A model generated the notes under the pieces. It did no database searches. It was not told the DNA's origin and saw nothing but the letters and a program-made list of their open reading frames with translations. A stretch of 63,868 nucleotides of DNA, counting the filler, from Reclinomonas americana ATCC 50394 (Eukaryota), in NCBI GenBank assembly GCA_048213135.1. It is 8 parts of 3 records of this genome, joined end to end, with 100 filler letters (N's around TTAATTAATTAA, not from the genome) between each part and the next. Parts side by side here need not be neighbours in the genome. Positions count along the whole stretch, not along the records: positions 14,627 to 42,017 come from PS015050.1; positions 42,118 to 47,534 come from PS015050.1; positions 47,635 to 53,698 come from PS015050.1; 5 more parts are not named here. The stretch is one strand, 5' to 3'. The position numbers were made by a program, and so were the translations under genes. This document shows positions 1 to 63,868 of this stretch, one piece after another. Numbering within the stretch: position 1 is the first letter of the stretch; each line of letters starts with the position of its first letter.

Positions 1-1
1 C

Positions 2-1383
2 GCTCGCTTCTGCAACGACTCGGAAAAGGCGCTGCGTCAATGCACCCGCTGGCTCAAGCACGGTGTCGATGGTGTGGAGCGAATGTCGGCACCGGTGCGA
101 GGTCGGAGTCCAGCGGCGACAGCGGCGGCGGCGACAACAACGCTGTGGATGGTGCGACATCCCACCAGTGAGCGACTGTGCTCACGGCTGTTGGCGGTGC
201 GTCGGGTGGTCGACCGTGAACTCGGTTTCGCCTCGGACGCGGCCACCGAGTTGGCCGACTACACGGTGCGTCTCACTGCCTGCATCGTAACTTGTGACAC
301 GGCGTGTGACTTTTATTCCTGGCACAAACGCAGGTCTACTTGTGCACGCGCCAGTGCAACATTGTCGGCTGTCTGTTTGCACACTCGATCACGGATGCCG
401 TGCGCATCTCGCCAGTGGGTAAGACAACTCTTGCTCACTCAGCGAACGAGTTGCGGTTTGCTCTGACACGCCGATGGGCAGGAGGAGGCACACGTGTGGA
501 GGATGCCGAAACTGCCGACGACTGTTGCAGCTTGCAGCTATCGCAAGAGGATCGTCGGCATCTCGATTCGGTGGCGAGCACGCTGAAAGTGTGCGTAGCA
601 GAGCAAGTCTCGTCTTTTTTTTGGTGATTCCCGCCTGAACCTCGACTGTGCAGGTGTCGTCCTGCGCCCGCCGAATTGATGGGCCGCTCACTTCTCGGTG
701 TGAGTCGTGTGTGGGTTCATCCGAGCTGTCGGAGGCAAGGTGTGGCCGCTGCGCTGCTGGATGTCGCCAGGCGCACCTTTTGTTATGGAGTGCACCTTGC
801 GGAGCATGACGTGGCGTTCTCGCAGCCGACCACCACCGGCAAGATGTTGGCGATGAGTTACACGGGGCGCAAGGACTTTCTCGTATATTCCGAGACGGGA
901 GGCTCGCCAACAAGATCGTCATCTGCGCCACCAACACCACCACCCCCACCCCCATCAAATCGTAATGTAACAAAGAACAGATTACTATGTTACATTTTTG
1001 TTACACGCGCTCTCTATCTGGCACCGATCCAACCTTTTCTCGCATCGCGCGACTCGTCACCCTGCGGTGCGTGCAATCCATCAGTCGACAGCAACGGCGG
1101 TGCGCCTTTCGACAAACGCAACTGCATCGCTCTCCAACTCGAACTCCTCGTCGCACTCCTCGTCATCGTCACCAGCTTGCACGACGTCATCGTCGCAGTC
1201 ATCCTGCAACACAGGCGCGCGTGTCAGACAACGCCACAGCCGATATCACTAACGAACATACCCTCTGCGGCACAGTCCACCTCCACGTACTCAGCAGCGT
1301 CGAATCCGGCTCCGGTGGCACCAGCACCGAGCCACGATTCACCGAGTCCACCAGCGACGCCTCTTCCAGGTGCCCGCGGATAG
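2..1383 (+). CDS. ECO1: Eco1/ESCO-family cohesin acetyltransferase. 5'-partial and spliced. Conserved domain ends near 888, and the true 3' end is uncertain.
   Basis: Spliced translation gives VDRELGF, VYLCTRQCNIVGCLFAHSI and LLGVSRVWVHPSCRRQGVAAALLDVARRTFCYG...VAFSQPTTTGKMLAMSYTGRKDFLVY, the typical Eco1 C-terminal signature. GT-AG introns at about 266-333, 419-481 and 590-653. Confidence 0.9.
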
Positions 1384-4300
1384 CGGCCTGCACAATAAAG
1401 CCCACAGTTTGAGAGTGCGGATAAGAGATAGAAAGGAGTGAGAGAGAGGCAGAACGTACCTCGAGCTCCACCGCCACCTGCGCGAACGACGGTCGCCGGT
1501 TGTGGCACGTCGACCCGTCCCAGCAGCGTTCAATGATGCGCGCCACGGGCTCCGGACAGGCACAAATGTCGGGTCGCGCGCCCAGAGCGGCTACCACTGT
1601 CACCATTCACCCAAATCAGACAGCCGCAAGTGCGAGTGCTGTGACATCACCACGCAACTGTACACCACTTGGAACTCATTGGTGGCGGTGTGGAATGGCT
1701 CCCGTCGCGACATCATCTCGTTGAGAAGCACACCAAAACTGCAAGACCGATTGCGGTTAATTAACATTGCTGTCGATAGGCACAGAGAAACACATTCCTC
1801 TAGTCACCTGTACACGTCTGTGCAGAGAGGGGAAGAGAGGATTAGCAGCTGACGTAAAAAGTACTGAGAAGATATCGAGTGTGACAAACCTGCTTTCTCA
1901 TCGTATTTTTCTCGTCGCATGACCTCCGGAGCCTGGAACCGTGGTCAGCAAAGAAGTGAAAGCAACGAAAGTCAACTCCAGACGCACCATGTACCCAATC
2001 GTTCCGCCTGGCGGGTGCGTGCACGTGAGGGAGGAGATGAGTAACAACGTGAAACCAACAATCGAGACACAAGCGAGTGCGCACCCACGCATTCACAGCT
2101 GCTGTCGACTCGCGACCTGCTTGCACACAGTGGGTCTTGCTGTAATCGATCCTCTTCGTGTTCACTCCACTCACCGCTGGAAGTCCATCAGGCGACTCAA
2201 CCCAAAATCGGCAATCTTGACACACAGCCGACTGCCATTCTTGAACCACAAAATGTTGGCCGGCTTCAGATCGTGATGCGCAATGTGAACACGGTGAAGG
2301 AAGGCCTGCATGACAAGAAACACACTCATGAGAGACAGCGACGATAATACAAGGACACTGTGGTGTGTGTGTGTGTGTCGCGGCACCATGGTTCGCGCGA
2401 TCTGCAGGCACAGGTCCAGCCTGGGTCCACCACACAGAGTCAGAAAGAAAACATTATGCAAAGCGACGCCACTCATGCTTATCGCGTACCGAATCCGCAG
2501 CGAGGCAGCACCACCCTCCGCGCCGTACAACCAAGATTTCAAGTCACCTCCATCAATAAACTCAGTCACAATCAACCGATGTGGTCCGCGCACTCGAGTG
2601 ACAGCTCCCAGCAGATTGACAACACCGGGGTGCCGTCTGCGCGTCAAAGCCGAGGTCAACAGGGACATACTCCACAACAAATAACACGAAAAACAACGCA
2701 ACGCTCGACTGAGAGCACGCAGTTCGCGGAGCAATGGACCCTCGGCGCGCTGCAATTTCGCCGCCGAGTCCGACGGCGACCAATCCAACACAACCTCCTT
2801 GATGGCGACCACTTGGCCCAGCAAACGCCCTTCGTACACGACGCCATACGAACCGCGTCCAAGCTCTCGTCCTTTTCGTAACGTCGCTGGATCCAATTCC
2901 AAGAACTCAAACTGGCGGCTGATGTGAGCACAATACCGTGGGCAGATGGCAGTGAGCACAGGTGATCACGCAACTTCACGAGACACGGTGGCATTGCTCT
3001 CTCTCAGTGCTCGCTCCTGCAGCGCTTCCAGACGTGCCAAACTCGCGTCGTAAACCACCTGCTGCGTGTGCGCGCAGCTGTCAGGCGACTGGACATGCGT
3101 GAGCGATCATGAAGGGAGAGATGCACAGACCTGCGTTACTGCCTCCCCCGCCTCCTCCTCCTCCTCAATCAAAACGTCATCCTGCGTGTTGTGCGCAACG
3201 CATGAGTAGGGCGGAGAGAGAGGACTCGCTCTGGCGACAATAGACGCACATCAACAGCTGACTCGGCAGAGACCGACAGCGGTGACAGCTTCGGAGCCAG
3301 CGGGGAGTTGCGAGCGCCGGGCGACGACGACGGTCCACCAGATGACGACGACGTAGGCACACCTGCATCACCAAAACAACACAGTGAGCAAAGTGAGCGT
3401 TGATGAGGAAGATGCAGATCGAGAGAGGGAACGCAACGGGAGAGAGCACCGGGTGTGCCGATCTTGATGAGTGGCGTGACGGAGCGTTCGCCACCATCGT
3501 CACCAATCGGTGCGCGATGTGCATCCCGCTGTGGAGTGCGTACAGGTGCCCTAGAAAGAACAAGAACAAGGCCACGAGTGAATCGAACGTACTCGCACGC
3601 ATGAACAAGCAGGAGATGGGAGTCAACCTGTTGATGGAGACAGGCGGAGTGATCGAGTCGAGATCGTGCGCCGGGTTGGCCAGAAGATGGACTCCGGCAC
3701 CGGCTGACAGCCGTTGCATGCGTACTCCGCTGGCTGGCGACTGCAGCGCCTCCTCATGCGCTGGCAAGTCAATGTCCTCCTCCACGCTGGGAGTCGCACT
3801 GAGGCCGCCGCCGTCACCCGCAGGCACCAACAGCGTGTCGTCAGGCAGCAGAACAGCGCGGTGTTCGTCTTCCTCAATGTCTTCAGAATCCAGCGCGCTG
3901 TGTGTGCGTGTGGCGTTCGTCAGTCAGTGAACGAGGATGAATCTAGTGCAGAGATGCGTGCCTTTCAGTCGACACGGAAGTGCCAGCGCTCTCTGTCTTG
4001 TACTGATACGCGGCCTCGGGAGGACCCAAGTAGCCTGCATGGCGTGTTTGCAAGTTAAGCACAGATGGAATGCAGAGTCGCCGGTCATCGCACTCGACAA
4101 ACCGTCGTCTTGTGCCTTGGACATGAAAAACTGGCGTCGACGCGAGGCCAACGCCGACAGAGTCGATACATCACTGTGCAGCTCGACGAGCTTTGGTGAC
4201 TGCGCTGCCGTTTGTGCCCGCCGTTCGTTCTGCAAAGGTGGCCCGCAGAGTGAGGGAGAGAGAGCAAGCAGAGCTCACAGCGTGCCGTGCAACTCACCGG

Positions 4301-5560
4301 ATCACTGCCACTACTACTGCCGCTGCCACGCCACGGGCCAAGCGAGCCGCTGCCGACAGGCATGACGGTCGCTGGACGCTGCTGCGCAATCTGATCCTGC
4401 TCCGATGATGGCGAATCTCTGCGGTCATGCTCGTCAGCAGCAGCAGCGGCAGCAACAGAGAGTGACGAAGTAATGCCACGCAACTCCTGCACCGGCGACG
4501 GCAACGAGGGAATGTTACTGCTCAATCGCACCGGCAGATACGGTCTCGGGGTCGACACCACACGACCGTCGCCCGATGGAGACGCGTGGCGGACCGCATA
4601 CTCGGCCAGGAACTTGATTGCCGGATCGATCTCGAACGACAGGGCGCCGAACTTGGGCGACGCCGCCGAACCGGCCGATTGCGGGCGCTTGGACGCAGCT
4701 GTGCGAAGAGGGTGAGGAGATTGGAAACATCAACAAGGGGGAGCTAGAGAGACTCACGAAGAGAACAGTCGTCGTCGTCATCGTCGTCGTCATCGCCACC
4801 GGCATCGTCCATGTACACCAGCTCAAAGTACTCGACGGCAGAGATGGACTTGGCCAGCGACTGACACATGGGCAGTGGAACGCGATCCTCTGCACAGCAG
4901 CACACGTCAGCCTCGCGTTGACCGCGGATCGACAGTCAGTCAGCGAGGAGAAACGCGACTAGCATCGGCCGGCAACAGGCCAAACAGGAAGATCGGATCA
5001 CGCGGAAACGCCGCCTTGGCCTCCTGCAAGAAGCCGGTGCCGGAGTTGGGCCTGAAAGAGAGAGCTAAGCACTCATCGCTCGATGCACAACCAGCGAGCA
5101 ACAAGACAGAAGAAACCTGTAGATCTTCCGCAGAGTCGACAGTGCGACGAGCGAGAAGCAGAGGACGGTCATCGACAGCTGCATCGAGAATGAGTGAGGT
5201 GAGTGGACACGCGCTTCATGCTTGTCACACAAAAGACGATCTGCGCACAGTGTTGTTCGACGGAGGCAGTGACGGAGGCGAGGCGCCTTTGATGTGCACA
5301 CTCATGGTGACTGGAACCGAACAATCATCATCATCATCCACCGTGAACGAGCGCGACACGTGGCGCCGCGACTCGCGCACAACATGCGTGAGTGGATCAA
5401 CGGGCAGTGCGCGACCAGCAAACGCACTCAGCAGCACAGCGCACTGCTCAAAAAAAGAAGAACATCAGCGCGCGAGTCGCGGGGGATTTGAGACCGCGCA
5501 CACGCTCACCTGCTCAGGTGCGCCTATCACGTGGATGTGCACTGATAAGGGCGAGGCCAT
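1081..5560 (-). CDS. Multi-exon TKL-group protein kinase with an N-terminal degenerate Rho/Rac-like domain and an acidic C-terminal tail
   Basis: Kinase motifs LGRGSYGVVY, VAIKEV, RHPGVVNLLG, HHDLKPAN, KIADFGLSR, GGTIGYM and IIERCWD...RRPSFAQV. Upstream exons splice in frame from ATG 5560. Stop TGA at 1083-1081. Confidence 0.85.
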
Positions 5561-6898
5561 GCTTCGTTGCCTCTGTCGAGATGACACGCGGAGTGTACGT
5601 GATCGGACGTCGACGTTCGTGCAGCCACAGCAACTTCATGTCGAAGCTTCATATGGTGTTGCATAGCTTGTACTCTCGTGTTCACATTGGTGAACGAGCT
5701 GCTTTTCCCCCTGATCCCCGTTGCGGAATAGCGAACGACGTCGACGTTGCTTCGAATTCTCAATTGCTGACCAGCATACACAGCTTGCCAAGTAGTCGCC
5801 ACCATTTACTGCCTACCTTCCTTGGTGTTTCACAAGCTGCTATAAGCTGTCGATGTGTCGTTGTCCCATTTCCCATTGAATGTTCCCGACAAAGCGCGGT
5901 GAAGGCACTCTGCCCACTGGTCGTTTGCAGCACTGTGCTGGTGTCTACGATGAGGCACATGAGAGCTCTGCGCGCGAATTGCCATGGAATGGTGCGTTTA
6001 CAGCAGCGGAGAAAGAAAGTGCGAGGTAATGTGCTTATGAGTTGCATTGTGCACACACAGTGGCCACTGAGGCCGCTCATCGACGAGCACGCCAGTCGCC
6101 CACTGATCTCATTCGGGGGCATCCTTTCAATCATTCGGTGAGGGGAGAGGGAGGTAGAGGGAGAGAGAGAGAGGTAAGGGATGTCATGAAGGAGGGAAGA
6201 AGGAGAGGAAGAAGGAGGGAAGAAGAACAGGTGGAGAAGGAGGAGGAGAAGGAGAGGAAGAAGGAGGGGAAGAAGGAGGGGAAGAAGGAGGAGGACAAGG
6301 AGGAGGAGAAGGAGAGGAAGGAGGGGAGAAAGGAGGAGGATGAGGAGGAGAAGAAGAAGAAGAATGACATGGAAAAGACAATCACAACACATGAAGNNNN
6401 NNNNNNNNNNNNNNNNNNNNNNNNNNNNNNNNNNNNNNNNNNNNNNNNNNNNNNNNNNNNNNNNNNNNNNNNNNNNNNNNNNNNNNNNNNNNNNNNNNNN
6501 NNNNNNNNNNNNNNNNNNNNNNNNNNNNNNNNNNNNNNNNNNNNNNNNNNNNNNNNNNNNNNNNNNNNNNNNNNNNNNNNNNNNNNNNNNNNNNNNNNNN
6601 NNNNNNNNNNNNNNNNNNNNNNNNNNNNNNNNNNNNNNNNNNNNNNNNNNNNNNNNNNNNNNNNNNNNNNNNNNNNNNNNNNNNNNNNNNNNNNNNNNNN
6701 NNNNNNNNNNNNNNNNNNNNNNNNNNNNNNNNNNNNNNNNNNNNNNNNNNNNNNNNNNNNNNNNNNNNNNNNNNNNNNNNNNNNNNNNNNNNNNNNNNNN
6801 NNNNNNNNNNNNNNNNNNNNNNNNNNNNNNNNNNNNNNNNNNNNNNNNNNNNNNNNNNNNNNNNNNNNNNNNNNNNTTGTTGTTGCTACTACTACTAT

Positions 6899-8035
6899 TC
6901 ACCACGAGAACTCTTCCAGTGCACCCACCGCCACAAATGTGTGATGTCTGTCGCCAGGCAGCACGAGTATGGAGAACGAGTTTTCACCGCCCGCAACCAC
7001 AGTGCGCGGTGTGTCGTAGAATGCCACTGGTGCGTCATCGAAACCGTGCACAGTCAGCAGCGCCCACGGGAGCTCTGCGTCGTCGGCGAGCGCCTGACGC
7101 AGCATGTCGTGCAGAGTGAGAATGTCGGAGCGCGTCAGCATTCCCGTGGCGTGCACTGTGAAGCAGTCGGTGGTGCGCAGCTGGCCGTCGTCGTCAGTGG
7201 CTGGAGTGGGTGGTTCGTAGGCGAGCACGTGCGCCGACCACGCATCACGTTCACGACTGAGACACCTGTGTGTGTGCGCGCGCTGTCAACCAATGGCAGA
7301 TTCTCTCCCCCCTCTCCCCATCATAACTCAACTCTTGGAGCCGCAGACCCAGCATGCCGATCCAATCGTACAAGTCGGCCGAGTCCAGTTCCGAGTCCGG
7401 CAGCAGACCACCGGGTGCCAGGCACACGGCCTCCAGCACCTCCGGCAACACCACCGAGTCCAGCTCACCCTCCACCACCTCCAATGGCACCTGCTCCCAC
7501 TCCTCCAGCGCCGCGGGCAGAGGACCATCGTACACAGCCACCACGTCAGTATTCTCTAGCCGCTCCGGCGACAGACACCACTGCAGTCGGTCGTACAGGT
7601 TACCACCCGGCACAAACGTCGGTCTCATCATGTCTATGTGAGCGTCTACACACGCAAGACCACAGTCAGCCAGCCAGCCGCAATGGAGAAGGCACAAAAA
7701 AAACGCACGCAACAGAATGCCTCCTCACTGCGCGACTGATGCCTCTTCGCGTCGAGTCCCAGCTGCTGAAAGGCATCGCGATGCATGCGCACCGTCAGCG
7801 TGCCATCGCACACGCAGCACGCGTTGCCGCCGGCATCCAGCCGATCGAGTGTCAGCGCGTTGAACTCGTGTCGACCGGCCTCACCTCGCAGCACCTCGCC
7901 CACAAACGAGACCGACGCCAGAGTCGCCAACGCCACACGCTTTCGCAAGAAGCGCGCCTCGCGTAGACGCTTCAGCAGCGCCACACGCAGAGCAGAGCGT
8001 GGTGCGCGCACACCAGTCGGCACCACAATGTCCAC
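6899..8035 (-). CDS. RPP40: RNase P/MRP subunit p40-like protein, 5'-partial and spliced
   Basis: Motifs DGTLTVRMHRDAFQQLGL, FVPGGNLYDRLQWCL, DLYDWIG and LPWALLTVHGFDDAPVAF...GGENSF resemble Rpp40. TGA at 6901-6899. Confidence 0.8.
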
Positions 8036-8593
8036 CTGCAAGCTGTGATTGAGAAGAAGAAGAAGAAGAAGAAGAAGAAGAAGAAGAGATAGAGAAAGAA
8101 GAAGGAGAAGAAGACGAAGAAGAAGNNNNNNNNNNNNNNNNNNNNNNNNNNNNNNNNNNNNNNNNNNNNNNNNNNNNNNNNNNNNNNNNNNNNNNNNNNN
8201 NNNNNNNNNNNNNNNNNNNNNNNNNNNNNNNNNNNNNNNNNNNNNNNNNNNNNNNNNNNNNNNNNNNNNNNNNNNNNNNNNNNNNNNNNNNNNNNNNNNN
8301 NNNNNNNNNNNNNNNNNNNNNNNNNNNNNNNNNNNNNNNNNNNNNNNNNNNNNNNNNNNNNNNNNNNNNNNNNNNNNNNNNNNNNNNNNNNNNNNNNNNN
8401 NNNNNNNNNNNNNNNNNNNNNNNNNNNNNNNNNNNNNNNNNNNNNNNNNNNNNNNNNNNNNNNNNNNNNNNNNNNNNNNNNNNNNNNNNNNNNNNNNNNN
8501 NNNNNNNNNNNNNNNNNNNNNNNNNNNNNNNNNNNNNNNNNNNNNNNNNNNNNNNNNNNNNNNNNNNNNNNNNNNNNNNNNNNNNNNNNNNNC

Positions 8594-8857
8594 AGTGTGG
8601 CGGCGGGCGAGGAGGCCGCAGCCGGTGGCACCGCGCAGAAGCCGCCAGCATCGGCGGATGCGGATGCTGCGGAGGCTGCCACGGCCGCCGACAATGGCGA
8701 CAGCGGCGCCACGGAGGGAGCCAATGGCTCGGCGGACGCGTCCAAGGCCAGCAGCAACAAGTGGGTACCGAAGACGTTTTTGGTGCGGGTACGTGCGGCG
8801 GCCGATGCTGACAAGCTGGTGGAGACCATCAATCGCGTGATCGGCGTCGACGCTTAA
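8594..8857 (+). CDS. C-terminal exon of a Ran-binding-domain protein (Nup50/Nup2-like), 5'-partial
   Basis: Ends PKTFLVRVRAAADADKLVETINRVIGVDA*, resembling the last strand and helix of the Nup50 RanBD (recalled as TMLIRVKTSEDADEL). The match is short. Confidence 0.5.
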   Translation, partial: SVAAGEEAAAGGTAQKPPASADADAAEAATAADNGDSGATEGANGSADASKASSNKWVPKTFLVRVRAAADADKLVETINRVIGVDA

Positions 8858-9025
8858 TCGTGAGCGCGGTTGTTTGTCGCGTAGATGCGCAAAAAGACAG
8901 AGAGCAGACAGAGAGTGAAGAAACAGCAACAGCACCACCCAATAAGCAAGCGAATGAACCACGATTACCAATTCTCATCTANNNNNNNNNNNNNNNNNNN
9001 NNNNNNNNNNNNNNNNNNNNNNNNN

Positions 9026-9037
9026 TTAATTAATTAA
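9026..9037. other. Artificial assembly linker TTAATTAATTAA within N runs (also at 14571, 42062, 47579, 53743, 57152 and 60006)
   Basis: Identical 12-mer with stops in all six frames, centred in a 100-nt N spacer each time. Confidence 0.97.
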
Positions 9038-9748
9038 NNNNNNNNNNNNNNNNNNNNNNNNNNNNNNNNNNNNNNNNNNNNCAGATATCGTGAGCAATGG
9101 GTTCATTCAAACGGAACTCCACCATGATCCTCTTTCACTCTCTAAACGTCCATTTCTCTCGCTCTCTCGCATCCTGCTGTCTTGCTTCCTTCTATCACAT
9201 GACAGCTTCGTCTCAGTTTGTTCCACGTGCACCCAGTGTCGATTCACACTCATCTCAACTCTCTCTCTCTCTCTCTCACACACACTCTTCACAGCACTAA
9301 TCACTTGCACCTCCCGGTTCTGCTCCTTCTCTCCACAGCCACCTCTATTGCTTGGATTCATCAGACTACTTCTTCTCATCCCTCCGTCACACACTCTTGA
9401 CGCCGCACATCTCCTGTAGTAATTTCAATCTCGATTCCTCCCTCAGCAGCCTCATTCGCTCACTTTCATCGAGCATCTTCATGCGCCTATTCTTCACCTT
9501 ATCTCCCTCTCCCTCTCGCGCAGTACTCCTCACTCTAGACGGTCTTCTCTCGCTGCCTTAGTCTTCGGCAATCCTTATCCTCTGCGTCCTGCCCCCCTTC
9601 TCGTCTCATCTATTCCAATCCGCCGCTGCCNNNNNNNNNNNNNNNNNNNNCCCCTACTCCCCTTCTCATATCCCCCTCTCACCATTGATACTCAGGTGAT
9701 TCCAGTTGCAGTGCATGTCGGTCTCACAGAACCCATCTGCACGCACTG

Positions 9749-11900
9749 TCAGTCACCAATCTCAACATTCACCGTCCGCGATGCGCAACTCGTCGGATTG
9801 ACACACACTCCATCCGCGTCGCGGCATGTCTGCGTGTTGTTGCATCCCGAGCACACGCTGCAGGTGGGACCCGTCCACTTACCAACGCACGATCCACAGT
9901 CCACACCGGTCCAGTGCGAGCTGCACTTGCATGTGTTGTCGGCCTGGCACGTACCATGCAAGCACGAGCAGGCAGTGCACTTGGGCTGAATGCGCGATCC
10001 GAATGGCGTGTTGGTGATGCCCGCAAAGGCAACGTTGTCGATGAGCCAGCCAATTTCCGGATTGTACATATCTGTCCCAATGCGGAAGCGAATTGCGACC
10101 GTCTTGCCTGTGTGCCGAGGAAACGCGGAGATCACGTTACTCAGATATCACACGCACGCACACATGGTGCGCGACCATTACACACCCGCGAAAGCCTGAC
10201 CAAAATCGAGCGTCTCACGCCGCAGAACCCACCCTTCTGGACGGAGATCGCCGCCCGTGTAGGCGCGTCGACCACCCAGTGGATTATCGTACTTTACAGA
10301 GATCACACCAGTATATGAGGGCTGTGTGAAACGCAAGAATCAGAGTGAGCATTGTTGCGCAAGGAATACACCAACACTCGTTACACGCGCGCTATACTCG
10401 CAATACCTCAATCACCAGTACGTATACGCATTGCGTGCCGATACCCTGCTGCGTGCACTCGCAAACTATCTCTTCCTGCCGCTCCTCACTTATTCCCTTC
10501 CCCTTCCTGCCATCTTCGTCTCTTCTTCATCTTTCTGTTGATTCTCTCGGTTCAACCACTCACCGACGCCCAATGCGAGACATCATTCCAGGTCAATTCA
10601 TCGTCACTGGAAATCTCCACCACACCGCCATCATTTGCTGCGGACGTGTCCGCGTAGTACTCAAACGAGTACGCGTGATCAAAGGTGACAACAAAGGCCT
10701 TTGTCGGATCACTCGACACGACCACCGGGGGCGACTGCAGCCACGTGTCGCTGGTAAAAGCAGAGTCCTCGCCGTAGAATAGTGAATTGCCGAACGTAGG
10801 TGTGAAAATGTACCACGCATTCACAGTGCCACCAGCCTTCCACACTCCCAGGATATAGGGCGTGTCCACAGTCTCTGTCGCGGAGTGCGCTGGTGCGTAT
10901 TCCACGCTGACAAGACTTAAAAACGAGCCGACTGTCTCACGGCACGCCTTGTCACCGGTGATCGACACATGGCCTTGCAGTAAAATCGGATCGATGTTGC
11001 GCAACGATGACGCTAGGTGGAACGAGAAATCGATTGTAGTCGACTGTCCAAAAGACGGCACAGGAACAATCTTGGACAGCACGGCAAACTCCACGTCGGC
11101 AGGTGTGTTGGGATCCGCAACGAGTGTCACCGTCATTGTTGTGTTGCTGCCAGTAAAGTATTGGGGATTGCGAACAACCACTCGCACCACACCATCCTCA
11201 CCGGGTTGCTGCGAGCATGTGTGTACATATACGAGAGAGTGAGCTGGTGGGAAGCGTAAGAATGGTGTCGGATGCGAAAATGAACGCACGCACCACCAAG
11301 CCATCGTGATTGCAGTTCACAGCACCCTCTTCCACGCTCGCTTGGTCCACCACAATACTGAACTTGGACCAATCATCGTCAAACGACTCAACCACATCAG
11401 AGTTGTCATACTGCGTCGGCGAGGCCGCGCATGCACCTGAGTGTGGACAACTTGTTTGTAAGGCTCAGTGACATGAACAGGCAGTGACATGAACAGGCAG
11501 GGCTTACCGAGTCCGCGCACAGCAAATGCTGCAGCCATAGTCACTGCGTCTGCTGGGTTCACAACGCTGGTCGCCATCAGCAATGCATCACGCTGCTGTG
11601 TAAATGTGGCATCGGCTGGTGTGATCAGCAAGCCGGCCACCACGTAGTCGGCCATGGCGCGCTTGACTTGCGAAAAGGTGCGACCATTGGCGTTCTTGTG
11701 GAGGTTGATGTAGGCCTGCATGAAGGAGGAGAGGGGAAGAAGTGAGTAAATGGAGAAGGAGAGGGATGAAATCCAAAGACAGACGGACCTTCCACGAGAG
11801 ACACAGACAGACGGAGACAGAGAGACACAGACAGGCAGANNNNNNNNNNNNNNNNNNNNGACAGACAGACAGACAGACAGACAGACAGGCAGACAGACGA

Positions 11901-11957
<57 letters not shown>

Positions 11958-14260
11958 GAGAGAGAGAGAGATAGAGAGAAGAATGGGAGACAGAAAGACA
12001 GAGAGACAGAGAAGAAAAAGCGAAGGGCGGAAGAAAAGGAGTGAAGGAATACGAGAATTGTGAGGTGGAATGAGAAAAATGTAATGATTTTGCCTTCCGC
12101 TTCATCCTTTTCCCATCCCTCCCAGCTTACCTCAAACATGGCACTTGCCCAGATCTCACCCACATTGTGAGGCTCGGAATTCGGTATGCCGTCGCTCGCC
12201 AAGGGGCCAACGGGCACTGGTGGAGTGAACAGGAAGGGCACGTTGTCGGAGATGTACTTGAACGTCAACGGGTTCTTGCTCTTGTCAACCGAATACGGAA
12301 GACGCCGGACGCCAAAGTACGCGTCGAGCACGACATAAGCGGCGATGGCATACGTTCCGTCCAGGTTGTCGCCCTCACGCAACACCTGGTGCAGGGCGAC
12401 AAAATCTGCGATGCCTTCCGACAAGGAGACACACTGTTTGCGGTAATTGCACTGCGCGAGGCGGAAATGGAGGTAGTGGCCCCACTCGTGACTGGTGCTC
12501 GTGTCCAGCGCACTGGCACGTGTCCTCGCTGGCTTCAACTCTCCAGTCACAGTTCCGTTGCTGCTGTTGAGAATGGCGAGCAGAGCGTTACCGTCGGTGT
12601 TGCCGATCGATACAGTCGGGATGTTCACAGACGGTGAAAATAATTCAAAAGGGATATCTATTGCGGGGTCGAATGTGTTGATAATCAGCACGCCGACGGC
12701 ACCCGCTTGCTCGGCTAGGGCGGCCTGGGTCTGCGGACTGCATATGTAACCAGCACTCTGAATTAGTGCAATGGATCCAGTCACATTCTCCGTCACGGCT
12801 GCGCACGCCGCGGGATCGATGGTCGCCGCCACAATCGGGGCAGACACCTTCGCTCGTGTGCGTGTGCGTGTGCGTGTGTGAGTGGCACATTGTGAACACA
12901 CGACGAGGGACATCCACGAACCGAATATACCACCGGGCTAAAATCCGCCGTGCGAGTTGGGTACGACACACCCGACGGTGTCACAAGCACACGTGGACCG
13001 GAATCGCCGGTGACACCGACGGTTGAAAGAAACGATTGCATGCGTGGGTGCATGCCATCAGACGGAGTCGACATGTTGGCGTTGTCCAAACCGCCGTAGT
13101 CCTGCGCTTCCGCCTTCATCGAATCACCGCCCACACCACCGCGTCCGTAGTTGTCGTCCTGCGCGTTACCGGCCGCCTCGTCGAACCCAGAGTCGTACCA
13201 GTAGTTGTGCAGGAAGTTGATGGTGTAAAACAACTGCGTAACCTCGGCCATGGTCTGGCTCTGCGACGCCAGCGCATCTTTCGTCTCGTCGTAGACGTAG
13301 TCGAAGGTGTTTGGTGAAGTGATGGTGGCACGCAAGTCGCCCGCACTGAATCCGTCGGGTACCGCCAAGTCGGCGTACGCGTCCACATTATTACCGCGCG
13401 TCTCTGTGGCACCCGATGGCAGCCACGGGTCGTTAAACTTGTTGAACGAGTCCATCGAAACAAGCGACGGTGGCACGAAAGCCGGGAACAGGCCGTCGGG
13501 CATGCCAGTGGGGTGTGGCGTCCAATCCTCTGTTGGGCCGTCGGCCGGCAGTTTGTCGCCGTCGGTGCGCGCCCACACGCGGTAGTTGAAGGTCTCACTG
13601 GCAGTGAGGTTGGCCGACTCGAGCACGTGCCACGAGTCGCTGGCGATGACGAAGCGGAAGACGGAGGGTGATGCGGTGGTGGAGGAGGTAGCGTCAAACT
13701 CGACAAAGAAGGCCGGGAGGAGGGTGCCGGAGGGGGCGGGGAAGAATGCCTGCTCATAAGGGAAAGGGAGGGTGAGCGATCCGGAGAGTACAAGGTAAGG
13801 GGAGAGGGGAGAGGGGAGAGGGGAGAGGGGAGAGGGGAGAGGAGAGAGGGGAGAAAACAGTGAAGGGCGGAACCAGGGGAGAGGGAGAGGGCGAGAAACG
13901 AGATGAGCAAACGGGAGAGTGCAGACATGATGGGAGCTTGTGGCTTGCACAGCGATAAGAGAGGAAAGAGGAGAGAAAATGAAGGAATAGGATGAGGAAT
14001 GAGGAACGAGGTGATGACAGAAAAAGTCAGGGCAAAGTGAACGAGAAAGCTGGTACGAAGGAGAACGACGACGGAGAGCATCGGCAGAGTAACAAGGATG
14101 ATCTCCTTCAGCTTCATGCACAGTGCGCTGAGCAAAGGATACGCGGAGAGGAGAGAAGGGCGCAGAAGGGAATGAGAGAAAGAGTGTGCCCACGTGAGCG
14201 AGAAAGCATGTCAAGAGACAACAGTGAAATGCTGATCCACCTAGCGCCAAGCGCAGAGAC

Positions 14261-14292
<32 letters not shown>

Positions 14293-15854
14293 GAGACGTA
14301 TGGAGACGAGAGAGATAAGAGTGACAAAGACAGAGAGAGAGAGAGAGGGAAATTGAAAGTGGAGAAAGTGAGCAGCAAGGCGAGAGAACAGTGGATTGGT
14401 GAGGCACGGCTGAGAGAATGAGTGAGCGAGGGGAATGCGTGCGTGTATGGGAGGGAGGGAGAGCTCGAGAGAGATGAGTACTTCCCCCTTGAAGGTGGAT
14501 GGCACACACACCTTCCTCACACGACTNNNNNNNNNNNNNNNNNNNNNNNNNNNNNNNNNNNNNNNNNNNNTTAATTAATTAANNNNNNNNNNNNNNNNNN
14601 NNNNNNNNNNNNNNNNNNNNNNNNNNGCCGTGCGGACTGCGGACAGACACCGACGCGCCCTCACTCGTGTACAGCCACACATCGCTGTGCAAACCGTGGC
14701 GCGTGAACTCCTCCACGCGCACATCGTCCACACCGACGGTATTGTCGGCGCCGAAATGAGCATGCAGCGCTGCAACCAGCGCCAGCTTGTACTGTACGAC
14801 GTCGGCGGGCACCGCGAAGGCGCCATCGACAGACGAGGAGGCGACGTGGTGCTCGGAGGAGGGCGTGAAGGAGGCAACGTCAACCAGCGATCCAGTGGCC
14901 GACAGCAACTCGAACGAGGTCGGGTGGAGCAACATACGAACTTCGCTGTTCAACACCTCGACACCGTGGACAGACTGGCGGACGTGCGCAGCTGCGACGC
15001 GTCCACCGTGCAGTGATGTAACCACACGAGCCACATGCAGAGAGACGGAGGCGGACTCGGCTGCGAGCGGGGGAAGGCACAGAGTGAGCACACATCGAAC
15101 AGAATTCAATTTGCAAGAGCTGCGCAAGCTCGGAAAAACTGTGTGTGCAATGATTCGAAGGAACCAAGCAAGACCACACGCACGATGGCATCACACGAGT
15201 TGCCGACATGGGCGAGTGGGTGGTCAAGGAAGAGCGACGTAGAGAGCGCAGAGGGAATCGGTGTGCGTTAACGTTAAAACATGCAAGCTGACACGAACAT
15301 GGCCACCGACACGCAGCGCTGCGCAACGCGCGTGCGGATCCGGAGGTACACTAAACACAGAGAGACGTTTCTGCCTCCTCTTTCTCTCTGTATCACTCAC
15401 CAGCAGGAGTCGCGTGCACTCCAAAGCTGTGCTGACGGCGAGTGCGAGTCGAAGAAGTGGTGGCCACGGACATTTCCACTTGTACACCCACGAGACGACG
15501 CACGTGAATCAGCGCCGCATCCTCAACCGTGCGCACACTCGCTGGTAGCACGTCGTGGTGCGCCGACGAGGCAGAAGAGGAGCTCGAGTGAGTGGCGTGG
15601 AATGAGAGGTGAATGCGCGAGGAGGGCGCGCGGTTCCACTGTGCATCATTGTCAGCAGAAATACTTGAGTCGTGATAAACGCGCGTGTGTGTGTGTGTTT
15701 TCTGTGTGCGTGTTCGTTGCGTGTGCGCATCAAAACTGAAACGCACCGAGGGAGAGCTAGGGTCGCGCGAGAGGGCACTCGCAGTTAACACAGTGAGTGC
15801 GCCCACAACGAGAACCAGCGTCAGCATGGCGGAATGCCGGATATCGAAGCGCAT
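9749..15854 (-). CDS. Secreted M36 (fungalysin-family) zinc metallopeptidase: signal peptide, FTP/PepSY-like propeptide, catalytic domain with inserted PA domain, beta-rich C-terminal domains and Cys-rich EGF-like tail
   Basis: Hydrophobic N-terminus MLTLVLVVGALTVLTASA. Motifs TRGNNVDAYAD, QLFYTINFLHNYWYDSGFDEAAGNAQDDNYGRGG, AEAQDYGGLDNANMSTPSDG, HEWGH (12476-12490), SLSEGIADF, FGVRRLPYS and NSEPHNVGEIW. PA motif AEQAGAVGVLIIN. Several GT-AG introns. Confidence 0.92.
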
Positions 15855-16188
15855 CGCGATTCCGCTGCCCGCATCGCGATCGAGTGAGTGAGGCCGTGGG
15901 GGAGAGAGGAAGAGAAATGGAGAGAGAGAGAGAAAGAGAGGGAGAAAGCGAAAGAGGGTGTCAACTCACCAGATGCTGAAATGACGAAGTGGCGAAAAGC
16001 ACTTTTCGATTTTTCCGATGAGCGCTGCTTGATCGAGCAAGAAGACCGTGCCGATTCACTGCCAGTGCATGCCTAAGGTTTATTTGTCATCACAAACATG
16101 ATCGCTGCGCGTGTTGAAGCATCAGGGATCCGGATTTCGTCAACAACAGCCGCAGATATATACATTCACACCTTTGCTGTCACTCTCC

Positions 16189-16326
<138 letters not shown>

Positions 16327-16334
16327 GAGAAGCA

Positions 16335-16920
16335 CTCTGTTCATTCGGCGGAACATCTATATCAACTCTCTCGCGTGTGTGCGTGCGCCTCGCGGTGCTG
16401 TCTCTGTGTCTCAGTGCCCCTATCTCTCTGCATCCTCGTTATGGTGCTCTCTTCTCAACCTGCGCTGTGAGTGAGATGTTGCGGCGTTGAATGTGCATGC
16501 ATGACGCGCCTGTTCAACTCGACTCCGAGCCACGCATGTGAGTCGGGGTGGAGAGGCAACACCACACGATTCAGAAAGAGAGTAACGCGGCAGCGCAACT
16601 CGTGACTGTCCCAGTTGTCAAGGCGCACATGCAGAAACGAGTGTGCAGGGCAAGTGCACACCCTCTCCCCGTGGCGAGCGGGGGCGAGAAGGGTGGCCAT
16701 CTGAATCGATGCTTGTTGTGCTATCAATGGTCATGCGGTGCCCCTGTAAGAACGGAGGCGACAATGATGCCACTGGCCGCTGCTTCAAAAGCGACACGGG
16801 AGGTCTCCACATTGCGGTCGAATGACAAGGCGACGTGGAGGCGCAAGCACAAGGCGTGTGTGGACCGGTGAGCGCAGCGCGTGTCTGTTCATTCCTTGGT
16901 CTCACGTTTACCACCTACAC
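16335..16920 (+). repeat. Diverged ~590 bp direct repeat, copy 1
   Basis: Shares colinear blocks with 18506-19106, including tgtgagtgagatgttg, ctccgagccacgcatgtgagt and gtggccatctgaatcgatgcttg (16693-16715 identical to 18894-18916). Confidence 0.9.
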
Positions 16921-17098
16921 ACACCTCGCACTCGGGATACTCTTGTTACAATCCCACTGCATTACGCTGTGTCTGCTTTCTAGCTGCCTCCACTTGGCAA
17001 GGCTGTGCAGAAGCACGTTAGTACGTGAGCGATATGGCAGTCAACATGGCAGAGTTGCGCGCAGTGACAGTAATCGTTCTTTCGTATATTCATAGAGC

Positions 17099-18147
17099 TC
17101 ACTCCGTCCAACACCATCCAGGCGCACGGTGTGCAATCACCTCTGCGTCCTCCCGCACAAAACACCGCAGCACGACATCGACCAGGATCCAGTCGTGGTC
17201 CTCGTCGTCGTCGTCTTCGGCAAGCAGCTCGTTGACGGCCAACACGGCTGATCGTGCGGCCGCAAGCTCTTGCCGCGCCAGCCCGCGCGGCGTGGACCAC
17301 ACTCGGATCGTCTCGTCCTCACTGCCACTCACAATGTGCTGCCCGTCGGGTGTCACTGCCACTGCATACACATTTCTCGTGTGGCCTTCCAGTCGGCGCA
17401 ATTCTTGCCCACTCGCCAGCGACCACACCCGTACAGTCTTGTCAACACTGCCACTCACAATGTGTTCGTCATCGGGTGTTACAGCCACTGCACATACCCC
17501 ACTCGTGTGACCTTCCAGTCGCTGCACCTCCTCGCCACTTGCCACCGACCACACCCGTACAGTCTTGTCATAACTGCCACTCACAATGTGATGGCCACCG
17601 GCAGTCACAGCCACAGCACATACCCCGCCCGTGTGACCTTGCAGTCGACGCACCTCCTCACCACTTACCACCGACCACACTCGGACTGTCTTGTCATCAC
17701 TGCCGCTCACGACGTGCTGGCCATCGGGAGTGATCGTGACAGACCATATCTCGTCAGTATGTCCCTCCAGCAGTCGCACTTCTTCTCCACTCGCCAGCGA
17801 CCACAAGCGCACTGTCTTGTCATAGCCACCGCTGACAATGTGCTGACCATCTGGGGTAACGGTGACAGATGTCACCGTGTCGGTGTGTCCCACCAGCCGT
17901 CGCACCTCCCCCCCATTCGCCAGGGACCACACACGTACGGTACTGTCTCCACACCCACACACCATTTGCTTGCCATCGGGGGTGACAGCGATAGAGAACA
18001 CCATGTAAGTGTGCTCCTCCAGCCGTCGCACCTCGTCGCCACTTGCCAGTGACCACACTCGAACTGTGTTGTCCGCACACACACCGACAATGTGCTTGCC
18101 ATTGGGAGTGACGGCGACAGATCGCACTGTTGCGAAACTCTGAATGA
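17099..18147 (-). CDS. WD40-repeat exon with seven 42-aa repeats of high internal identity plus a short acidic/helical tail. The 5' end is not identified.
   Basis: Repeat consensus LEGHTxxVxAVAVTPDGQHIVSGSxDKTVRVWSLASGEEVRR with a 126-nt period and no introns. Putative acceptor cgcag just upstream of 18147. Confidence 0.9.
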
Positions 18148-18229
18148 TCTGCGTCGATCAACGCGGTGAGACGCACACGCACAGCAAAATTGGAAGACAC
18201 GCACACACACACACAAACAACAACACAAA

Positions 18230-18268
<39 letters not shown>

Positions 18269-18444
18269 CAACAACAACAACAAACGAACAACCGACACAC
18301 TACGACAACAACGTNNNNNNNNNNNNNNNNNNNNNNNNNNNNNNNNNNNNNNNNNNNNNNNNNNNNNNNNNNNNNNNNNNNNNNNNNNNNNNNNNNNNNN
18401 NNNGTGAGTGAGTGAGTGAGTGTGGTAGTGTGTGTGTGTGTGTG

Positions 18445-18490
<46 letters not shown>

Positions 18491-18505
18491 TGTGTGTGTG
18501 TGTGG

Positions 18506-19106
18506 CTCTGATTCATCCGACGGAACATCAACAACCTCTATCTCTCTCGCGTGTGTGTGTGTGCGCCTCGTGATGCTGTCTGTGTCTCGTAGCCTCCTGT
18601 CTCTGCGCATCCTCGTCGTGATGCTCTTCTTTCAAATTGCTATGTGAGTGAGATGTTGTGGCGTAGAATGCGTGCATGCATGCATGCATGCTGAGCCAGT
18701 TCCAACTCGACACGCTATGAGCATCAACCCCCTCCGAGCCACGCATGTGAGTTGGGGGCGGCGAGGCAACAGCACACGATGCGAAGGAGGCTCGAGGCGA
18801 CTCAGAACATGAGTTCTCAGAGCACGTATGCATATGCAAGCGCAGTGTGCAAGGCAAGGGCACACTCTCTCTCCCGTGGCGTGGGCGAGGAGAGTGGCCA
18901 TCTGAATCGATGCTTGATGCGCTCACCATGTTCATGCGATGCCAGTGTGAAAAGAAGTGGCGGACAGTGATGCTGCTTCACAAAGCAACCACGCCGCGTT
19001 CGAATGACAGGGCGACATGGGCAGATGTGGATTTGTGAGCGAGGACTCGCTGAACGGCAAGCAGCACGCGTGATCTGTCCGTTCCATGGCCTCAACTCAC
19101 CTACCC
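18506..19106 (+). repeat. Diverged ~590 bp direct repeat, copy 2
   Basis: See copy 1. Also preceded by a (GT)n tract. Confidence 0.9.
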
Positions 19107-19386
19107 ACGTGCACATGTACACACCAGAGATGTCACGGCCACCACCGGGGGCGACAGCAACTAGTTTACTGGCGTCGCCCAAAGATCATGAGTGTGCCCA
19201 CCCAACCGCCGCGTATCGTGAGTCGCTTCGTATTATGCATGCGCAACAATATCGTCGTCGTTCACCAACGAGCCAGTACGTTCAACAGGCACACAAAGCA
19301 CCTTTTCTGCCTGCGCGGCGGTCAAAGGACATCATATCATGTAATGCATTCACTCGTCACCTTGCGTTCGATCACACACAGAGGCC

Positions 19387-20086
19387 ATGCACACTGCGCT
19401 CTTGCTTGTGCTTGTGGCAGCATGCTGGTTGTGCACCCTGTTTGTTACCGCGGAGCCAATGCTTGAGCAGCGCAATGGTGTGTTCAGTGTCTTTTCAGCG
19501 CACTCCGTGTGTGCGTTATCCGTTCGAACTCTGCGTCTCCTTCGCTCTTTATCTCGAGCCTTTTCTCTCTCTCTCTCTCTCTCCCCCTTGTGTGTGCCAC
19601 ATCATTGCGCATACCTGCTTGGCGGTACCCGATTTGCTGACGTTCCACGCGCTGCGTGTGACGAGCGCGCGCGCGCGCGCGCAATGTCGCTTCATTGTAA
19701 AGCTTATCGCCTTCACACAGCCCGTCTCCTGCTGGTGCCCTCCTCGCCTACGTACACACCACCATCAACACGCGGTGAAGTAATTGGCGAGCTGCGAGCG
19801 GACACAGACCAACAAGATCATGTGCATGCCGGTTCTGCTGTTTTGCTCGCGGTGATCATCGACGACTGCGCCACCGTGGATGACGAGGAGGGCGGCGGCG
19901 GCACGGACTTGCACCTGTTCACCGTGCGCACAGGCCTTCACGGTCATGAGCTTATCATGGGCGAGAGTGGAGTGTCGGGGTCTCCGTTGATGGTCACTGT
20001 GAGCTGTACCGCGACCTTACTGCCAGTCGACAACAACAGCAACGACGCCCGTGATTCTGCGGCGTCACCGACCGGTCCTCGGACTG
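19387..20086 (+). CDS. 5' exons of a signal-peptide-bearing protein, possibly the N-terminus of the NHL/FN3 protein
   Basis: MHTALLLVLVAACWLCTLFVTAEP looks like a signal peptide. The open frame runs into the gap. Confidence 0.45.
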
Positions 20087-21274
20087 NNNNNNNNNNNNNN
20101 NNNNNNNNNNNNNNNNNNNNNNNNNNNNNNNNNNNNNNNNNNNNNNNNNNNNNNNNNNNNNNNNNNNNNNNNNNNNNNNNNNNNNNNNNNNNNNNNNNNN
20201 NNNNNNNNNNNNNNNNNNNNNNNNNNNNNNNNNNNNNNNNNNNNNNNNNNNNNNNNNNNNNNNNNNNNNNNNNNNNNNNNNNNNNNNNNNNNNNNNNNNN
20301 NNNNNNNNNNNNNNNNNNNNNNNNNNNNNNNNNNNNNNNNNNNNNNNNNNNNNNNNNNNNNNNNNNNNNNNNNNNNNNNNNNNNNNNNNNNNNNNNNNNN
20401 NNNNNNNNNNNNNNNNNNNNNNNNNNNNNNNNNNNNNNNNNNNNNNNNNNNNNNNNNNNNNNNNNNNNNNNNNNNNNNNNNNNNNNNNNNNNNNNNNNNN
20501 NNNNNNNNNNNNNNNNNNNNNNNNNNNNNNNNNNNNNNNNNNNNNNNNNNNNNNNNNNNNNNNNNNNNNNNNNNNNNNNNNNNNNNNNNNNNNNNNNNNN
20601 NNNNNNNNNNNNNNNNNNNNNNNNNNNNNNNNNNNNNNNNNNNNNNNNNNNNNNNNNNNNNNNNNNNNNNNNNNNNNNNNNNNNNNNNNNNNNNNNNNNN
20701 NNNNNNNNNNNNNNNNNNNNNNNNNNNNNNNNNNNNNNNNNNNNNNNNNNNNNNNNNNNNNNNNNNNNNNNNNNNNNNNNNNNNNNNNNNNNNNNNNNNN
20801 NNNNNNNNNNNNNNNNNNNNNNNNNNNNNNNNNNNNNNNNNNNNNNNNNNNNNNNNNNNNNNNNNNNNNNNNNNNNNNNNNNNNNNNNNNNNNNNNNNNN
20901 NNNNNNNNNNNNNNNNNNNNNNNNNNNNNNNNNNNNNNNNNNNNNNNNNNNNNNNNNNNNNNNNNNNNNNNNNNNNNNNNNNNNNNAGGAGAGAGAGAGA
21001 GAGAGGGAGGGAGGCAGAGAGGGAGGAGGGTGGGAGAAAGAGCAAGAGAAAGAGAGGGAGGGAGGGAGAGAGAACAATAGAGAGAGCAATAGAGAGAGAG
21101 AAAAAGAGGGAGGGAGAGAGCGGGAGATAGGGAGAGAGAATGAGAGAGAGAGACAGGACCAAATGCAGAGAGATATAGATACAACAAATGCAAACACACA
21201 CACACACGCACGCGCACACACTCTTTCGATTCAGTATAAGCGAGGCGCTTTCGTGTGGCCACATGTAGTACCCA

Positions 21275-22463
21275 CCGAATGGTGTGATTCAGCGTGTCGG
21301 CCACGTACACACACTCATGATTCGTATTGGGATCCGCGGCAAGACCCTGCGGCCCCCCAAACTGCGCGGCAACACTGGTCCCGCGTGGCCGGTCAGCAAT
21401 ACCTTGGCTGCCGTTGCCAGCCAACGTGGACACCGTGGTGCCGACAATCGAGCGAACGGCGTGGTTGGACTCCTGTAAGTGTGTGTGTGTGTGTGTGCGC
21501 GCGCGCAGTGAGACGAGGTTGTGCGGCGAGGCAGCGCAATCGCACGCAACTTCAGAGACATAGATGACTTGTGTGTATGGGTCAATGAAAATGTCGGTGG
21601 GGCTGAGAAAAAGGGGTCAGCAAATGACCCTCGACGTGGACGAGCGCGGCAACAGGAAACTCACTGCGAAAAGCGCGCATCGCTGGTGCCGTTGGCAAAG
21701 CCCGGCGTCGCAACAACGCCAGCAAAGACGCTCACAGTGCCAGAGAGAGTCACTGTGCGAATGACATGCGTGCTGCACGCCGATGAAAGGTAGGGTGAGT
21801 TGCGACACAAAACACAGCCGGCTCATAAAAAAAAAACATACGCACTCATACTCTGTGAAAAATGCATTGCCGGTGGCGTCCACCGCAACACCCTATGTGC
21901 AAACAGTGGCCAGTTGTGAGCGATCTCGCATCAGCACAAGGCAGTGCCTCTGTCCCAAATAGGCACACACCCACGGGGAGGAGCTCGCGGCCAGGGTGGA
22001 GACCGAAATCGCTCGGCCAATGGCACTGGACACACCAGAGATTTGAAAACCGAGACCGCCCACCGCGATGCCCGTACTCGACAAGACAGAGCCCTGCAGC
22101 GTGATGGTGGTGCTCGTCGTCGCTGAGGGAGCGAGGGTGGTGATGGTCGGAACACCTGCAACACGCGTTGTCAGAAAACTGCCAAGTATTCTCTCTGCGA
22201 CTCGGGCACGGTACCGACAGCAGAAGCACCTTCTCGACGGAGAGCGGCGAACTCGTCATAATTGGCCAAGCGCGCTTCGCATGCACATCGTCACGCGCAT
22301 CGTGATGGCCGGTGTCGCTGCCATCATTCACCTCCGTCGCACGAACACGCACCTGTTGCAAACACGACATGATGTACTCGTCCACTCCCGCTGCTGCTGA
22401 GGAAGGCGGCGGCGTCCACCACAACTCGCAGCCATTGGCGATGCGCAGGGAGGCAGTCGGCGC
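21275..22463 (-). CDS. NHL/FN3-like protein segment. The contig is probably inverted relative to the rest of the gene.
   Basis: VSTLAGNGSQGIADRPRGTSVAAQFGGPQGLAADP...VYVADTLNHTIR, VSVFAGVVATPGFANG and the FN3-like start GVPTITTLAPSATTSTTITLQGSV. Confidence 0.75.
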
Positions 22464-23193
22464 CTGGACGACAAGGGAAAACGAGTGTCGTGAGTGGCGA
22501 TTGACGTCGACAGCGCGGAGTNNNNNNNNNNNNNNNNNNNNNNNNNNNNNNNNNNNNNNNNNNNNNNNNNNNNNNNNNNNNNNNNNNNNNNNNNNNNNNN
22601 NNNNNNNNNNNNNNNNNNNNNNNNNNNNNNNNNNNNNNNNNNNNNNNNNNNNNNNNNNNNNNNNNNNNNNNNNNNNNNNNNNNNNNNNNNNNNNNNNNNN
22701 NNNNNNNNNNNNNNNNNNNNNNNNNNNNNNNNNNNNNNNNNNNNNNNNNNNNNNNNNNNNNNNNNNNNNNNNNNNNNNNNNNNNNNNNNNNNNNNNNNNN
22801 NNNNNNNNNNNNNNNNNNNNNNNNNNNNNNNNNNNNNNNNNNNNNNNNNNNNNNNNNNNNNNNNNNNNNNNNNNNNNNNNNNNNNNNNNNNNNNNNNNNN
22901 NNNNNNNNNNNNNNNNNNNNNNNNNNNNNNNNNNNNNNNNNNNNNNNNNNNNNNNNNNNNNNNNNNNNNNNNNNNNNNNNNNNNNNNNNNNNNNNNNNNN
23001 NNNNNNNNNNNNNNNNNNNNNNNNNNNNNNNNNNNNNNNNNNNNNNNNNNNNNNNNNNNNNNNNNNNNNNNNNNNNNNNNNNNNNNNNNNNNNNNNNNNN
23101 NNNNNNNNNNNNNNNNNNNNNNNNNNNNNNNNNNNNNNNNNNNNNNNNNNNNTCTCCTCGCGACGACGGTAGTACTCATCGTGTTCGCTGTCA

Positions 23194-26100
23194 GACGCCA
23201 AGTCACGTTGTTCGACGGCTGTTGTTGGCGGACGGATCGCTTGATGTAGTCGCCGGCTTGCCTGGTACAAGTGGGTTGGCAGATGGCACTGTCAGCGATT
23301 CGCGGCTGTCGTCTCCGGTGTGTGCGCGCAGTGCTGTCCTTTCGCTGCCCACGTTCCTCATTCAGTCCCTCATCGTTCACTCCAAACTCTGCTAGCGTGG
23401 CCTTGCTTTTGACTTGATGCGTGGACGACTGCTTGTCGCTGGTGCGTGTATCCTTTTCCGTCGCGCCTCGTTTGGTCGTCGTCGAGACTGACTTGCTGCT
23501 CCATCAGACACAGGAAATGCGAAACTGCGGCTAGTCGCGCTCCCAGCAACCACGGTCGCTGCCTCTCCGTCCACAGCAGCAGGCGATTCGCAGCTGGTGA
23601 CGTTTTCTGCGACAGTTTCGCAGTTGATGCCGGCGACGATATACTACGTGCGTGCGACGGCATCCACACCAGCACTCTCCGGCACCGTGGCTTCCATGAC
23701 CACCGCCGCAGGTATTTTCCTCGCGCTGTGAAGATGAGGTACTCAGTTGAGCTCGCTCTCTCACTGCGGCTTACTCCATCAGCACCCACTTGGATCGCAC
23801 CCAGGGTCACGCTGTCGAAAAACTCGCTGAATCTTGCGCTTACGACCGCCGACTTCAGCGCGCTTGTGAATCCTCGAAACGGATTCCCTGTTCGGGGCAC
23901 CGTGCAGGTGTCAATGTCGCCAGATGCGTTTGGTGATGCTCCGCTGGTGTCGACCTTGAAAAGTGTCCCGCGAGCCCCGGCACCTCCGTCGGATCCCGCT
24001 GCAGTAATCGGCTTTATGGTTGGTGGTCGAATTATCTCGACTGCCGTTGAGACTGTGTGTGCCAACCTCTCAGTGCTACCTGCAGGGTTTGACTGTTGAC
24101 GGGAGCGGTAACGTCCTTGTGGCTGATGCGAGGTGATTCGCGAGTTGACTCGCTCACACTTCATGCGAAGCTGGCAGATTTCTTTGTTGTGTGTGTGTGT
24201 GTGTGTGTGTGTGCGCAGCATGTTGTACTCATCTCACTTATCTCTGTTCTCGCCTCTCAGGGACCACGTTGTTCGATCCGTTTCGGCCATCGGAGTTGAG
24301 ACGATTCTCGTCGGTCAGATTGGCGTTGCCGGCTTTGTCGAAGGCGCGCCGACCAGTGCTCTCTTATCCAGGTCTGTGATTCACTCTGTGCGCGCGAAGC
24401 AAAGCTAAAGGACACTGCTGACTTTGGGTCTCCCACACAGTCCGACTTCTGTTGGGATCGACCGCGAGACAGGAGATGTTTTCATTGTTGATGTATGTAG
24501 CAGTTGTTTGTCTCTCATCTGGGTGCCATACATGCGCGCCTCTCAACCCTGAGCACAGAGCGGCAACAATGCCATCCGCAAGCTATTCGCTGGTGTGCTT
24601 TCTACCCTGGCGGGCTCTATTGTCGGCACAGCTGGTCACAATGACGGCATTCGCAACAACGCGCGATTCACGCAGCCACGTGGTATCGCTGTGGATTCGC
24701 TCGCCGATCGTGAATGCCTGTTTGTCACCGACTCTTTGCATACCGTGCGGTGAGTTGCTGGCGTCCGTTCATGCAGACCGCTTGTGGCGTGCATGCACAC
24801 GCACACTGATTGTTGTTGTATGTGTGTTTGTTTGTGCTAGTCGTGTGTCTCTCCGAGGACTTGTGACCACCATCGCCGGTTCGGTCGGTATCCCGGGCAG
24901 TACAGACGCCGTAGGCACTGGCGCCTCATTTCATTCGCCGATCGGTCTCGCCCTGGACTCGAATCAGAACGTGCTCTTTGTCGCCGACACCGGCAACCAC
25001 ATCGTGCGCAAAATTGTGCTGGCCAGCTTGGCGGTCACAACAGTGGCCGGTCAGTTGTCGTCGCCCGGATATACTGATGGTGCTCCGGGTGTTGCCTTGT
25101 TCCGCGATCCGATAGGAGTGGCATTCGATCATCTCTCTGGCTCTCTGTTTGTTGTGGAGGTGAGCTGGTTTGGTGTGCTGGAGGCGCTCGTCAACAAGCG
25201 TGAAGATTTACGTCGTTTTCGAATTCTGTCGTGCCAGGCCGGCAACCACACGGTGCGGGTCGTTGCGGCATCCGGGAGTGTGAGCACACTTGCAGGTTCA
25301 CCAGCTTGGCCCACCGCCACCGACGGGTCACTCACCTCTGCGTCGTTTCCAACACCGGTACAATCTGGCGTGCATTCTTTCAGAAGCCTACGATGAAACT
25401 GTCTAATCTTCACTACGATTTCCACTCTGCAGCACGGCGTAGTTGTCGAGGGCTCCACCATGACACTGACGACGAACGATGTTGTCACTGGTGACAGTGC
25501 CATCCGAATTATCACGCTGCCACCGACCCCATTTGTCACCTCACCCGCCACTGCCACTGGATCCTCTACGCGCTCCCTGCCAGCTAGCGTCGCGTTAGCT
25601 TCGGGCTTGTCGTACACATATCGCGGAGTGGACCTGAACTCGCCTTTTCGGTCGTCTACTGTCTCGGTCACCACGAATTTCGGTGGGCCAATTTAGTATT
25701 TTGTGACTGTGGAAGCCTTCTGACTGCTAACTTTCGAGGGCCCATCTCAGTGACTTCGTTGACCACCGATACCGCCACCAATGTCGATGTGAATTCGGCC
25801 ACGTTGACAGGCGCTGCCACACGCACAGATATTTTGGCCGGCTTTTTTAAATTCGAGGTGGCCACGTCAGCTGATTATTTCGGTAGTGGTGTGGCCACTG
25901 TGTCCACTCTAGCTGGGCCATCGGCAGTGGACAGCAGCCTGTCATTATCGTCGCCCATGGTCTGTTGTTCTTTGTTGTCTATTGTGGCCAGGCTCGCGAC
26001 TTACCCGAATTGTGATTGCCGATCACAAAAAGGGCGTGGTCGTGGACTGGACCTCAGGTCGCATTGTCGTCTGTGATACGGGGTGCATTTCTGCGTGTAT

Positions 26101-26948
26101 TCTGCCCCTTGCGCTGTTGCCGAGTCGGACTCATTCTCCTTCNNNNNNNNNNNNNNNNNNNNNNNNNNNNNNNNNNNNNNNNNNNNNNNNNNNNNNNNNN
26201 NNNNNNNNNNNNNNNNNNNNNNNNNNNNNNNNNNNNNNNNNNNNNNNNNNNNNNNNNNNNNNNNNNNNNNNNNNNNNNNNNNNNNNNNNNNNNNNNNNNN
26301 NNNNNNNNNNNNNNNNNNNNNNNNNNNNNNNNNNNNNNNNNNNNNNNNNNNNNNNNNNNNNGTGCAGCAACCACGTGATTAGGTCAGTGGGTACGGATGG
26401 CAGCGTGAGCACGCTGGCCGGCACTCTCGGTGTCTCGGGCTCGTCAGACGGTCCTTTTTCTGCAGCCAGTTTCTCTCGGTGCGTAGGTCGCAGAGCGTGA
26501 TGCCGACGATGAACTGCATATCTGATCGCGTTTTTCGCAGACCGTTTGGCGTGGTTGTGGACGCACGCAATGGGGACATTCTTGTCACCGAGGTGCGCGA
26601 ATTCGAAGCCATATTCTTGGCGTCTGTGCGCATGTAGTCATTGATGTTGTGTTACTTGTAGGATGGCAACCACAGCCTTCGTCGTCTGTCGGCGAGTCAA
26701 GTTTCCACAGTGACGACTGACTTTCAGGCTCCTCGAGGAGTGGCAGTCGCCGAGTTTGCCGGTGGCGAGTTCTATGTGGCCGATGCTGCGCTGCATGTTA
26801 TCCTGTGCGTTTTACGCCCTGTGGGGCGCCACCCTTGTTGCATCACCTGTCTCATCAGCTTTGTGTCGCAGTCGCACCTCCTCCAGTGGGCTTGTAAGCG
26901 TGCTGGCTGGTACTCGAGGGAGCAGCGGATACGCAGATGGTGTTGCCA
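23194..26948 (+). CDS. NHL-repeat/FN3-like giant protein, central exons
   Basis: Repeated units VxTLAGxxGxxGxxDGxxxxAxFxxPxGIAxD...LFVADTGNHxVR, with many short GT-AG introns. Confidence 0.9.
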
Positions 26949-26968
26949 NNNNNNNNNNNNNNNNNNNN

Positions 26969-28149
26969 CACCACGTGCGCTCTGTTGGGCGTGACAAGGA
27001 TTCAGTGAATGATTGTGAGGATGCGCGAGTAAACATGACGCACTGATAGTCGGTGACGAAGAACGTGCCGGTGCTTGCATCCAATGCCACGCCCTAATTT
27101 TTCATCAAACAAAAGGAAAGGGATGTTATGACACGCTTACCGGCAACGAAATTCCTCGCAGCGTGAGCCTGACGCACCCTTGGACTCGGGAATGCCCCGC
27201 TGCTGGGAGCAACCAGGGTGGACAGGACAGGCACCGAGCTGCCAATGGCGGCAGACGAGAGAGCAAAAAGAAAAGCATTGTTGGTGCCGCTAGTGTCAAC
27301 TGTCGCATTCAGCACAGCACTTGTTGAGGTGATTGACGACGCGGCCAGCGTGCTCACACCAGGTGCTACGATGCAAGGAAGTGGGTTCCAACTTTCAACT
27401 CCACATGGGCTGTCAGACTTGCTCACGAACCCGCACTCGTGGTAAACTGGCTTGACTGGGGACGAGCCGACAAGTCGGAGAGGCTGACTAACCGATACGA
27501 ATATGTCGTCGACGGCAACAACTGCAGCGCAGTCACAGAACCCGAATAGCTGGTGGCATTACCACCGCTACTGGAAGGGCTGAAGGCGGTCGCGTCGGGT
27601 GGGATGGTGACAAGTCGTATGCGTGAAGATCCAGCATCTGACACAAGCACACACGGTAAACATTCTTATCTGGATCGAAGAGATCACCACTGCACGAACG
27701 CACCGGAAACAAAAAGAGCGCCGTGCACGGCTGACATCATGCCTGGTACACTGAATCTGGCATTAACGCCGGAGCCGTCGACGACAGCTCCGGCTGCGGA
27801 GGATGTTCCTGCAACAACTATTAACTGACTACCGGAGAGATAGCGGATGCAATTGTTGCCCGTCTGCAAGTCGCAATCTTCAGCTTGGGGGGTAGCAGGA
27901 GGGAGATCAGATGAGACGCAACATCAGCCACGAATATAGTCCGCGCATCTGGGTAAACAACGACGCCGGTTGGGTTGTTCATGAGATAGTCAGTTGCGCC
28001 AGACATGCCGGGTTGTCCAGCATAGACAAAAACGTCAAGGGTGCTCAGGTCCACCGCGCGGATCACGTGATTGCCGCTATCGGCCACCAGCAGGATCCTT
28101 TCTGTCGAATGTAGCGCGATTCCAGTTGGTTGATTAAACGAGGCCGCGG
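26969..28149 (-). CDS. NHL/FN3 protein segment. Inverted contig that continues the reading frame from 26948.
   Basis: AASFNQPTGIALHSTERILLVADSGNHVIR, LQLLPSTTYSYRL and VSTLAASSITSTSAVLNATV. Confidence 0.88.
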
Positions 28150-28628
28150 NNNNNNNNNNNNNNNNNNNNNNNNNNNNNNNNNNNNNNNNNNNNNNNNNNN
28201 NNNNNNNNNNNNNNNNNNNNNNNNNNNNNNNNNNNNNNNNNNNNNNNNNNNNNNNNNNNNNNNNNNNNNNNNNNNNNNNNNNNNNNNNNNNNNNNNNNNN
28301 NNNNNNNNNNNNNNNNNNNNNNNNNNNNNNNNNNNNNNNNNNNNNNNNNNNNNNNNNNNNNNNNNNNNNNNNNNNNNNNNNNNNNNNNNNNNNNNNNNNN
28401 NNNNNNNNNNNNNNNNNNNNNNNNNNNNNNNNNNNNNNNNNNNNNNNNNNNNNNNNNNNNNNNNNNNNNNNNNNNNNNNNNNNNNNNNNNNNNNNNNNNN
28501 NNNNNNNNNNNNNNNNNNNNNNNNNNNNNNNNNNNNNNNNNNNNNNNNNNNNNNNNNNNNNNNNNNNNNNNNNNNNNNGTCGATTCAGTGTGTTGTCGGT
28601 GCGCTGCCTCCGCTCATTCGTCGTGCAG

Positions 28629-31030
28629 CAATCACAAGATTCGGCGAATGAGTTTGAGTGGCCTGGTGTCGACGATTGCCGGCACTGGTCAGCCCGGAGC
28701 CTTGGATGGATCCGTTTCATCAGCCATGTTTTCGAGGTATGCCGAGATTCCTCGAGGGCATTTCAGTTGTTGCCACTCTTAAACCCGTGCGACACGAGCA
28801 GTCCCACAACCGTTGCCGTGCACCAAGCCACCGGCGACATTTTTGTCGTGGAGGTTTGATGGCTCGATCTCTCACAGCGTGCATCATCATCATCGTCTCA
28901 TGAGATGTGCCTCCAGGACGGTAACGGGGATGTAAGGCGCATCAGTGGCGCCACAGTAGATACCCTGTCGATGGATCTAAATTTGTCTGCACCTCGCGGA
29001 TTGGCCATCACCGCAAGCCAGCTGATGTACGTGGCCGACAGCGGCCACCACACTATTTTGTACGTACTGGTCACACACACGCAATTCGTGCACCATCTGC
29101 TGTGAAGTAGGTTGTCACCATGCTGCACTTCCCAGGTCTGTGACACTAGTCGGTGCAACGCAAGTTGTTGCTGGCGCGTCCGGTTCAGCTGGTAGTGCAT
29201 ATGGCACGGGTTCCGCTGCGCGGTTCAATACGCCTAGCGCAGTGGCACTGGCGAGTGCAGACACGCTACTGTACGTTGCAGACACTGGTAACCACACTAT
29301 TCGAAAAATCGAGCTGTTCTCCACCTATGTTTCTACACTTGCTGGGTCCCCTGGCAGCGCCGGCTCTGTGGATGGGGCGGCGACCAGTGTGGCACGATTC
29401 AGCAGTCCGGCGGGTATCACCGTCGGTTATGATGGCGTGGTTTACGTTGCAGATGTTGCGTCACTGTTCGACCCATTTCCTGCAGTAGAGCCGAGAGACT
29501 CAGCCGCGTGCTGTCGCAGACAAATAATTCCACCATTCGGCAAATCGACGTCACCAGAGCGCAAGTCAGCACCTTGGCCGGCTTGGCTACAGTACCAGGC
29601 GCCGCTGATGGATATGCTGGGTCATCGCGACTCAATTTGCCGGTATGCATGATCAATGTCTTGCCAGAGGCCTTCCCGCAGAATTGCTAACCAGGGTGCT
29701 CACTCACAGAATGGCGTGGCCTGGATTCGAGGGGGCCTGTTTGTGGCTGGTGCTGCTCGTAGAAGTCGACGCTCTGCATGCACTAGCGTTCATTCTCACC
29801 CTCTCCTCCCCCTTTTGGCAGATTCGAGCAACCACACCATTCGTATTCTCGCACTCCAATCCTGGCGCCTGAGTGCCATGCCACCCAGCAGCTCTGTAGC
29901 GACTCGTATCGCATCGTTGACCACGTCGCTGTTTCCATCTGCGACGTACTATTATCGCGCCACCAACGTCGTATCAGCACGAGGCTTGATTGTTGCTTTT
30001 TCCACTCGCTCACCGCTCCAGTCTGTCAGTTGCGCACGATGACCACCCTGTCCTGTCTGTGTATTGCTTTCCCTGACGGGTCTTCTCCCGCATCATAGCC
30101 GCGGGAATTGTGAGCACGCTGCCTGTTGGAGATGTCACTGTCTCCAGTGCCACTCTGGTCGGCAGGGCGCAATCCAGTGGCGTGACTCCGAGGTTTGAGC
30201 TGTCGACTTCGCCGTTCGACGCACAGCCGGTGGTGGCGACCCTAGCTGGGACACCCGGTTCCTCCAACTCCGCCGACGGCGTGGGACCGGCGGCACGATT
30301 TGGCGGGCCAGCTGTTGCGTTCTTCTTTTCCTCCCTCAGCTACGAGCAGGGTAACTGATGCCCGTGTCCTCTTACAGGCTGGCGCCGCCGACGACATTGG
30401 CAACGTCTTCATCCCGGATTCGGAGTGAGTGCCCGAAAAGCACAGCGTGCATCACTTGTACTATCTCACTTACGCATGTCACTTTAGCGCCCAGACAATC
30501 AGAAAGATCAGTCCCGGAGCCGTCGTGTCAACAATCGCCGGGGTGTACAACTTTCAAGGCCTGCTAAACGGACCAGCGGCGTCTGCCTTGTTCCGCTAGT
30601 CCGTGTCACCGCTCGCAAGCCGTTGTTTCGGTGCACAGATATGCTAACTGCTGTCTGTCGCAGCCCGAATGCAGTGGCGGTGGATCCCCTTGGAACGGAG
30701 GTGTACATCGCTGACAAAGTTACTCGCACGCTAAGCTCAGGATTCAATTGATGCCCGTTGTGCTCAAGCTCTCTTACCGCAGAGCAACGACGTTGTGCGA
30801 AAGCTTATTGACGGGCAAGTCACCACGCTGGCCAGTGGCCAGTTCTCTGGTCCGCAGGGTATCGCAATTGACTTCACTGCTCGTGTGGCCTATGTTACCC
30901 ATCAAGGACCTCTACGGTTCGGCCCCACATGCCTGCAGTTGTTTTCGCTAATAGCCTTGCCGAACACGCGAGTCTTGTAGGCGCATCAACATCGATAATG
31001 GAAATATCACAACTCCAACAGTAACGTCCA
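28629..31030 (+). CDS. NHL/FN3 protein, distal exons, 3'-partial
   Basis: ARFNTPSAVALASADTLLYVADTGNHTIRKI, LFPSATYYYRA and VVATLAGTPGSSNSADGVGPAARFGGP. Confidence 0.9.
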
Positions 31031-32350
31031 CCGTGGCTCTGACCACGCAGTTGTGGCAAGTTGTCTTTGACAAGCTGCGCGGTTTCCTGTTCGTANNNNN
31101 NNNNNNNNNNNNNNNNNNNNNNNNNNNNNNNNNNNNNNNNNNNNNNNNNNNNNNNNNNNNNNNNNNNNNNNNNNNNNNNNNNNNNNNNNNNNNNNNNNNN
31201 NNNNNNNNNNNNNNNNNNNNNNNNNNNNNNNNNNNNNNNNNNNNNNNNNNNNNNNNNNNNNNNNNNNNNNNNNNNNNNNNNNNNNNNNNNNNNNNNNNNN
31301 NNNNNNNNNNNNNNNNNNNNNNNNNNNNNNNNNNNNNNNNNNNNNNNNNNNNNNNNNNNNNNNNNNNNNNNNNNNNNNNNNNNNNNNNNNNNNNNNNNNN
31401 NNNNNNNNNNNNNNNNNNNNNNNNNNNNNNNNNNNNNNNNNNNNNNNNNNNNNNNNNNNNNNNNNNNNNNNNNNNNNNNNNNNNNNNNNNNNNNNNNNNN
31501 NNNNNNNNNNNNNNNNNNNNNNNNNNNNNNNNNNNNNNNNNNNNNNNNNNNNNNNNNNNNNNNNNNNNNNNNNNNNNNNNNNNNNNNNNNNNNNNNNNNN
31601 NNNNNNNNNNNNNNNNNNNNNNNNNNNNNNNNNNNNNNNNNNNNNNNNNNNNNNNNNNNNNNNNNNNNNNNNNNNNNNNNNNNNNNNNNNNNNNNNNNNN
31701 NNNCGTTCTCGTTCCCATGTTCTCTGCCTTGTTTCCACACTAATTACCTCAGTCACCGAGCCGCTGCTCAACGCCGGCACACAGCTCGGACTAGCAGACA
31801 GACCAACGGCCGTCGGCTCTTGGCACTTCATCGTCTTCTCGTTGTTCTTGCTCTCCTCCAACTTCTTCCTCCTCCAGCTCCCCAGGCCACATCTTTCTCA
31901 TTCGCTCCTTTCTTCCTCCTCCTTCACATCGTTCTTCTTCGTGCCAGCTTCTTCCTCTTCTTCTTTCCTGCCTCCTTCTCCTCGAGCTCCTCCTCCTCCT
32001 CGTTCTTTTATCTTCGTGCTTTCTCTCTTCCTCCTCCAGCTTCTTCCTCTTCTTCTCTTCTTCCTATTCTCCTCCTCCACCTCCTCCTCCTCCTCCTCCT
32101 CAGCTTCTCCTCCTCTCCCCCTCCTTGCTTCCTCCTCCTTTATTCTCCTCCTCCTCTCTCTTCCTCTCTCGCTCCCCTCTCCTTCCCTCCCTCCTCCCTC
32201 CCTCACACAACTGAATCGCCGCCTCATCCATACACAACGCCTGCAAGATGCTTCCACTTGCATTCTCCAGCGGATTCGCAGTCACCGTTGTCGAGCTGGT
32301 CAGCGGCGTCTGTGCAAAGTCAAACCTACAAACGCACGGTGAGACTCATA

Positions 32351-32395
<45 letters not shown>

Positions 32396-32728
32396 AGCAC
32401 GCAACGCAGTCGCCGAGAGCACACCCTCATGAGTGACCAGTGTGCGAGCCAACGAACGACTCCACGACGACACTTGCGCGTGCACCTCGTGCGCAGTGGG
32501 GAAGAGCACACTCACTTGCAGCTCAAACTGCAGCAAGTGTCGCACAAGAGCATTCATCTCTCTCACACTCCTCACGGTTGTTCGAAATCGGAACTTCTTG
32601 TCCGTCTGTTGTCTGTCACACTAAAAACCAACAAAAAGTCTTTTACGCATCATGTTGCACAGAGAGAGAGACAGAGAGAAAGAAAGAGGCCATCGATTGC
32701 AGAGAATAAAAAAGGAAGCAAAACATCA

Positions 32729-33635
32729 TCATCGAGACTGTCGTCGCACGAGTGACTTGGGTGTCAGCGAGCCAATGGAGGCCGAGGGACCTGTCGGCCC
32801 TGGCGACCGTGACTTGCGCTGGCTGGCACTGACCAGTGCGTTGGCGTCGACGCCGCTGCCGTTGCTGAGACCGGATGGGCTGGCGGTGCTGCCTCCGCCG
32901 CTCTGGTACACGCTGGCGACCAGAGTGGGTGAGAGACGCATGGGTCCACCTCCAGCTGCTGCAGGACTGCGGGCCGACGAGAGGGGCGAGCGAGAGGTCT
33001 GGCGAGCCACCACACTCGTGCCGACTCCACTGCCACGCACGCCTACGGTGGGCGAGTGTGGCCGCGAGTTGCGCGGTGAAGGGTTGCCAGAGTCCGGTCG
33101 CGAGTGCGATCTTGACGACGGCCGCGAGTTGGTCGGCGTCCTCGACAGCGGGCTGCGCACCGGGCTCATGCTGGTGGTGAGGCCGGAGGCACGCTGGTGC
33201 ACGTAGACTTGGTCCACCAGGTGCTTCTTTTGCGTGCGGAGGGTGGAGCCCTGGGGAGGGGAGAAAGAGAGATATTTAGAATAAGGAGAACAAAGGCAAA
33301 TGAATAACACTTCAAAAGTCTCTCTAGAGGCAATCACTCACTGTTCCTCACGCACACAGTGAGAAGAGAGCGAGAAAGAGAGAGAGACAAACTCCAAGCA
33401 ACAGACTCACAATCAGAAAGCCTGTGCGCGTGCGTGCGAGAGAGACGAGCGAGGAGAGAGACAGCCACACAGAGAAAGGGGCTGAACACACGCATCAGGT
33501 GCACCCGCAGAGAAGAGCGCGGGACAGAGAAGAGAGTGTGAGGAAGACAAAACTTAAAGCAGATAGAAAAATTGAAACCGGCACACACAGAGAGCAACAA
33601 AGACACCGTCAGAGAGACAACGTGCTCGCGCGACA

Positions 33636-33670
<35 letters not shown>

Positions 33671-34699
33671 CGACGAACACGACAGACTGGCAGATAGACT
33701 ACCAGAGACACAGATGTATAATACACACCGGCACAAGACACACGCAATTGCACAAAGAATTAATGTGCGCAAGGAGGAGACGGAGAGAATGGCAGACAAA
33801 CTACAGACACTCAAACAGAGCAACAGAGGCGCAGCAAGAGAGACAACATGCTTGACGACACAAGCAGAGACACAGACAGATCACTGAAACTGTGCAAAGT
33901 GAATGGCAGACAAACACCAGCAACACACCTGCACAAACAAGGCAAAGAGCAGAGAAAGACAGCCACTTCCCGCCTCCTCCCTTTCCCTATCCCCTCCCTT
34001 CCCCCTTGTCCCCTCCCACGCACCTGCTTCATGTACGCCTTCTTCAGCGCATCCACCTGCTCCTCCAACAACGCATACCGCGCCTCCGCCTCCTTCACAA
34101 ACACCACATTACGGTCGTGCTTGCTGGTGACGGTCGCCAGTTGCTCCTTGACCATCTGCAGCTCCATGTCCTTCTGACGCAGCAAATGGTCGCGCTCCTG
34201 AATCACGTCCTCCAGCGGCTGCAACACCACGCGCATCTCCGCAATGCGGAACTCGTACGTGGCGATCTTCTCCAACAACTGCCGCCGATCCTCCTCGTTC
34301 TTAAGGGCCAGCGCCGCCGCCTGCTCCTCTTGACCGCGCAGTTTCGCGTTCAGCTCCGCCACCTCGCTCTCCAGCGACACGATTTGTGCCACCTTTTGTG
34401 AGGTGAGCTCCTTGGCGCTGGCGCACGTGTCCGTCATGGCCGACAGGCGGGACATGAGGTCGTTGATTTCGTGGGACAGTCGGTCCTTCTCCGCCTTGTG
34501 GACCTCCTGCGAAAGAGAACGAAGAAATGAGCGAGAAGGAACGATGCAAAGGAAAAGACAGAGAGAGAAAAAAAGAAAGAAATAGGAGAACAATAATGAG
34601 AAAGAACAGGGGAAGACGAACAGAGGGAGCAATCGAGCAGCGAAAGGAGCAGAACATGAAGAAGGAGAAGGTGCAAAGAAGACGAACAGAGCGAGAGGA

Positions 34700-34762
<63 letters not shown>

Positions 34763-35753
34763 ACACGAGACACATTTGCATTCTCGACAAGAGTACCGCT
34801 TCTCAAGGAAACAGCAATAAAAACACACTCTCTCTCTCCCTGCCTCCCTCTCCCTTCCCCGACTGCTTTCTCCCTTTCCCTCATCACTCACATCCTTGCG
34901 TCGCAGCCGCTCATTAATATCATCATCGATGCGCGCAAACCGCTCCTGCGCCTCCTTCTGGAAGCCCTTGAACTTGGCGTCCACCTTCTCCGTCTCGCGC
35001 GTCTGCAGCTTCAAGTTGCTCTCCGTCTCCTGCAACTTGGCCGCCAACTCACGATTTTGGTTCTCCAACTCGTGCGCTCGCAGCGTGTCGCCACCGCGGT
35101 GCTTGCGGAAGGCATTCAGCTCGTGCGTCATGTCTGTGCCACTCAGTCAATGATAACGAAAGAAACAAAGACTCTTTTCCACACACACACACACCTATCG
35201 CGCGCTTCTCCGCAGCCGCCACTTGCTGCTTCAGCTCGTCGTTCTCCTTGCGCACGTCATCCAGCGACCATGTGATCGTGTTGATGCGCTCCTCTAGACG
35301 ACCGACCGTGGTCGCACCCTCCTCCAGACGCTCCTTCAGCACGTGATTCTCCTGCTCGAGTGCTGCGCGCTTTTCCACAATCTGCGAGCAAAAAAAGGGA
35401 GCACGATGATGAGCAGCATGAAAATGAGAGCAAGGAAGGGACAGGACAACCTCATGAATATCACGGAAATGAGACGAGACATCTCTCTCCCACACTCTCA
35501 GAACAGAACACGCCAAACCATCAGTTTCTCTCATACAGTCAGAGAACACAGTCCAGACATTCTCTCGTGAACACAGACCAAATATTCTCTCATTCTCACA
35601 CTGTACCATCGCAAGCCAACAAAGATCGCAGAAACGCACAGACACATCAATGACGTTTAACACAAACGCACTCCTCCTTCCCTTCTCTGCTTCAGTGAAA
35701 CCCACACATAATAACACACACACACACGCACACACAACAAGATATCCTCGCTA

Positions 35754-35838
<85 letters not shown>

Positions 35839-35841
35839 GAA

Positions 35842-35886
<45 letters not shown>

Positions 35887-38800
35887 GAGAGAGAAGAAGA
35901 AGAGAGANNNNNNNNNNNNNNNNNNNNNNNNNNNNNNNNNNNNNNNNNNNNNNNNNNNNNNNNNNNNNNNNNNNNNNNNNNNNNNNNNNNNNNNNNNNNN
36001 NNNNNNNNNNNNNNNNNNNNNNNNNNNNNNNNNNNNNNNNNNNNNNNNNNNNNNNNNNNNNNNNNNNNNNNNNNNNNNNNNNNNNNNNNNNNNNNNNNNN
36101 NNNNNNNNNNNNNNNNNNNNNNNNNNNNNNNNNNNNNNNNNNNNNNNNNNNNNNNNNNNNNNNNNNNNNNNNNNNNNNNNNNNNNNNNNNNNNNNNNNNN
36201 NNNNNNNNNNNNNNNNNNNNNNNNNNNNNNNNNNNNNNNNNNNNNNNNNNNNNNNNNNNNNNNNNNNNNNNNNNNNNNNNNNNNNNNNNNNNNNNNNNNN
36301 NNNNNNNNNNNNNNNNNNNNNNNNNNNNNNNNNNNNNNNNNNNNNNNNNNNNNNNNNNNNNNNNNNNNNNNNNNNNNNNNNNNNNNNNNNNNNNNNNNNN
36401 NNNNNNNNNNNNNNNNNNNNNNNNNNNNNNNNNNNNNNNNNNNNNNNNNNNNNNNNNNNNNNNNNNNNNNNNNNNNNNNNNNNNNNNNNNNNNNNNNNNN
36501 NNNNNNNNNNNNNNNNNNNNNNNNNNNNNNNNNNNNNNNNNNNNNNNNNNNNNNNNNNNNNNNNNNNNNNNNNNNNNNNNNNNNNNNNNNNNNNNNNNNN
36601 NNNNNNNNNNNNNNNNNNNNNNNNNNNNNNNNNNNNNNNNNNNNNNNNNNNNNNNNNNNNNNNNNNNNNNNNNNNNNNNNNNNNNNNNNNNNNNNNNNNN
36701 NNNNNNNNNNNNNNNNNNNNNNNNNNNNNNNNNNNNNNNNNNNNNNNNNNNNNNNNNNNNNNNNNNNNNNNNNNNNNNNNNNNNNNNNNNNNNNNNNNNN
36801 NNNNNNNNNNNNNNNNNNNNNNNNNNNNNNNNNNNNNNNNNNNNNNNNNNNNNNNNNNNNNNNNNNNNNNNNNNNNNNNNNNNNNNNNNNNNNNNNNNAC
36901 GGTGCTCCGTGGCCTCGCTGTTCAGCCGATCCAAATCCTCCTGCTGCTTGCCCGCCTTGGTGGCGGTGCGGTCGCGCTCGCGGGTGACCTTGGTGAGGTC
37001 GGCCTCCAGCGTGCGCGCACGCTCTCGCAGCTTGACAAGCTCCTGCTCCATCGAGTCGGCACGAGCACGCAGCTCCTCCGCCTCCTTCTCCACCGTGGCG
37101 CGGCGACGCTTGGCGACGCCCAGCTCGCGCTGCATGTTGGCAATGCGCGTGCGCGCATCCTCCAACTCGGCCTCGGCGTCCACCAGGCGCTGACGCACCG
37201 AGGTGTACTCGTGCTCCAGCATGCCGTGCCGTGAACTCGCCGTGCTCAACTCGCGCTTGGTGAGACCGAGACGACCGCGCAGCTTGCTCTGCTCCACCTC
37301 CTGCGAGGCCTTGGTCTCGCGCAGCCGGTCGGCCTCGGCCTGCGCCGATTCGTACATGGTGCGCAACTCAATGAGGGTGGCGCGGTCCTCTTGCATGGCG
37401 CGCATCAAGTCGCTCTCGTTGGCGCGCGACTGTGCCAGTTGCGCCTCGAGAGTGGCCAGACGCTGCGCCGAGTCGTCGAGGGTGGTGCGCGTCTCCTGCA
37501 AAAAACGAAGAAAGGTGGTGTGAGGCGCAAAGGAACATCACTGTATGATACACAGAGTTGTCACCGCACCTCGGTGTGAATAATCAGCGTCTGCTTCGCC
37601 GCTCCCTCGTGCATCAACTCGGTCTCCAACTGCCTGTTGGTGGCCGATTCCTGCTGGAACGCCAGCTCCAGCTGTCGATTCTGCGCCAGCACGTCCTCCA
37701 AGCGCTTCACCAGACCGTCGGCACGCTCACGATCGGCCTCGGCAACCAATTGCAATCGACCTACACCAGCACAGGTTAATCATCCAAAGTAAACCTCCTA
37801 TTCCACAAAACACACACGGACCTCGCTCCTCACGTGCGCCGACCAACTCCGTCTCCAACGCCACCACCTGCTGTCGTGCCTTCTCCACATCACTGGTCAA
37901 CTCGGCAATGCGGCTGCGCTCCTCCGTCAGCTGATTGCGCATGCGCGACACGGACGCATCGGCCGTAATCTTGGCGTCCGTCAGCGACTCCACCTGCTCC
38001 TTCAGCTCCTCCACCTGCATACGCAGAGCCTCGCGCTGGCGCTTGTCGGCCTCCAACTGCTCGCTCTGCTGGCGCACCTGCGCACCGGCCTCGCCGAGCG
38101 TCGACGCGTGCTTGATCACCAACTCACGCTTGTCGACCAGCTCCAAGTGCTGCTGATTCAGCTCATCGGTCATTCGCGCCACATCGGCCTCCAGTCGCTG
38201 AATGCGCTCGGCATCGGCGCGTTGCTGGTGCTCGGCATCGGCACGCGCCTGTTCCACCTCAGCCTTTAGCCGTGCACACTGGTCATTCAGAAGGACGACC
38301 TCCGGAGCCGACTGCGTTGCTTGCGAGCGAATCAGCGTAATCTCAGCCGCCAGTGCGTCTCTCTCCGCCGCCAACTTGCGAATGCGACCGTCGCTCTCCG
38401 CCGCCTGATCCTCGCGCTTCACAAACTCGTGCTGCCAGCAAGTCACAGGTGAGTCTGTGCTACCTCCCACCACCCTCTCTCTCTTTCCATCTCCCNNNNN
38501 NNNNNNNNNNNNNNNNNNNNNNNNNNNNNNNNNNNNNNNNNNNNNNNNNNNNNNNNNNNNNNNNNNNNNNNNNNNNNNNNNNNNNNNNNNNNNNNNNNNN
38601 NNNNNNNNNNNNNNNNNNNNNNNNNNNNNNNNNNNNNNNNNNNNNNNNNNNNNNNNNNNNNNNNNNNNNNNNNNNNNNNNNNNNNNNNNNNNNNNNNNNN
38701 NNNNNNNNNNNNNNNNNNNNNNNNNNNNNNNNNNNNNNNNNNNNNNNNNNNNNNNNNNNNNNNNNNNNNNNNNNNNNNNNNNNNNNNNNNNNNNNNNNNN

Positions 38801-41800
38801 NNNNNNNNNNNNNNNNNNNNNNNNNNNNNNNNNNNNNNNNNNNNNNNNNNNNNNNNNNNNNNNNNNNNNNNNNNNNNNNNNNNNNNNNNNNNNNNNNNNN
38901 NNNNNNNNNNNNNNNNNNNNNNNNNNNNNNNNNNNNNNNNNNNNNNNNNNNNNNNNNNNNNNNNNNNNNNNNNNNNNNNNNNNNNNNNNNNNNCCGCTCA
39001 CCTGCAACTCGCCGTCCAGCTTGCGCAGCTCGGCGTGCTGCTTCACCAACTCCTGCTCCAGACCAGCCATGCGCTGGCGTGCACTGTCGAGTGCCGCCTG
39101 CGCACTGTCGCGCTGCCGCTTGGCCTCTCGCAAATCCTGCTCCAACACAATCGTGTTGGTCTTGCGATCGTCGGGGCCACTCGACAACGCCGACAGTTCG
39201 CCCTCCAGCTCCTTGTTGCGCCGCCGCACCGCCTCGTTCTCGTGGCGAATCTCGCCCAGCGCGCTCTCGTGAGCCGCCAGCGCCTCCCGCAGCTCATTCA
39301 CTTCGCTCTCCGCCGCCGCATGCTGCGACTGCTCCTGCAACAGTGCCGCGTGCAACTCCTCCGCCTGCGTCCGCGCCTCGTGGACCGCCGATCGGTGCTC
39401 CTCCTGTGTCGTCTCCATGGCCGCGATGCGCTCGCGAGCGCGACGCAGTGCAGCCTCGGACTGCTCGAGCTGCGCACGGACTTGCTCCACATCGGCCTTG
39501 CCGGCCTGCAACGAGGCCTCCTGCCGCTCAATCAGCACCGCCTCCAGCTCGGCAATNNNNNNNNNNNNNNNNNNNNTCGCGACTGGTGAGCGTCGTACTC
39601 GGTCTCCAGCGCCTCAATGCGGCGACGAGCCACCGCCAAGTCGTCCTCCAAACCGGCCACATGCATCGACTGGTGCTCGCTCTGCTCCGTCAACTCGTGC
39701 TCACGCTGCGTCATGTCTAGCAGCTCCTGCTGCACCGTCAACAGCGTGGCCTGCACCGACTCGCGCGCCGCACCCGACTCGAACAGCTGCTGCTGTAGTT
39801 CGCCAATGCGCGACTCGTAGGCCTGCGCCAGCAGTGCCACCGAGGCCTTGTCGCTGCTGTCGGTGGCGGCGGTGGCCTGCTCCAGATGCGAGCGCGTCTC
39901 GTGCAACTCGTCAGCCAGTCGCGCCGCCTCCGCCCGCGACGCATCGGCGTCGGCCTGCAGCGCGTTCACCTGTTGTCGCAAATTCGACAACTCGTGCAGC
40001 TGCGAATCAATCGTCGAGTCGCGGGCGCGCAGTGACTCGGCGTTCTCGCGTGCGGCATTCTGCGCCTGTTCCCGCTGATCGCGCAACTCGGATTGCAGCT
40101 GTTGATTTGGGGGGAAGGAGGGATGTAACAAGAGAGCATGAGATAATTGCAGCCAAAGGAACTCAAGCATCGCCCTCTGTCATACCTTGTTCTTCTGATC
40201 GCGCAGCTGCTCCACCGTCTCCATCATCGACTGCAGGTCGCCACGAAGCACAGTGAGCTCGGCCGCTTGCGAGTTGAGCAGCGAGTCCTTTTGGCGCATC
40301 ACCGAGTCGCGATCGTACGCATCGGTGACGGCGCGGCTTGAATTCTCACGCTCGCGACTCAATTGCGCCTCGTAGTCGGTCACCAGAGCCGCCATCTCGC
40401 CCTTCAGCGACTTGATGTTGGCAGTCAGATCCGACACTTGCACGCGCAAAGTGTTGTTGTCCTCGTTGTAGCGATCCGACTCCAAACGCAGCACGCGCAG
40501 CTCCTGCTGCACCGCATTCAGTTCACCGGCGGCCGGTGCGTGACGACCCGTCAGCGTCTCCAGCTGCTTCTCCAAGTCGTTGATGCGCTCCTGCAGTGCC
40601 GCCGAGTCGGCACCGGACTCTTGGAGGACGCGATTCTCCTCGCGGATCTCCTCCAGTTGCGACTCCAGACGCGCTCTTTCCTGCTCGAGTGCCTGCGTGA
40701 TGTGTGAGTACATCAGCTAATGAAAAGAAGAGACACACAACTCTAGCTCTCCTCGTCTCTCCTCTTACGCACAAATTCTCTCTCTATTCATCCCTCTCTC
40801 TGTCTGCCTCTCTCTTTCTCCCTCTCTCTCTCACACACGCTCTCTCTTTTCATCCCACTCTCCCTCCCTCTGTATGTGTGCGTGTGTCGCACCTCCACTT
40901 GCTGCTCCAACTCATAGATGCGCTGCTCGAGGAAGGCGGTGCGCGAGTTGGTATCCGACCGGCTGTCGATCCAGTAGTTGGGCACGGGGCAGTTGCGAAT
41001 GCGCTGCGCCCGTGAGGCATACACCAGATTGTTGTGCGTCTCCGAGGCCTGCTCCGGGTCGGCGCCCACACACGTCACCATCAGCGTGCGGCAATTGCCA
41101 CCGAACGAGTGGTGCAGGAGGGAGGTGAGTTTTGAGTCGCGGTACGGGATCTGTGCCGGCTGCACGTTGCCGCCCTGCGCCAGTGCCAGAATGACGCGGG
41201 AGAGCACGAGAAGGTCCTTGTTGTTGCGGCTGTGAGAGGAGCCTGTGGAAGGGGGGAAGGGGGAAGGGGAGAAGGGGGAGGGAGAAGGTGAGGGAGAAGA
41301 GAAGGAGGAAGTGGAAAAGGAGAAGAGAAGGGGGAAGAGCAAGGGGGGAAGAGCAAGGGGGGAAGAGCAAGGGGAGAGGAGACGAAGGGGGGAGAGACGA
41401 ACGGTNNNNNNNNNNNNNNNNNNNNAGAGAGAGGAGAGAGAGGAGAGCAAGGGGAAGAGCAAGGGAGAGGAGCAAGGGGGAGAGCAACGGTGGAAGAGCG
41501 AAGAGAGGACGAGCAAGGGCGAGAGCAAAGGGGGACGAGCAAGGAGGAACAGCAAGGAGGAACAGCAAGGGGGAGGAGCAAGGGGAAAGAGCAAGGGGGG
41601 AACAGCAAGGGGGAAGAGCGAAGTGAAGACGAGCAGGGGCGAGAGCAAAGGGGGAAGAGCAAAGGGGGAAGAGCAAAGGGGGAAGAGCAACGGGGGAAGA
41701 GCAAAGGGGGAAGAGCAAAGGGGGAAGAGCAAAGGGGGAAAAGCAAAGGGGGAAGAGCAAAGGGGGAAGAGCAAAGGGGGAAGAGCAAAGGGGGAAAAGC

Positions 41801-44415
41801 AAAGCGGGAAGAGCAAAGGGGGAAGAGCAAACGGGAAGAGCATGGGAGAAGAGCGAAGGGGGAAGAGCAGAGTACAAGCATAACACTTGAGACCGCATTT
41901 CACCATCCTCGCTTTCGTGGTCTCTTCCCCCCAGTGCTCTTCCCTTCTCCCCATCCCCTAGCTCTTCCTTCCCCCATGGAGAGGTAGATCGAGAGAAAGT
42001 CACTTCGACGAGTAGAANNNNNNNNNNNNNNNNNNNNNNNNNNNNNNNNNNNNNNNNNNNNTTAATTAATTAANNNNNNNNNNNNNNNNNNNNNNNNNNN
42101 NNNNNNNNNNNNNNNNNCGTTTCGAAACATCCAACATGATTCTCTTTCCTCTCCACCCTTCCCCTATTCTCCCCCGTTATTCACCTGCCAGATCCACAAA
42201 ATGGAACTTGGAGTACGTCGCCCGTCGATCACCCATCGAGCGCACACGCAACGACACCGTGGCCACGAAATGCGACTGCGCCAGCACCGCCTGCTCAATC
42301 TCGGGCGTGGGCAACCCACGTGCCGCACGCTTCGCATGATCGTGCCTGCAGCGTGCAAACGAGCCAAACAGCAAATCCACCGCCGAAACCGCGTCATGCA
42401 CCTGCCGTTCGGTGATTCCCTCGGCGAAGAACCCGACCGACAGCGATCCACGAATGCGCAACGCCTGCTGCCTCGCCACCGGCTTGCTCGACGCACGACT
42501 TGCAAACTGCGGCGACGACACAGGCGAGGTGGCCGACAGCGGCGACGTGGCCGACTCATTCCCACTCGTCGACGACGACGTTGGCGACGTGCCAGCAGCT
42601 CCCTTTGCACGCACAGGCGATTGCGCTGCAGCTCCCAACGATCCCAGCAACACATCCTCCATGCTCTCCGGATGNNNNNNNNNNNNNNNNNNNNNNNNNN
42701 NNNNNNNNNNNNNNNNNNNNNNNNNNNNNNNNNNNNNNNNNNNNNNNNNNNNNNNNNNNNNNNNNNNNNNNNNNNNNNNNNNNNNNNNNNNNNNNNNNNN
42801 NNNNNNNNNNNNNNNNNNNNNNNNNNNNNNNNNNNNNNNNNNNNNNNNNNNNNNNNNNNNNNNNNNNNNNNNNNNNNNNNNNNNNNNNNNNNNNNNNNNN
42901 NNNNNNNNNNNNNNNNNNNNNNNNNNNNNNNNNNNNNNNNNNNNNNNNNNNNNNNNNNNNNNNNNNNNNNNNNNNNNNNNNNNNNNNNNNNNNNNNNNNN
43001 NNNNNNNNNNNNNNNNNNNNNNNNNNNNNNNNNNNNNNNNNNNNNNNNNNNNNNNNNNNNNNNNNNNNNNNNNNNNNNNNNNNNNNNNNNNNNNNNNNNN
43101 NNNNNNNNNNNNNNNNNNNNNNNNNNNNNNNNNNNNNNNNNNNNNNNNNNNNNNNNNNNNNNNNNNNNNNNNNNNNNNNNNNNNNNNNNNNNNNNNNNNN
43201 NNNNNNNNNNNNNNNNNNNNNNNNNNNNNNNNNNNNNNNNNNNNNNNNNNNNNNNNNNNNNNNNNNNNNNNNNNNNNNNNNNNNNNNNNNNNNNNNNNNN
43301 NNNNNNNNNNNNNNNNNNNNNNNNNNNNNNNNNNNNNNNNNNNNNNNNNNNNNNNNNNNNNNNNNNNNNNNNNNNNNNNNNNNNNNNNNNNNNNNNNNNN
43401 NNNNNNNNNNNNNNNNNNNNNNNNNNNNNNNNNNNNNNNNNNNNNNNNNNNNNNNNNNNNNNNNNNNNNNNNNNNNNNNNNNNNNNNNNNNNNNNNNNNN
43501 NNNNNNNNNNNNNNNNNNNNNNNNNNNNNNNNNNNNNNNNNNNNNNNNNNNNNNNNNNNNNNNNNNNNNNNNNNNNNNNNNNNCAAGAAGAGCCCACTGA
43601 CGCAGATCTCGAACAGCTGCGGCGGAATGTCCTTCACGTGGGAAACAACGAGTGAGCGACCAGGGAGGGAATCAGCACTTGCCACGCGCGCGAACTGCGA
43701 CTACCTCCACGATATCAAAGAGGCGCTGCAAGACGCGCGGGAACATGCCCGCATCCGGACCCTCCGGCGCACCAAACAGCGTGTACTAATGCCACACAGA
43801 CACACGTCATGACATGACACGACACGCAGAGACAAGTCGTCACATTGTGCGCAACTGTCTTGCCCGTGCGCTCATGTCCATACGAGAACAACGTGCAGTT
43901 CTTGCCCGCGGCAAAGTCCACCACCATCGGCTCCACACATCGATGGAAGAAGGCGCTCTGTGCGTGTGCGTGCACGCGTGCGTGTCATTTTCGTTCATGT
44001 CCACCATAGACGCACTCTCTTTCTGTCTCTTTCTCTCTCTCTTACAAACCTGTGAGGCATTCTCGCCAAAGACATAGGCAAAGCGGAAGCTCTCGTCATT
44101 CGGCACCGAGACGTGCACCTGAAAGCGGGAAAGACGGTTAAATTTTCAGTTGCACACTTTGGTCGGCACTCTCGTTATGTCACTCTCTTTCTCATTCACC
44201 TCTGAGGGCGATAACACATGCACGTGCGAGTTCACAGGCGACGAGGCAGGTGCCACGCGAACAGCAACATCAAATTCGTTGGTGGCCACTGATTGAGTCG
44301 GAGAACCTCCTGAGGATGCAGGCGAGGAGTGCGATGTTGTCACTGGCAGGGCCAGAGGAGGCACAGTGGCGGCCGCTGACGCAGAGTCAGTGTCGCCAGT
44401 GCTGCCTGCGCTCAT
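32729..44415 (-). CDS. Kinesin-like protein A: divergent N-terminal motor, very long coiled coil and Ser/Pro/Arg-rich tail
   Basis: FDVAVRVAP, FRFAYVFGENASQ, NCTLFSYGHERTGKT|YTLFG, SKFHFVDLAG and IPYRDSKLTSLLHHSFGGNCRTLMVTCV...ETHNNLVYASRAQRIRNCP. Coiled-coil exons at 34023-40690. Stop at 32731-32729. Confidence 0.88.
41330..41870. repeat. Intronic minisatellite, 14-15 nt unit (gggggaagagcaaa)n
   Basis: Tandem units visible inside a kinesin A intron. Confidence 0.9.
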
Positions 44416-44830
44416 TGTGAGGTGATTGTGGGGTGGGGACAATGGACAGTTCGGCGGCGGGGAGCGAGTGCTATTGTCCGACGCCGAAAGAAAGCAAGCA
44501 CTTGAGTCGAAAAGAAAAAAGTGCAGTCAGCACCAAAAAAAATATAGAATGCTCGGGCATTGCAGTGCGCTTCAGATCAGAGGCCGACGAAGCTGACTTC
44601 GACGCCGACGTCGACGTTGGCACTCCAGAAAATTAGCAATCTCCGCTGCGCATGCCACTGCTAGCTCGCCATTGCACGCATGTTCTCCCCTGCCCCCCTG
44701 CTCGCCTTGTATCACCCGCTCTCCTCCAGTCTCGTGTCCTCTCGACGTCCATGTCCGAAATCTCCAATAGGCAAAAGTTATCGTCAAGCGGTCGCGCGAG
44801 ACCTCTCATCTCCACACAACAAACACCGCG
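44416..44830. promoter_or_regulatory. Putative bidirectional promoter between the two kinesin genes
   Basis: 415 bp of gap-free sequence between divergent ATGs at 44415 (-) and 44831 (+). Function is inferred from geometry only. Confidence 0.6.
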
Positions 44831-47800
44831 ATGGCCGACGACAGTCGTGCCTTTTCCGTAATCGCGCGAGTTGCGTCACGAAAAAAACACACACATACAT
44901 TGTTCGATCTCAACGGTGCTCTCACTCACGCGCACACTCTCTCTCACACACACACGCAGGTTCTCCCATGGCCTCCACACACAGCAAGCGCCACAGAGCC
45001 AACGTTACTCACACACTCACACCGCTCACGGATCACACTCACACACAATCGCTCACACGCTTTTCTCTTCACAGAATCTCTGTCATCTCTGACTCATCGC
45101 TGATCTTGCAAGCACCGCCTGCGCCACCCGACTCGCCCTCATCGTCTACAGTAGCACCACCACCCGCACCCTCATCGACCACGTACAGATTCGATCACGT
45201 GTTTACAGCTTCGTCATCATTGTCATCGTCGATTGGTCCACTGGCAAGAGCGTTTGTCGATCGCGGCGAGCACGCTTCACTGCTGCTGACAGGCTCCAGA
45301 AAGAGCGGGAAAACACGGGCGGCGTTTGGAGTCGATCCGTGGACGTCGCAAGGCGATCGGGAGAGCGATCGCGAGGAGAGCGCTGTGCTCAGTGTCCTCT
45401 CGCATGTGTGTCAGCGATTGGAGGTGCGGTTACTGCTCTGCCTCCTGTGTGTATGTACGTGCTCTTATGTAGGTCTGTAGGCGGTGCATGGAGCTGATGT
45501 TGATTCGTACTCGTTGCGGTGGTCGCTCATGTGGCTCAATCCCGGTGCGCGCTCAAAATGCTTCATTCAGTCGCTCTTGGCGTGTGTGCGAGCTGATCGC
45601 TCCTTGCAGATTCGTCGGTGGAGGATCTGCTGGCGATGCCGCTCGGTGGACTGCCGAGTGGACCGGCCCCGGCGCAGTCGTCGTCTGCGAGTCATTCGCG
45701 ATCGGCGAGTGGAAGTCGACCGCAGCAGTTGCGTCTCGTGTCGTCGATCATCGCCTTCTCTCTATCCCTTCTCACACACACGGATGTCGTGCAGTGTGCG
45801 CGGCTCGAGTTCCAACTCGGGATCGTTCTCGTCGCAGACGTCGTCGACGGCATTGGCTGGAGCGCCAATGCCGTCGACTCTGGCGGTGATGAGTGGGGCG
45901 TCGCTGGGCAGTCTGGTCGATGCGCTGCCGGTGCCGCGCATTCGTGGGGACACCGAGGGCGGTTTTTATGTGGAGAATCTGTCGAGTCGACTTGTGCGTG
46001 ACGCGCGCTCGACGGCCATTTGTGCGGCGCGTCGGCTGTACGCCTCGTTGTTGGCCGATATGCGGCGGCAATCGTCGCAGTTGCGCTCGCACGTGTTTTT
46101 CACGCTGCAGCTGCGCCAGCGCGCAGTTCGCGGTCGACCTGCCACCGATTCCACGTTCCATGTGGTGGATCTGGCGGGTCACGGGGAGGGGCAGGGGCAG
46201 GATCGCAAGGACTTGCTGGTGTTGAAGAGAGTAATCATGGCGTTGAATCGAGGTAAGGACAAGTGGGGGGAAAGGGGGTGGCGTGAGGGATTGAGCGGTG
46301 CTGACGACGATACAGGCGATCCGTCTGTGCCGTACCGCGATTCAAAACTCACCTCCCTTCTTTACAATGCTATTGGTGGTCACTGTCGCACAGTTGCGTG
46401 AAGGAGGGGAAGGAGGAGAATGACGCGGCGGAGGGGGAAATACTGCTTTGTAGTGAGCAATATTGCGAGTGATTTTGGTCATGCGAGGGGTGTTTTTCCT
46501 TTCATGTTTCACTGCACGATTCCTCACTTGTCCCCTTGCTGTTGCCCGGGTCTCTTGCAACCCATGTCTCTCTCGCTTTTGCTCAAAGGGTTGTTCATGT
46601 GTCTTCTCGGCTATCCCCCTCGCGATTCTCGTCATTGGTCTCTGTCCATTCTCCATTATCCTTGTTGTCTTTCTTTCGCTGTTGCTGTTGCTGTAACCCA
46701 ATCTCTTCCTCCTTCGCTCTCTCTTTCTCTCTCTCTCCCTCTAAATTTTACACTTTCCCTTTGTGTTCTCCCTGAAAGGGTTGTTCTTGTGTCTAAGTCT
46801 CTTACTCTGATACTCTCTTACCTCTGCCGCTGATCTGTTCCTCTTTGAGTCATACTCCATTTCTTTTTTGTCTTACTTTCCCTCGCAGCTGCAATAAGCC
46901 ACTCTCGTCGGGCTTCGTGCGTTTATGCCATCGTATCTCTCCCTTCCTCCTCTGACTCGCTCTTCGTGCATCAGCTTCTCGGCTATCCTCACCCACTCTT
47001 CCGGATTCACTCCCTTCACTCTCATTCTCCTCCGGTCTATCCGCTCGCCCTTTCATGTCCTCCTCCCCCTCGCTTCCTTCCCTTCCTTCTTCTTCTTCTT
47101 CTTCTTCTTCTTCTTGTTCTTGTTCTTTTTCTTTTTCCCCTCCTCCTCTCCTCTCCTCCCCTCCTCACCACCTCTTCTTCCTCCTCCTTCCCCTTTTCCC
47201 CCTCTCCTTGCCCTTCCACCTCCCTCTCATTCACCCTTCCCCTTCTACGCAGGTGCTGATGTTGTGCCTGTCGCCGGACCCCAATCTTTACCGTGAAACA
47301 CAACTGGCACTCGGGCAGGCCGTGTCAGCAGCCGAGATCCGCAACACGCCAACGCCCATGCTGTGGGACGACACGGTGGTGGACGTATTCGCAGTCGCAC
47401 GTCTGGAACGGCAGTGTGGCGAGCTGGAGGCGCTGAACGAGGATCTCATGAGTCAACGCGACGTTCTGGAACTGCAGCTGGCAGCGCAGCTGAGACCAGA
47501 CCGACGCGCCTCCACCGCCGACATTACCGATCCGNNNNNNNNNNNNNNNNNNNNNNNNNNNNNNNNNNNNNNNNNNNNTTAATTAATTAANNNNNNNNNN
47601 NNNNNNNNNNNNNNNNNNNNNNNNNNNNNNNNNNACGCCGCTGATTGAGATGCGCCGGAAAATGTCGGCAGTGGAAGGTGCGCTCCAATTGTGTGCCTTC
47701 TTTATCGACAACAGCACTCACCTCTCTCTCTCTCTCTCTCTGATTCAGGTGAGGTACAAGTGGCGGCCGAGTTGGCACGCAAGCAGGGCGAAAAGGAGAT

Positions 47801-50067
47801 TATCCGCTTGCAGAGCGAGAACCGAGTCAAGCAGAAGCAACTGCAGGCGGCACATCTTGCGCGGTCGGAGATGGAGAACGAGCTGAAGAGCGTGCAGGCA
47901 CGATGCGCGGAGCTGGCGGCCAAGAACGAAGCATTGCAGGTGCAGGTCAATGATCTGAAAACGCAAGCACTGCCGGTGCGTTTGTCACGTGCATGTGCTA
48001 GATACTCCACATGCGTTTCGCTCACTGTCTTTCTTCAATCGCCAGCCATTTTCTCCAATGGCGAGCCCGCTGTCGTTGAGTCCCTCCTCCGCCGACACCA
48101 ATGCCAAGGTGCAGCTGGAGCAGGAGCGGAGTGAGTGGCGCAATCGTGAGCGGTCGATGAAGGAGCAGCTGGTGGAGTTTGAGCGTCGTCTGGAATCGGC
48201 GGCGGCACTGGAGGACATGTTTGAGCAGGCGGCCGCACATCGGCAGCGCCTGACGACAGAGAACACGGCGTTGGAGTTGCGGGTGAAGCAGCGTGACGGC
48301 GAGATTGCGCAGTTGAGAGTGCAGCTGGAACGTGTACAGCAGCTGTACCAGGAGGCGAGGACGGCAGCCGCCGAGCAGCTTCAGCAGCAGCAGCAACCGG
48401 TGATGAATGGACATCACACGCCCGACGCCGACAAGGAGAGATTGCGCGCCCTGGAGCAGACTGTGGCCGAGCTGCGCGCTCAGCTGGCCCGCGGTCCCAC
48501 TCCCACGGGCGGGGTCGACGTGCAGCGAGCGCATGCGCGTGCCACCGTGGCGGAGGAGTCGTTGCGCAAGCAAAAGGAGCTGTACGAACAGCTGCGCGTG
48601 CGTCTGCGTGTGGCCGAGTCGGAGGCGCAGGGCGCGAAGCGCGAGGCGGCTGCTGCGTGCCGTGAGTTGGACATGGAACGCGACATGCATCGCGGGACCA
48701 GGGAGCGCCTGGCCAGCAGTGAGGCGCTGGTGCGCCGGCTGGAGACGCGNNNNNNNNNNNNNNNNNNNNNNNNNNNNNNNNNNNNNNNNNNNNNNNNNNN
48801 NNNNNNNNNNNNNNNNNNNNNNNNNNNNNNNNNNNNNNNNNNNNNNNNNNNNNNNNNNNNNNNNNNNNNNNNNNNNNNNNNNNNNNNNNNNNNNNNNNNN
48901 NNNNNNNNNNNNNNNNNNNNNNNNNNNNNNNNNNNNNNNNNNNNNNNNNNNNNNNNNNNNNNNNNNNNNNNNNNNNNNNNNNNNNNNNNNNNNNNNNNNN
49001 NNNNNNNNNNNNNNNNNNNNNNNNNNNNNNNNNNNNNNNNNNNNNNNNNNNNNNNNNNNNNNNNNNNNNNNNNNNNNNNNNNNNNNNNNNNNNNNNNNNN
49101 NNNNNNNNNNNNNNNNNNNNNNNNNNNNNNNNNNNNNNNNNNNNNNNNNNNNNNNNNNNNNNNNNNNNNNNNNNNNNNNNNNNNNNNNNNNNNNNNNNNN
49201 NNNNNNNNNNNNNNNNNNNNNNNNNNNNNNNNNNNNNNNNNNNNNNNNNNNNNNNNNNNNNNNNNNNNNNNNNNNNNNNNNNNNNNNNNNNNNNNNNNNN
49301 NNNNNNNNNNNNNNNNNNNNNNNNNNNNNNNNNNNNNNNNNNNNNNNNNNNNNNNNNNNNNNNNNNNNNNNNNNNNNNNNNNNNNNNNNNNNNNNNNNNN
49401 NNNNNNNNNNNNNNNNNNNNNNNNNNNNNNNNNNNNNNNNNNNNNNNNNNNNNNNNNNNNNNNNNNNNCGTGCACGAACTCGAACCGAATCAGCATCTGC
49501 TTGAAGCGCAGCTTGAAGCCTGCCGCGCCAACGTGGAGGAAATGGCGGGGAGGTTGGAGGCCTTGCACGAGGCCGGCGCCGGGCGGCACGTGGTGGTGCG
49601 AGTCGTTGCGTTGTTGTTAATGGTGCTTCGATATGATGGTGTGATTCTTTGCTCACTGTCCGAGCAGGCGGCAAACGGGGACGCGGATCACTACGGCGCC
49701 GATTCCAAGAATCAGCGCGTTGCCACGCTGGAGCAGGAGCTGGCGGCGAGCCGATTAGAAGTGGCAGAAGTGCAGCGACAGCTCAAGCATGCGTTGAATG
49801 AGTTTGAGCAGCGCAGTTGCGTCGTGTGCACGCGCGGACTCGGAGGCGCTGTGCTAACTCTCCTGCGCAGTGCTCTATTATCGGGAGGCGGGTGAGAGGG
49901 CGAGGCAGGCGGAGGAGAAACTGGCGGCGTTGAAGGAGGCGTTTGTGGCACAGGGCCGCACACTGCGCTCGCAAAAGAGACATTTACAGGATGTGGTGGA
50001 GGCCAAGGACCGCGAGCTGGCCATGCAGCACCCGTCGCCACCGAAACTACATGCGTCGAGAAAGTAG
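44831..50067 (+). CDS. Kinesin-like protein B, paralogue of A: divergent motor plus coiled coil
   Basis: MADDSRAFSVIAR|VLP, YRFDHVF, LLLTGSRKSGKT, GGFYVENL, LRSHVFFTLQL, FHVVDLAG and VPYRDSKLTSLLYNAIGGHCRT|VLMLCLSP. TAG at 50065-50067. Confidence 0.88.
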
Positions 50068-50124
50068 TTGTAGCCATTTATGAGTTAAATATCTTGTTGC
50101 GAACTGGCGATCTCCTGTCGTTTA

Positions 50125-53042
<2,918 letters not shown>

Positions 53043-53816
53043 CTGTTGAGGGGAGGGAGGGGGGAGGAAGGGGAGAGAATGGGGGAAGGGTGAAATAGGG
53101 AAGGGTTAGAGAGGGAAGGGAGAGGGGGAAGGGAGAGGGGGGAGGCAGAGGGGGAAGGAAGGGGAAGGAAGAAAAGAGAGGAGCGAGGAGAGAGGAAAAG
53201 AGAGAAGAGAGAGAGGAGAATGAACGAACGAGAATGTAATAAAAGAGAACGGAAACGGAGACAGAGACGGTGGGAAGTGAGAACTGAGAGGAAGTGAGGC
53301 GAGGAGAGGATAGAACAGTGTTGGCGGGGAAGCATGCTAATAGAGGGAAAGAGAAGAGTAAAGGAGAGAGGAGAAGAGATGGGCTCATGAGAGGAGATCA
53401 AGGAAGGGAATGAGAGAAAAGAAAATCAATGATGTGAAGAATAAAACTCGAGAGCGAAGTGAGACAAAGAGGGGGAAGGGAGGGAGAGAGCAGAGGAGAG
53501 GAGAGAAGAATAAAAGGAAGGGAAGGGAAGGAATACAAGAGAAAGGAAGTGGGAAGGAGGTTGGCGGAGAGAGGAGAAGTGATGCGTGCACATGATGGGA
53601 GCAGGCGACAGTACAAGAGACAAGTGAAACAATACGCCTGAGGAATGAAGAAATGAGAAAGAGAGAATATGCCAATCGCGATCAAAGAAGCAAGACAANN
53701 NNNNNNNNNNNNNNNNNNNNNNNNNNNNNNNNNNNNNNNNNNTTAATTAATTAANNNNNNNNNNNNNNNNNNNNNNNNNNNNNNNNNNNNNNNNNNNNTT
53801 CTTCCTCCCTCCTTCC

Positions 53817-53855
<39 letters not shown>

Positions 53856-54235
53856 TCCTTCGTTTGTTTCGTGATCATCCTCGAACACAGTCTCTCGGTC
53901 TCTTCTCTCTCTGGATTCTTGCATACATGCCTCTGGATATCTCCCCCTCCTCCTTCTCCTCATCCTCCTCTCTCATCTTCCTTCAAACTAGCTTGCGTCG
54001 CTTTGGCTATTTCAAGGCAGTTGCCTTGCAGTCACTCACATTCCGCTAATCGTCTCTCTCTCTCTCTCTCTCTCTCTGCCTCATTTCTCTCTCTCTCTCT
54101 CATTCTCATCACTCGCGTCGGTGACCCTTTGCTATTCATCGCCATTGCCCTTCATTCACGAGCGCTCTGCATTCCTCTTTGCGATTGTCCTTCCCTCGAT
54201 CTCTTCCTTTTCTCACCCTCCTTTCTTTGTCGCAG

Positions 54236-57042
54236 AACGAATCCACCAACGTGATGGAGTCGGAAGAGAACGAATTGGTCCGCGGCCGCCTCGTGCAGAT
54301 CGACGAGGACTCGCTTCGTGATTTCGACGACTCGGTGAGTTGCTCTTCCATTTTCGCCGCCTCCTCCTCACTCTTGCCTCACTTGTGCCACTCTCCAGGC
54401 GATTGTGTTGACTGGAACTGTGGCCAGCGAGGAGGTGGCGAGAGCAATTGCTTCGAGAGGCGTCACGCTGCGGTGCGTAATCTGGTAGTAACATATCGAG
54501 TGTGCATGAGCATGTCTTTGTGTCACATCCGATTGTGAGTCTCCTCTCGCGTTTCCGACTATGTGAGCGCATGTGTGTGATGCTGCGCGGTTCTGTGTTG
54601 CCTCAATGCCTGCGAATCTGTACGATGTGTATGTCTACGTGTACGTTGTATGCGACAACTTGTGAAGCAGTGTGTGAATATGTGTGCATCTTGCACATGT
54701 GTATGATATCATGAACGCGTTGCATTCTGTGTGCTTTCTCGGCGAGTCACTTCGCTTCATGACTGTCAATGACAGTATGAGCATGTGACAGTATTTTTTG
54801 TGCACGTGTGCATGACTGTGTGTGGATATTGCGTGTGCTTGCTGCGATTCTCATCTTGCACACCCGTGACTACTCTCTTTACCTCTTCCCTCTTCTCTTC
54901 CCCGTTTTCCCTCTTCTCTCCCCCGTATTCCCCCTCCCTCTCCCTCTCCCCCTCCCTCTCCCTCTCCCATCTCCCTCTCCCTCTCCCTCCCCCCTCTTCC
55001 TCTCCCTCACCACCTCCCTCCAGCGCCGTCCACCGCCTGTACGCCGTCGCCGACTCGATCGACTCGCTCGTAGAACAATTGCAACGCGACACGACCTTTG
55101 TTGCGTCCGTTCCCCCGTCACCGCACCCTATCCCACCACCTCACCTCCTTCCCCCCTTTCTCCCAGGCCAACGGCATGCCCGACGACGACGAACCCTCGG
55201 ACGGCGGCTACTCCCTCACCTTCGACTCATTTCACCGGTACTTCACCAAGGAGGACGTGGCGCGCCTCTACGAGCAATTCGAACCCGTCTACTTCCCCGG
55301 CCGCGCCAACCTCAAGTCACCGCGTCATCGTTTCTCGGTGCTGATTGACGGCCCGCGCTCCCGCTACTACTTTTGCAAGTTGATTGTGGAGAGTGACCGG
55401 CAATCTGTCGTCAAGTTCTCGTTGAAGAAGCGGCCATACATTGGCACGACCAGCATGGACGCGGAGCTGGCGCTTCTCATGTCCATCTCGGGACTGGTGC
55501 GACCGAATTACCTGGTGCTGGATCCGTTTGTCGGCACTGGGAGTGTGTTGATTGCGGCCGCGCATCACGGCGCCATGGTGATGGGGGCGGAGTTGGATGG
55601 TCGTGTGTTGAAGGGCACTGTGGGCGAGCGCAAGGGTCGCTCCATTCTCGACAATCATCGCCATGTTGCGTGCGAGGGGGGATAAGGGCAAGAGCTACCC
55701 CTACTGCTTTCTCCATCTCCGCTTCCCTTCTTTTCCCCCTACTCCTTACGCCTTCCTCTTCCCCTGCTTGACCCCCGTTCTACTTCTCCTTTCGCCTTCT
55801 TCTTTTCATTTCCCAAGTCCCTTCCCTCATCCTTTCGCCACTCTCTTTCCTCCCTCGCTTGCCCTCTCCATTCTACATCTCCTTTCGCCGTCCCTTCCCT
55901 CGTTTCCTTTCGCCACTCACAGTCTTCTCCCACTTGCCCTCCCTTTCCTCTCCCTTTCCTCTCCATTCTACATCTCCTTTCGCCTTCCTCTCTTTCCTCT
56001 CCCTTTTCACCTCTCTCTTTTCCTTTCGCCGCTCTCTTTCCTCCCCGCTTGCCCTCTCCCTTTCCTCTCCTCCCTTTCCTCTCCCTTTCCTCTCCCCACT
56101 TTCCTTTCGCCACTCTCTTTCCTCCCTGCTTGCCCTCTCCATTCTACATCATCTTCTTTCGCCTTCCCCCTTTTCCTCTCCCCTTTCCCTTCCCCTCTTT
56201 TCCTTTCGCCACTCTCATTTCTTGCCACGTGCGCAGTACGGTCTGCCACCACCGCTGGACCTGCTTGTCAACGACGCCTCGCAATGCATGTGGCGGCAGC
56301 ATTCGTGTGAGATGTTTGATGCGATTGTCACCGATCCACCGTACGGTGTGCGTGAAATGTCGAAAAAGGTGGGCAAGAAGGGCCGCGAGATCGAGGATTC
56401 TGTGCGCGATACCTTGTTGCGTCAGGCCCCCTTTCCTCCCCCCACCCCCTCTCCCCCATCGTTCGCTAATTGCCACGCAGCTGGAAGTCCGGCAAGCACA
56501 TTCCCCAGAAGGTCATGTACACGCTGGACAGAATACTTGAGGATCTGCTGACGCTCGGCGCCCGCACATTGCGTGTCGGCGGCCGTCTCGTGTTCTGGGT
56601 GCCGTCCACCCCCGAGTTCCACATCAATATGCTGCCGGAGCACGAGGGCATGCGTCTCGTCTCCGTGTGCGAGCAGTCGCTTTCGGAGCGCTACGGCAGA
56701 CACTTGGTGACCATGGAGAAGACCAAGGCGTGGGATGAGGTGGTGCGTGGTGCGCGGTGGCGACTGTCTTTTCTTGTTTGACTGTGAATCCTCAAACTGC
56801 TCTGGCCACAGGAACACCGCGGCGCCACATGGGTGGGCGACGAGCACGAAACAAGGCAGTTGTTGCTCACCAAGTTCCGCGAAGCGTACTATCTGCCAGT
56901 GCGCGCCGCTCGTCGCGAGTTTCACCAGAAGCGCAAGGAGGCGTATTTTGCACACGTGGCGGCGTCGGCGGCCGCGAAGGCGGCGGCAGCAGAGGCGGGC
57001 GATGCCAGTGGTTCGGGAGACAAGGTTGCTGGATCGGAATGA
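54236..57042 (+). CDS. TRMT11: tRNA (guanine-10-N2)-methyltransferase TRMT11/Trm11, 5'-partial
   Basis: FSLKKRPYIGTTSMDAELALLM, LVLDPFVGTGSVL, FDAIVTDPPYGVRE, LRVGGRLVFWVP and CEQSLSERYGRHLVTMEK. Confidence 0.93.
55820..56220. repeat. Intronic pyrimidine-rich degenerate tandem repeat (tttcgccactctctttcctccc...gcttgccctctcc units)
   Basis: Recurring blocks visible in a TRMT11 intron. Confidence 0.75.
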
Positions 57043-57651
57043 AGGCGCTCTCACCATCATAGACGTGGGGGAAGGGAGGGGATGGGGAGGAGGAAAGGGA
57101 GAGGGGGNNNNNNNNNNNNNNNNNNNNNNNNNNNNNNNNNNNNNNNNNNNNTTAATTAATTAANNNNNNNNNNNNNNNNNNNNNNNNNNNNNNNNNNNNN
57201 NNNNNNNTCTCTCGTTTGTGCTCGCTTAGTGTCTAGATCCATATTCTCGCGTACTCCTGAGCTCTTTCCCTATTTGTCGATCACGTTCTCTGACGATTCT
57301 CCCCCCTCTCTCTCTCACTGCCTTAATCCATCTTCTCGTGTACTCCTGCGCTCTGTACTGTTTCGCCCATCCCGGTCTTCACCTCGCTCTAATTCTTTAG
57401 TATACTCGCCCCGTGATGTTGTCTCTGTCACCTCCACTTTCTTCGATTTCTCTCCCCCGCCTCCCTCGCTCCTTCGTTCCCTCCCTCCCTTTCCTCCCTT
57501 TCCCTCCCTTTTCCGTGTATCCTCTCCTCTCCACTCCTCCCTCTTCACTCCTCCACCCTCCCTCCCTCCCTCCCTCCCTCCCTCTCCCTTTTGCCCTCCC
57601 TCCCGTCCCTCTTGCCCTCCCATTGCCCTCACCTCCCTCTCCCTCCACCAG

Positions 57652-59633
57652 GCCGACCGCACCCTCCAACGCGCCTTTCAAGGCTTCGTCACCGCCGACA
57701 ACGACCGGTGGTACAAGGAGCGCGAGGTGGCCGAGGCAGAGCCATTGCGCAAGAAGCACCGCATGGAGCAGCGCGACGACACGGACGCGCCGGACAGGAA
57801 GCGACGCAAGTCGACGAGTGCCAAGCTGCTGCAGCTGTCGCAAGTGCACGTGCTGCCGCACAGCAGCTGTGTGTCGGCGCTCGCGTTTGGGTCGCAGTCG
57901 GATCGGTTGTTTGCGTGTGGCAAGGTGGGCGGAGGGGGGCAAGGGGGAAAGGGGGAAGGGAGAAGGGGAAAGAGAGGGGAAGGGGAAAGGCGGGATGAGA
58001 GGAAATGGGCAACGAAGGAAGGAAGAGAAGAAGAATGAGTGTGAGTGACAAATGTGGGACGGTGGTTAAGGGAGTGGAGACAAAGGATGTAGGGGGGAGA
58101 AGCAAACGAGTTGGGGTCGGCGAAGGGTAACGTTGAGAAAGGGAGAAATTAAGGGAAAGGTGGGAGAAGTGAACAAAGGATCTGCAGTGTGAGAGAGTGG
58201 CGGACATTGAGAAAGGGAGGGAAAACGGATAGCAAAAGGAGAGAGCATTGATCTCGGAGTGAGAGAATGGGGGTCCGTGGAGAATGGTGAAGGCAGCAGG
58301 AGAGAGCACGGAATTCGGAGGAGGAGCAAGTGTGAGATGGTGGGAGACAAGGGAAGCCGGAAGGAGAAGGGGGAAAGGGCTCAATGCTGACAAGTGAAGC
58401 AGTGAGGAGAGGGCTACTGACCTGGAGTTAGAGAATGGAGAAAGTGAGAATGATTTGAGAGCGATAAGAGTTGAGCAAGTGATTAGGAGGGAGAGAGTGG
58501 GAGGCAGTAGGAAAGGGAGGCGGGGAATAGCGGGGGGGTGGGGGGGGGGGGAGCGTGTCCATTGGAGAGGGAGAAGAAAGATGAAAGGCGGGAGGATATG
58601 GCAAGCAATTCAGAGTGAGAATGACGGATAGTGGGAAATGGAGGAGAAGACAGTGGAGAGCGGAAGAGAGCAAGGGATCGGAGTGAGAGAATGGATGACA
58701 ACAAGTGAGCAGGGAGGAGAAGGTGGAAAGGCTGGATGATGGACAGTGGAAAGGCAATGGAAAGAAGTGAAGCAGTGAGGAGAGAGCAAAGGACCTGGAG
58801 CGAGAGAATGGGTGACAGCGGAAATGGGAAAAAGAAGCGGAAGGATGGGAGTTGAGCAAGGGAGTGGGCGTGAGAGAGTGGGAGACAAGGAAAGCAGGGA
58901 GGAATGAGTGACAGGGAGAGCAGAAATATCTGAGAGAGATGCGACGTGATCTTTCCCTCCCATCTAATCCTTTTCCTCTTTCACAGGGCCTCGTCCGCAT
59001 CTGGGACGTCTCTGACCGCACCGCCAAATCCCCGCTGGTCGAATTCAGCGCCCTGGACGACGCATACATTCGCGCATGCAGCTTGATCGGCAACGACGAG
59101 CAAGTGGTGATGTGTGGCGAATCGTCGCTGATCACCGTGTTTGATCTGAGCGGGGTGCGTGCATAGTAATTCATCCCCCTATCTCTCTCCTCCCTGCTCA
59201 CCCTCTGTGGTGCAGTCACGACCAACGCTCCTTCACCGCATGCAAGCCAAGTCGGCGTACCAGTACGGGCTGGTGCTGAGCGAGGACGGTCGGTATGCGC
59301 ACAGCTGCAGCGAGTCGGAAATCGAAATGTGGGACTTGCACAATGGGACATGCGTGCGGTGAGTACGGGAGAGAGAAAGGCGCAGGCGATGACACTTTCC
59401 CCTGACTTGTGTGTGCGATGATGCAGCACCACGCCGTGTGCCGGCGAATCGACATCGTGCATCGACACGACCAATGACGGTCGGTACGTGGTGACGGGTG
59501 GCCTGGACGCGCAGATTCGTGTGTGGGATGTGGGTACGGGACGCGAGGTGCTGTCGCAGACGCTGCCGGACAAGATCTTTACGCTGGCGGTGTGCCCGGC
59601 GTTCCGCACGGATGGGAGTTGGATTGCGGCGGG
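57652..59633 (+). CDS. TLE: Groucho/TLE-like WD40 co-repressor, partial at both ends
   Basis: ACGK|GLVRIWDVS...KSP...DAYIRAC...GESSLITVFDL...WDLHNGTCVR...SCIDTTNDG...TGGLDAQIRVWD...GREV...IFTLAVCP...WIAAG is colinear with the TLE WD domain. Basic NLS-like RKRRK upstream. Confidence 0.82.
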
Positions 59634-60107
59634 GTGAGTCGATGGGGAATGTGAAGGGGAAAGAGTGATTCAAAGGCTTGATTAAGAAGGACAGATTGGA
59701 AAGTGTGTTATGGGAAGAGTTGACAAGGGGCTATGGGGAAGGTATTACAGGTGGGGAACGGGTGAGTGGGAGGGATGACCAGGAAGCGTTGACGGCAAGG
59801 AGATGATGGGGAAGGGTTGATATAGAAGGGTCGATAGGAATGTTTTGAGGGGATGAGGTGATTGAAAAGCGATAACTGGGAGATGTGAGGTGAAGGGTTT
59901 GCGGGAAACGGATGATACATTAGGGATTATCTCTCTGTGTTTTTATGTCTCTCTCTCTCTTNNNNNNNNNNNNNNNNNNNNNNNNNNNNNNNNNNNNNNN
60001 NNNNNTTAATTAATTAANNNNNNNNNNNNNNNNNNNNNNNNNNNNNNNNNNNNNNNNNNNNACGAACGACGAGACGAACGAACGAACGAACGACGAACGA
60101 CGACGAC

Positions 60108-60216
<109 letters not shown>

Positions 60217-60282
60217 GAGTCCATCCACGAGGCGAAAGTATGATCTCTGAGAAGCCCTCCACAAAGTCCCCCTCATACGAAC

Positions 60283-62840
60283 CACCAAGAATGTGTGCAC
60301 ATCGTCGGCCTTGGGCAACATGAGCATCTTAGAGATGTAGCTGTACGGAATGCGGGTGTTGTACGTCGGACCGTGCAGCTTCATGACACCCTCGAACAGC
60401 TCAATGTCGTAGCGGCCTCTGCAAGACAGCAATGAGTCGCGCGATGATGAATATTGGATGGTGAGTGCACCAACCTTGGCACCAGCATGGACAACTTCTG
60501 GAAGACGGCGGCCGCATCACCAGCACTGGTGACGTCGGTCATGGCGAGAATGCGCTTGACCAGTTGCTCGTGGCCTGCATGCCCGAATACAATGAGACTG
60601 ATGGTAAGAGAGACAGTGGGAAGAAAAGAGAGGGAAGAGAGAGGGAAACAGCGCGAGTGGAAGACACACATAGAGAGAGAGAGAAAGCAACGCGCAAAAT
60701 AAACAGAACTGCTACAACTTCGACCACAATTGCACCTCTCCACTCGTATCTGCCATATCACCATCCCAACACACTGCAAGCCCTCCCAACAAGCTTATTA
60801 TCCAGAACCCAAAACACATCACCTCCAAACAAACACAAACAAAAAGACACACCCTTCCCTCATATTCCACATCTTCGCATTTCCCGCTTCCCCACACTCT
60901 TCCCCTCAACCTCTCCTTTCCTTCCATATCCTCACCTGCCGCGGCCGCCGACCGCACCACCTCCCCATCCTCGTTCTCCTCCTCCTCCTCCGCCGCCCCA
61001 TCAGCCGCCGCCGTCCCATCCGAGCCCAACGCCGGCACGTGCAGACGCACCTCGACCAGACCCTCGGCCATCTGCTCACCAATTACACACAGTCAATCTC
61101 TGCGCCCTTCATCTCCCACCCTTCCCCCTGCTTCCCGCAACATCCTGATCCCCCGAAAAATCCATCAGCACCTCGTTCTTGCCCTGCGCCACGCACTGCG
61201 TAATGTCGGCCAGGTGCACCTCCAGCGTCGGCTTGTCGTCGACCATAAAGACGAGATTCTTGCCCTCGAACTCCACATTGCCCCAGTTCTTCCCCGACGT
61301 GCCCAGCGTGCGCTTCTCCATGTTCTCCTTGACCTTCTTCGCGCGCAGATACGACTTGATCGTCTCAAAGTCGTCCTCGCGCAGGTTGAGAAAGTTGAGC
61401 TGCATGTCGGCGCCCATGCGCAGACGCAGGCGACAGTTGCGCGAGAGGCGCGTCCACTCGGCGTCGGTCACCTCGCTGACGGGCAGCGACTTTTTCTCGC
61501 GGTCCTCCTCGGCGGTGTTGCCTTGCGAGCTGGTCCATTCGATTTTGTTGTTGCCGAGGCGGAGGGTGCCGACGCTCTGACAAGGGAAAGGGATTGTAAG
61601 GGAAAGGGATGAGGACAAGGGAAAGAGATGAGGAAAAGGGAAAGGGATGAGGAAAAGGGAAAGGGATGAGGAGAGGGGAAGAGAAAGAGATGAGGAGAGA
61701 AAGAGATGAGGAGAGAAAGAGAGAGCACATTCGGTGTAATCAGCGGCGGCAGTGTGACGACGGTGGGTTCATTGCAGGGCAGAGAGAGATGAAGAGATGA
61801 AGAGGGAAAGAAGGAGAGGATGGGAGCACAAAAGGTCGAAATGCGAGACAACGTCGAGATGCACAAGGCAGAAGAGGAAAAGGATGACGACGAAGGAGGA
61901 GAGTGAAGGGCAGGGGAGGAGGGCACAGAATGCGATCATGTGGTGCAAATAGCAGGTCGAAATGCGTGACAATGTAGAAGAAGAAGGAGAGGAAGAGCAG
62001 GAAAGACAGCGGAAGCGGCGATACAAAGTCGAAATGAAGAGGAAAAGAAGACGAAGAACGAGAGTGAAGGGCAGCGGAAGACAGAAGAGAGAAAGAAGAA
62101 GAACAGAAATGAGAGACACACGACGCAGGAGAAGGAGAGGTGAAAAGGAACGGGTAGAAGAGGAGAGAGAGGAATGCACAGCAGATTTGAAGGCTGAGAA
62201 GGAGACGGGTCACAACGCGAGACAACGCTGAAATGCACAAGGCAGAAGAGGAAAAGGATGACGACTGAGGAGGAGAGTGAAGGGCAGGGGAGAAGGGCAC
62301 AGCAGAATGCGATCGTGGCGCAAGAAGCAGGTCGAGAAAAGGTCGAAATTAAGTAGAAGAGGAAGGAGAGGAAGAGAAGAAGGTCGAGACAAGGTCGAAC
62401 TGCACAGAGTAAGAGAGGAATAAGATGCACGGAGTGTGAGAGAGTGTGAGAGTGAGTGTGAGAGAGAGAGAGAGACAAAGAGCGTGCAAGGAAGAATTCT
62501 CTGACTCACGCAATGCCAGTAAACTTGCACATGAAGAGAGTGTGAGAGAATGAGTGTGTACATGTGTGTGAGAGAAACAGTGTGTGAAAGTGTGTGAGTG
62601 AGCGTCTCTGTCAAAAAGTGCGACATGTCTTTGTTGTCAAGTTCACACTGGAATGACAACACACACACTGACTGACACAAACACACGCACAAAGAGAGAG
62701 ATAGAGCAGTGTGTGCACACTGCATACACACACAGAGAGAGAAAAAAGGAAAACACTCATTATCAAAAAAACGCAACTCGCTCTCTCCGCGCACTCTCCA
62801 AGCACACCACATTATCAAACGTAGTCTTCTCCGCCGCCAT
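60283..62840 (-). CDS. SSRP1: FACT complex subunit SSRP1/Pob3, 3'-partial
   Basis: MAAEKTTFDNV, SGKNWG, GKNEVLMDF, LVEVRLHVP and LVPR|GRYDIELF...LHGPTYNTRIPY...LPKAD. Confidence 0.95.
61843..62336. repeat. Two ~120 bp direct-repeat copies (about 61843-61960 and 62217-62336) in SSRP1 intron 1
   Basis: Shared block atgcacaaggcagaagaggaaaaggatgacgac..aggaggagagtgaagggcagggga. Confidence 0.85.
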
Positions 62841-63034
62841 CCACTCTCTCACACAAACACACTCACTCAAAGCAAACCCCTGCTCGCGCGCGGGAATCCA
62901 ACTGTCCACTACGCAAACTTGTCCTCTAATCTCTCATTTTGTGTTACCTTTTGTGTGCGCGGAAATGAGAGTCTCCTGGTCGTCGTGCACTGTACACGAT
63001 GTGGTCGAGGAGGTGTGCATGCATTAACACACAC

Positions 63035-63420
63035 ATTTGCACACTTTTATGCACACTTTAATGCACACTTTTCGCACACTTTTGCACACTTTTACACACT
63101 TTCACTCTCTGAGGCACACACGCGCTCAACCACACACTTATGCACACACAGACACACACGCATACACACATACACACACACTTTCACACACTTTTCGCAC
63201 ACTTTGCACACTTTTGCACACTTTTACACACGTTCTTTCACTCTTTCACACTCTCACTCATTCACACATGAAAGGCACATGCACTCACACATGCGCACAC
63301 TTTTGCACACTTTCACACACTTTTTGCACGCAGAGAAGGCACACATGCATTCTCTCTGTCTCTCTCTTTTGCACACATTCACGCACACTTTCACACTCTG
63401 TTGCACAGTTTTCACTCACA
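63035..63420. repeat. Degenerate (ttttgcacac)-type tandem repeat upstream of SSRP1
   Basis: Repeated gcacactttt and cacactttc units. Confidence 0.8.
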
Positions 63421-63743
63421 GAATAGGCACACACACACACACTCTCTCTCTCTCTCTCTCTTTCACGCATAGAAATCAAGTGATCATTTACTCTGTGTTT
63501 TCTCGCTGTTTCATCGGCTTTTTGTGCCTCACTTCTGCACACTCGCTTGCACATTCACTTGTGCTCTTTGGAGCAGAATGCACACAATGCACTCTTCTTC
63601 GCACTTTTCTGCGCAGTTTGCACTCTGCTGCTCTCTCTCTCTCTCGCGCGCGCACATTCACAGATGCACACATCGCTTTTCTGCAGTTTCACTAGGGTTA
63701 GGCGCGCCTAAAGTGTGTGGATAGTGCGTTTTATCCGTCACCT

Positions 63744-63868
<125 letters not shown>

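Follow-up and report, generated by a model that had tools for sequence, protein, structure and literature searches.

In the window analyzed here, a 63,868-nucleotide stretch (filler included) of the Reclinomonas americana ATCC 50394 genome, GTTGCG(T) and the rarer GTTGAGT are, as judged from genomic sequence, genuine and abundant U2-type GT-AG 5′ splice sites, accounting for roughly one-fifth to one-third of introns. By the same reading, they are the preferred donor signal, an exonic G followed by GTGCGT or GTGAGT, displaced one base intronward, and at many introns the splicing machinery probably works in a register offset by one base. The account as a whole, in which the genuine, abundant GTTGCG(T) class is combined with a shifted U1 register and an adaptation of U1, is in our judgment on balance probable.

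Both strands of the window together hold 68 GTTGCG, 26 of them followed by T, versus 43.4 ± 6.4 in shuffled sequences, and at least 68 occurred in 0 of 100 shuffles. A donor-agnostic gene finder, in which the donor was given as "GT" alone and the 3′ signals were trained on 14 non-GTTGCG introns only, returned GTTGCG as its top donor hexamer (9/99, 8/81, and 6/62 introns), whereas it stands at 0.97% of the 6976 background GT sites (enrichment p ≤ 3e-5). An unsupervised two-component mixture separated the donors into GT+GCGT (0.65) and GT+TGCGT (0.35). Furthermore, 16 GTTGCGT were observed among 44 curated donors, a pool read by eye from genes picked for having the GTTGCG motif, whereas position-independent base frequencies predicted 2.2 (p = 1e-10).

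An earlier note on this DNA had listed 15 introns opening with GTTGCG and proposed them as a major, GTGCG-like donor class with a +1 shift, read in a shifted register or by a variant U1/U6 snRNA. The hexamer was found on the stated strand at all 15 positions, followed by T at 13 (C at 43855 and G at 61141); the exon ended in A at 7 sites, in T at 7, in C at 1, and at no site in G, exactly as had been counted, and the GTCGCGT mentioned near 4960 was located at 4959 on the minus strand. Eleven of the junctions were set by homology or internal-repeat alignment and 3 by reading frame, and the one at 44870 was unsupported. The class itself proved real and larger than claimed, with 6 further supported GTTGCG donors, about 6–7 additional candidates, and two donors of the GTTGAGT type, which is GTGAGT with the same shift. 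In total, homology or repeat alignment placed 13 GTTGCG junctions, and frame necessity placed another 7. All 20 GTTGCG and 2 GTTGAGT introns, 53 to 1201 nt in length, end in YAG, and their removal restores frame or homology, as expected of U2-type GT-AG introns. They are as follows (a slash marks the junction; "new" means additional to the earlier list).

55665..56236, plus strand: GTTGCGTG intron, 572 nt, TRMT11-like gene; gapless homolog alignment of the spliced model at SILDNHRH/YGLPPP; intronic stop after 6 codons.
56416..56480, plus strand: GTTGCGTC intron, 65 nt, TRMT11-like gene; sole GT-AG pair connecting two conserved frames.
55100..55166, plus strand: GTTGCGTC intron, 67 nt, TRMT11-like gene; frame shift needed; junction within a variable alignment loop.
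46393..47252, plus strand: GTTGCGTG intron, 860 nt, CT-rich, divergent kinesin; exon end coincides with the end of the PDB KIF4 alignment; intronic stop after 2 codons.
43786..43855, minus strand: GTTGCGCA intron, 70 nt, second kinesin; exon terminates at the P-loop ...TGKT, position 89 of the Pfam Kinesin profile; following exon starts YTLFGAPEGPDAGMFPRVL.
61072..61141, minus strand: GTTGCGGG intron, 70 or 67 nt, SSRP1/POB3 gene; PDB SSRP1 alignment stops 1 residue beyond the exon end.
61577..62777, minus strand: GTTGCGTT first intron, 1201 nt, CT-rich, SSRP1/POB3 gene; 21-codon ATG exon, then stops.
27864..27922, minus strand: GTTGCGTC intron, 59 nt, NHL-repeat gene; IFVAD/TGNNCIRYL matches uninterrupted NHL units after splicing.
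29455..29519, plus strand: GTTGCGTC intron, 65 nt, NHL-repeat gene; VYVAD/TNNSTIRQI matches uninterrupted NHL units after splicing.
30314..30377, plus strand: GTTGCGTT intron, 64 nt, NHL-repeat gene; ARFGGPA/AGAADDIGNVFIPDSE matches NHL units after splicing.
21473..21550, minus strand: GTTGCGTG intron, 78 nt, NHL-repeat gene, new; IYVSE/ESNHAVRSI matches NHL units after splicing.
30029..30098, plus strand: GTTGCGCA intron, 70 nt, NHL-repeat gene, new; frame-required, stops on read-through.
2637..2702, minus strand: GTTGCGTT intron, 66 nt, in frame, protein kinase gene; 22 extra residues break the CDK2 alignment exactly there, and removal gives LSRA/RHPGVVNLLG.
1597..1658, minus strand: GTTGCGTG intron, 62 nt, protein kinase gene, new; frame shift needed; NEFQVVY is joined to VAALGARPDICACPEPVARIIERCW, kinase C-lobe.
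2912..2974, minus strand: GTTGCGTG intron, 63 nt, protein kinase gene, new; intronic stop after 2 codons; the kinase domain begins in the next exon, FEFLELDPATLRKGRELGRGSYG.
7646..7713, minus strand: GTTGCGTG intron, 68 nt, Rpp40 gene, new; frame-required; Pfam Rpp40 match begins just after the exon resumes.
7257..7332, minus strand: GTTGAGTT intron, 76 nt, Rpp40 gene, shifted GTGAGT form; Pfam Rpp40 profile matched to 189 by the upstream ORF and from 190 by the downstream ORF.
9737..9789, minus strand: GTTGCGCA intron, 53 nt, Cys-rich EGF-like gene, new; frame-required, connects two Cys-rich frames.
49816..49870, plus strand: GTTGCGTC intron, 55 nt, coiled-coil gene; frame-required; recovered by the donor-agnostic model.
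52194..52257, minus strand: GTTGCGTT intron, 64 nt, golgin-like gene; required by frame to link two coiled-coil stretches; recovered by the donor-agnostic model.
52001..52065, minus strand: GTTGCGTG intron, 65 nt, golgin-like gene; frame-required; recovered by the donor-agnostic model.
52609..52663, minus strand: GTTGAGTG intron, 55 nt, golgin-like gene, shifted GTGAGT form; frame-required.

For the TRMT11-like intron at 55100, one alternative frame-compatible GT exists at 55109, and it is a poor donor. At 61141 on the minus strand there is no other GT nearby, a stop follows after 10 intronic codons, and the next exon reads MAEGLVEVRLHVP; the acceptor of the SSRP1/POB3 first intron is in phase with the ORF at the start of the POB3/SSRP1 alignment. 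The divergent kinesin exon VLMLCLSPDPNLYRET... begins 860 nt downstream of the 46393 donor and carries a motif that we take to be a kinesin's; used as a separate query, this exon gave no match. Three GTTGCG introns of the NHL-repeat genes fall at one and the same point of the repeat; these may have arisen as paralogous copies rather than independently.

The sites below are candidates.

44870..44959, plus strand: GTTGCGTC candidate intron, 90 nt, in frame, on the earlier list; intron-like, stop-free, within an unconserved region.
4419..4484, minus strand: GTTGCGTG candidate intron, 66 nt, in frame, kinase gene; 3′ signals intron-like, read-through open.
45728..45794, plus strand: GTTGCGTC candidate intron, 67 nt, kinesin gene; frame-consistent, Ser-rich insert; chosen by the donor-agnostic model.
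3363..3437, minus strand: GTTGCGTT candidate donor, kinase gene; ambiguous because of a competing same-phase GTGCTC 12 nt upstream.
49605..49667, plus strand: GTTGCGTT candidate intron, 63 nt, in frame; intron-like only.
1062..1122, minus strand: GTTGCGTT candidate intron, 61 nt; intron-like only.

The GTTGCG donors differed from the ordinary ones at −1 and +5. G occupied −1 in 18/22 and +5 in 20/22 ordinary donors, whereas none of the 20 GTTGCG donors had G at −1 (Fisher p = 2e-8); all 20 carried C at +5 together with G at +6, and 16 had T at +7. Their −1 base was A in 11/20, comparable with position −2 of ordinary donors (A in 9/22), and T in 8/20. Against the local sequence background the lack of −1G was marginal and not significant, G preceding just 13% of all GTTG sites (probability about 0.12 for 0/15 and 0.06 for 0/20). 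The +5 position across all shifted donors (20 C and 2 A) was more fixed than the +4 C of ordinary donors, and the GTTGCGT class shows exceptional uniformity across seven bases, the other donors being loose. Cleavage directly 5′ of GT is indicated by the flanking protein sequence, because a cut placed one base later would alter conserved residues, turning GKT/Y into GKTD, H/YGL into HDGL, and VAD/T into VADA.

At the 3′ end, a CTNAY branch-like motif occurred within the last 45 nt of 16/22 shifted-class and 13/15 ordinary introns, at a similar distance from YAG (11–23 nt) in both classes. These common CTNAY...YAG signals suggest that the same spliceosome serves both donor classes. U12-type introns, whose donor and branch motifs are distinct from those of U2-type introns, likewise make up a minor donor class of great uniformity next to the main type; a U12-type identity was nevertheless rejected, as these donors read GTTGCGT and both branch and acceptor signals match those of the other introns, the two classes here sharing the same 3′ signals. 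A family of introner-like or mobile introns was also rejected: all-against-all blastn of the 22 intron interiors detected no similarity between copies beyond low-complexity matches of 12–24 nt.

A search of the window for snRNA genes detected none. U1 pairing was evaluated with model 5′ ends. With the textbook U1 end, GTTGCG sites averaged −1.1 kcal/mol versus −6.8 kcal/mol for ordinary donors, and duplex folding gave extended helices in the +1 register only. When U1 positions 5–6 were altered to the local consensus, both classes bound (−8.9 and −7.6 kcal/mol), and the folded duplexes placed +3U opposite U1 position 7 in 20/20 sites and never paired +2U. Complementarity to U1 in the canonical register is poor, with −1G and +5G each in 0/20, and is regained at offset +1, where the energy with textbook U1 is weak. 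These data favor, indirectly, a shifted over a bulged register, because both missing G's are regained by reading one base later, because the extra base is T, which pairing in the shifted register requires, and because of the position that folding assigns to +3U.

In the proposed mechanism, the 5′ end of U1 snRNA would pair one position off its normal register, such that intronic +1G fills the slot of the usual exonic −1G, +3U pairs in the usual +2U slot, and +6G and +7U take the slots of +5G and +6U, leaving +2U as the single mismatch. The cut would be set by the GU itself through U6/U5, as at human shifted-register sites. Since textbook U1 pairs very weakly with GTTGCG sites, we further infer that U1 may have adapted to the G-C-G-T consensus, e.g., by changed bases at positions 5–6; one such hypothetical U1 would bind both donor classes well. 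That the U1 5′ end is changed at just these positions and about a quarter of introns are read off-register, or else that two U1 species exist, we advance tentatively, as a serious possibility. A shifted register with textbook U1 alone fails to explain good sites, the energy being about −1.1 kcal/mol in any register. Two further features stand apart: the −1T of 8/20 GTTGCG donors is unexplained by pairing with U1 position 10, and the near-fixed +5 C is not demanded by a shifted textbook U1.

Alternatively, U1 might pair with +1G and +2U in the normal register, bulge one U (+2 or +3), and resume pairing at G-C-G-T. Such bulge +2/+3 and +3 registers have been validated experimentally in human cells, according to the portions of PMC4856993 drawn on here, and likewise place one extra nucleotide between GU and the downstream paired block; the possible GTCGCGT donor at 4959(−) carries a non-U extra base, as a bulge would permit. 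However, a bulge keeps −1 paired with U1 position 9, so G would be favored there as in ordinary donors (18/22), and at the frequency seen in those donors its absence from 20/20 sites has P ~ 1e-15; T supplies the extra base almost without exception, and folding never paired +2U with U1 position 7. GTGGCGT at 2472 was rejected as a donor, its position falling within an intron. A bulge is therefore unlikely, though worth reckoning with.

We regard as distinctly unlikely a second U1 variant, fully complementary to GTTGCGT at its 5′ end and coexisting with standard U1. The seven-base uniformity of the class beside loose ordinary donors would suit it, and among 256 U1 ends tested, those complementary to GTTGCGT reached −11.8 kcal/mol with the class and a weaker value of approximately −5.6 to −6.5 kcal/mol with ordinary donors; yet a single U1 matching the ordinary consensus binds both classes, and their 3′ signals are identical. 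Recognition mainly without U1 pairing, by a protein factor with TGCGT as its motif or by U6/U5 directly, would accommodate the very weak textbook pairing, and the portions of PMC4856993 used here cite a natural U1-independent human intron and U6-set cut sites. It is nonetheless highly improbable, because the motif is the ordinary consensus moved exactly one base, the GTTGAGT/GTGAGT pair included, which a chance, unrelated protein motif does not predict. Finally, that there is no real class, only gene-model errors, chance, or an assembly artefact such as an extra T called in GTGCGT, is scarcely credible: although the junctions are predicted from genomic sequence, in a draft window with 32 gaps and artificial linkers, and 44870 and about six extra sites remain candidates, 13 junctions are set at residue level by homology or repeats, the donor-agnostic statistics speak against chance, and an extra-T artefact would have kept the −1G.

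Non-canonical U1 registers are known in human, where they are rare (PMC4856993, in the portions used here). Human shifted-register 5′ splice sites (Roca & Krainer 2009, summarized in Tan et al. 2016, PMC4856993, same portions) resemble the Reclinomonas class in being GT-AG, in matching U1 poorly in the normal register and well after a one-position move, and in being cut at GU. Unlike these rare sites, one fixed heptamer appears to serve one-fifth to one-third of Reclinomonas introns; the consensus behind it is G-C-G-T, where the human one is of the A-A-G-T type, and the human register was shown with suppressor U1, whereas ours is read from donor composition. Human bulge +2/+3 and +3 registers number 54–68 and 36–51 of 201,541 sites, <0.1% (Tan et al. 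2016, Table 3, PMC4856993, as drawn on here), and the Reclinomonas class, lacking −1G, is not what a bulged register predicts. Ostreococcus lucimarinus has strict GTGCGTG donors (Irimia & Roy 2008, PMC2483917), with a similarly atypical G-C-G-T core and CTGAC-type branch motifs, for which its authors raised possible snRNA changes. However, by the portions of that paper used here, which make no mention of an off-by-one donor class, O. lucimarinus is intron-poor with one rigid donor, whereas the Reclinomonas window is intron-rich, with loose ordinary and rigid shifted donors.

Should a U1 changed in this way routinely read about a quarter of introns off-register, this would be the first genome to rely on a shifted register as one of its chief ways of recognizing 5′ splice sites, and not as a rarity. 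To our knowledge, non-canonical U1 registers have been demonstrated only for rare human sites, via reporter genes, and the U1 5′ end is, as far as we know, almost invariant across eukaryotes. How one U1 snRNP recognizes thousands of donor sequences is unsolved. The organism would offer a natural system for how the cut site is fixed independently of U1 pairing, how U6 handles an extra base, and whether the U1 5′ end co-evolves with the donor consensus. Gene finders with a single position-weight-matrix donor model will mis-annotate many of its genes. As a minor observation, the possible GTCGCGT donor at 4959(−) fits a bulge better than a shift.

The earlier note had named 15 introns beginning with GTTGCG; each site is designated here by the window position of the intron's first base, with the strand in brackets. 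GTTGCG was present on the reported strand at all 15 positions and was followed by T at 13 of them, and the last exon base was A in seven, T in seven and C in one, as had been described. The related GTCGCGT seen near 4960 was also present, at 4959(-). Across the window, GTTGCG occurred 68 times, compared with 43.4 ± 6.4 in shuffled sequences, and T came next at 26 of the 68 occurrences. The observation was confirmed and, with additional members, extended.

Gene content was determined by Pfam searches of 150 stop-to-stop ORFs, out of 159 that reach 110 aa. Pfam searches of 124 translated pieces of conserved-gene regions, including 115 short ORFs (30-109 aa), gave almost no matches.

Genes recognized in the window by Pfam
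ESCO acetyltransferase gene
about 4960-1500, minus strand, protein kinase gene
Rpp40 gene
WD40 protein gene
several NHL-repeat genes
long coiled-coil genes
two kinesin genes
golgin-like gene
54254-57042, plus strand, TRMT11-like methyltransferase gene
minus strand, SSRP1/POB3 gene

Among the 15 junctions, 11 were supported by homology or repeats and three by frame, and one was without support. For the methyltransferase, a seven-exon model was read and its product was aligned to 25 of 150 library matches (the first 25 of 380-560 aa). The 55665 junction (...SILDNHRH|YGLPPP...) was gap-free in this alignment. The 56416 and 55100 junctions lay in variable loops, with a frame change needed at each; a single GT-AG pair fitted 56416, and 55100 had one alternative same-phase GT, at 55109, of poor sequence. 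The remaining three donors of this gene were tcg|GTGAGT, gcg|GTGCGT and gtg|GTGCGT. The closest library relative of the methyltransferase exon was just 45% identical, and a metagenome scan returned relatives at no more than 55% identity.

The two kinesin genes, at 43584-43984(-) and 44665-47534(+), are arranged head to head. In the plus-strand gene, the alignment to KIF4 from the PDB stopped at the exon end before 46393, a stop codon occurred two codons into the intron, and the next exon, 860 nt downstream and preceded by CAG, started with VLMLCLSPDPNLYRET, which we take to be a kinesin motor motif. In the minus-strand gene, the exon before 43855 closed at the P-loop ...TGKT, Pfam profile position 89, and the exon after the 70-nt intron started with YTLFGAPEGPDAGMFPRVL. 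The plus-strand kinesin is very divergent, with a P-loop region reading ...LLLTGSRKSGKT and long Ser-rich inserts, and its Pfam or PDB match was limited to the second half of the motor. In SSRP1, the PDB alignment ran one residue past the exon end at 61141, where the sole GT is that of the donor, and the exon after this intron read MAEGLVEVRLHVP. The other SSRP1 site, 62777, is the donor of a 21-codon ATG exon, beyond which three stops occur. Its acceptor lies 1201 nt downstream and keeps phase with the ORF in which the POB3/SSRP1 alignment starts. When queried individually, the exon following 46393 in kinesin and the ORF following 61141 in SSRP1 gave no Pfam or PDB match, and a search for longer homologous proteins for SSRP1 and kinesin found none.

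At the NHL sites 29455, 27922, 30314 and 21550, the spliced peptides matched two uninterrupted NHL units of the same genes residue by residue, as in VYVAD|TNNSTIRQI at 29455 aligned with LYVADTGNHTIRKI. Three of the GTTGCGT introns, at 21550(-), 27922(-) and 29455(+), interrupt different NHL genes or repeats at an equivalent position, in phase 0 after ...VAD/VSE. They probably descend by paralogy from a single ancestral intron and therefore do not count as independent members of the class. A homolog search with the WD40 protein yielded generic repeats alone, without the self match. In the kinase gene, 22 residues without a counterpart in the CDK2 alignment coincided exactly with the 2702 intron, the removal of which gave ...LSRA|RHPGVVNLLG. 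The introns at 49816, 52257 and 52065 were needed for joining clearly coding coiled-coil frames. Finally, 44870 opens a 90-nt in-frame segment without stops in an unconserved region and is a candidate intron.

A cut one base later (G|TT...) was rejected because it breaks conserved residues: GKT|Y becomes GKTD, H|YGL becomes HDGL, and VAD|T becomes VADA. The Y of H|YGL is kept in most aligned methyltransferase homologs, and VADA conflicts with the uninterrupted NHL units. Therefore, the intron begins at GT. The class consists of donors GTTGCG(T), the usual G|GTGCGT moved one base into the intron.

The remaining 53 GTTGCG sites and the surrounding genes were then read by eye. Six additional donors were supported, 1658(-), 2974(-), 21550(-), 30029(+), 7713(-) and 9789(-), and seven, 44870, 4484, 45728, 1122, 49605, 450 and 3437, are candidates without decisive support. 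Other occurrences are plainly coding, for example Glu-Leu-Arg codons in coiled coils and 42252(-) in a kinesin. Two donors read GTTGAGT: 7332(-), which is fixed by the Pfam Rpp40 profile running straight on across the junction (189|190), and 52663(-), required by frame. GTTGAGT relates to GTGAGT as GTTGCGT does to GTGCGT. The class accounted for three of six introns in the methyltransferase gene, 3 to 5 of about 18 in the kinase gene, two of six (plus one GTTGAGT) in the golgin fragment and two of five in the SSRP1 fragment, shares that are biased upward because the genes read were picked for holding the motif.

Over-representation was examined with a dynamic-programming gene model that knew donors as "GT" alone, took its acceptor and intron-content terms from 14 introns with other donors, and had a coding term trained on Pfam-supported ORFs; because such models are noisy, they were used for donor-agnostic counts only. 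GTTGCG was the top donor hexamer at three intron penalties (9 of 99, 8 of 81 and 6 of 62 predicted introns), against a background of 0.97% of 6976 GT sites (binomial p 6e-7 to 3e-5). An unsupervised two-component mixture iterated on the predicted donors, using +3 to +8 only, resolved GT+GCGTnn (0.65) and GT+TGCGTn (0.35). A frequency no higher than position-independent base frequencies predict had been named beforehand as the outcome that would speak against the class. Instead, the 44 curated donors (22 ordinary, 20 GTTGCG and 2 GTTGAGT) held 20 GTTGCG where 4.2 were expected, and 16 GTTGCGT where 2.2 were expected (p=1e-10). Whole-window k-mer enrichment was dominated by microsatellites, and a branch-plus-acceptor regex matched as many as 19% of the GT sites in total; neither discriminated. 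An excess of CGAGTTG was traced to Glu-Leu codons of coiled-coil genes and rejected as a donor signal. We are highly confident that the GTTGCG donor class is real.

The ordinary donors were loose (GTGAGT, GTGCGT, GTGCGA/G, GTACGC, GTTCGT, GTTGGT, GTCTGT, GTTTGT and others), with -1G in 18 of 22 and +5G in 20 of 22. GTTGCG donors had +5C and +6G in 20 of 20, +7T in 16 of 20, and -1G in 0 of 20 (0 of 27 with the candidates). The earlier statement that the last exon base is never G held as a count, and the contrast with ordinary donors was significant (Fisher p=2e-8); however, G precedes GTTG at 13% of all window sites (P=0.06 for 0 of 20), and therefore the absence is just marginal against the local background. 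The significant point is that the class is without the strong -1G enrichment of other donors, including GTTG and GTTC donors with +5G. The ordinary-register donors with T at +3, g|GTTGGT, g|GTTGGA, g|GTTCGT, g|GTTCGC and g|GTTTGT, all had +5G and -1G.

Ordinary-register donors with +3T
60474(-), 52430(-), 60282(-), 52912(-), 1889(-)

At -1, the class (A 11, T 8, C 1) resembled ordinary donors at -2 (A 9, C 6, T 5, G 2). A CTNAY motif 11-23 nt before YAG was present in 16 of 22 class and 13 of 15 ordinary introns, a tally in which one acceptor (1987) was mis-set; the 3' signals are common to both donor classes. Intron lengths were also similar: most introns of either class measured 53-90 nt, and a few were long and CT-rich. 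The long ones, 46393-47252, 55665-56236, 54473-55023 and 61577-62777, span 550-1200 nt of almost entirely CT-rich low-complexity repeats and occur with both donor classes.

Read one base later, GTTGCGT becomes G-(T)-T-G-C-G-T, which is the ordinary exon G plus GTGCGT with a single mismatch, and this mismatch falls at the base forced to T by the GT rule. A shifted register, with U1 pairing one base out of the normal, would account for the identity of the extra base (T), the lack of selection for -1G, the fixed +6G and +7T, and the existence of GTTGAGT. The textbook U1 5' end, taken as a short motif and folded with pseudouridines treated as U, formed extended helices in the +1 register only, at 46393, 1658, 7332 and 52663, and bound the class at a mean of -1.1 kcal/mol versus -6.8 for ordinary donors. 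U1 positions 5-8 were then varied, giving 256 ends. The one predicted to bind ordinary donors best carried substitutions at positions 5-6 that fit the local G-C core, and it would bind the shifted class at -7.6 kcal/mol; in these folds, +3U paired U1 position 7 in 20 of 20, +2U was never paired, and +1G paired position 9 whenever -1 was A (11 of 20). Such folding shows consistency and offers a prediction; it does not constitute evidence on the U1 actually present. The shifted register is the best-supported reading, somewhat favored overall yet unproven.

A bulged register, that is, normal pairing with one U bulged, remains a rival. It predicts a retained -1G, which the class does not have; GTCGCGT at 4959(-), if a real donor, would be easier to reconcile with a bulge than with a shift, its extra base being C. 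This candidate donor comes directly after a possible first exon of the kinase gene, just two codons long (ATG CTA), and opens a 70-nt intron-like stretch with two CTGAC motifs. GTGGCGT at 2472 was rejected as a bulge-type donor since it lies inside an intron. A second U1 with a 5' end fitted to GTTGCGT also remains: ends fully complementary to GTTGCGT bound the class at -11.8, but bound ordinary donors worse. Recognition not driven by U1 remains as well. U12-type introns were rejected on the 3' signals, which match ordinary introns, and an introner family on intron interiors without mutual similarity, comparison of class introns among themselves having revealed no common sequence beyond splice signals. 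An extra-T sequencing artefact was rejected on the -1G statistics of the two donor classes.

The shifted reading of GTTGCGT corresponds to the register described for rare human sites in a survey of human donors (PMC4856993), whose Table 3 lists 4270 of 201,541 donors (2.1%) as predicted in any non-canonical register, and about 90-120 sites for bulge +2/+3 and +3 together. A rigid GTGCGTG donor is described for O. lucimarinus in another study, whose authors speculated on snRNA changes (PMC2483917). A whole-word text search of the literature found no description of a GTTGCGT donor; since consensus logos are rarely printed as text, this is weak evidence of an unpublished donor. The class is of clear interest for specialists in splicing and matters in practice for the annotation of this genome.

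No snRNA gene was found in the window at the Rfam gathering threshold or at E<=1, no Rfam family reached threshold, and no tRNAs were found. The sequence is a draft of 63,868 bases with 8,380 N in 32 runs and a G+C of ~52-58% outside gaps. Seven identical 100-base spacers look like artificial linkers between contigs, and therefore neighboring pieces may not truly adjoin. The 12-base core, TTAATTAATTAA, of the one spacer read through has stops in all six frames.

Spacers, each 44 N + TTAATTAATTAA (12 bases) + 44 N
8982-9081, 14527-14626, 42018-42117, 47535-47634, 53699-53798, 57108-57207, 59962-60061

Sub-threshold Rfam matches at 51656-51839(-), to the Hsp83 3' UTR (E=0.002) and snoZ178 (E=0.03), lie downstream of the golgin-like gene, where the sequence is CT/GA-rich, and are probably low-complexity noise. 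Microsatellites of the (GT)n, (CT)n and GTCT types are very abundant across the window.

Follow-up and report, generated by a model that had tools for sequence, protein, structure and literature searches.

The window analysed here (63,868 nucleotides of the Reclinomonas americana ATCC 50394 assembly, filler included) carries on its minus strand a gene predicted to comprise nine exons, which runs from an ATG at 15854 to a TGA at 9751-9749 and encodes about 1310 residues in one frame. The exons are joined by predicted GT-AG introns, with AG at all eight acceptors and GT at all seven visible donors, the eighth donor (that of intron 2) lying inside an assembly gap; the splice sites and the 3' end, like the donors chosen for exons 1 and 3, are predicted from the sequence. 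Its coding sequence of about 3.9 kb has no stops and no frameshifts, and the seven exons after the gap form a single open frame of 1010 codons. The predicted protein starts with a signal peptide and a propeptide; an M36 zinc-peptidase domain with a PA domain inserted in it comes next, then a distal module that is Ig-like and MAM-like, and last a short EGF-like tail rich in Cys. The first-pass annotation had placed the gene at 9990..15854; the start at 15854 stands, but the coding sequence reaches 9749, the EGF-like tail of the last exon having been omitted.

Exon 1 (15401..15854) encodes a hydrophobic N-terminus resembling a signal peptide, then low-complexity sequence where a (CA)n tract is translated, and the first part of the propeptide; splicing instead from GTGTAC at 15487, a donor that is also in phase, would drop 29 residues that have no bacterial counterpart. 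Intron 1 (15061..15400; 340 nt, GTGAGT...CAG) is followed by exon 2 (14627..15060), also propeptide, which is matched by alignment to the FTP-like N-terminal region in bacterial homologues (E = 3.4e-4 against profile positions 124-177 of the rhom_dep_M36 model) and abuts a scaffold linker lying inside the gene (14527..14626; 44 N, TTAATTAATTAA, 44 N). Judging by alignment to bacterial homologues, this linker has cost about three codons and the 5' end (donor) of intron 2, whose visible part (13750..14526) is CT-rich (0.74 pyrimidine), bears an (AGGGGAG)8 repeat and ends in CAG. Exon 3 (12922..13749, with alternative donors at 12931 and 12934, all three candidates being in phase) contains the end of the propeptide and the N-terminal half of the catalytic domain, through PRMQ, and exon 4 (12131..12847) contains the PA insert, then HEWGH, the third zinc ligand motif EG.ADF, RRLPYS and HNVGEIW. 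After intron 4 (11716..12130; 415 nt including 20 N, GTAAGC...CAG), which holds a (GACA)38 microsatellite, exon 5 (11508..11715) encodes the C-terminal helices of the M36 domain and ends in phase 1 after RGLG, and exon 6 (11294..11436) a linker that follows the catalytic domain. Exon 7 (10564..11208) holds the Ig/CARDB-like module. The MAM-like jelly-roll is spread over three exons, with its first half in exon 7, its middle in exon 8 (10186..10321) and its end (RFRIGTD...GWLIDNV) in exon 9 (9749..10107), which also encodes the roughly 75 residues of the Cys-rich EGF-like tail. On the minus strand, each of the five peptide landmarks from the first-pass annotation was found: exon 3 closes with PRMQ, exon 4 contains HEWGH and the segment starting YFGVRRLPYSVD..., exon 5 contains ADYVVAGLL..., exon 7 FDHAYSFE...DGGVVEISSD and exon 9 GKTVAIRFRIGTD...GWLIDNVAFAG.

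The Pfam model Peptidase_M36 (PF02128) matches exons 3, 4 and 5 (115.4, 56.3 and 28.0 bits), and the Pfam PA model, whose cut-off is 23.9 bits, scores 46.1 bits over the opening 90 residues of exon 4. Since PRMQ closes exon 3, this placement of the M36 and PA matches on exons 3-4 puts the PA domain between PRMQ and HEWGH, as had been read from the sequence. Among NCBIfam models the top match on exons 3, 4, 7 and 9 is NF038112 (myxo_dep_M36), and its matches are collinear (profile positions 238-483, 529-768, 884-1091 and 1140-1187, respectively); on exon 3 it scores 331 bits, and the rhombosortase- and T9SS-type models reach 255 and 123. No Pfam match to FTP or MAM was obtained on the exons of this gene, and EGF models stay below cut-off on the tail of exon 9. 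In the bacterial homologues PA lies inside M36 and an InhA-like MAM domain follows. The near-invariant motifs of the family alignment (HE.GH, EG..D, RR.PYS and H..GE.W) are intact in this gene and in two related protein fragments, P0121 and P0157. The product is predicted to be a zymogen of an M36 (fungalysin-family) zinc endopeptidase, presumably secreted and active.

When exon 3 was compared with longer proteins, 2456 of the 8000 scored matched at E <= 0.001, the best 120 of them being 50-61% identical. Twenty of these 120 are organism-named: 18 are Myxococcota, nearly all Polyangiaceae, Sorangium, Polyangium or Minicystis, one is a 'Deltaproteobacteria bacterium' MAG, one a 'Candidatus Nanopelagicales' MAG, and none is a eukaryote. 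BLASTP with the whole protein gave about 40% identity over 1100-1230 collinear residues. Similarity declines in steps: it is highest to the myxo type, lower to the rhombosortase type, lower again to the T9SS type, and lowest to fungal proteins. The closest known system is the myxosortase-dependent M36 family of Myxococcota described by NF038112 (Polyangiaceae, Sorangium, Polyangium, Minicystis), with which the gene shares the propeptide, the M36 domain with PA before HEXXH, the Ig-like module and the InhA-like MAM domain. In contrast to those proteins, which have PKD and MYXO-CTERM, it ends in the EGF-like Cys-rich tail, and it has at least eight spliceosomal introns, a GC3 of 0.68 (theirs is about 0.9) and a eukaryote-style signal peptide. 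The proposal that large M36 proteins with PA and a distal domain are a Myxococcota layout was borne out, but the PA insert is not peculiar to that phylum, as rhombosortase- and T9SS-dependent bacterial models also span it.

Phylogenies place the gene among bacterial sequences, together with the two fragments. With FastTree (81 rows x 916 columns) it joins P0121 at a support of 99, within a Polyangia-dominated clan of 45 rows (98). In the careful IQ-TREE PMSF analysis (59 rows x 597 columns), which comprised bacterial rows plus the three eukaryote-type sequences and left out fungal and T9SS-type M36, the gene and P0121 pair at 100/86 and P0157 joins them at 95/93; this eukaryote clade lies in a 31-row clan (96/96), itself within a 33-row clan (100/100). 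Polyangiaceae, Nannocystaceae and Kofleriaceae/Haliangiales sequences surround it, whereas the 33-row clan excludes Gammaproteobacteria as well as Myxococcia-type and PA-less forms. Its sister within the 31-row clan depends on a node of 89/79, which we draw as open. The BLASTP search and maximum-likelihood phylogeny of the spliced protein that the first-pass annotation had suggested thus yielded a collinear bacterial match and a position inside a Polyangia-type clan, rather than in a broad eukaryotic M36 clade.

P0121 and P0157, singletons on contigs of 2.5 kb and 1.9 kb, could be paralogues from the same organism; P0157 is without PA. At the position of the exon 4/5 junction P0121 has an insert of 26 residues and P0157 one of 20, each with V first and Q last (2 of 59 aligned rows), while none of the 56 bacterial rows has an insert there. 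Homology in both stops right after RGLG/RGFG, which is the exon 5/6 junction, and in P0121 it starts at the exon 3/4 junction, following a Q. On the protein evidence, the inserts are probably introns read through at the intron positions of our gene. Since the fragments group with it and carry in-frame inserts at those positions, the gene appears to be one of a small clade of eukaryotic genes whose intron positions are shared, a point that is new here, and not to be a lone recent arrival.

We consider it very probable that the gene is nuclear and spliced, in a eukaryote rich in GC and in introns, and that an ancestor of that eukaryote acquired it from a Myxococcota bacterium with an M36 gene of the kind found now in Polyangia (Polyangiaceae, Nannocystaceae, Kofleriaceae/Haliangiales). 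The direction of transfer, and that it happened once, we infer. The bacterial body plan would have been kept in order, while the gene would have gained at least eight spliceosomal introns, a signal peptide of eukaryotic type and the codon usage of its host, and lost the PKD and MYXO-CTERM surface-sorting tail, with the EGF-like tail in its place; diversification into the intron-bearing P0121 and P0157 may have followed. The central claim of the earlier annotation, a myxobacterial-type M36 fixed in a eukaryotic genome, is supported by the tree nesting, the domain layout and the introns, GC3 and neighbours. As an instance of a eukaryote acquiring and retaining a digestive enzyme of bacteria it is solid, if fairly ordinary.

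An unlikely alternative, though the one that fares best, is that the donor belonged to another phylum holding a Polyangia-like copy of a gene that is mobile among bacteria. The family also occurs in Gammaproteobacteria, Betaproteobacteria bins, Pyrinomonadaceae (Acidobacteriota), Eisenbacteria and Chloroflexia bins, the family labels change 15 times on the tree where the minimum is 10, and the eukaryote clade has as its nearest rows MAGs with no name or only a loose one (P0006, P0122, P0123 and L055, a 'Deltaproteobacteria bacterium'). Moreover, a 'Proteobacteria bacterium' MAG (L011), absent from the IQ-TREE set, falls inside the Polyangia-dominated FastTree clan. However, the family-named rows of the 33-row clan are all Myxococcota (Polyangiaceae 12, Nannocystaceae 3, Myxococcaceae 2, Kofleriaceae 1), although mislabelling is possible in the many bacterial rows that are MAG bins, and two rows labelled Myxococcaceae lie in this Polyangia-type clan; IQ-TREE rows named as other phyla are all outside it, and the named exon 3 matches point the same way.

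It is improbable that the gene is a decaying, unexpressed relic. The low-complexity stretches of exon 1 and the missing Pfam matches to FTP and MAM could be taken as signs of decay, but nine exons free of stops and frameshifts, near-invariant catalytic positions that are all kept, likewise in P0121 and P0157, and codon usage matched to the host argue for a working gene.

Reverse transfer or common ancestry, with the eukaryote clade as sister or source of bacterial PA-type M36, is less probable again. The tree has no true outgroup and is rooted on a pair of distant bacterial rows that lack PA, one with a long branch (2.25), and the stem of the eukaryote clade is fairly long (0.24). Nevertheless, a clan of all 54 PA-type bacterial rows without the eukaryote rows, a group chosen after inspection of the tree, was rejected by the AU test (p = 0.0066, delta lnL 55.8), and the eukaryote clade is enclosed by two starred nodes. 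Bacterial members also number in the thousands versus three eukaryote-type sequences, and the stepwise fall in similarity is not the even one that a sister of all types would show.

That the gene is instead a vertically inherited eukaryotic fungalysin, kin to fungal M36 and bacterial-looking through convergence or fast evolution, is hardly credible, even though the Pfam M36 model that matches above cut-off is named after fungal fungalysins. These enzymes (MEROPS M36; 4k90, 7qfy, 7qp3, 7z6t, 'extracellular metalloproteinase (mep)') share the fold family, HEXXH, the downstream Glu and H..G..WA, but the solved chains have only 388-391 residues, with about 17 residues where our protein has about 150 at the PA site, and no distal domain; both absences had been expected by the first-pass annotation. 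Against exons 3 and 4 the fungal structures reach 65.6 and 22.1 bits, respectively, and bacterial proteins 3 to 8 times as much (308 bits for P0001 on exon 3, 176 for P0122 on exon 4); it is with bacterial proteins that the gene is collinear over about 1100 residues.

Bacterial contamination, or a myxobacterial contig joined to a eukaryotic scaffold through artificial linkers, has next to no probability: linkers at 8982-9081 and 14527-14626 do isolate a 5.4-kb piece (9082-14526) with just exons 3-9, but this piece contains six complete GT-AG introns, one CT-rich partial intron, microsatellites and coding GC3 of 0.68, and the protein is continued, with about three residues missing, by exons 1-2 on the next piece, exons that share an N-free stretch with a WD40 gene. 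The GC3 of the whole coding sequence is also 0.68, within the range of seven neighbouring coding stretches (0.58-0.76) and below that of five Polyangia homologues (0.89-0.96), and the neighbours include an ESCO acetyltransferase, a protein kinase, NHL repeats, kinesins and SSRP1/POB3. Because introns, host-like GC3 and eukaryotic neighbours agree, contamination is excluded, as the introns alone had led the earlier annotation to argue.

As for function, the signal peptide would direct export and the propeptide would then be removed; zinc, held by HEWGH and the downstream Glu, would enable protein cleavage outside the cell or in a digestive compartment, and substrate binding or selection would be the task of the PA and MAM-like modules. 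A part in prey digestion, or in feeding of any kind, we infer only. MepA of Myxococcus xanthus (MXAN_3564) is an M36 homologue from the phylum of the inferred donor, compared here by peptidase family. According to the MepA study, it is enriched in outer-membrane vesicles, its disruption lowers extracellular protease activity while prey lysis continues, and it is an extracellular protease that helps to use protein freed from lysed prey (PMC4158809). Myxococcaceae-type copies nevertheless fall outside the 33-row clan except for two rows, and the role of MepA is not simply transferable to a eukaryote. A further parallel is offered by bacterial hydrolases that phagotrophic protists have taken up, such as the candidate-HGT proteases and glycosyl hydrolases of choanoflagellates; there too a secreted hydrolase of bacterial origin is encoded by a nuclear gene with introns. 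M36 has no occurrence in the main text of the choanoflagellate study (PMC7971027), which does report that horizontally acquired proteases have been kept in these phagotrophs.

The M36 gene was reconstructed by splicing minus-strand stop-to-stop frames between 9.7 and 15.9 kb at GT-AG sites, and all of the peptides quoted in the first-pass annotation are present in these frames. The joined exons lie at 15854-15401 (exon 1), 15060-14627 (exon 2), 13749-12922 (exon 3), 12847-12131 (exon 4), 11715-11508 (exon 5), 11436-11294 (exon 6), 11208-10564 (exon 7), 10321-10186 (exon 8) and 10107-9749 (exon 9), all on the minus strand; the lower bound of 9990 proposed at first truncates the last exon, and the coding sequence extends to 9749. 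Past the assembly gap, the seven exons 3-9 read through as one uninterrupted frame of 1010 codons, closed by TGA. All eight acceptors are AG and all seven visible donors are GT, the eighth donor falling within the gap, and the introns measure, in order, 340, more than 777, 74, 415, 71, 85, 242 and 78 nt. Several of them contain CT-rich tracts or microsatellites, including (GACA)38 and (AGGGGAG)8. The exon 3 donor has three candidates, all in phase. Exon 1 may instead end at a second in-phase donor, at 15487, which would drop 29 residues that have no bacterial counterpart; this donor and the one used here are both candidates predicted from the splice signals. Possible introns of 45 nt within exon 1 and of 20 or 37 nt ahead of the stop codon were discarded for being too short, given that the smallest intron of the gene measures 71 nt.

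The window is a pseudo-scaffold, that is, a chain of ordered contigs, as shown by seven artificial linkers (44 N, TTAATTAATTAA, 44 N) between its pieces, at 8982-9081, 14527-14626, 42018-42117, 47535-47634, 53699-53798, 57108-57207 and 59962-60061. Another 18 plain N runs, of 20-991 N each, fill much of it, and gene models that cross a linker are to be treated with care. One linker, at 14527-14626, falls within the M36 gene, where about three residues are lost according to the alignment to bacterial homologues; the join is nonetheless sound, because the two pieces encode successive segments of a single protein.

Exons 3, 4 and 5 matched the Pfam family Peptidase_M36 (PF02128) with 115.4, 56.3 and 28.0 bits, respectively (cut-off 23.3), and residues 2-90 of exon 4 matched the PA domain (PF02225) with 46.1 bits against a gathering score of 23.9. 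The PA domain thus does lie between PRMQ and HEWGH, inside the catalytic domain, as had been read from the sequence at first, and the same placement is seen in a bacterial homologue, P0001 (PA at 542-620 inside M36 at 365-844). The predicted zinc-site motifs of exon 4, HEWGH, SEGIADF (with its Glu) and HNVGEIW, fall on columns that hardly vary in a 40-sequence alignment of the family, and they align to their counterparts in the fungal chain 4k90. The product is shown to belong to the M36 enzyme class with its catalytic motifs intact. In contrast, solved fungal fungalysins have about 17 residues where the window protein has about 150 (the PA insert region), and they match its exons more weakly, with 65.6 bits for exon 3 and 22.1 bits for exon 4. 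No M36 paralogue was found elsewhere within the 63,868-nt window by tblastn.

Three NCBIfam models describe bacterial M36 proteins, dependent on myxosortase (NF038112), rhombosortase (NF038111) and the T9SS (NF038113), respectively, and the PA insert is common to all three. The proposed contrast between fungal enzymes without the insert and myxobacterial ones with it therefore stands on the fungal side, but the insert does not set the myxobacterial type apart from other bacterial types. NF038112 was nevertheless the top model for exons 3, 4, 7 and 9 (331, 143.7, 73.3 and 38 bits), ahead of the other two models each time; these are scores per exon of a split gene, the whole-protein cut-off of the model being 1500 bits. 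The matches are collinear, covering profile positions 238-483, 529-768, 884-1091 and 1140-1187.

The N-terminus of the protein has a hydrophobic stretch that, read from the sequence, resembles a signal peptide. Exons 1 and 2 had no Pfam match, the FTP model included, which scored just 11.2 bits on bacterial P0001; exon 2 matched NF038111 weakly (positions 124-177, E 3.4e-4) and aligns to the bacterial region around "..DGVEV..". Within the distal part of the protein, exons 7 and 9 had no match to InhA-like MAM (PF20773) in Pfam even at E<=1, and CARDB and InhA-like MAM appeared as Atlas look-alikes of exon 7, as leads only. Two bacterial homologues, P0035 and P0089, do exceed the InhA-like_MAM cut-off of 26.9 (with 27.4 and 31.7 bits, respectively), in a region that aligns to window residues ~1085-1226 and includes both distal motifs quoted in the first-pass annotation. 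On the strength of these Pfam matches of homologues, the distal domain is tentatively called MAM-like. Bacterial homologues then continue with PKD and a MYXO-CTERM tag (GCG..., a helix, RRRR), whereas the window protein has no such end, showing neither a hydrophobic helix nor an Arg-rich terminus, and carries instead about 75 Cys-rich residues after the MAM-like module. The spacing of these cysteines is EGF-like as judged by eye, with exon 9 scores below the cut-offs for EGF_PEAR1L (18.8 bits, cut-off 37.5) and EGF_2 (15.5 bits, cut-off 22.1). Since the MYXO-CTERM tag is absent, the protein is a descendant of the NF038112 family rather than a member of it in the sorting-signal sense.

When exon 3 was compared with longer proteins, 2456 of the 8000 scored reached E<=0.001, and the best 120 of these were 50-61% identical, mostly of about 1300 residues, with PA, M36 and PKD. 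An organism was named for 20 of the best 120, none of them a eukaryote: 18 were Myxococcota by name (Polyangiaceae, Sorangium, Polyangium, Minicystis, one Myxococcaceae and one "Myxococcota"), and the other two were MAGs labelled "Deltaproteobacteria bacterium" and "Candidatus Nanopelagicales". By whole-protein BLASTP, the window protein is about 40% identical to its bacterial homologues across 1100-1230 collinear residues. The search with exon 4 against 50%-identity representatives, which gave 1572 matches at E<=0.001, had as its top match P0121, a protein of 371 aa (218.8 bits, 51% identical), with the runner-up at 176.2 bits, and yielded two eukaryote-type fragments in all, P0121 and P0157 (292 aa). 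A word-index search at "near" lengths, with exon 4 as the query, returned just six bacterial-looking fragments and missed P0121. In a metagenome scan with three eukaryote-type queries, relatives were present in 478 of 606 stretches; none of the 79 loci kept (37-53% identical) was closer to these queries than bacteria are. No T9SS-type outgroup was found among 12 shorter matches, all of which are myxo-type fragments, and no M36 was found in the control genomes.

One may also consider that the gene descends vertically within a broad eukaryotic M36 clade, an explanation that would put P0121, P0157 and the window gene together outside the bacterial sequences. Two scans of species-representative bacterial genomes provided 83 named loci for trees. 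A first tree (FastTree, 81 rows and 916 columns) comprised the window protein together with 11 proteins from the database and 69 ORFs (each 1000 aa or longer) from the loci, omitting 14 of the 83 loci (10 without an ORF passing the motif filter and four with short ORFs); it joined the window protein to P0121 with support 99, within a Polyangia-dominated clan of 45 rows with support 98. The second tree, restricted to the M36 core (exons 3-5), retained 48 rows of the first, omitted 32 clade-mates and added P0157 and eight further loci, two of which, L165 (Pyrinomonadaceae genome) and L166 (Chloroflexia bin), are distant forms that lack PA. In this more careful IQ-TREE analysis (LG+C20+F+G4 PMSF, 59 rows and 597 columns, L165 being on a long branch and the rows being free of fungal and T9SS-type sequences) the three did group together, the window protein with P0121 (100/86) and both with P0157 (95/93), but they were enclosed by successive clans of 12 (90/90), 31 (96/96) and 33 rows (100/100). 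Rows named to family in the last of these are Polyangiaceae (12), Nannocystaceae (3), Myxococcaceae (2) and Kofleriaceae (1), with the reservation that MAG labels among the bacterial rows may be wrong; outside it fall gammaproteobacterial, betaproteobacterial, Eisenbacteria and Acidobacteriota copies and most of those from Myxococcaceae/Archangiaceae. The branching next to the eukaryote clade does not single out an immediate sister. An AU test, for which the group was chosen after inspection of the tree, rejected a clan of the 54 PA-type bacterial rows without the eukaryote rows (p-AU 0.0066, at a cost of 55.8 lnL). These results speak against a vertically inherited eukaryotic clade as the source of the gene, which in these protein trees appears as recipient nested with support within the donor clade, the pattern by which transfer is recognised. 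Among the bacterial genomes, one Pyrinomonadaceae bin (G002) gave five M36 matches (L165, L168, L170, L172 and L174), some of them short enough to be without the PA insert; judging by these lengths, a single bacterium thus carries copies both with and without PA.

P0121 and P0157 are both singletons, located on a 2.5-kb and a 1.9-kb contig, respectively. Each has an in-frame insert (26 residues in P0121, 20 in P0157) that coincides exactly with the window exon 4/5 junction; it begins with V and ends with Q, as expected of a phase-0 GT...AG intron that is read through. No insert occurs there in any of the 56 bacterial rows of the alignment. In both, homology stops right after RGLG/RGFG, at the window exon 5/6 junction, and in P0121 it starts at the column of the exon 3/4 junction, after Q. 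The catalytic motifs are kept in all three proteins, which also have in common residues that are absent in bacteria, e.g. a VPF.F stretch past the KNPLTFK motif. Based on these protein sequences, we infer that P0121 and P0157 come from intron-bearing eukaryotic genes. P0157 has no PA domain between its ...MQMYVF segment and HEWGH and shares two intron positions with the window gene, and its lineage probably lost the domain after the transfer.

The M36 coding sequence has a GC content of 0.58-0.61 and a GC3 of 0.68, compared with a GC3 of 0.58-0.76 in seven neighbouring coding stretches and 0.89-0.96 in five Polyangia homologues. Contamination, which the first-pass annotation had discounted because of the introns, is ruled out by eight introns, by this host-like GC3, by exons 1 and 2 lying together with a WD40 gene on one N-free stretch, and by neighbours that are eukaryotic (an ESCO1/2 acetyltransferase, a split protein kinase, a WD40 propeller, NHL repeats, kinesin motors and SSRP1/POB3).

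The lateral origin proposed at the outset is therefore supported by the nesting in the tree, the AU test, the introns and GC3, and the observation that prompted it holds. The evidence supports a clean, well-integrated transfer of a large multidomain protease from a bacterium to a eukaryote, and the gene is now part of a small eukaryotic clade. Uptake of bacterial hydrolases is a known route by which protists broaden their diet; thus, this kind of event is not new, and the value of the present case lies in its clarity, a multidomain protein of about 1300 residues having kept the whole bacterial body plan. The steps by which it was fitted to its host can be read, namely the gain of eight or more introns, codon usage like that of the host, a new, predicted signal peptide and an exchanged C-terminal module, and the copies P0121 and P0157, with their predicted shared introns, show that the gene was retained and diversified after transfer. 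The PA-bearing M36 type with a sorting signal, catalogued so far for bacteria, now extends to eukaryotes. Our full-text searching of the literature turned up no description of a eukaryotic M36 of the myxobacterial type; the main texts of choanoflagellate HGT studies (PMC4046809, PMC7971027) and of the Diplonema genome study make no mention of M36, and the HGT supplementary tables might list the gene, in the case of the former two if the host is a choanoflagellate, which is no more than a guess from the tyrosine-kinase-like, NHL/teneurin-like and EGF content.

As to function, the predicted signal peptide would direct export, followed by removal of the propeptide, and the zinc site would cleave proteins extracellularly or within a compartment used for digestion; substrate binding or selection would be aided by the PA and MAM-like modules. 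Loss of MYXO-CTERM would mean that the bacterial route of cell-surface retention is gone, and the putative EGF-like tail may supply eukaryotic anchoring or pairing with a partner. A study of Myxococcus xanthus describes the M36 homologue MepA as enriched in outer-membrane vesicles, reports that its disruption lowers extracellular protease activity, and suggests for it a role in obtaining nutrients from the protein of lysed cells, rather than in killing (PMC4158809). Given these MepA data, a digestive role in the eukaryote is plausible, although we would put it forward only tentatively. If the host is bacterivorous, the gene would be a marker for the reuse of the digestive enzymes of predatory bacteria in eukaryotic phagotrophy. 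A more far-reaching and rather doubtful reading is that the window protein, P0121 and P0157 represent an undescribed eukaryotic M36 subfamily from one old Polyangia-like transfer, which then gained introns, exchanged PKD/MYXO-CTERM for an EGF-like tail and lost PA in one branch, and which serves prey digestion in a bacterivorous protist lineage; if so, a protease of one predator would have been taken over by another.

The WD40 gene (17102-18157, minus), an intronless ORF of 352 residues with seven very similar repeats (258.5 bits), shares the strand of the M36 gene and is its immediate upstream neighbour. The ESCO1/2-type acetyltransferase (628-1380, plus, 98.2 bits) and the FACT subunit SSRP1/POB3 (61112-61768, minus, 63.8 and 42.2 bits) are conserved eukaryotic housekeeping genes that would help as markers of the host's lineage. 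A fragment of SSRP1/POB3 gave no match in a word-index search and, in the Atlas, matched generic eukaryotic clusters only. NHL-repeat coding fragments at 24422-25393 (plus), 27824-28147 (minus) and 29026-29649 (plus), with one weak Teneurin-NHL match, may represent a cluster of one gene family within ~19000-31000, split by large N gaps. Kinesin motor-domain fragments occur on opposite strands at 40791-41405 (minus) and 45481-46398 (plus), with about 4 kb between them; a third kinesin-like frame (42177-43700, minus) was recognised by eye only. Several pieces of a coiled-coil-rich frame, rich in E, Q, R and L, lie at 33814-39613 (minus) and match no Pfam family. At 16192-16323, some 350 nt ahead of the M36 start codon on its upstream side, a (TG)41 tract is directly followed by (GA)25, and comparable microsatellites occur throughout the introns and spacers of the window.

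Follow-up and report, generated by a model that had tools for sequence, protein, structure and literature searches.

What kind of protein system is encoded where two atypical kinesin genes lie head to head in Reclinomonas americana ATCC 50394? The first-pass annotation of this locus had proposed an undescribed kinesin subfamily whose two members act as a heterodimer, possibly as a structural microtubule cross-linker. We followed up this proposal within the window, that is, the whole stretch of DNA that was analyzed (63,868 nucleotides, filler included).

Layout of the divergent gene pair

The two genes occupy a eukaryotic, intron-rich stretch interrupted by assembly gaps. Gene A, on the minus strand, and gene B, on the plus strand, have start codons at 44415 and 44831 and are transcribed apart, with 415 bp and not a single N between the two codons, as had been claimed. 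Repeats within this spacer are short, chance-like pairs, none of them long or symmetric. The gap-free segment 43584–47534 contains the first five exons of A together with the first eight of B, and because it spans the 5′ exons of both genes, the head-to-head junction is real sequence and a scaffolding or assembly artefact is ruled out.

Both exon models are predictions, built by hand on GT–AG introns, with one X counted per gap. Their frames are open as far as the stops at 32729 (A) and 50067 (B), yielding predicted proteins of at least 1926 and at least 961 residues; five gaps fall within the coding span of A and two within that of B, leaving both proteins incomplete, and in the model of B the donor near 45739 is uncertain. 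The frames are open over about 1900 and 960 codons, and the reading of A and B as pseudogenes was rejected. Several modeled introns of A and B (43856, 44050, 44869, 45003, 46392 and 49815) begin with GTT instead of GTR (for example gttgcg, gtttgt and gttact). Gaps such as 42018–42117 and 47535–47634 consist of 44 N, a 12-base AT spacer and another 44 N; the spacer carries stops in all frames, and these gaps are placeholders of nominal size only.

Membership of the kinesin superfamily (PF00225) is indicated by one exon of A (E 4e-22) and two of B (E 3.9e-6 and 3.3e-6). Altogether, five of the eight exon translations tested matched the Pfam Kinesin model (E 4e-22 to 0.11), just one of these single-exon matches exceeding the curated cut-off alone, and 150 distinct kinesin sequences among the solved structures were matched at E up to 0.001. 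Exon 3 of A, with the P-loop GHERTGKT, matched at E 1.6e-5, and for exon 3 of B, taken by itself, no Pfam match was found. The nearest Atlas clusters of the B exon that bears the loop-8 motif are kinesin without exception, and the last exon of B has weak coiled-coil neighbors there, under the recognition mark; the predicted structure of one B exon is of low confidence (pLDDT 57.5). Where A is interrupted by a gap of 909 N, B runs continuously from strand 4 into the xDLL motif, so this gap is expected to hide little or no coding sequence. The features of the locus are collected in the table.

Features of the head-to-head kinesin locus, in window coordinates
Feature	Position	Strand	Basis and content
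Spacer between the A and B start codons	44416..44830	.	415 bp; presumed divergent promoter, a putative function
Gene A	32729..44415	-	Exon model, composition, Pfam; N-terminal degenerate kinesin head, at least 1926 aa
A exons 1–5	43584..44415	-	44200-44415, 44050-44118, 43856-43957, 43705-43785, about 43584-43616
A exon with Ser-rich loop-8 insert and RIRG..GF motif	42185..42674	-	Follows the 909-N gap; also degenerate switch I and the beginning of switch II
A exon with short loop 11 and helix 4 (NKDLL)	40893..41242	-	Pfam Kinesin E 4e-22; also intact loop 12, helix 6, neck and first part of the coil
A coil-end motif common to B	33200..34110	-	Split by intron 33251-34023
Gene B	44831..50067	+	Exon model; N-terminal degenerate kinesin head, at least 961 aa
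B exon 3, P-loop GSRKSGKT	45075..45423	+	Motif reading
B exon with end of loop-8 insert and RIRG..GFY motif	45795..46252	+	Pfam Kinesin E 3.9e-6; also degenerate switch I and II, short loop 11 and helix 4 (RKDLL)
B exon with loop 12 and helix 5	46316-46392	+	Pfam and motif reading
B exon with strand 8, altered helix 6, neck and coil start	47253-47534	+	Pfam and motif reading
B last exon, coil-end motif common to A	49871..50067	+	Local alignment

The adjacent genes end about 55 bp from the stop of B and about 105 bp from that of A. By eye, the ranges 50120–53100 and 54250–62300 hold what we take to be a golgin-84-like coiled-coil protein with a C-terminal membrane helix, a TRMT11-like methyltransferase, a WD40 protein and an SSRP1-like gene. 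Farther away, 24600–29500 contains NHL-repeat exons whose orientation changes twice: plus as far as about 26800, minus in the piece 26969–28149 and plus again beyond the gap 28150–28578. Possibly a single large gene here includes one contig placed in the wrong orientation, or paralogs face each other. The ORF list also places an intron-containing M36-type metallopeptidase gene, with an HEWGH motif and a PA-like domain, at 9990–15854.

A derived motor domain and its relatives

When 1.84 billion representatives were searched with a profile made from overlapping exons of B and A, 22,606 of them matched; among the best 150, two unnamed fragments bear the signature described below: P0019 (rank 1, 226 residues, on a contig of 1050 bases) and P0142 (180 residues, on a contig of 1972 bases), both likely from other species. 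No named or full-length member of this clade was found by word-index protein searches, one of which returned 18 ordinary kinesins among 111 candidates, another 756 matches among 7999 scored, the 120 listed being annotated as, or judged to be, canonical kinesins (KIF21, KIF27, KIF12 and others), and a further one P0142 alone among 1541 candidates. A degenerate helix-4 DNA pattern searched against metagenome contigs gave five matches, all five unrelated to kinesin.

The motifs that had been listed as idiosyncratic to the pair are all present, but several of them are not special. Alignment with other kinesins shows that EDVLL/EDLL, PYRDSKLT and GGxCxT belong to kinesins in general, and the loop-8 motif RIRG..GF.E is common to KIF12-like kinesins as well: 8 of 291 sequences have its general form, R[WG]x4[GQE]F[YF] (five KIF12-like kinesins besides A, B and P0142), in a set biased by being composed of matches to our own A/B-derived queries. 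The features that are derived and common to A and B are a Ser-rich insert at the identical site in loop 8, the disappearance of SSR from switch I and of the glutamate from switch II, an aspartate in helix 4 and a PxPxxW neck. In addition, loop 11 comprises 6–8 residues in A, B, P0019 and P0142, about 12 below the usual length, versus 17–22 residues in 275 of the 279 sequences that could be scored. The pattern left 12 of the 291 unscored, among them a KIF26-like row and a diatom head, and because both of these have a short loop 11, this trait alone is not specific to the clade. The diatom protein, P0024, carries two kinesin heads per chain, the N-terminal one with the short loop and without the switch II glutamate; kinship of this head with the clade was rejected, as it groups with its own second head at 100/99, and its degeneration is of the same kind but arose independently.

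The catalytic and the microtubule-binding parts of the head have fared differently. Both P-loops conform to GxxxxGK[TS], and switch II reads DLAGSS in A, DLAGHG in B, DLSGDG in P0019 and DLAGQT in P0142, the glutamate being missing from all four. Switch I is lost in the four members, with a remnant RSH solely in B; its arginine is absent from three of four and kept in B. Measured against NxxSSRSH and DLAGSE with their Arg–Glu bridge, A thus lacks both the arginine and the glutamate, and B lacks the glutamate and the SS. At the microtubule interface (helix 4, loop 12 and helix 5), PYRDSKLT is intact in A and B, as is loop 12 in all four members, and the hydrophobic pattern of helix 4 is kept in both genes, with the asparagine preserved in A and replaced by arginine in B. 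Helix 6 is fairly normal in A and altered in B. The retention of loop 12, helix 4 and its derived aspartate in A, B and both fragments points to selection acting on the microtubule face of these heads. Each gene has one match to the helix-4 pattern, giving two in the whole window versus zero in 100 shuffles, a count that, since the pattern was derived from A and B, shows only the absence of a third copy there.

Trees of 46 and 38 motor domains were built with IQ-TREE under LG+C20+F+G4, the bootstrap of the first not being fully settled. In both, a branch supported at 100/99 separates A, B, P0019 and P0142 from all other rows, although all four rows are long-branched or fragmentary; the grouping agrees with the shared deletion and the private residues. 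Rather than falling into different known families, A and B therefore belong to the same clade, outside the families sampled, in a reference set that leaves aside kinesin families 3, 6, 10, 13, 17–20 and the X groups and in which family labels of unnamed rows were read from motifs. Whether the two are sisters has a less simple answer: B joins P0019 at 92/85 and in 280 of 300 bootstrap trees, and A in 4 of 300, yet A+B as plain sisters is not rejected (AU p 0.14).

The nearest group in both trees is KIF12-like (85/89 and 94/88, a placement below the starred threshold). Specifically, the clade is sister to the KIF12-like kinesins plus one kinesin-9-like fragment in 278 of 300 bootstrap trees, and to the KIF12-like kinesins without that fragment in 5 of 300. 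A kinesin-4 grouping appears in 1 of 300 trees, yet its AU p is 0.083; kinesin-4/10 is the source of most best matches in both protein and structure libraries, profile scores are split between kinesin-16 and kinesin-4, and diagnostic columns divide three to three. KIF26, represented by one long-branched row that we read as KIF26-like (P0018), joined the clade in 1 of 300 bootstrap trees. KIF17-type rows lie elsewhere in both trees, which, together with the lost switch motifs of A and B, speaks against kinesin-2. Judged from these sequences, the clade is best called an orphan, the trees leaning toward kinesin-16/KIF12 and kinesin-4 not being rejected. Of the proposed undescribed subfamily, what holds is that A and B appear to be paralogs of one apparently unnamed clade, whereas its parent family is split between kinesin-16 and kinesin-4.

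According to the accessible part of PMC2867816, kinesin-16 is restricted to ciliated organisms, and in its supplement KIF12 is kinesin-16A and KIF26 is group X7. The strings NKDLL and NKDML are absent from 11 supplementary files of that paper, a weak negative given that the alignments are perhaps gapped or trimmed. In the literature searched, most subscription papers lying outside its scope, we found no description of such a clade or of a head-to-head pair of kinesin paralogs.

The duplication itself is old, as had been claimed. The motor domains are 34.9% identical over 378 columns, their introns share no alignment column, and blastn between the genes gave short matches only, the best of 32 nt; on these grounds a recent duplication was rejected.

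Stalks, coil ends and candidate modes of action

Following the head, A continues with about 1335 residues of coiled coil, the shared coil-end motif and a basic, Ser/Pro-rich tail of 156 residues (20 Arg/Lys versus 2 Asp/Glu), and B with at least about 510 residues of interrupted coiled coil, the same motif and a very short tail. Long coiled coils had been reported for both, in agreement with the composition of the stalks and with generic Pfam matches (ten stalk and tail exons, one match marginally over a cut-off). The common tail motif likewise held up: over about 50 residues, A and B align with a local score of 102, whereas 1000 shuffles reach at most 64, and neither 32 other windows of the B stalk nor 255 other kinesins of more than 500 residues exceed 59. 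The rods are otherwise unalignable, the neck and this motif being conserved. From neck to coil-end motif the modeled distance is 1333 residues in A versus 501 in B, and with gaps taken at their nominal sizes the rods differ by at least about 590 residues; the B rod has two gaps, of which the one of 719 N could cut the difference by about 240 residues and the 100-nt placeholder contributes a share without bound, so that the mismatch is a model value. A complex prediction for the two coil ends (81 + 51 residues, no alignments, the A motif cut by its intron) scored 0.09, a value that carries no weight in either direction.

Our preferred reading, on which we stand about midway between belief and doubt, is that A and B are old paralogous pseudo-motors of a small, apparently unnamed clade that serve as static microtubule tethers or cross-linkers, each mainly as its own dimer. 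A coiled coil rises 0.148 nm per residue, and each head would thus sit on a rod of about 200 nm (A) or 75–110 nm (B), so that microtubules would most likely be tethered or cross-linked at two spacings. Probably, the coil-end motif either serves to close the dimer or is a binding site for a partner common to A and B. Second microtubule sites are often strongly basic; the basic tail of A is a possible site of this kind and, if it serves as such, A would be a cross-linker by itself. On this reading, the head-to-head layout would be what an inverted duplication left behind in a compact genome; it could give shared transcription without implying a fixed A/B complex.

The heads themselves are probably catalytically dead, anchors rather than motors. 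They would bind nucleotide and microtubules without a microtubule-stimulated ATPase cycle and, that cycle being lost, hold on without walking. The accessible text of PMC4383081 describes the kinesin-1 R203–E236 bridge as universally conserved, and reports that N255K uncouples the motor, with tight microtubule binding in all nucleotide states; B carries arginine at the equivalent position. In the part of PMC12005725 available, kinesin-1 E236A almost abolishes hydrolysis, while ATP still binds and the head stays on microtubules. Similarly, KIF26B, with degenerate motifs, binds microtubules constitutively and has no ATPase activity (PMC3387196, accessible portion). The suggestion of a structural cross-linker had been made for the pair as a unit; its structural, as opposed to motile, part fits the loss of both switch motifs.

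An obligate A/B heterodimer, whose chains would come in step from a shared promoter and dimerize by way of the neck coil, the coil-end motif or both to give a static cross-linker with two heads, the extra rod of A looped out or overhanging, seems doubtful to us. The genes do lie head to head, the neck and the coil-end motif are conserved between otherwise unalignable rods, and that motif could equally be a dimer seed for A and B. In addition, heterodimeric kinesins exist, namely kinesin-2, Kar3–Cik1/Vik1 and KIN-A/KIN-B (accessible parts of PMC10987093, PMC4338441 and PMC2213603), and the pairing of B with P0019 instead of A hints that A-type and B-type chains predate one species. However, rods that differ by several hundred residues between neck and tail motif make an in-register dimer awkward, the Kar3 and KIN-A/KIN-B precedents include one active ATPase head whereas A and B both look inactive, and plain A+B sisterhood is not rejected. 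The short spacer is also the rule in this neighborhood, as the adjacent gene ends show. The proposed retention of linkage comes down to adjacency in this one genome, for which an inverted duplication in place accounts without selection. That A and B form an obligate, co-transcribed heterodimer of two different dead, ATP-binding heads, conserved as an A-type/B-type pair in a poorly sampled lineage, we consider unlikely.

It is also quite unlikely that A and B are slow or regulated yet active motors with a rebuilt switch region, that is, ordinary long-stalk transport or spindle kinesins. Slow hydrolysis could persist, given complete P-loops and a retained switch II glycine; the DLAG core is retained, A has the helix-4 asparagine and a fairly normal helix 6, and B has the switch I arginine. 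Against this, the catalytic glutamate is gone from all four clade members, loop 11 is deleted and helix 6 of B is altered, and single mutations at such sites disable kinesin-1 (PMC4383081 and PMC12005725, in the parts accessible). Decidedly unlikely, in our view, is that the pair arose incidentally when degenerate kinesin-like genes multiplied in this lineage, its proteins, their heads decaying, serving mainly as coiled-coil scaffolds that work independently of microtubule binding. The long branches of A and B would suit such decay, but the open frames and the conservation of loop 12, helix 4 and its derived aspartate in A, B and both outside fragments argue against it.

Relation to known kinesin systems

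The finding holds, and what it describes is more specific than a plain duplicate: a clade, apparently without a name so far, of kinesins that are switch-less but P-loop-intact. Non-motile kinesins of separate origins are already known (KIF26, Vik1/Cik1 and KIN-B), and the clade seems to add one more separate origin, with a design in which the nucleotide pocket and the microtubule face are kept and the switch chemistry and loop 11 removed. It would offer a ready test of what a kinesin head does without switches. If A and B pair, they would be the first two-dead-head heterodimer found in the literature searched, which did not cover every wording; if they do not, they are a modest addition to kinesin diversity.

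Kinesin-16/KIF12 shares the loop-8 motif and is the nearest group in the trees, but in its rows loop 11 has full length and no catalytic motif is lost, and the same group includes a kinesin-9-like fragment. Members of kinesin-4/10 (KIF4, KIF7/27 and KIF21) have long coiled-coil stalks like those of A and B, combined with canonical catalytic motifs and another loop-8 motif. In Kar3–Cik1/Vik1 and trypanosome KIN-A/KIN-B, a non-catalytic kinesin-like head is dimerized through a coiled coil with a related chain; one partner is active and the dead head has no nucleotide site (PMC4338441 and PMC10987093, accessible text). In contrast, A and B have a P-loop in both heads and the switch II glutamate in neither, so the combination of one active and one non-catalytic head is not what they present.

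The closest functional parallel is KIF26A/KIF26B (kinesin-11 in the accessible portion of PMC3387196), which like A and B has an N-terminal head, altered P-loop context and switches, a shorter loop 11 and an intact loop 12. KIF26 differs from the pair in keeping the switch II glutamate, at least in the row examined, in its degenerate P-loop and in having no long coiled-coil rod. By this analogy, A and B most likely work as KIF26 does, binding microtubules without ATPase-driven release.

Follow-up and report, generated by a model that had tools for sequence, protein, structure and literature searches.

Does the stretch of DNA studied here (the window, 63,868 nucleotides at its full length) carry a genuine Groucho/TLE co-repressor gene in a genome that is not an animal's, and if it does, was that gene inherited or acquired? 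The initial annotation had read a Groucho-type gene in four exons, using segments of human TLE1, and had taken it to bear on the origin of Groucho before the animals. We conclude that the locus is probably a Groucho/TLE orthologue native to a protist outside the animals, most plausibly a jakobid, and inherited vertically, and that it would probably encode a motif-docking co-repressor of the kind usual in the family.

In the portions of Copley 2016 (PMC4943189) on which we draw, Groucho orthologues are described from ichthyosporeans, Corallochytrium, Trimastix and Naegleria, and plants are said to have no obvious orthologue. Both Groucho and Tup are argued there to have been present in the eukaryotic ancestor, the prima facie case for Groucho coming from two excavate sequences, with transfer, contamination and tree artefacts left open pending more genomes of free-living organisms. 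A literature search, its coverage short of most subscription journals, turned up no paper describing a jakobid Groucho, and gene tables in supplements could list one; the words Groucho and jakobid co-occur in one paper (PMC7050145), in the accessible text of which Groucho stands only within a reference title.

The gene lies on the forward strand of a 2.75-kb contig bounded on either side by a spacer gap, and is incomplete at both ends. We number residues after TLE1, as the position in PDB chain 1gxr plus 433, which reproduces the published R534, R565, R610, F612, F661 and E677 and ends at 770. Exon 1, the first in view (57652..57924, 91 codons), follows a phase-0 acceptor and encodes a charged linker with two basic clusters and then the start of the propeller (478-504). 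Spliced alignment places an intron of 1062 nt in phase 0 after K504 (57925..58986). Exon 2 (58987..59154; 505-561), recognized both by its PDB match and in a search of representative proteins, bears the equivalents of Y532, R534 and E550; a phase-0 intron of 61 nt after residue 561 (59155..59215) separates it from exon 3 (59216..59358; 562-610), which keeps Y578, and a phase-2 intron of 68 nt inside the R610 codon (59359..59426) leads to exon 4 (59427..59633; 611-675), which keeps L636 and F661 and matches the Pfam WD40 family above its cut-off. Past the last donor the frame runs into a stop, which requires a fourth intron starting at 59634, with a GTGAGT donor in phase 2 in the G675 codon; this intron is seen as a donor only and runs into the downstream gap (59634..59961).

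The four-exon gene of the initial annotation is real. All four exons have AG directly before and GT directly after, and the spliced product reads through 263 codons uninterrupted, the other two frames having six and three stops; spliced alignment to the propeller of a seal TLE2, with splice sites left free, chose the same three complete introns, among them the phase-2 intron that had been remarked on in the codon of a Cys-Val-Arg motif and that falls at R610. Some 200 of the 263 codons are WD40 propeller, colinear with TLE1 478-674 (about 197 of 300 propeller positions). The TLE1 segments cited there occur as printed in PDB 1gxr, and their counterparts here follow the same order, interrupted by three small indels. 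There is no need to postulate overlooked micro-exons, since alignment with TLE runs across each of the three junctions with no gap.

The downstream gap (59962..60061) takes the remainder of the propeller, including the position of E677, two codons beyond the last donor, as well as L702, K718 and L743. As the convergent neighbour SSRP1/POB3 (60298..61576, reverse strand, two exons, Pfam SSrecog, POB3_N and PH1_SSRP1-like) also breaks off there, this gap must either hide about 95 Groucho codons (from E677 onwards) along with the remainder of SSRP1, several kilobases in all, or join pieces that are not adjacent. The last 95 propeller positions were not found elsewhere in the window, where a search for them met only a generic WD40 repeat gene at about 17.1-18.2 kb (Pfam; 17102-18157, reverse strand) and a repeat cross-match to exon 4. 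Upstream, any N-terminal exons, including those for a Q domain, would lie in or beyond the other gap (57108..57207). Pfam gave no match in the window to TLE_N (PF03920; Tup_N is PF08581), and a profile of 15 Q domains run against the six window frames reached a best E of 0.96; the gene's N-terminus is cut by this gap, so a Q domain may lie outside the part in view. Exon 1 matched no Pfam family at E 0.05, and in the ESM Atlas it met weak, mixed clusters of WD40 and PRP4 type, below the recognition threshold. Its two Lys/Arg clusters (57748..57810, forward strand; exon codons 33-37 and 49-53), read directly from the sequence, may be nuclear-localisation-like.

To which WD40 family does the propeller belong? 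Exon 2, the most Groucho-specific of the four, found TLE1 first among seven PDB matches (E 9e-7) when searched alone. Against 1.84 billion representative proteins it had 23 matches, seven of them Groucho-type; three of the seven bear TLE_N, TLE/groucho proteins of a ctenophore, fish and seal are among those with names, and another two are divergent metagenome proteins of short length (P0010 and P0022/P0031). Among the other 16, the seven that were scanned are multi-repeat WD40 or unrelated repeat proteins. Exons 3 and 4 on their own rank TLE1 only 20th of 76 and 16th of 467 PDB matches, and for exon 4 Tup1 (1erj) stands second with a score summed over repeats. Taken singly, then, the exons do not all find TLE best in the PDB. 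With the joined 201 residues, BLASTP returned 30 Groucho-type entries out of 30 at 67-145 bits, against 60 and 64 bits for two Tup entries; P0010 is among the two best matches (144 bits). A profile of P0010, P0022/P0031 and the window exons aligns with TLE1 in a single stretch (278 bits), and a profile built from P0010, P0022, P0031 and the four exons yielded no additional Groucho-like sequence in a word-limited search of 5113 candidate proteins of at most 672 residues. TOPLESS and LEUNIG, which have a LisH-type N-terminus (TOPLESS with two propellers), were absent from the best 60 PDB matches listed.

Phylogeny agrees with the searches. A metagenome scan, from which the best 80 of 432 confirmed stretches gave 79 loci, contributed many animal-type TLE genes, a single divergent Groucho with introns (L075) and a pair of Tup genes (L044:16-1809 and L062:257-1819, on metagenome contigs and with Tup_N above cut-off). 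In a tree of 29 chosen rows (18 animal-type, four divergent, two Tup and five other WD40), the window row falls within the Groucho clade at 100/100, on a stem of 1.86 changes per column from Tup, and in two smaller sets rooted on Tup it stays there, again at 100/100. Forcing it together with the two Tup_N-bearing proteins carries a penalty of 45.7 log-likelihood units (p-AU 0.0003). Fixed differences separate six animal Groucho rows from two Tup rows at 31 columns; the window row is Groucho-type at 16 of these, Tup-type at three and something else at 12. The row is a long branch (1.5-3.4), 32-37% identical to animal TLEs, and the Tup sample consists of two rows. The 18 animal-type rows lie on one side of the Groucho tree at 78/88, unstarred, so the exclusion of the window row from the animals in this tree is weak. 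A scan of viral contigs for Tup motifs found none. The window gene is almost certainly a Groucho/TLE orthologue, as had been proposed; the grouping with Tup that would have spoken against this identity was not recovered.

Is the motif-binding pocket of the animal proteins (TLE1; PDB 1gxr, 2ce8, 2ce9) also present? The window gene keeps Y532, R534, E550, Y578, L636 and F661. In the parts of PMC13308096 used here, TLE1 depends on R534 to bind WRPW and eh1, mutation of this residue abolishing motif binding, and on R565 to bind FBXL14; the R565 equivalent in the window gene is Thr, at a position that varies among animals too. Presumably Y532, E550, Y578 and L636 are further pocket residues of TLE1. 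The first five of the residues kept are common to Tup, so we regard them as necessary for a Groucho assignment rather than diagnostic of one, and the Tyr-Ile-Arg motif to which attention had been drawn is indeed retained but does not discriminate, as Tup proteins carry it too. The published Groucho-versus-Tup diagnostics are Phe at 661 (Tyr in Tup) and Glu at 677 (Leu in Tup), according to the sections of Copley 2016 cited above. The window gene has the former; it falls outside the Tup clade and lacks the Tyr at 661, as well as the Asp-Ile that Tup proteins have before Y578, and resembles Tup1 and Tup11/12 (PDB 1erj) at 25-26% identity and in belonging to a family of seven-bladed WD40 co-repressors.

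There are departures from the animal pattern as well. In exon 3, A576 is replaced by Tyr and C577 by Gln, one residue is deleted near C592-C593, and D595-G596 is changed; in exon 4, G614 is Cys and H615 is Ala, and four residues are inserted after Cys-Pro, an insertion also found in P0010. The Tyr-Gln pair lies beside Y578 and may shift the preference for particular motifs. Naegleria gruberi and Trimastix pyriformis, whose Groucho-clade propellers (Copley 2016, PMC4943189) make them the nearest published comparison in excavate-grade protists, were compared by eye with the alignment as printed there, and our trees do not include them; both have a polar residue rather than Cys at 577, as the window gene does. 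At 661 Naegleria has Leu, unlike the window gene, while Trimastix has Phe, with Tyr at 677. P0010, P0022/P0031 and L075 are 29-34% identical to the window gene. P0010 has Ser at 677, and at 576-577 P0010 and P0031 have Phe-His where the window gene has Tyr-Gln. P0010 and P0022/P0031 are short, divergent Groucho-like proteins with no TLE_N, and have a last-blade Trp like that of the published Naegleria protein.

By analogy with the animal proteins, we lean towards a motif-docking co-repressor role. The protein would be nuclear, imported through the basic clusters just before the propeller, and would not itself bind DNA; the top face of its propeller would dock short hydrophobic motifs of WRPW or eh1 type on DNA-bound transcription factors, and the target genes of those factors would be repressed. 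A Q domain, if there is one, would oligomerise (the family version tetramerises) and recruit silencing factors. Animal-type ligands may nevertheless be absent for an excavate Groucho, since Copley found no WRPW or eh1 motifs on transcription factors of Naegleria or Trimastix in the portions of that paper used here. Three WRPW- or eh1-like strings occur in the window frames, none of them inside the called exons.

The most serious alternative to this role accepts the orthology and alters the function: the gene would be a true but short Groucho orthologue with no Q domain and with a pocket that no longer reads WRPW or eh1, serving as a WD40 adaptor for lineage-specific motifs or partners in the manner of the Q-less Naegleria protein. 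We think this unlikely, although several observations are in its favour. The window row joins P0010 and P0031, neither of which has TLE_N, at 93/93 and 96/93, and it has in common with them an aromatic-polar pair at 576-577 and a Ser at 488; moreover, the Naegleria Groucho has neither TLE_N nor known motif partners in the sections of Copley 2016 (PMC4943189) considered. On the other hand, the six pocket positions that can be seen all resemble those of animals, the three grouped rows are all long branches, two of them of odd composition, so that the grouping may be an artefact, P0010 and P0031 may be incomplete at their N-termini, and the gap upstream of exon 1 leaves room for Q-domain exons.

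The neighbouring genes bear on the identity of the host. Upstream lies TRMT11 (55025..57042, forward strand, 414 codons read), which served as a marker for the host. A fusion of this gene with the Groucho gene, suggested by a phase-0 GT before its stop and the phase-0 acceptor of exon 1, was set aside; TRMT11 has its own stop codon, and a gap lies between the two. Among 507 candidates, 104 matched TRMT11; no match exceeds 60% identity, and no jakobid is named among them. When 24 of the 104 are placed in a tree, the window's TRMT11 falls outside a starred clade of eight animals (96/93) and lies apart from the fungal and plant-alveolate groups too; SSRP1, tried as a second lineage marker, had none of its 174 candidates pass E 1e-10. 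Because its TRMT11 lies outside the starred animal clade, the host is not an animal, and the suspicion of a non-animal genome is borne out. That the host is a jakobid we consider quite likely. The splice sites are of two sorts: three TRMT11 introns, which yield the open 414-codon frame, begin GTTGCGT after a T (55100, 55665 and 56416, forward strand), an SSRP1 exon ends at a similar candidate donor (61141, reverse strand), and each of the four donors of the Groucho gene comes after a G and belongs to the ordinary class, which does not prove where the gene came from. The short introns of the Groucho gene resemble those of TRMT11 in size and acceptors.

Codon use was compared under a model built from the other window genes. 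The Groucho gene (GC3s 0.80) has a synonymous codon score of 0.29, within the leave-one-out range of those genes (0.13-0.41, six genes), and all six animal TLE coding regions examined score from -0.12 to -0.76 under the same model. A GC-rich Tup locus, L062, also fits, at 0.24, and codon use thus excludes animals rather than every other eukaryote as the source.

Intron positions offer a further view of descent, and comparison with animal TLEs had been proposed as a check at the outset. The comparison set consists of 13 intron-bearing loci (12 animal-type and L075, from the best 80 of 432 stretches), not all of which span the whole region, and these have 11 distinct intron sites within 478-675. 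Two introns placed by the spliced aligner are doubtful (568-1 in L032 and 737-1 in L031); 568-1 was left among the 11, which is conservative. Of the four sites in the window gene, 561-0 also occurs in L040 and L075, 610-2 in L032, L041, L043, L077 and L075, and 675-2, seen in the window as a donor only, in L040, L043 and L075, all of these but L075 being animal-type. The fourth, 504-0, is extra relative to the animal genes and occurs in none of the 13 loci, not all of which span the site; conversely, the window gene has no intron at 527-0, where seven of the 13 have one. Sharing at least three of four sites by chance has a probability of 2e-5 if all sites are equally usable, 0.002 if a fifth are and 0.018 if a tenth are; with complete introns alone, two of three shared, the corresponding values are 0.0009, 0.02 and 0.09.

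Since three of its four intron sites match both animal TLE loci and L075, one intron-bearing ancestral gene is favoured over a transfer derived from mRNA, and the shared introns favour vertical descent over contamination or transfer. These introns could predate the split of Groucho and Tup, as the comparison set holds Groucho genes only. L075 (285-2010) is itself a divergent Groucho having both F661 and E677; its four propeller introns (527-0, 561-0, 610-2 and 675-2), three of them in common with the window gene, all occur in animal-type loci as well. It branches first in the Groucho clade of the 29-row tree, and its 5' edge bears a faint resemblance to a Q domain (E 0.02).

It might still be supposed that a contaminating contig, from an animal or some other eukaryote, was joined into the scaffold, or that the gene came by recent transfer from an animal. 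The small size of the contig, with spacer gaps on both sides, would permit such an accident, and the position outside the animals in the Groucho tree is unstarred. We nevertheless find this explanation very unlikely: codon use fits the neighbours and not the animal TLEs, the short introns are like those of TRMT11 in size and acceptors, and the identity to animal TLEs is 32-37%, against mostly 50-90% between seal TLE2 and the animal-type loci.

Decay into a pseudogene or gene fragment is less probable again; the long branch, the one-residue deletion, the loss of the Gly-His pair at 614-615 and the lack of a start or end in view would suit it, but 263 codons run without stop or frameshift between canonical splice sites, with native codon bias (GC3s 0.80) and selectively retained pocket residues, and both breaks coincide with gaps. 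Least credible of all, and largely refuted, is a Tup1-like or generic WD40 protein resembling TLE through repeat similarity, for which the ranking of Tup1 above TLE1 with exon 4 alone, a first strand with His-Ser-Ser as in Tup proteins and the three Tup-type columns of 31 are outweighed by the AU test, the 100/100 Groucho clade, the BLASTP ranking and the shared introns.

If the preferred reading of a native Groucho orthologue is right, what does it say about the origin of the family? What is new here is part of a Groucho orthologue from another deep-branching lineage, together with intron positions shared with animal TLE genes. The bearing on a pre-metazoan origin that had been claimed is upheld insofar as the shared introns and native codon use support ancient descent, but Groucho outside the animals was already described in Copley 2016 (PMC4943189). 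The window gene is known with its genomic introns, and evidence of this kind, from a genomic copy whose codon use is native and whose introns are shared with animals, was missing from that study, so far as the portions used here go. Should the host be a jakobid, it would be a second discoban lineage with Groucho. A jakobid (Discoba) Groucho with three animal-shared introns and an animal-like pocket would imply that the last eukaryotic common ancestor, or an organism close to it, had an intron-bearing Groucho with this pocket, distinct from Tup, and that most lineages have since lost it, a proposition to which we give even chances. The published idea is strengthened rather than overturned, and nothing is yet said about what Groucho regulated before animals. 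If this proposition is true, motif-directed co-repression of the animal kind would become testable in a deep-branching flagellate, in which the Tyr-Gln rim may specify docking motifs of another kind.

The remainder of the window holds features of other kinds. Gaps of 100 bases at 8982, 14527, 42018, 47535, 53699, 57108 and 59962 share a central spacer with stops in six frames, unlike other gaps. Genes appear to continue on the far side of three of them at least (14527, 42018 and 47535), so the joins are probably ordered, their sizes not being fixed. Pfam identified a piece of an ESCO1/2 acetyltransferase (742-879, forward strand), the RNase P subunit Rpp40 (6977-8044, reverse strand) and, below cut-off, a golgin-A5-like piece (52597-52833, reverse strand). 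A fungalysin (peptidase M36) gene with introns and an EGF-like C-terminal part lies at 9767-14824 (reverse strand), and two divergently oriented genes (32765-42593, reverse strand, and 45784-48747, forward strand) each encode a degenerate kinesin motor with long coiled coils after it.
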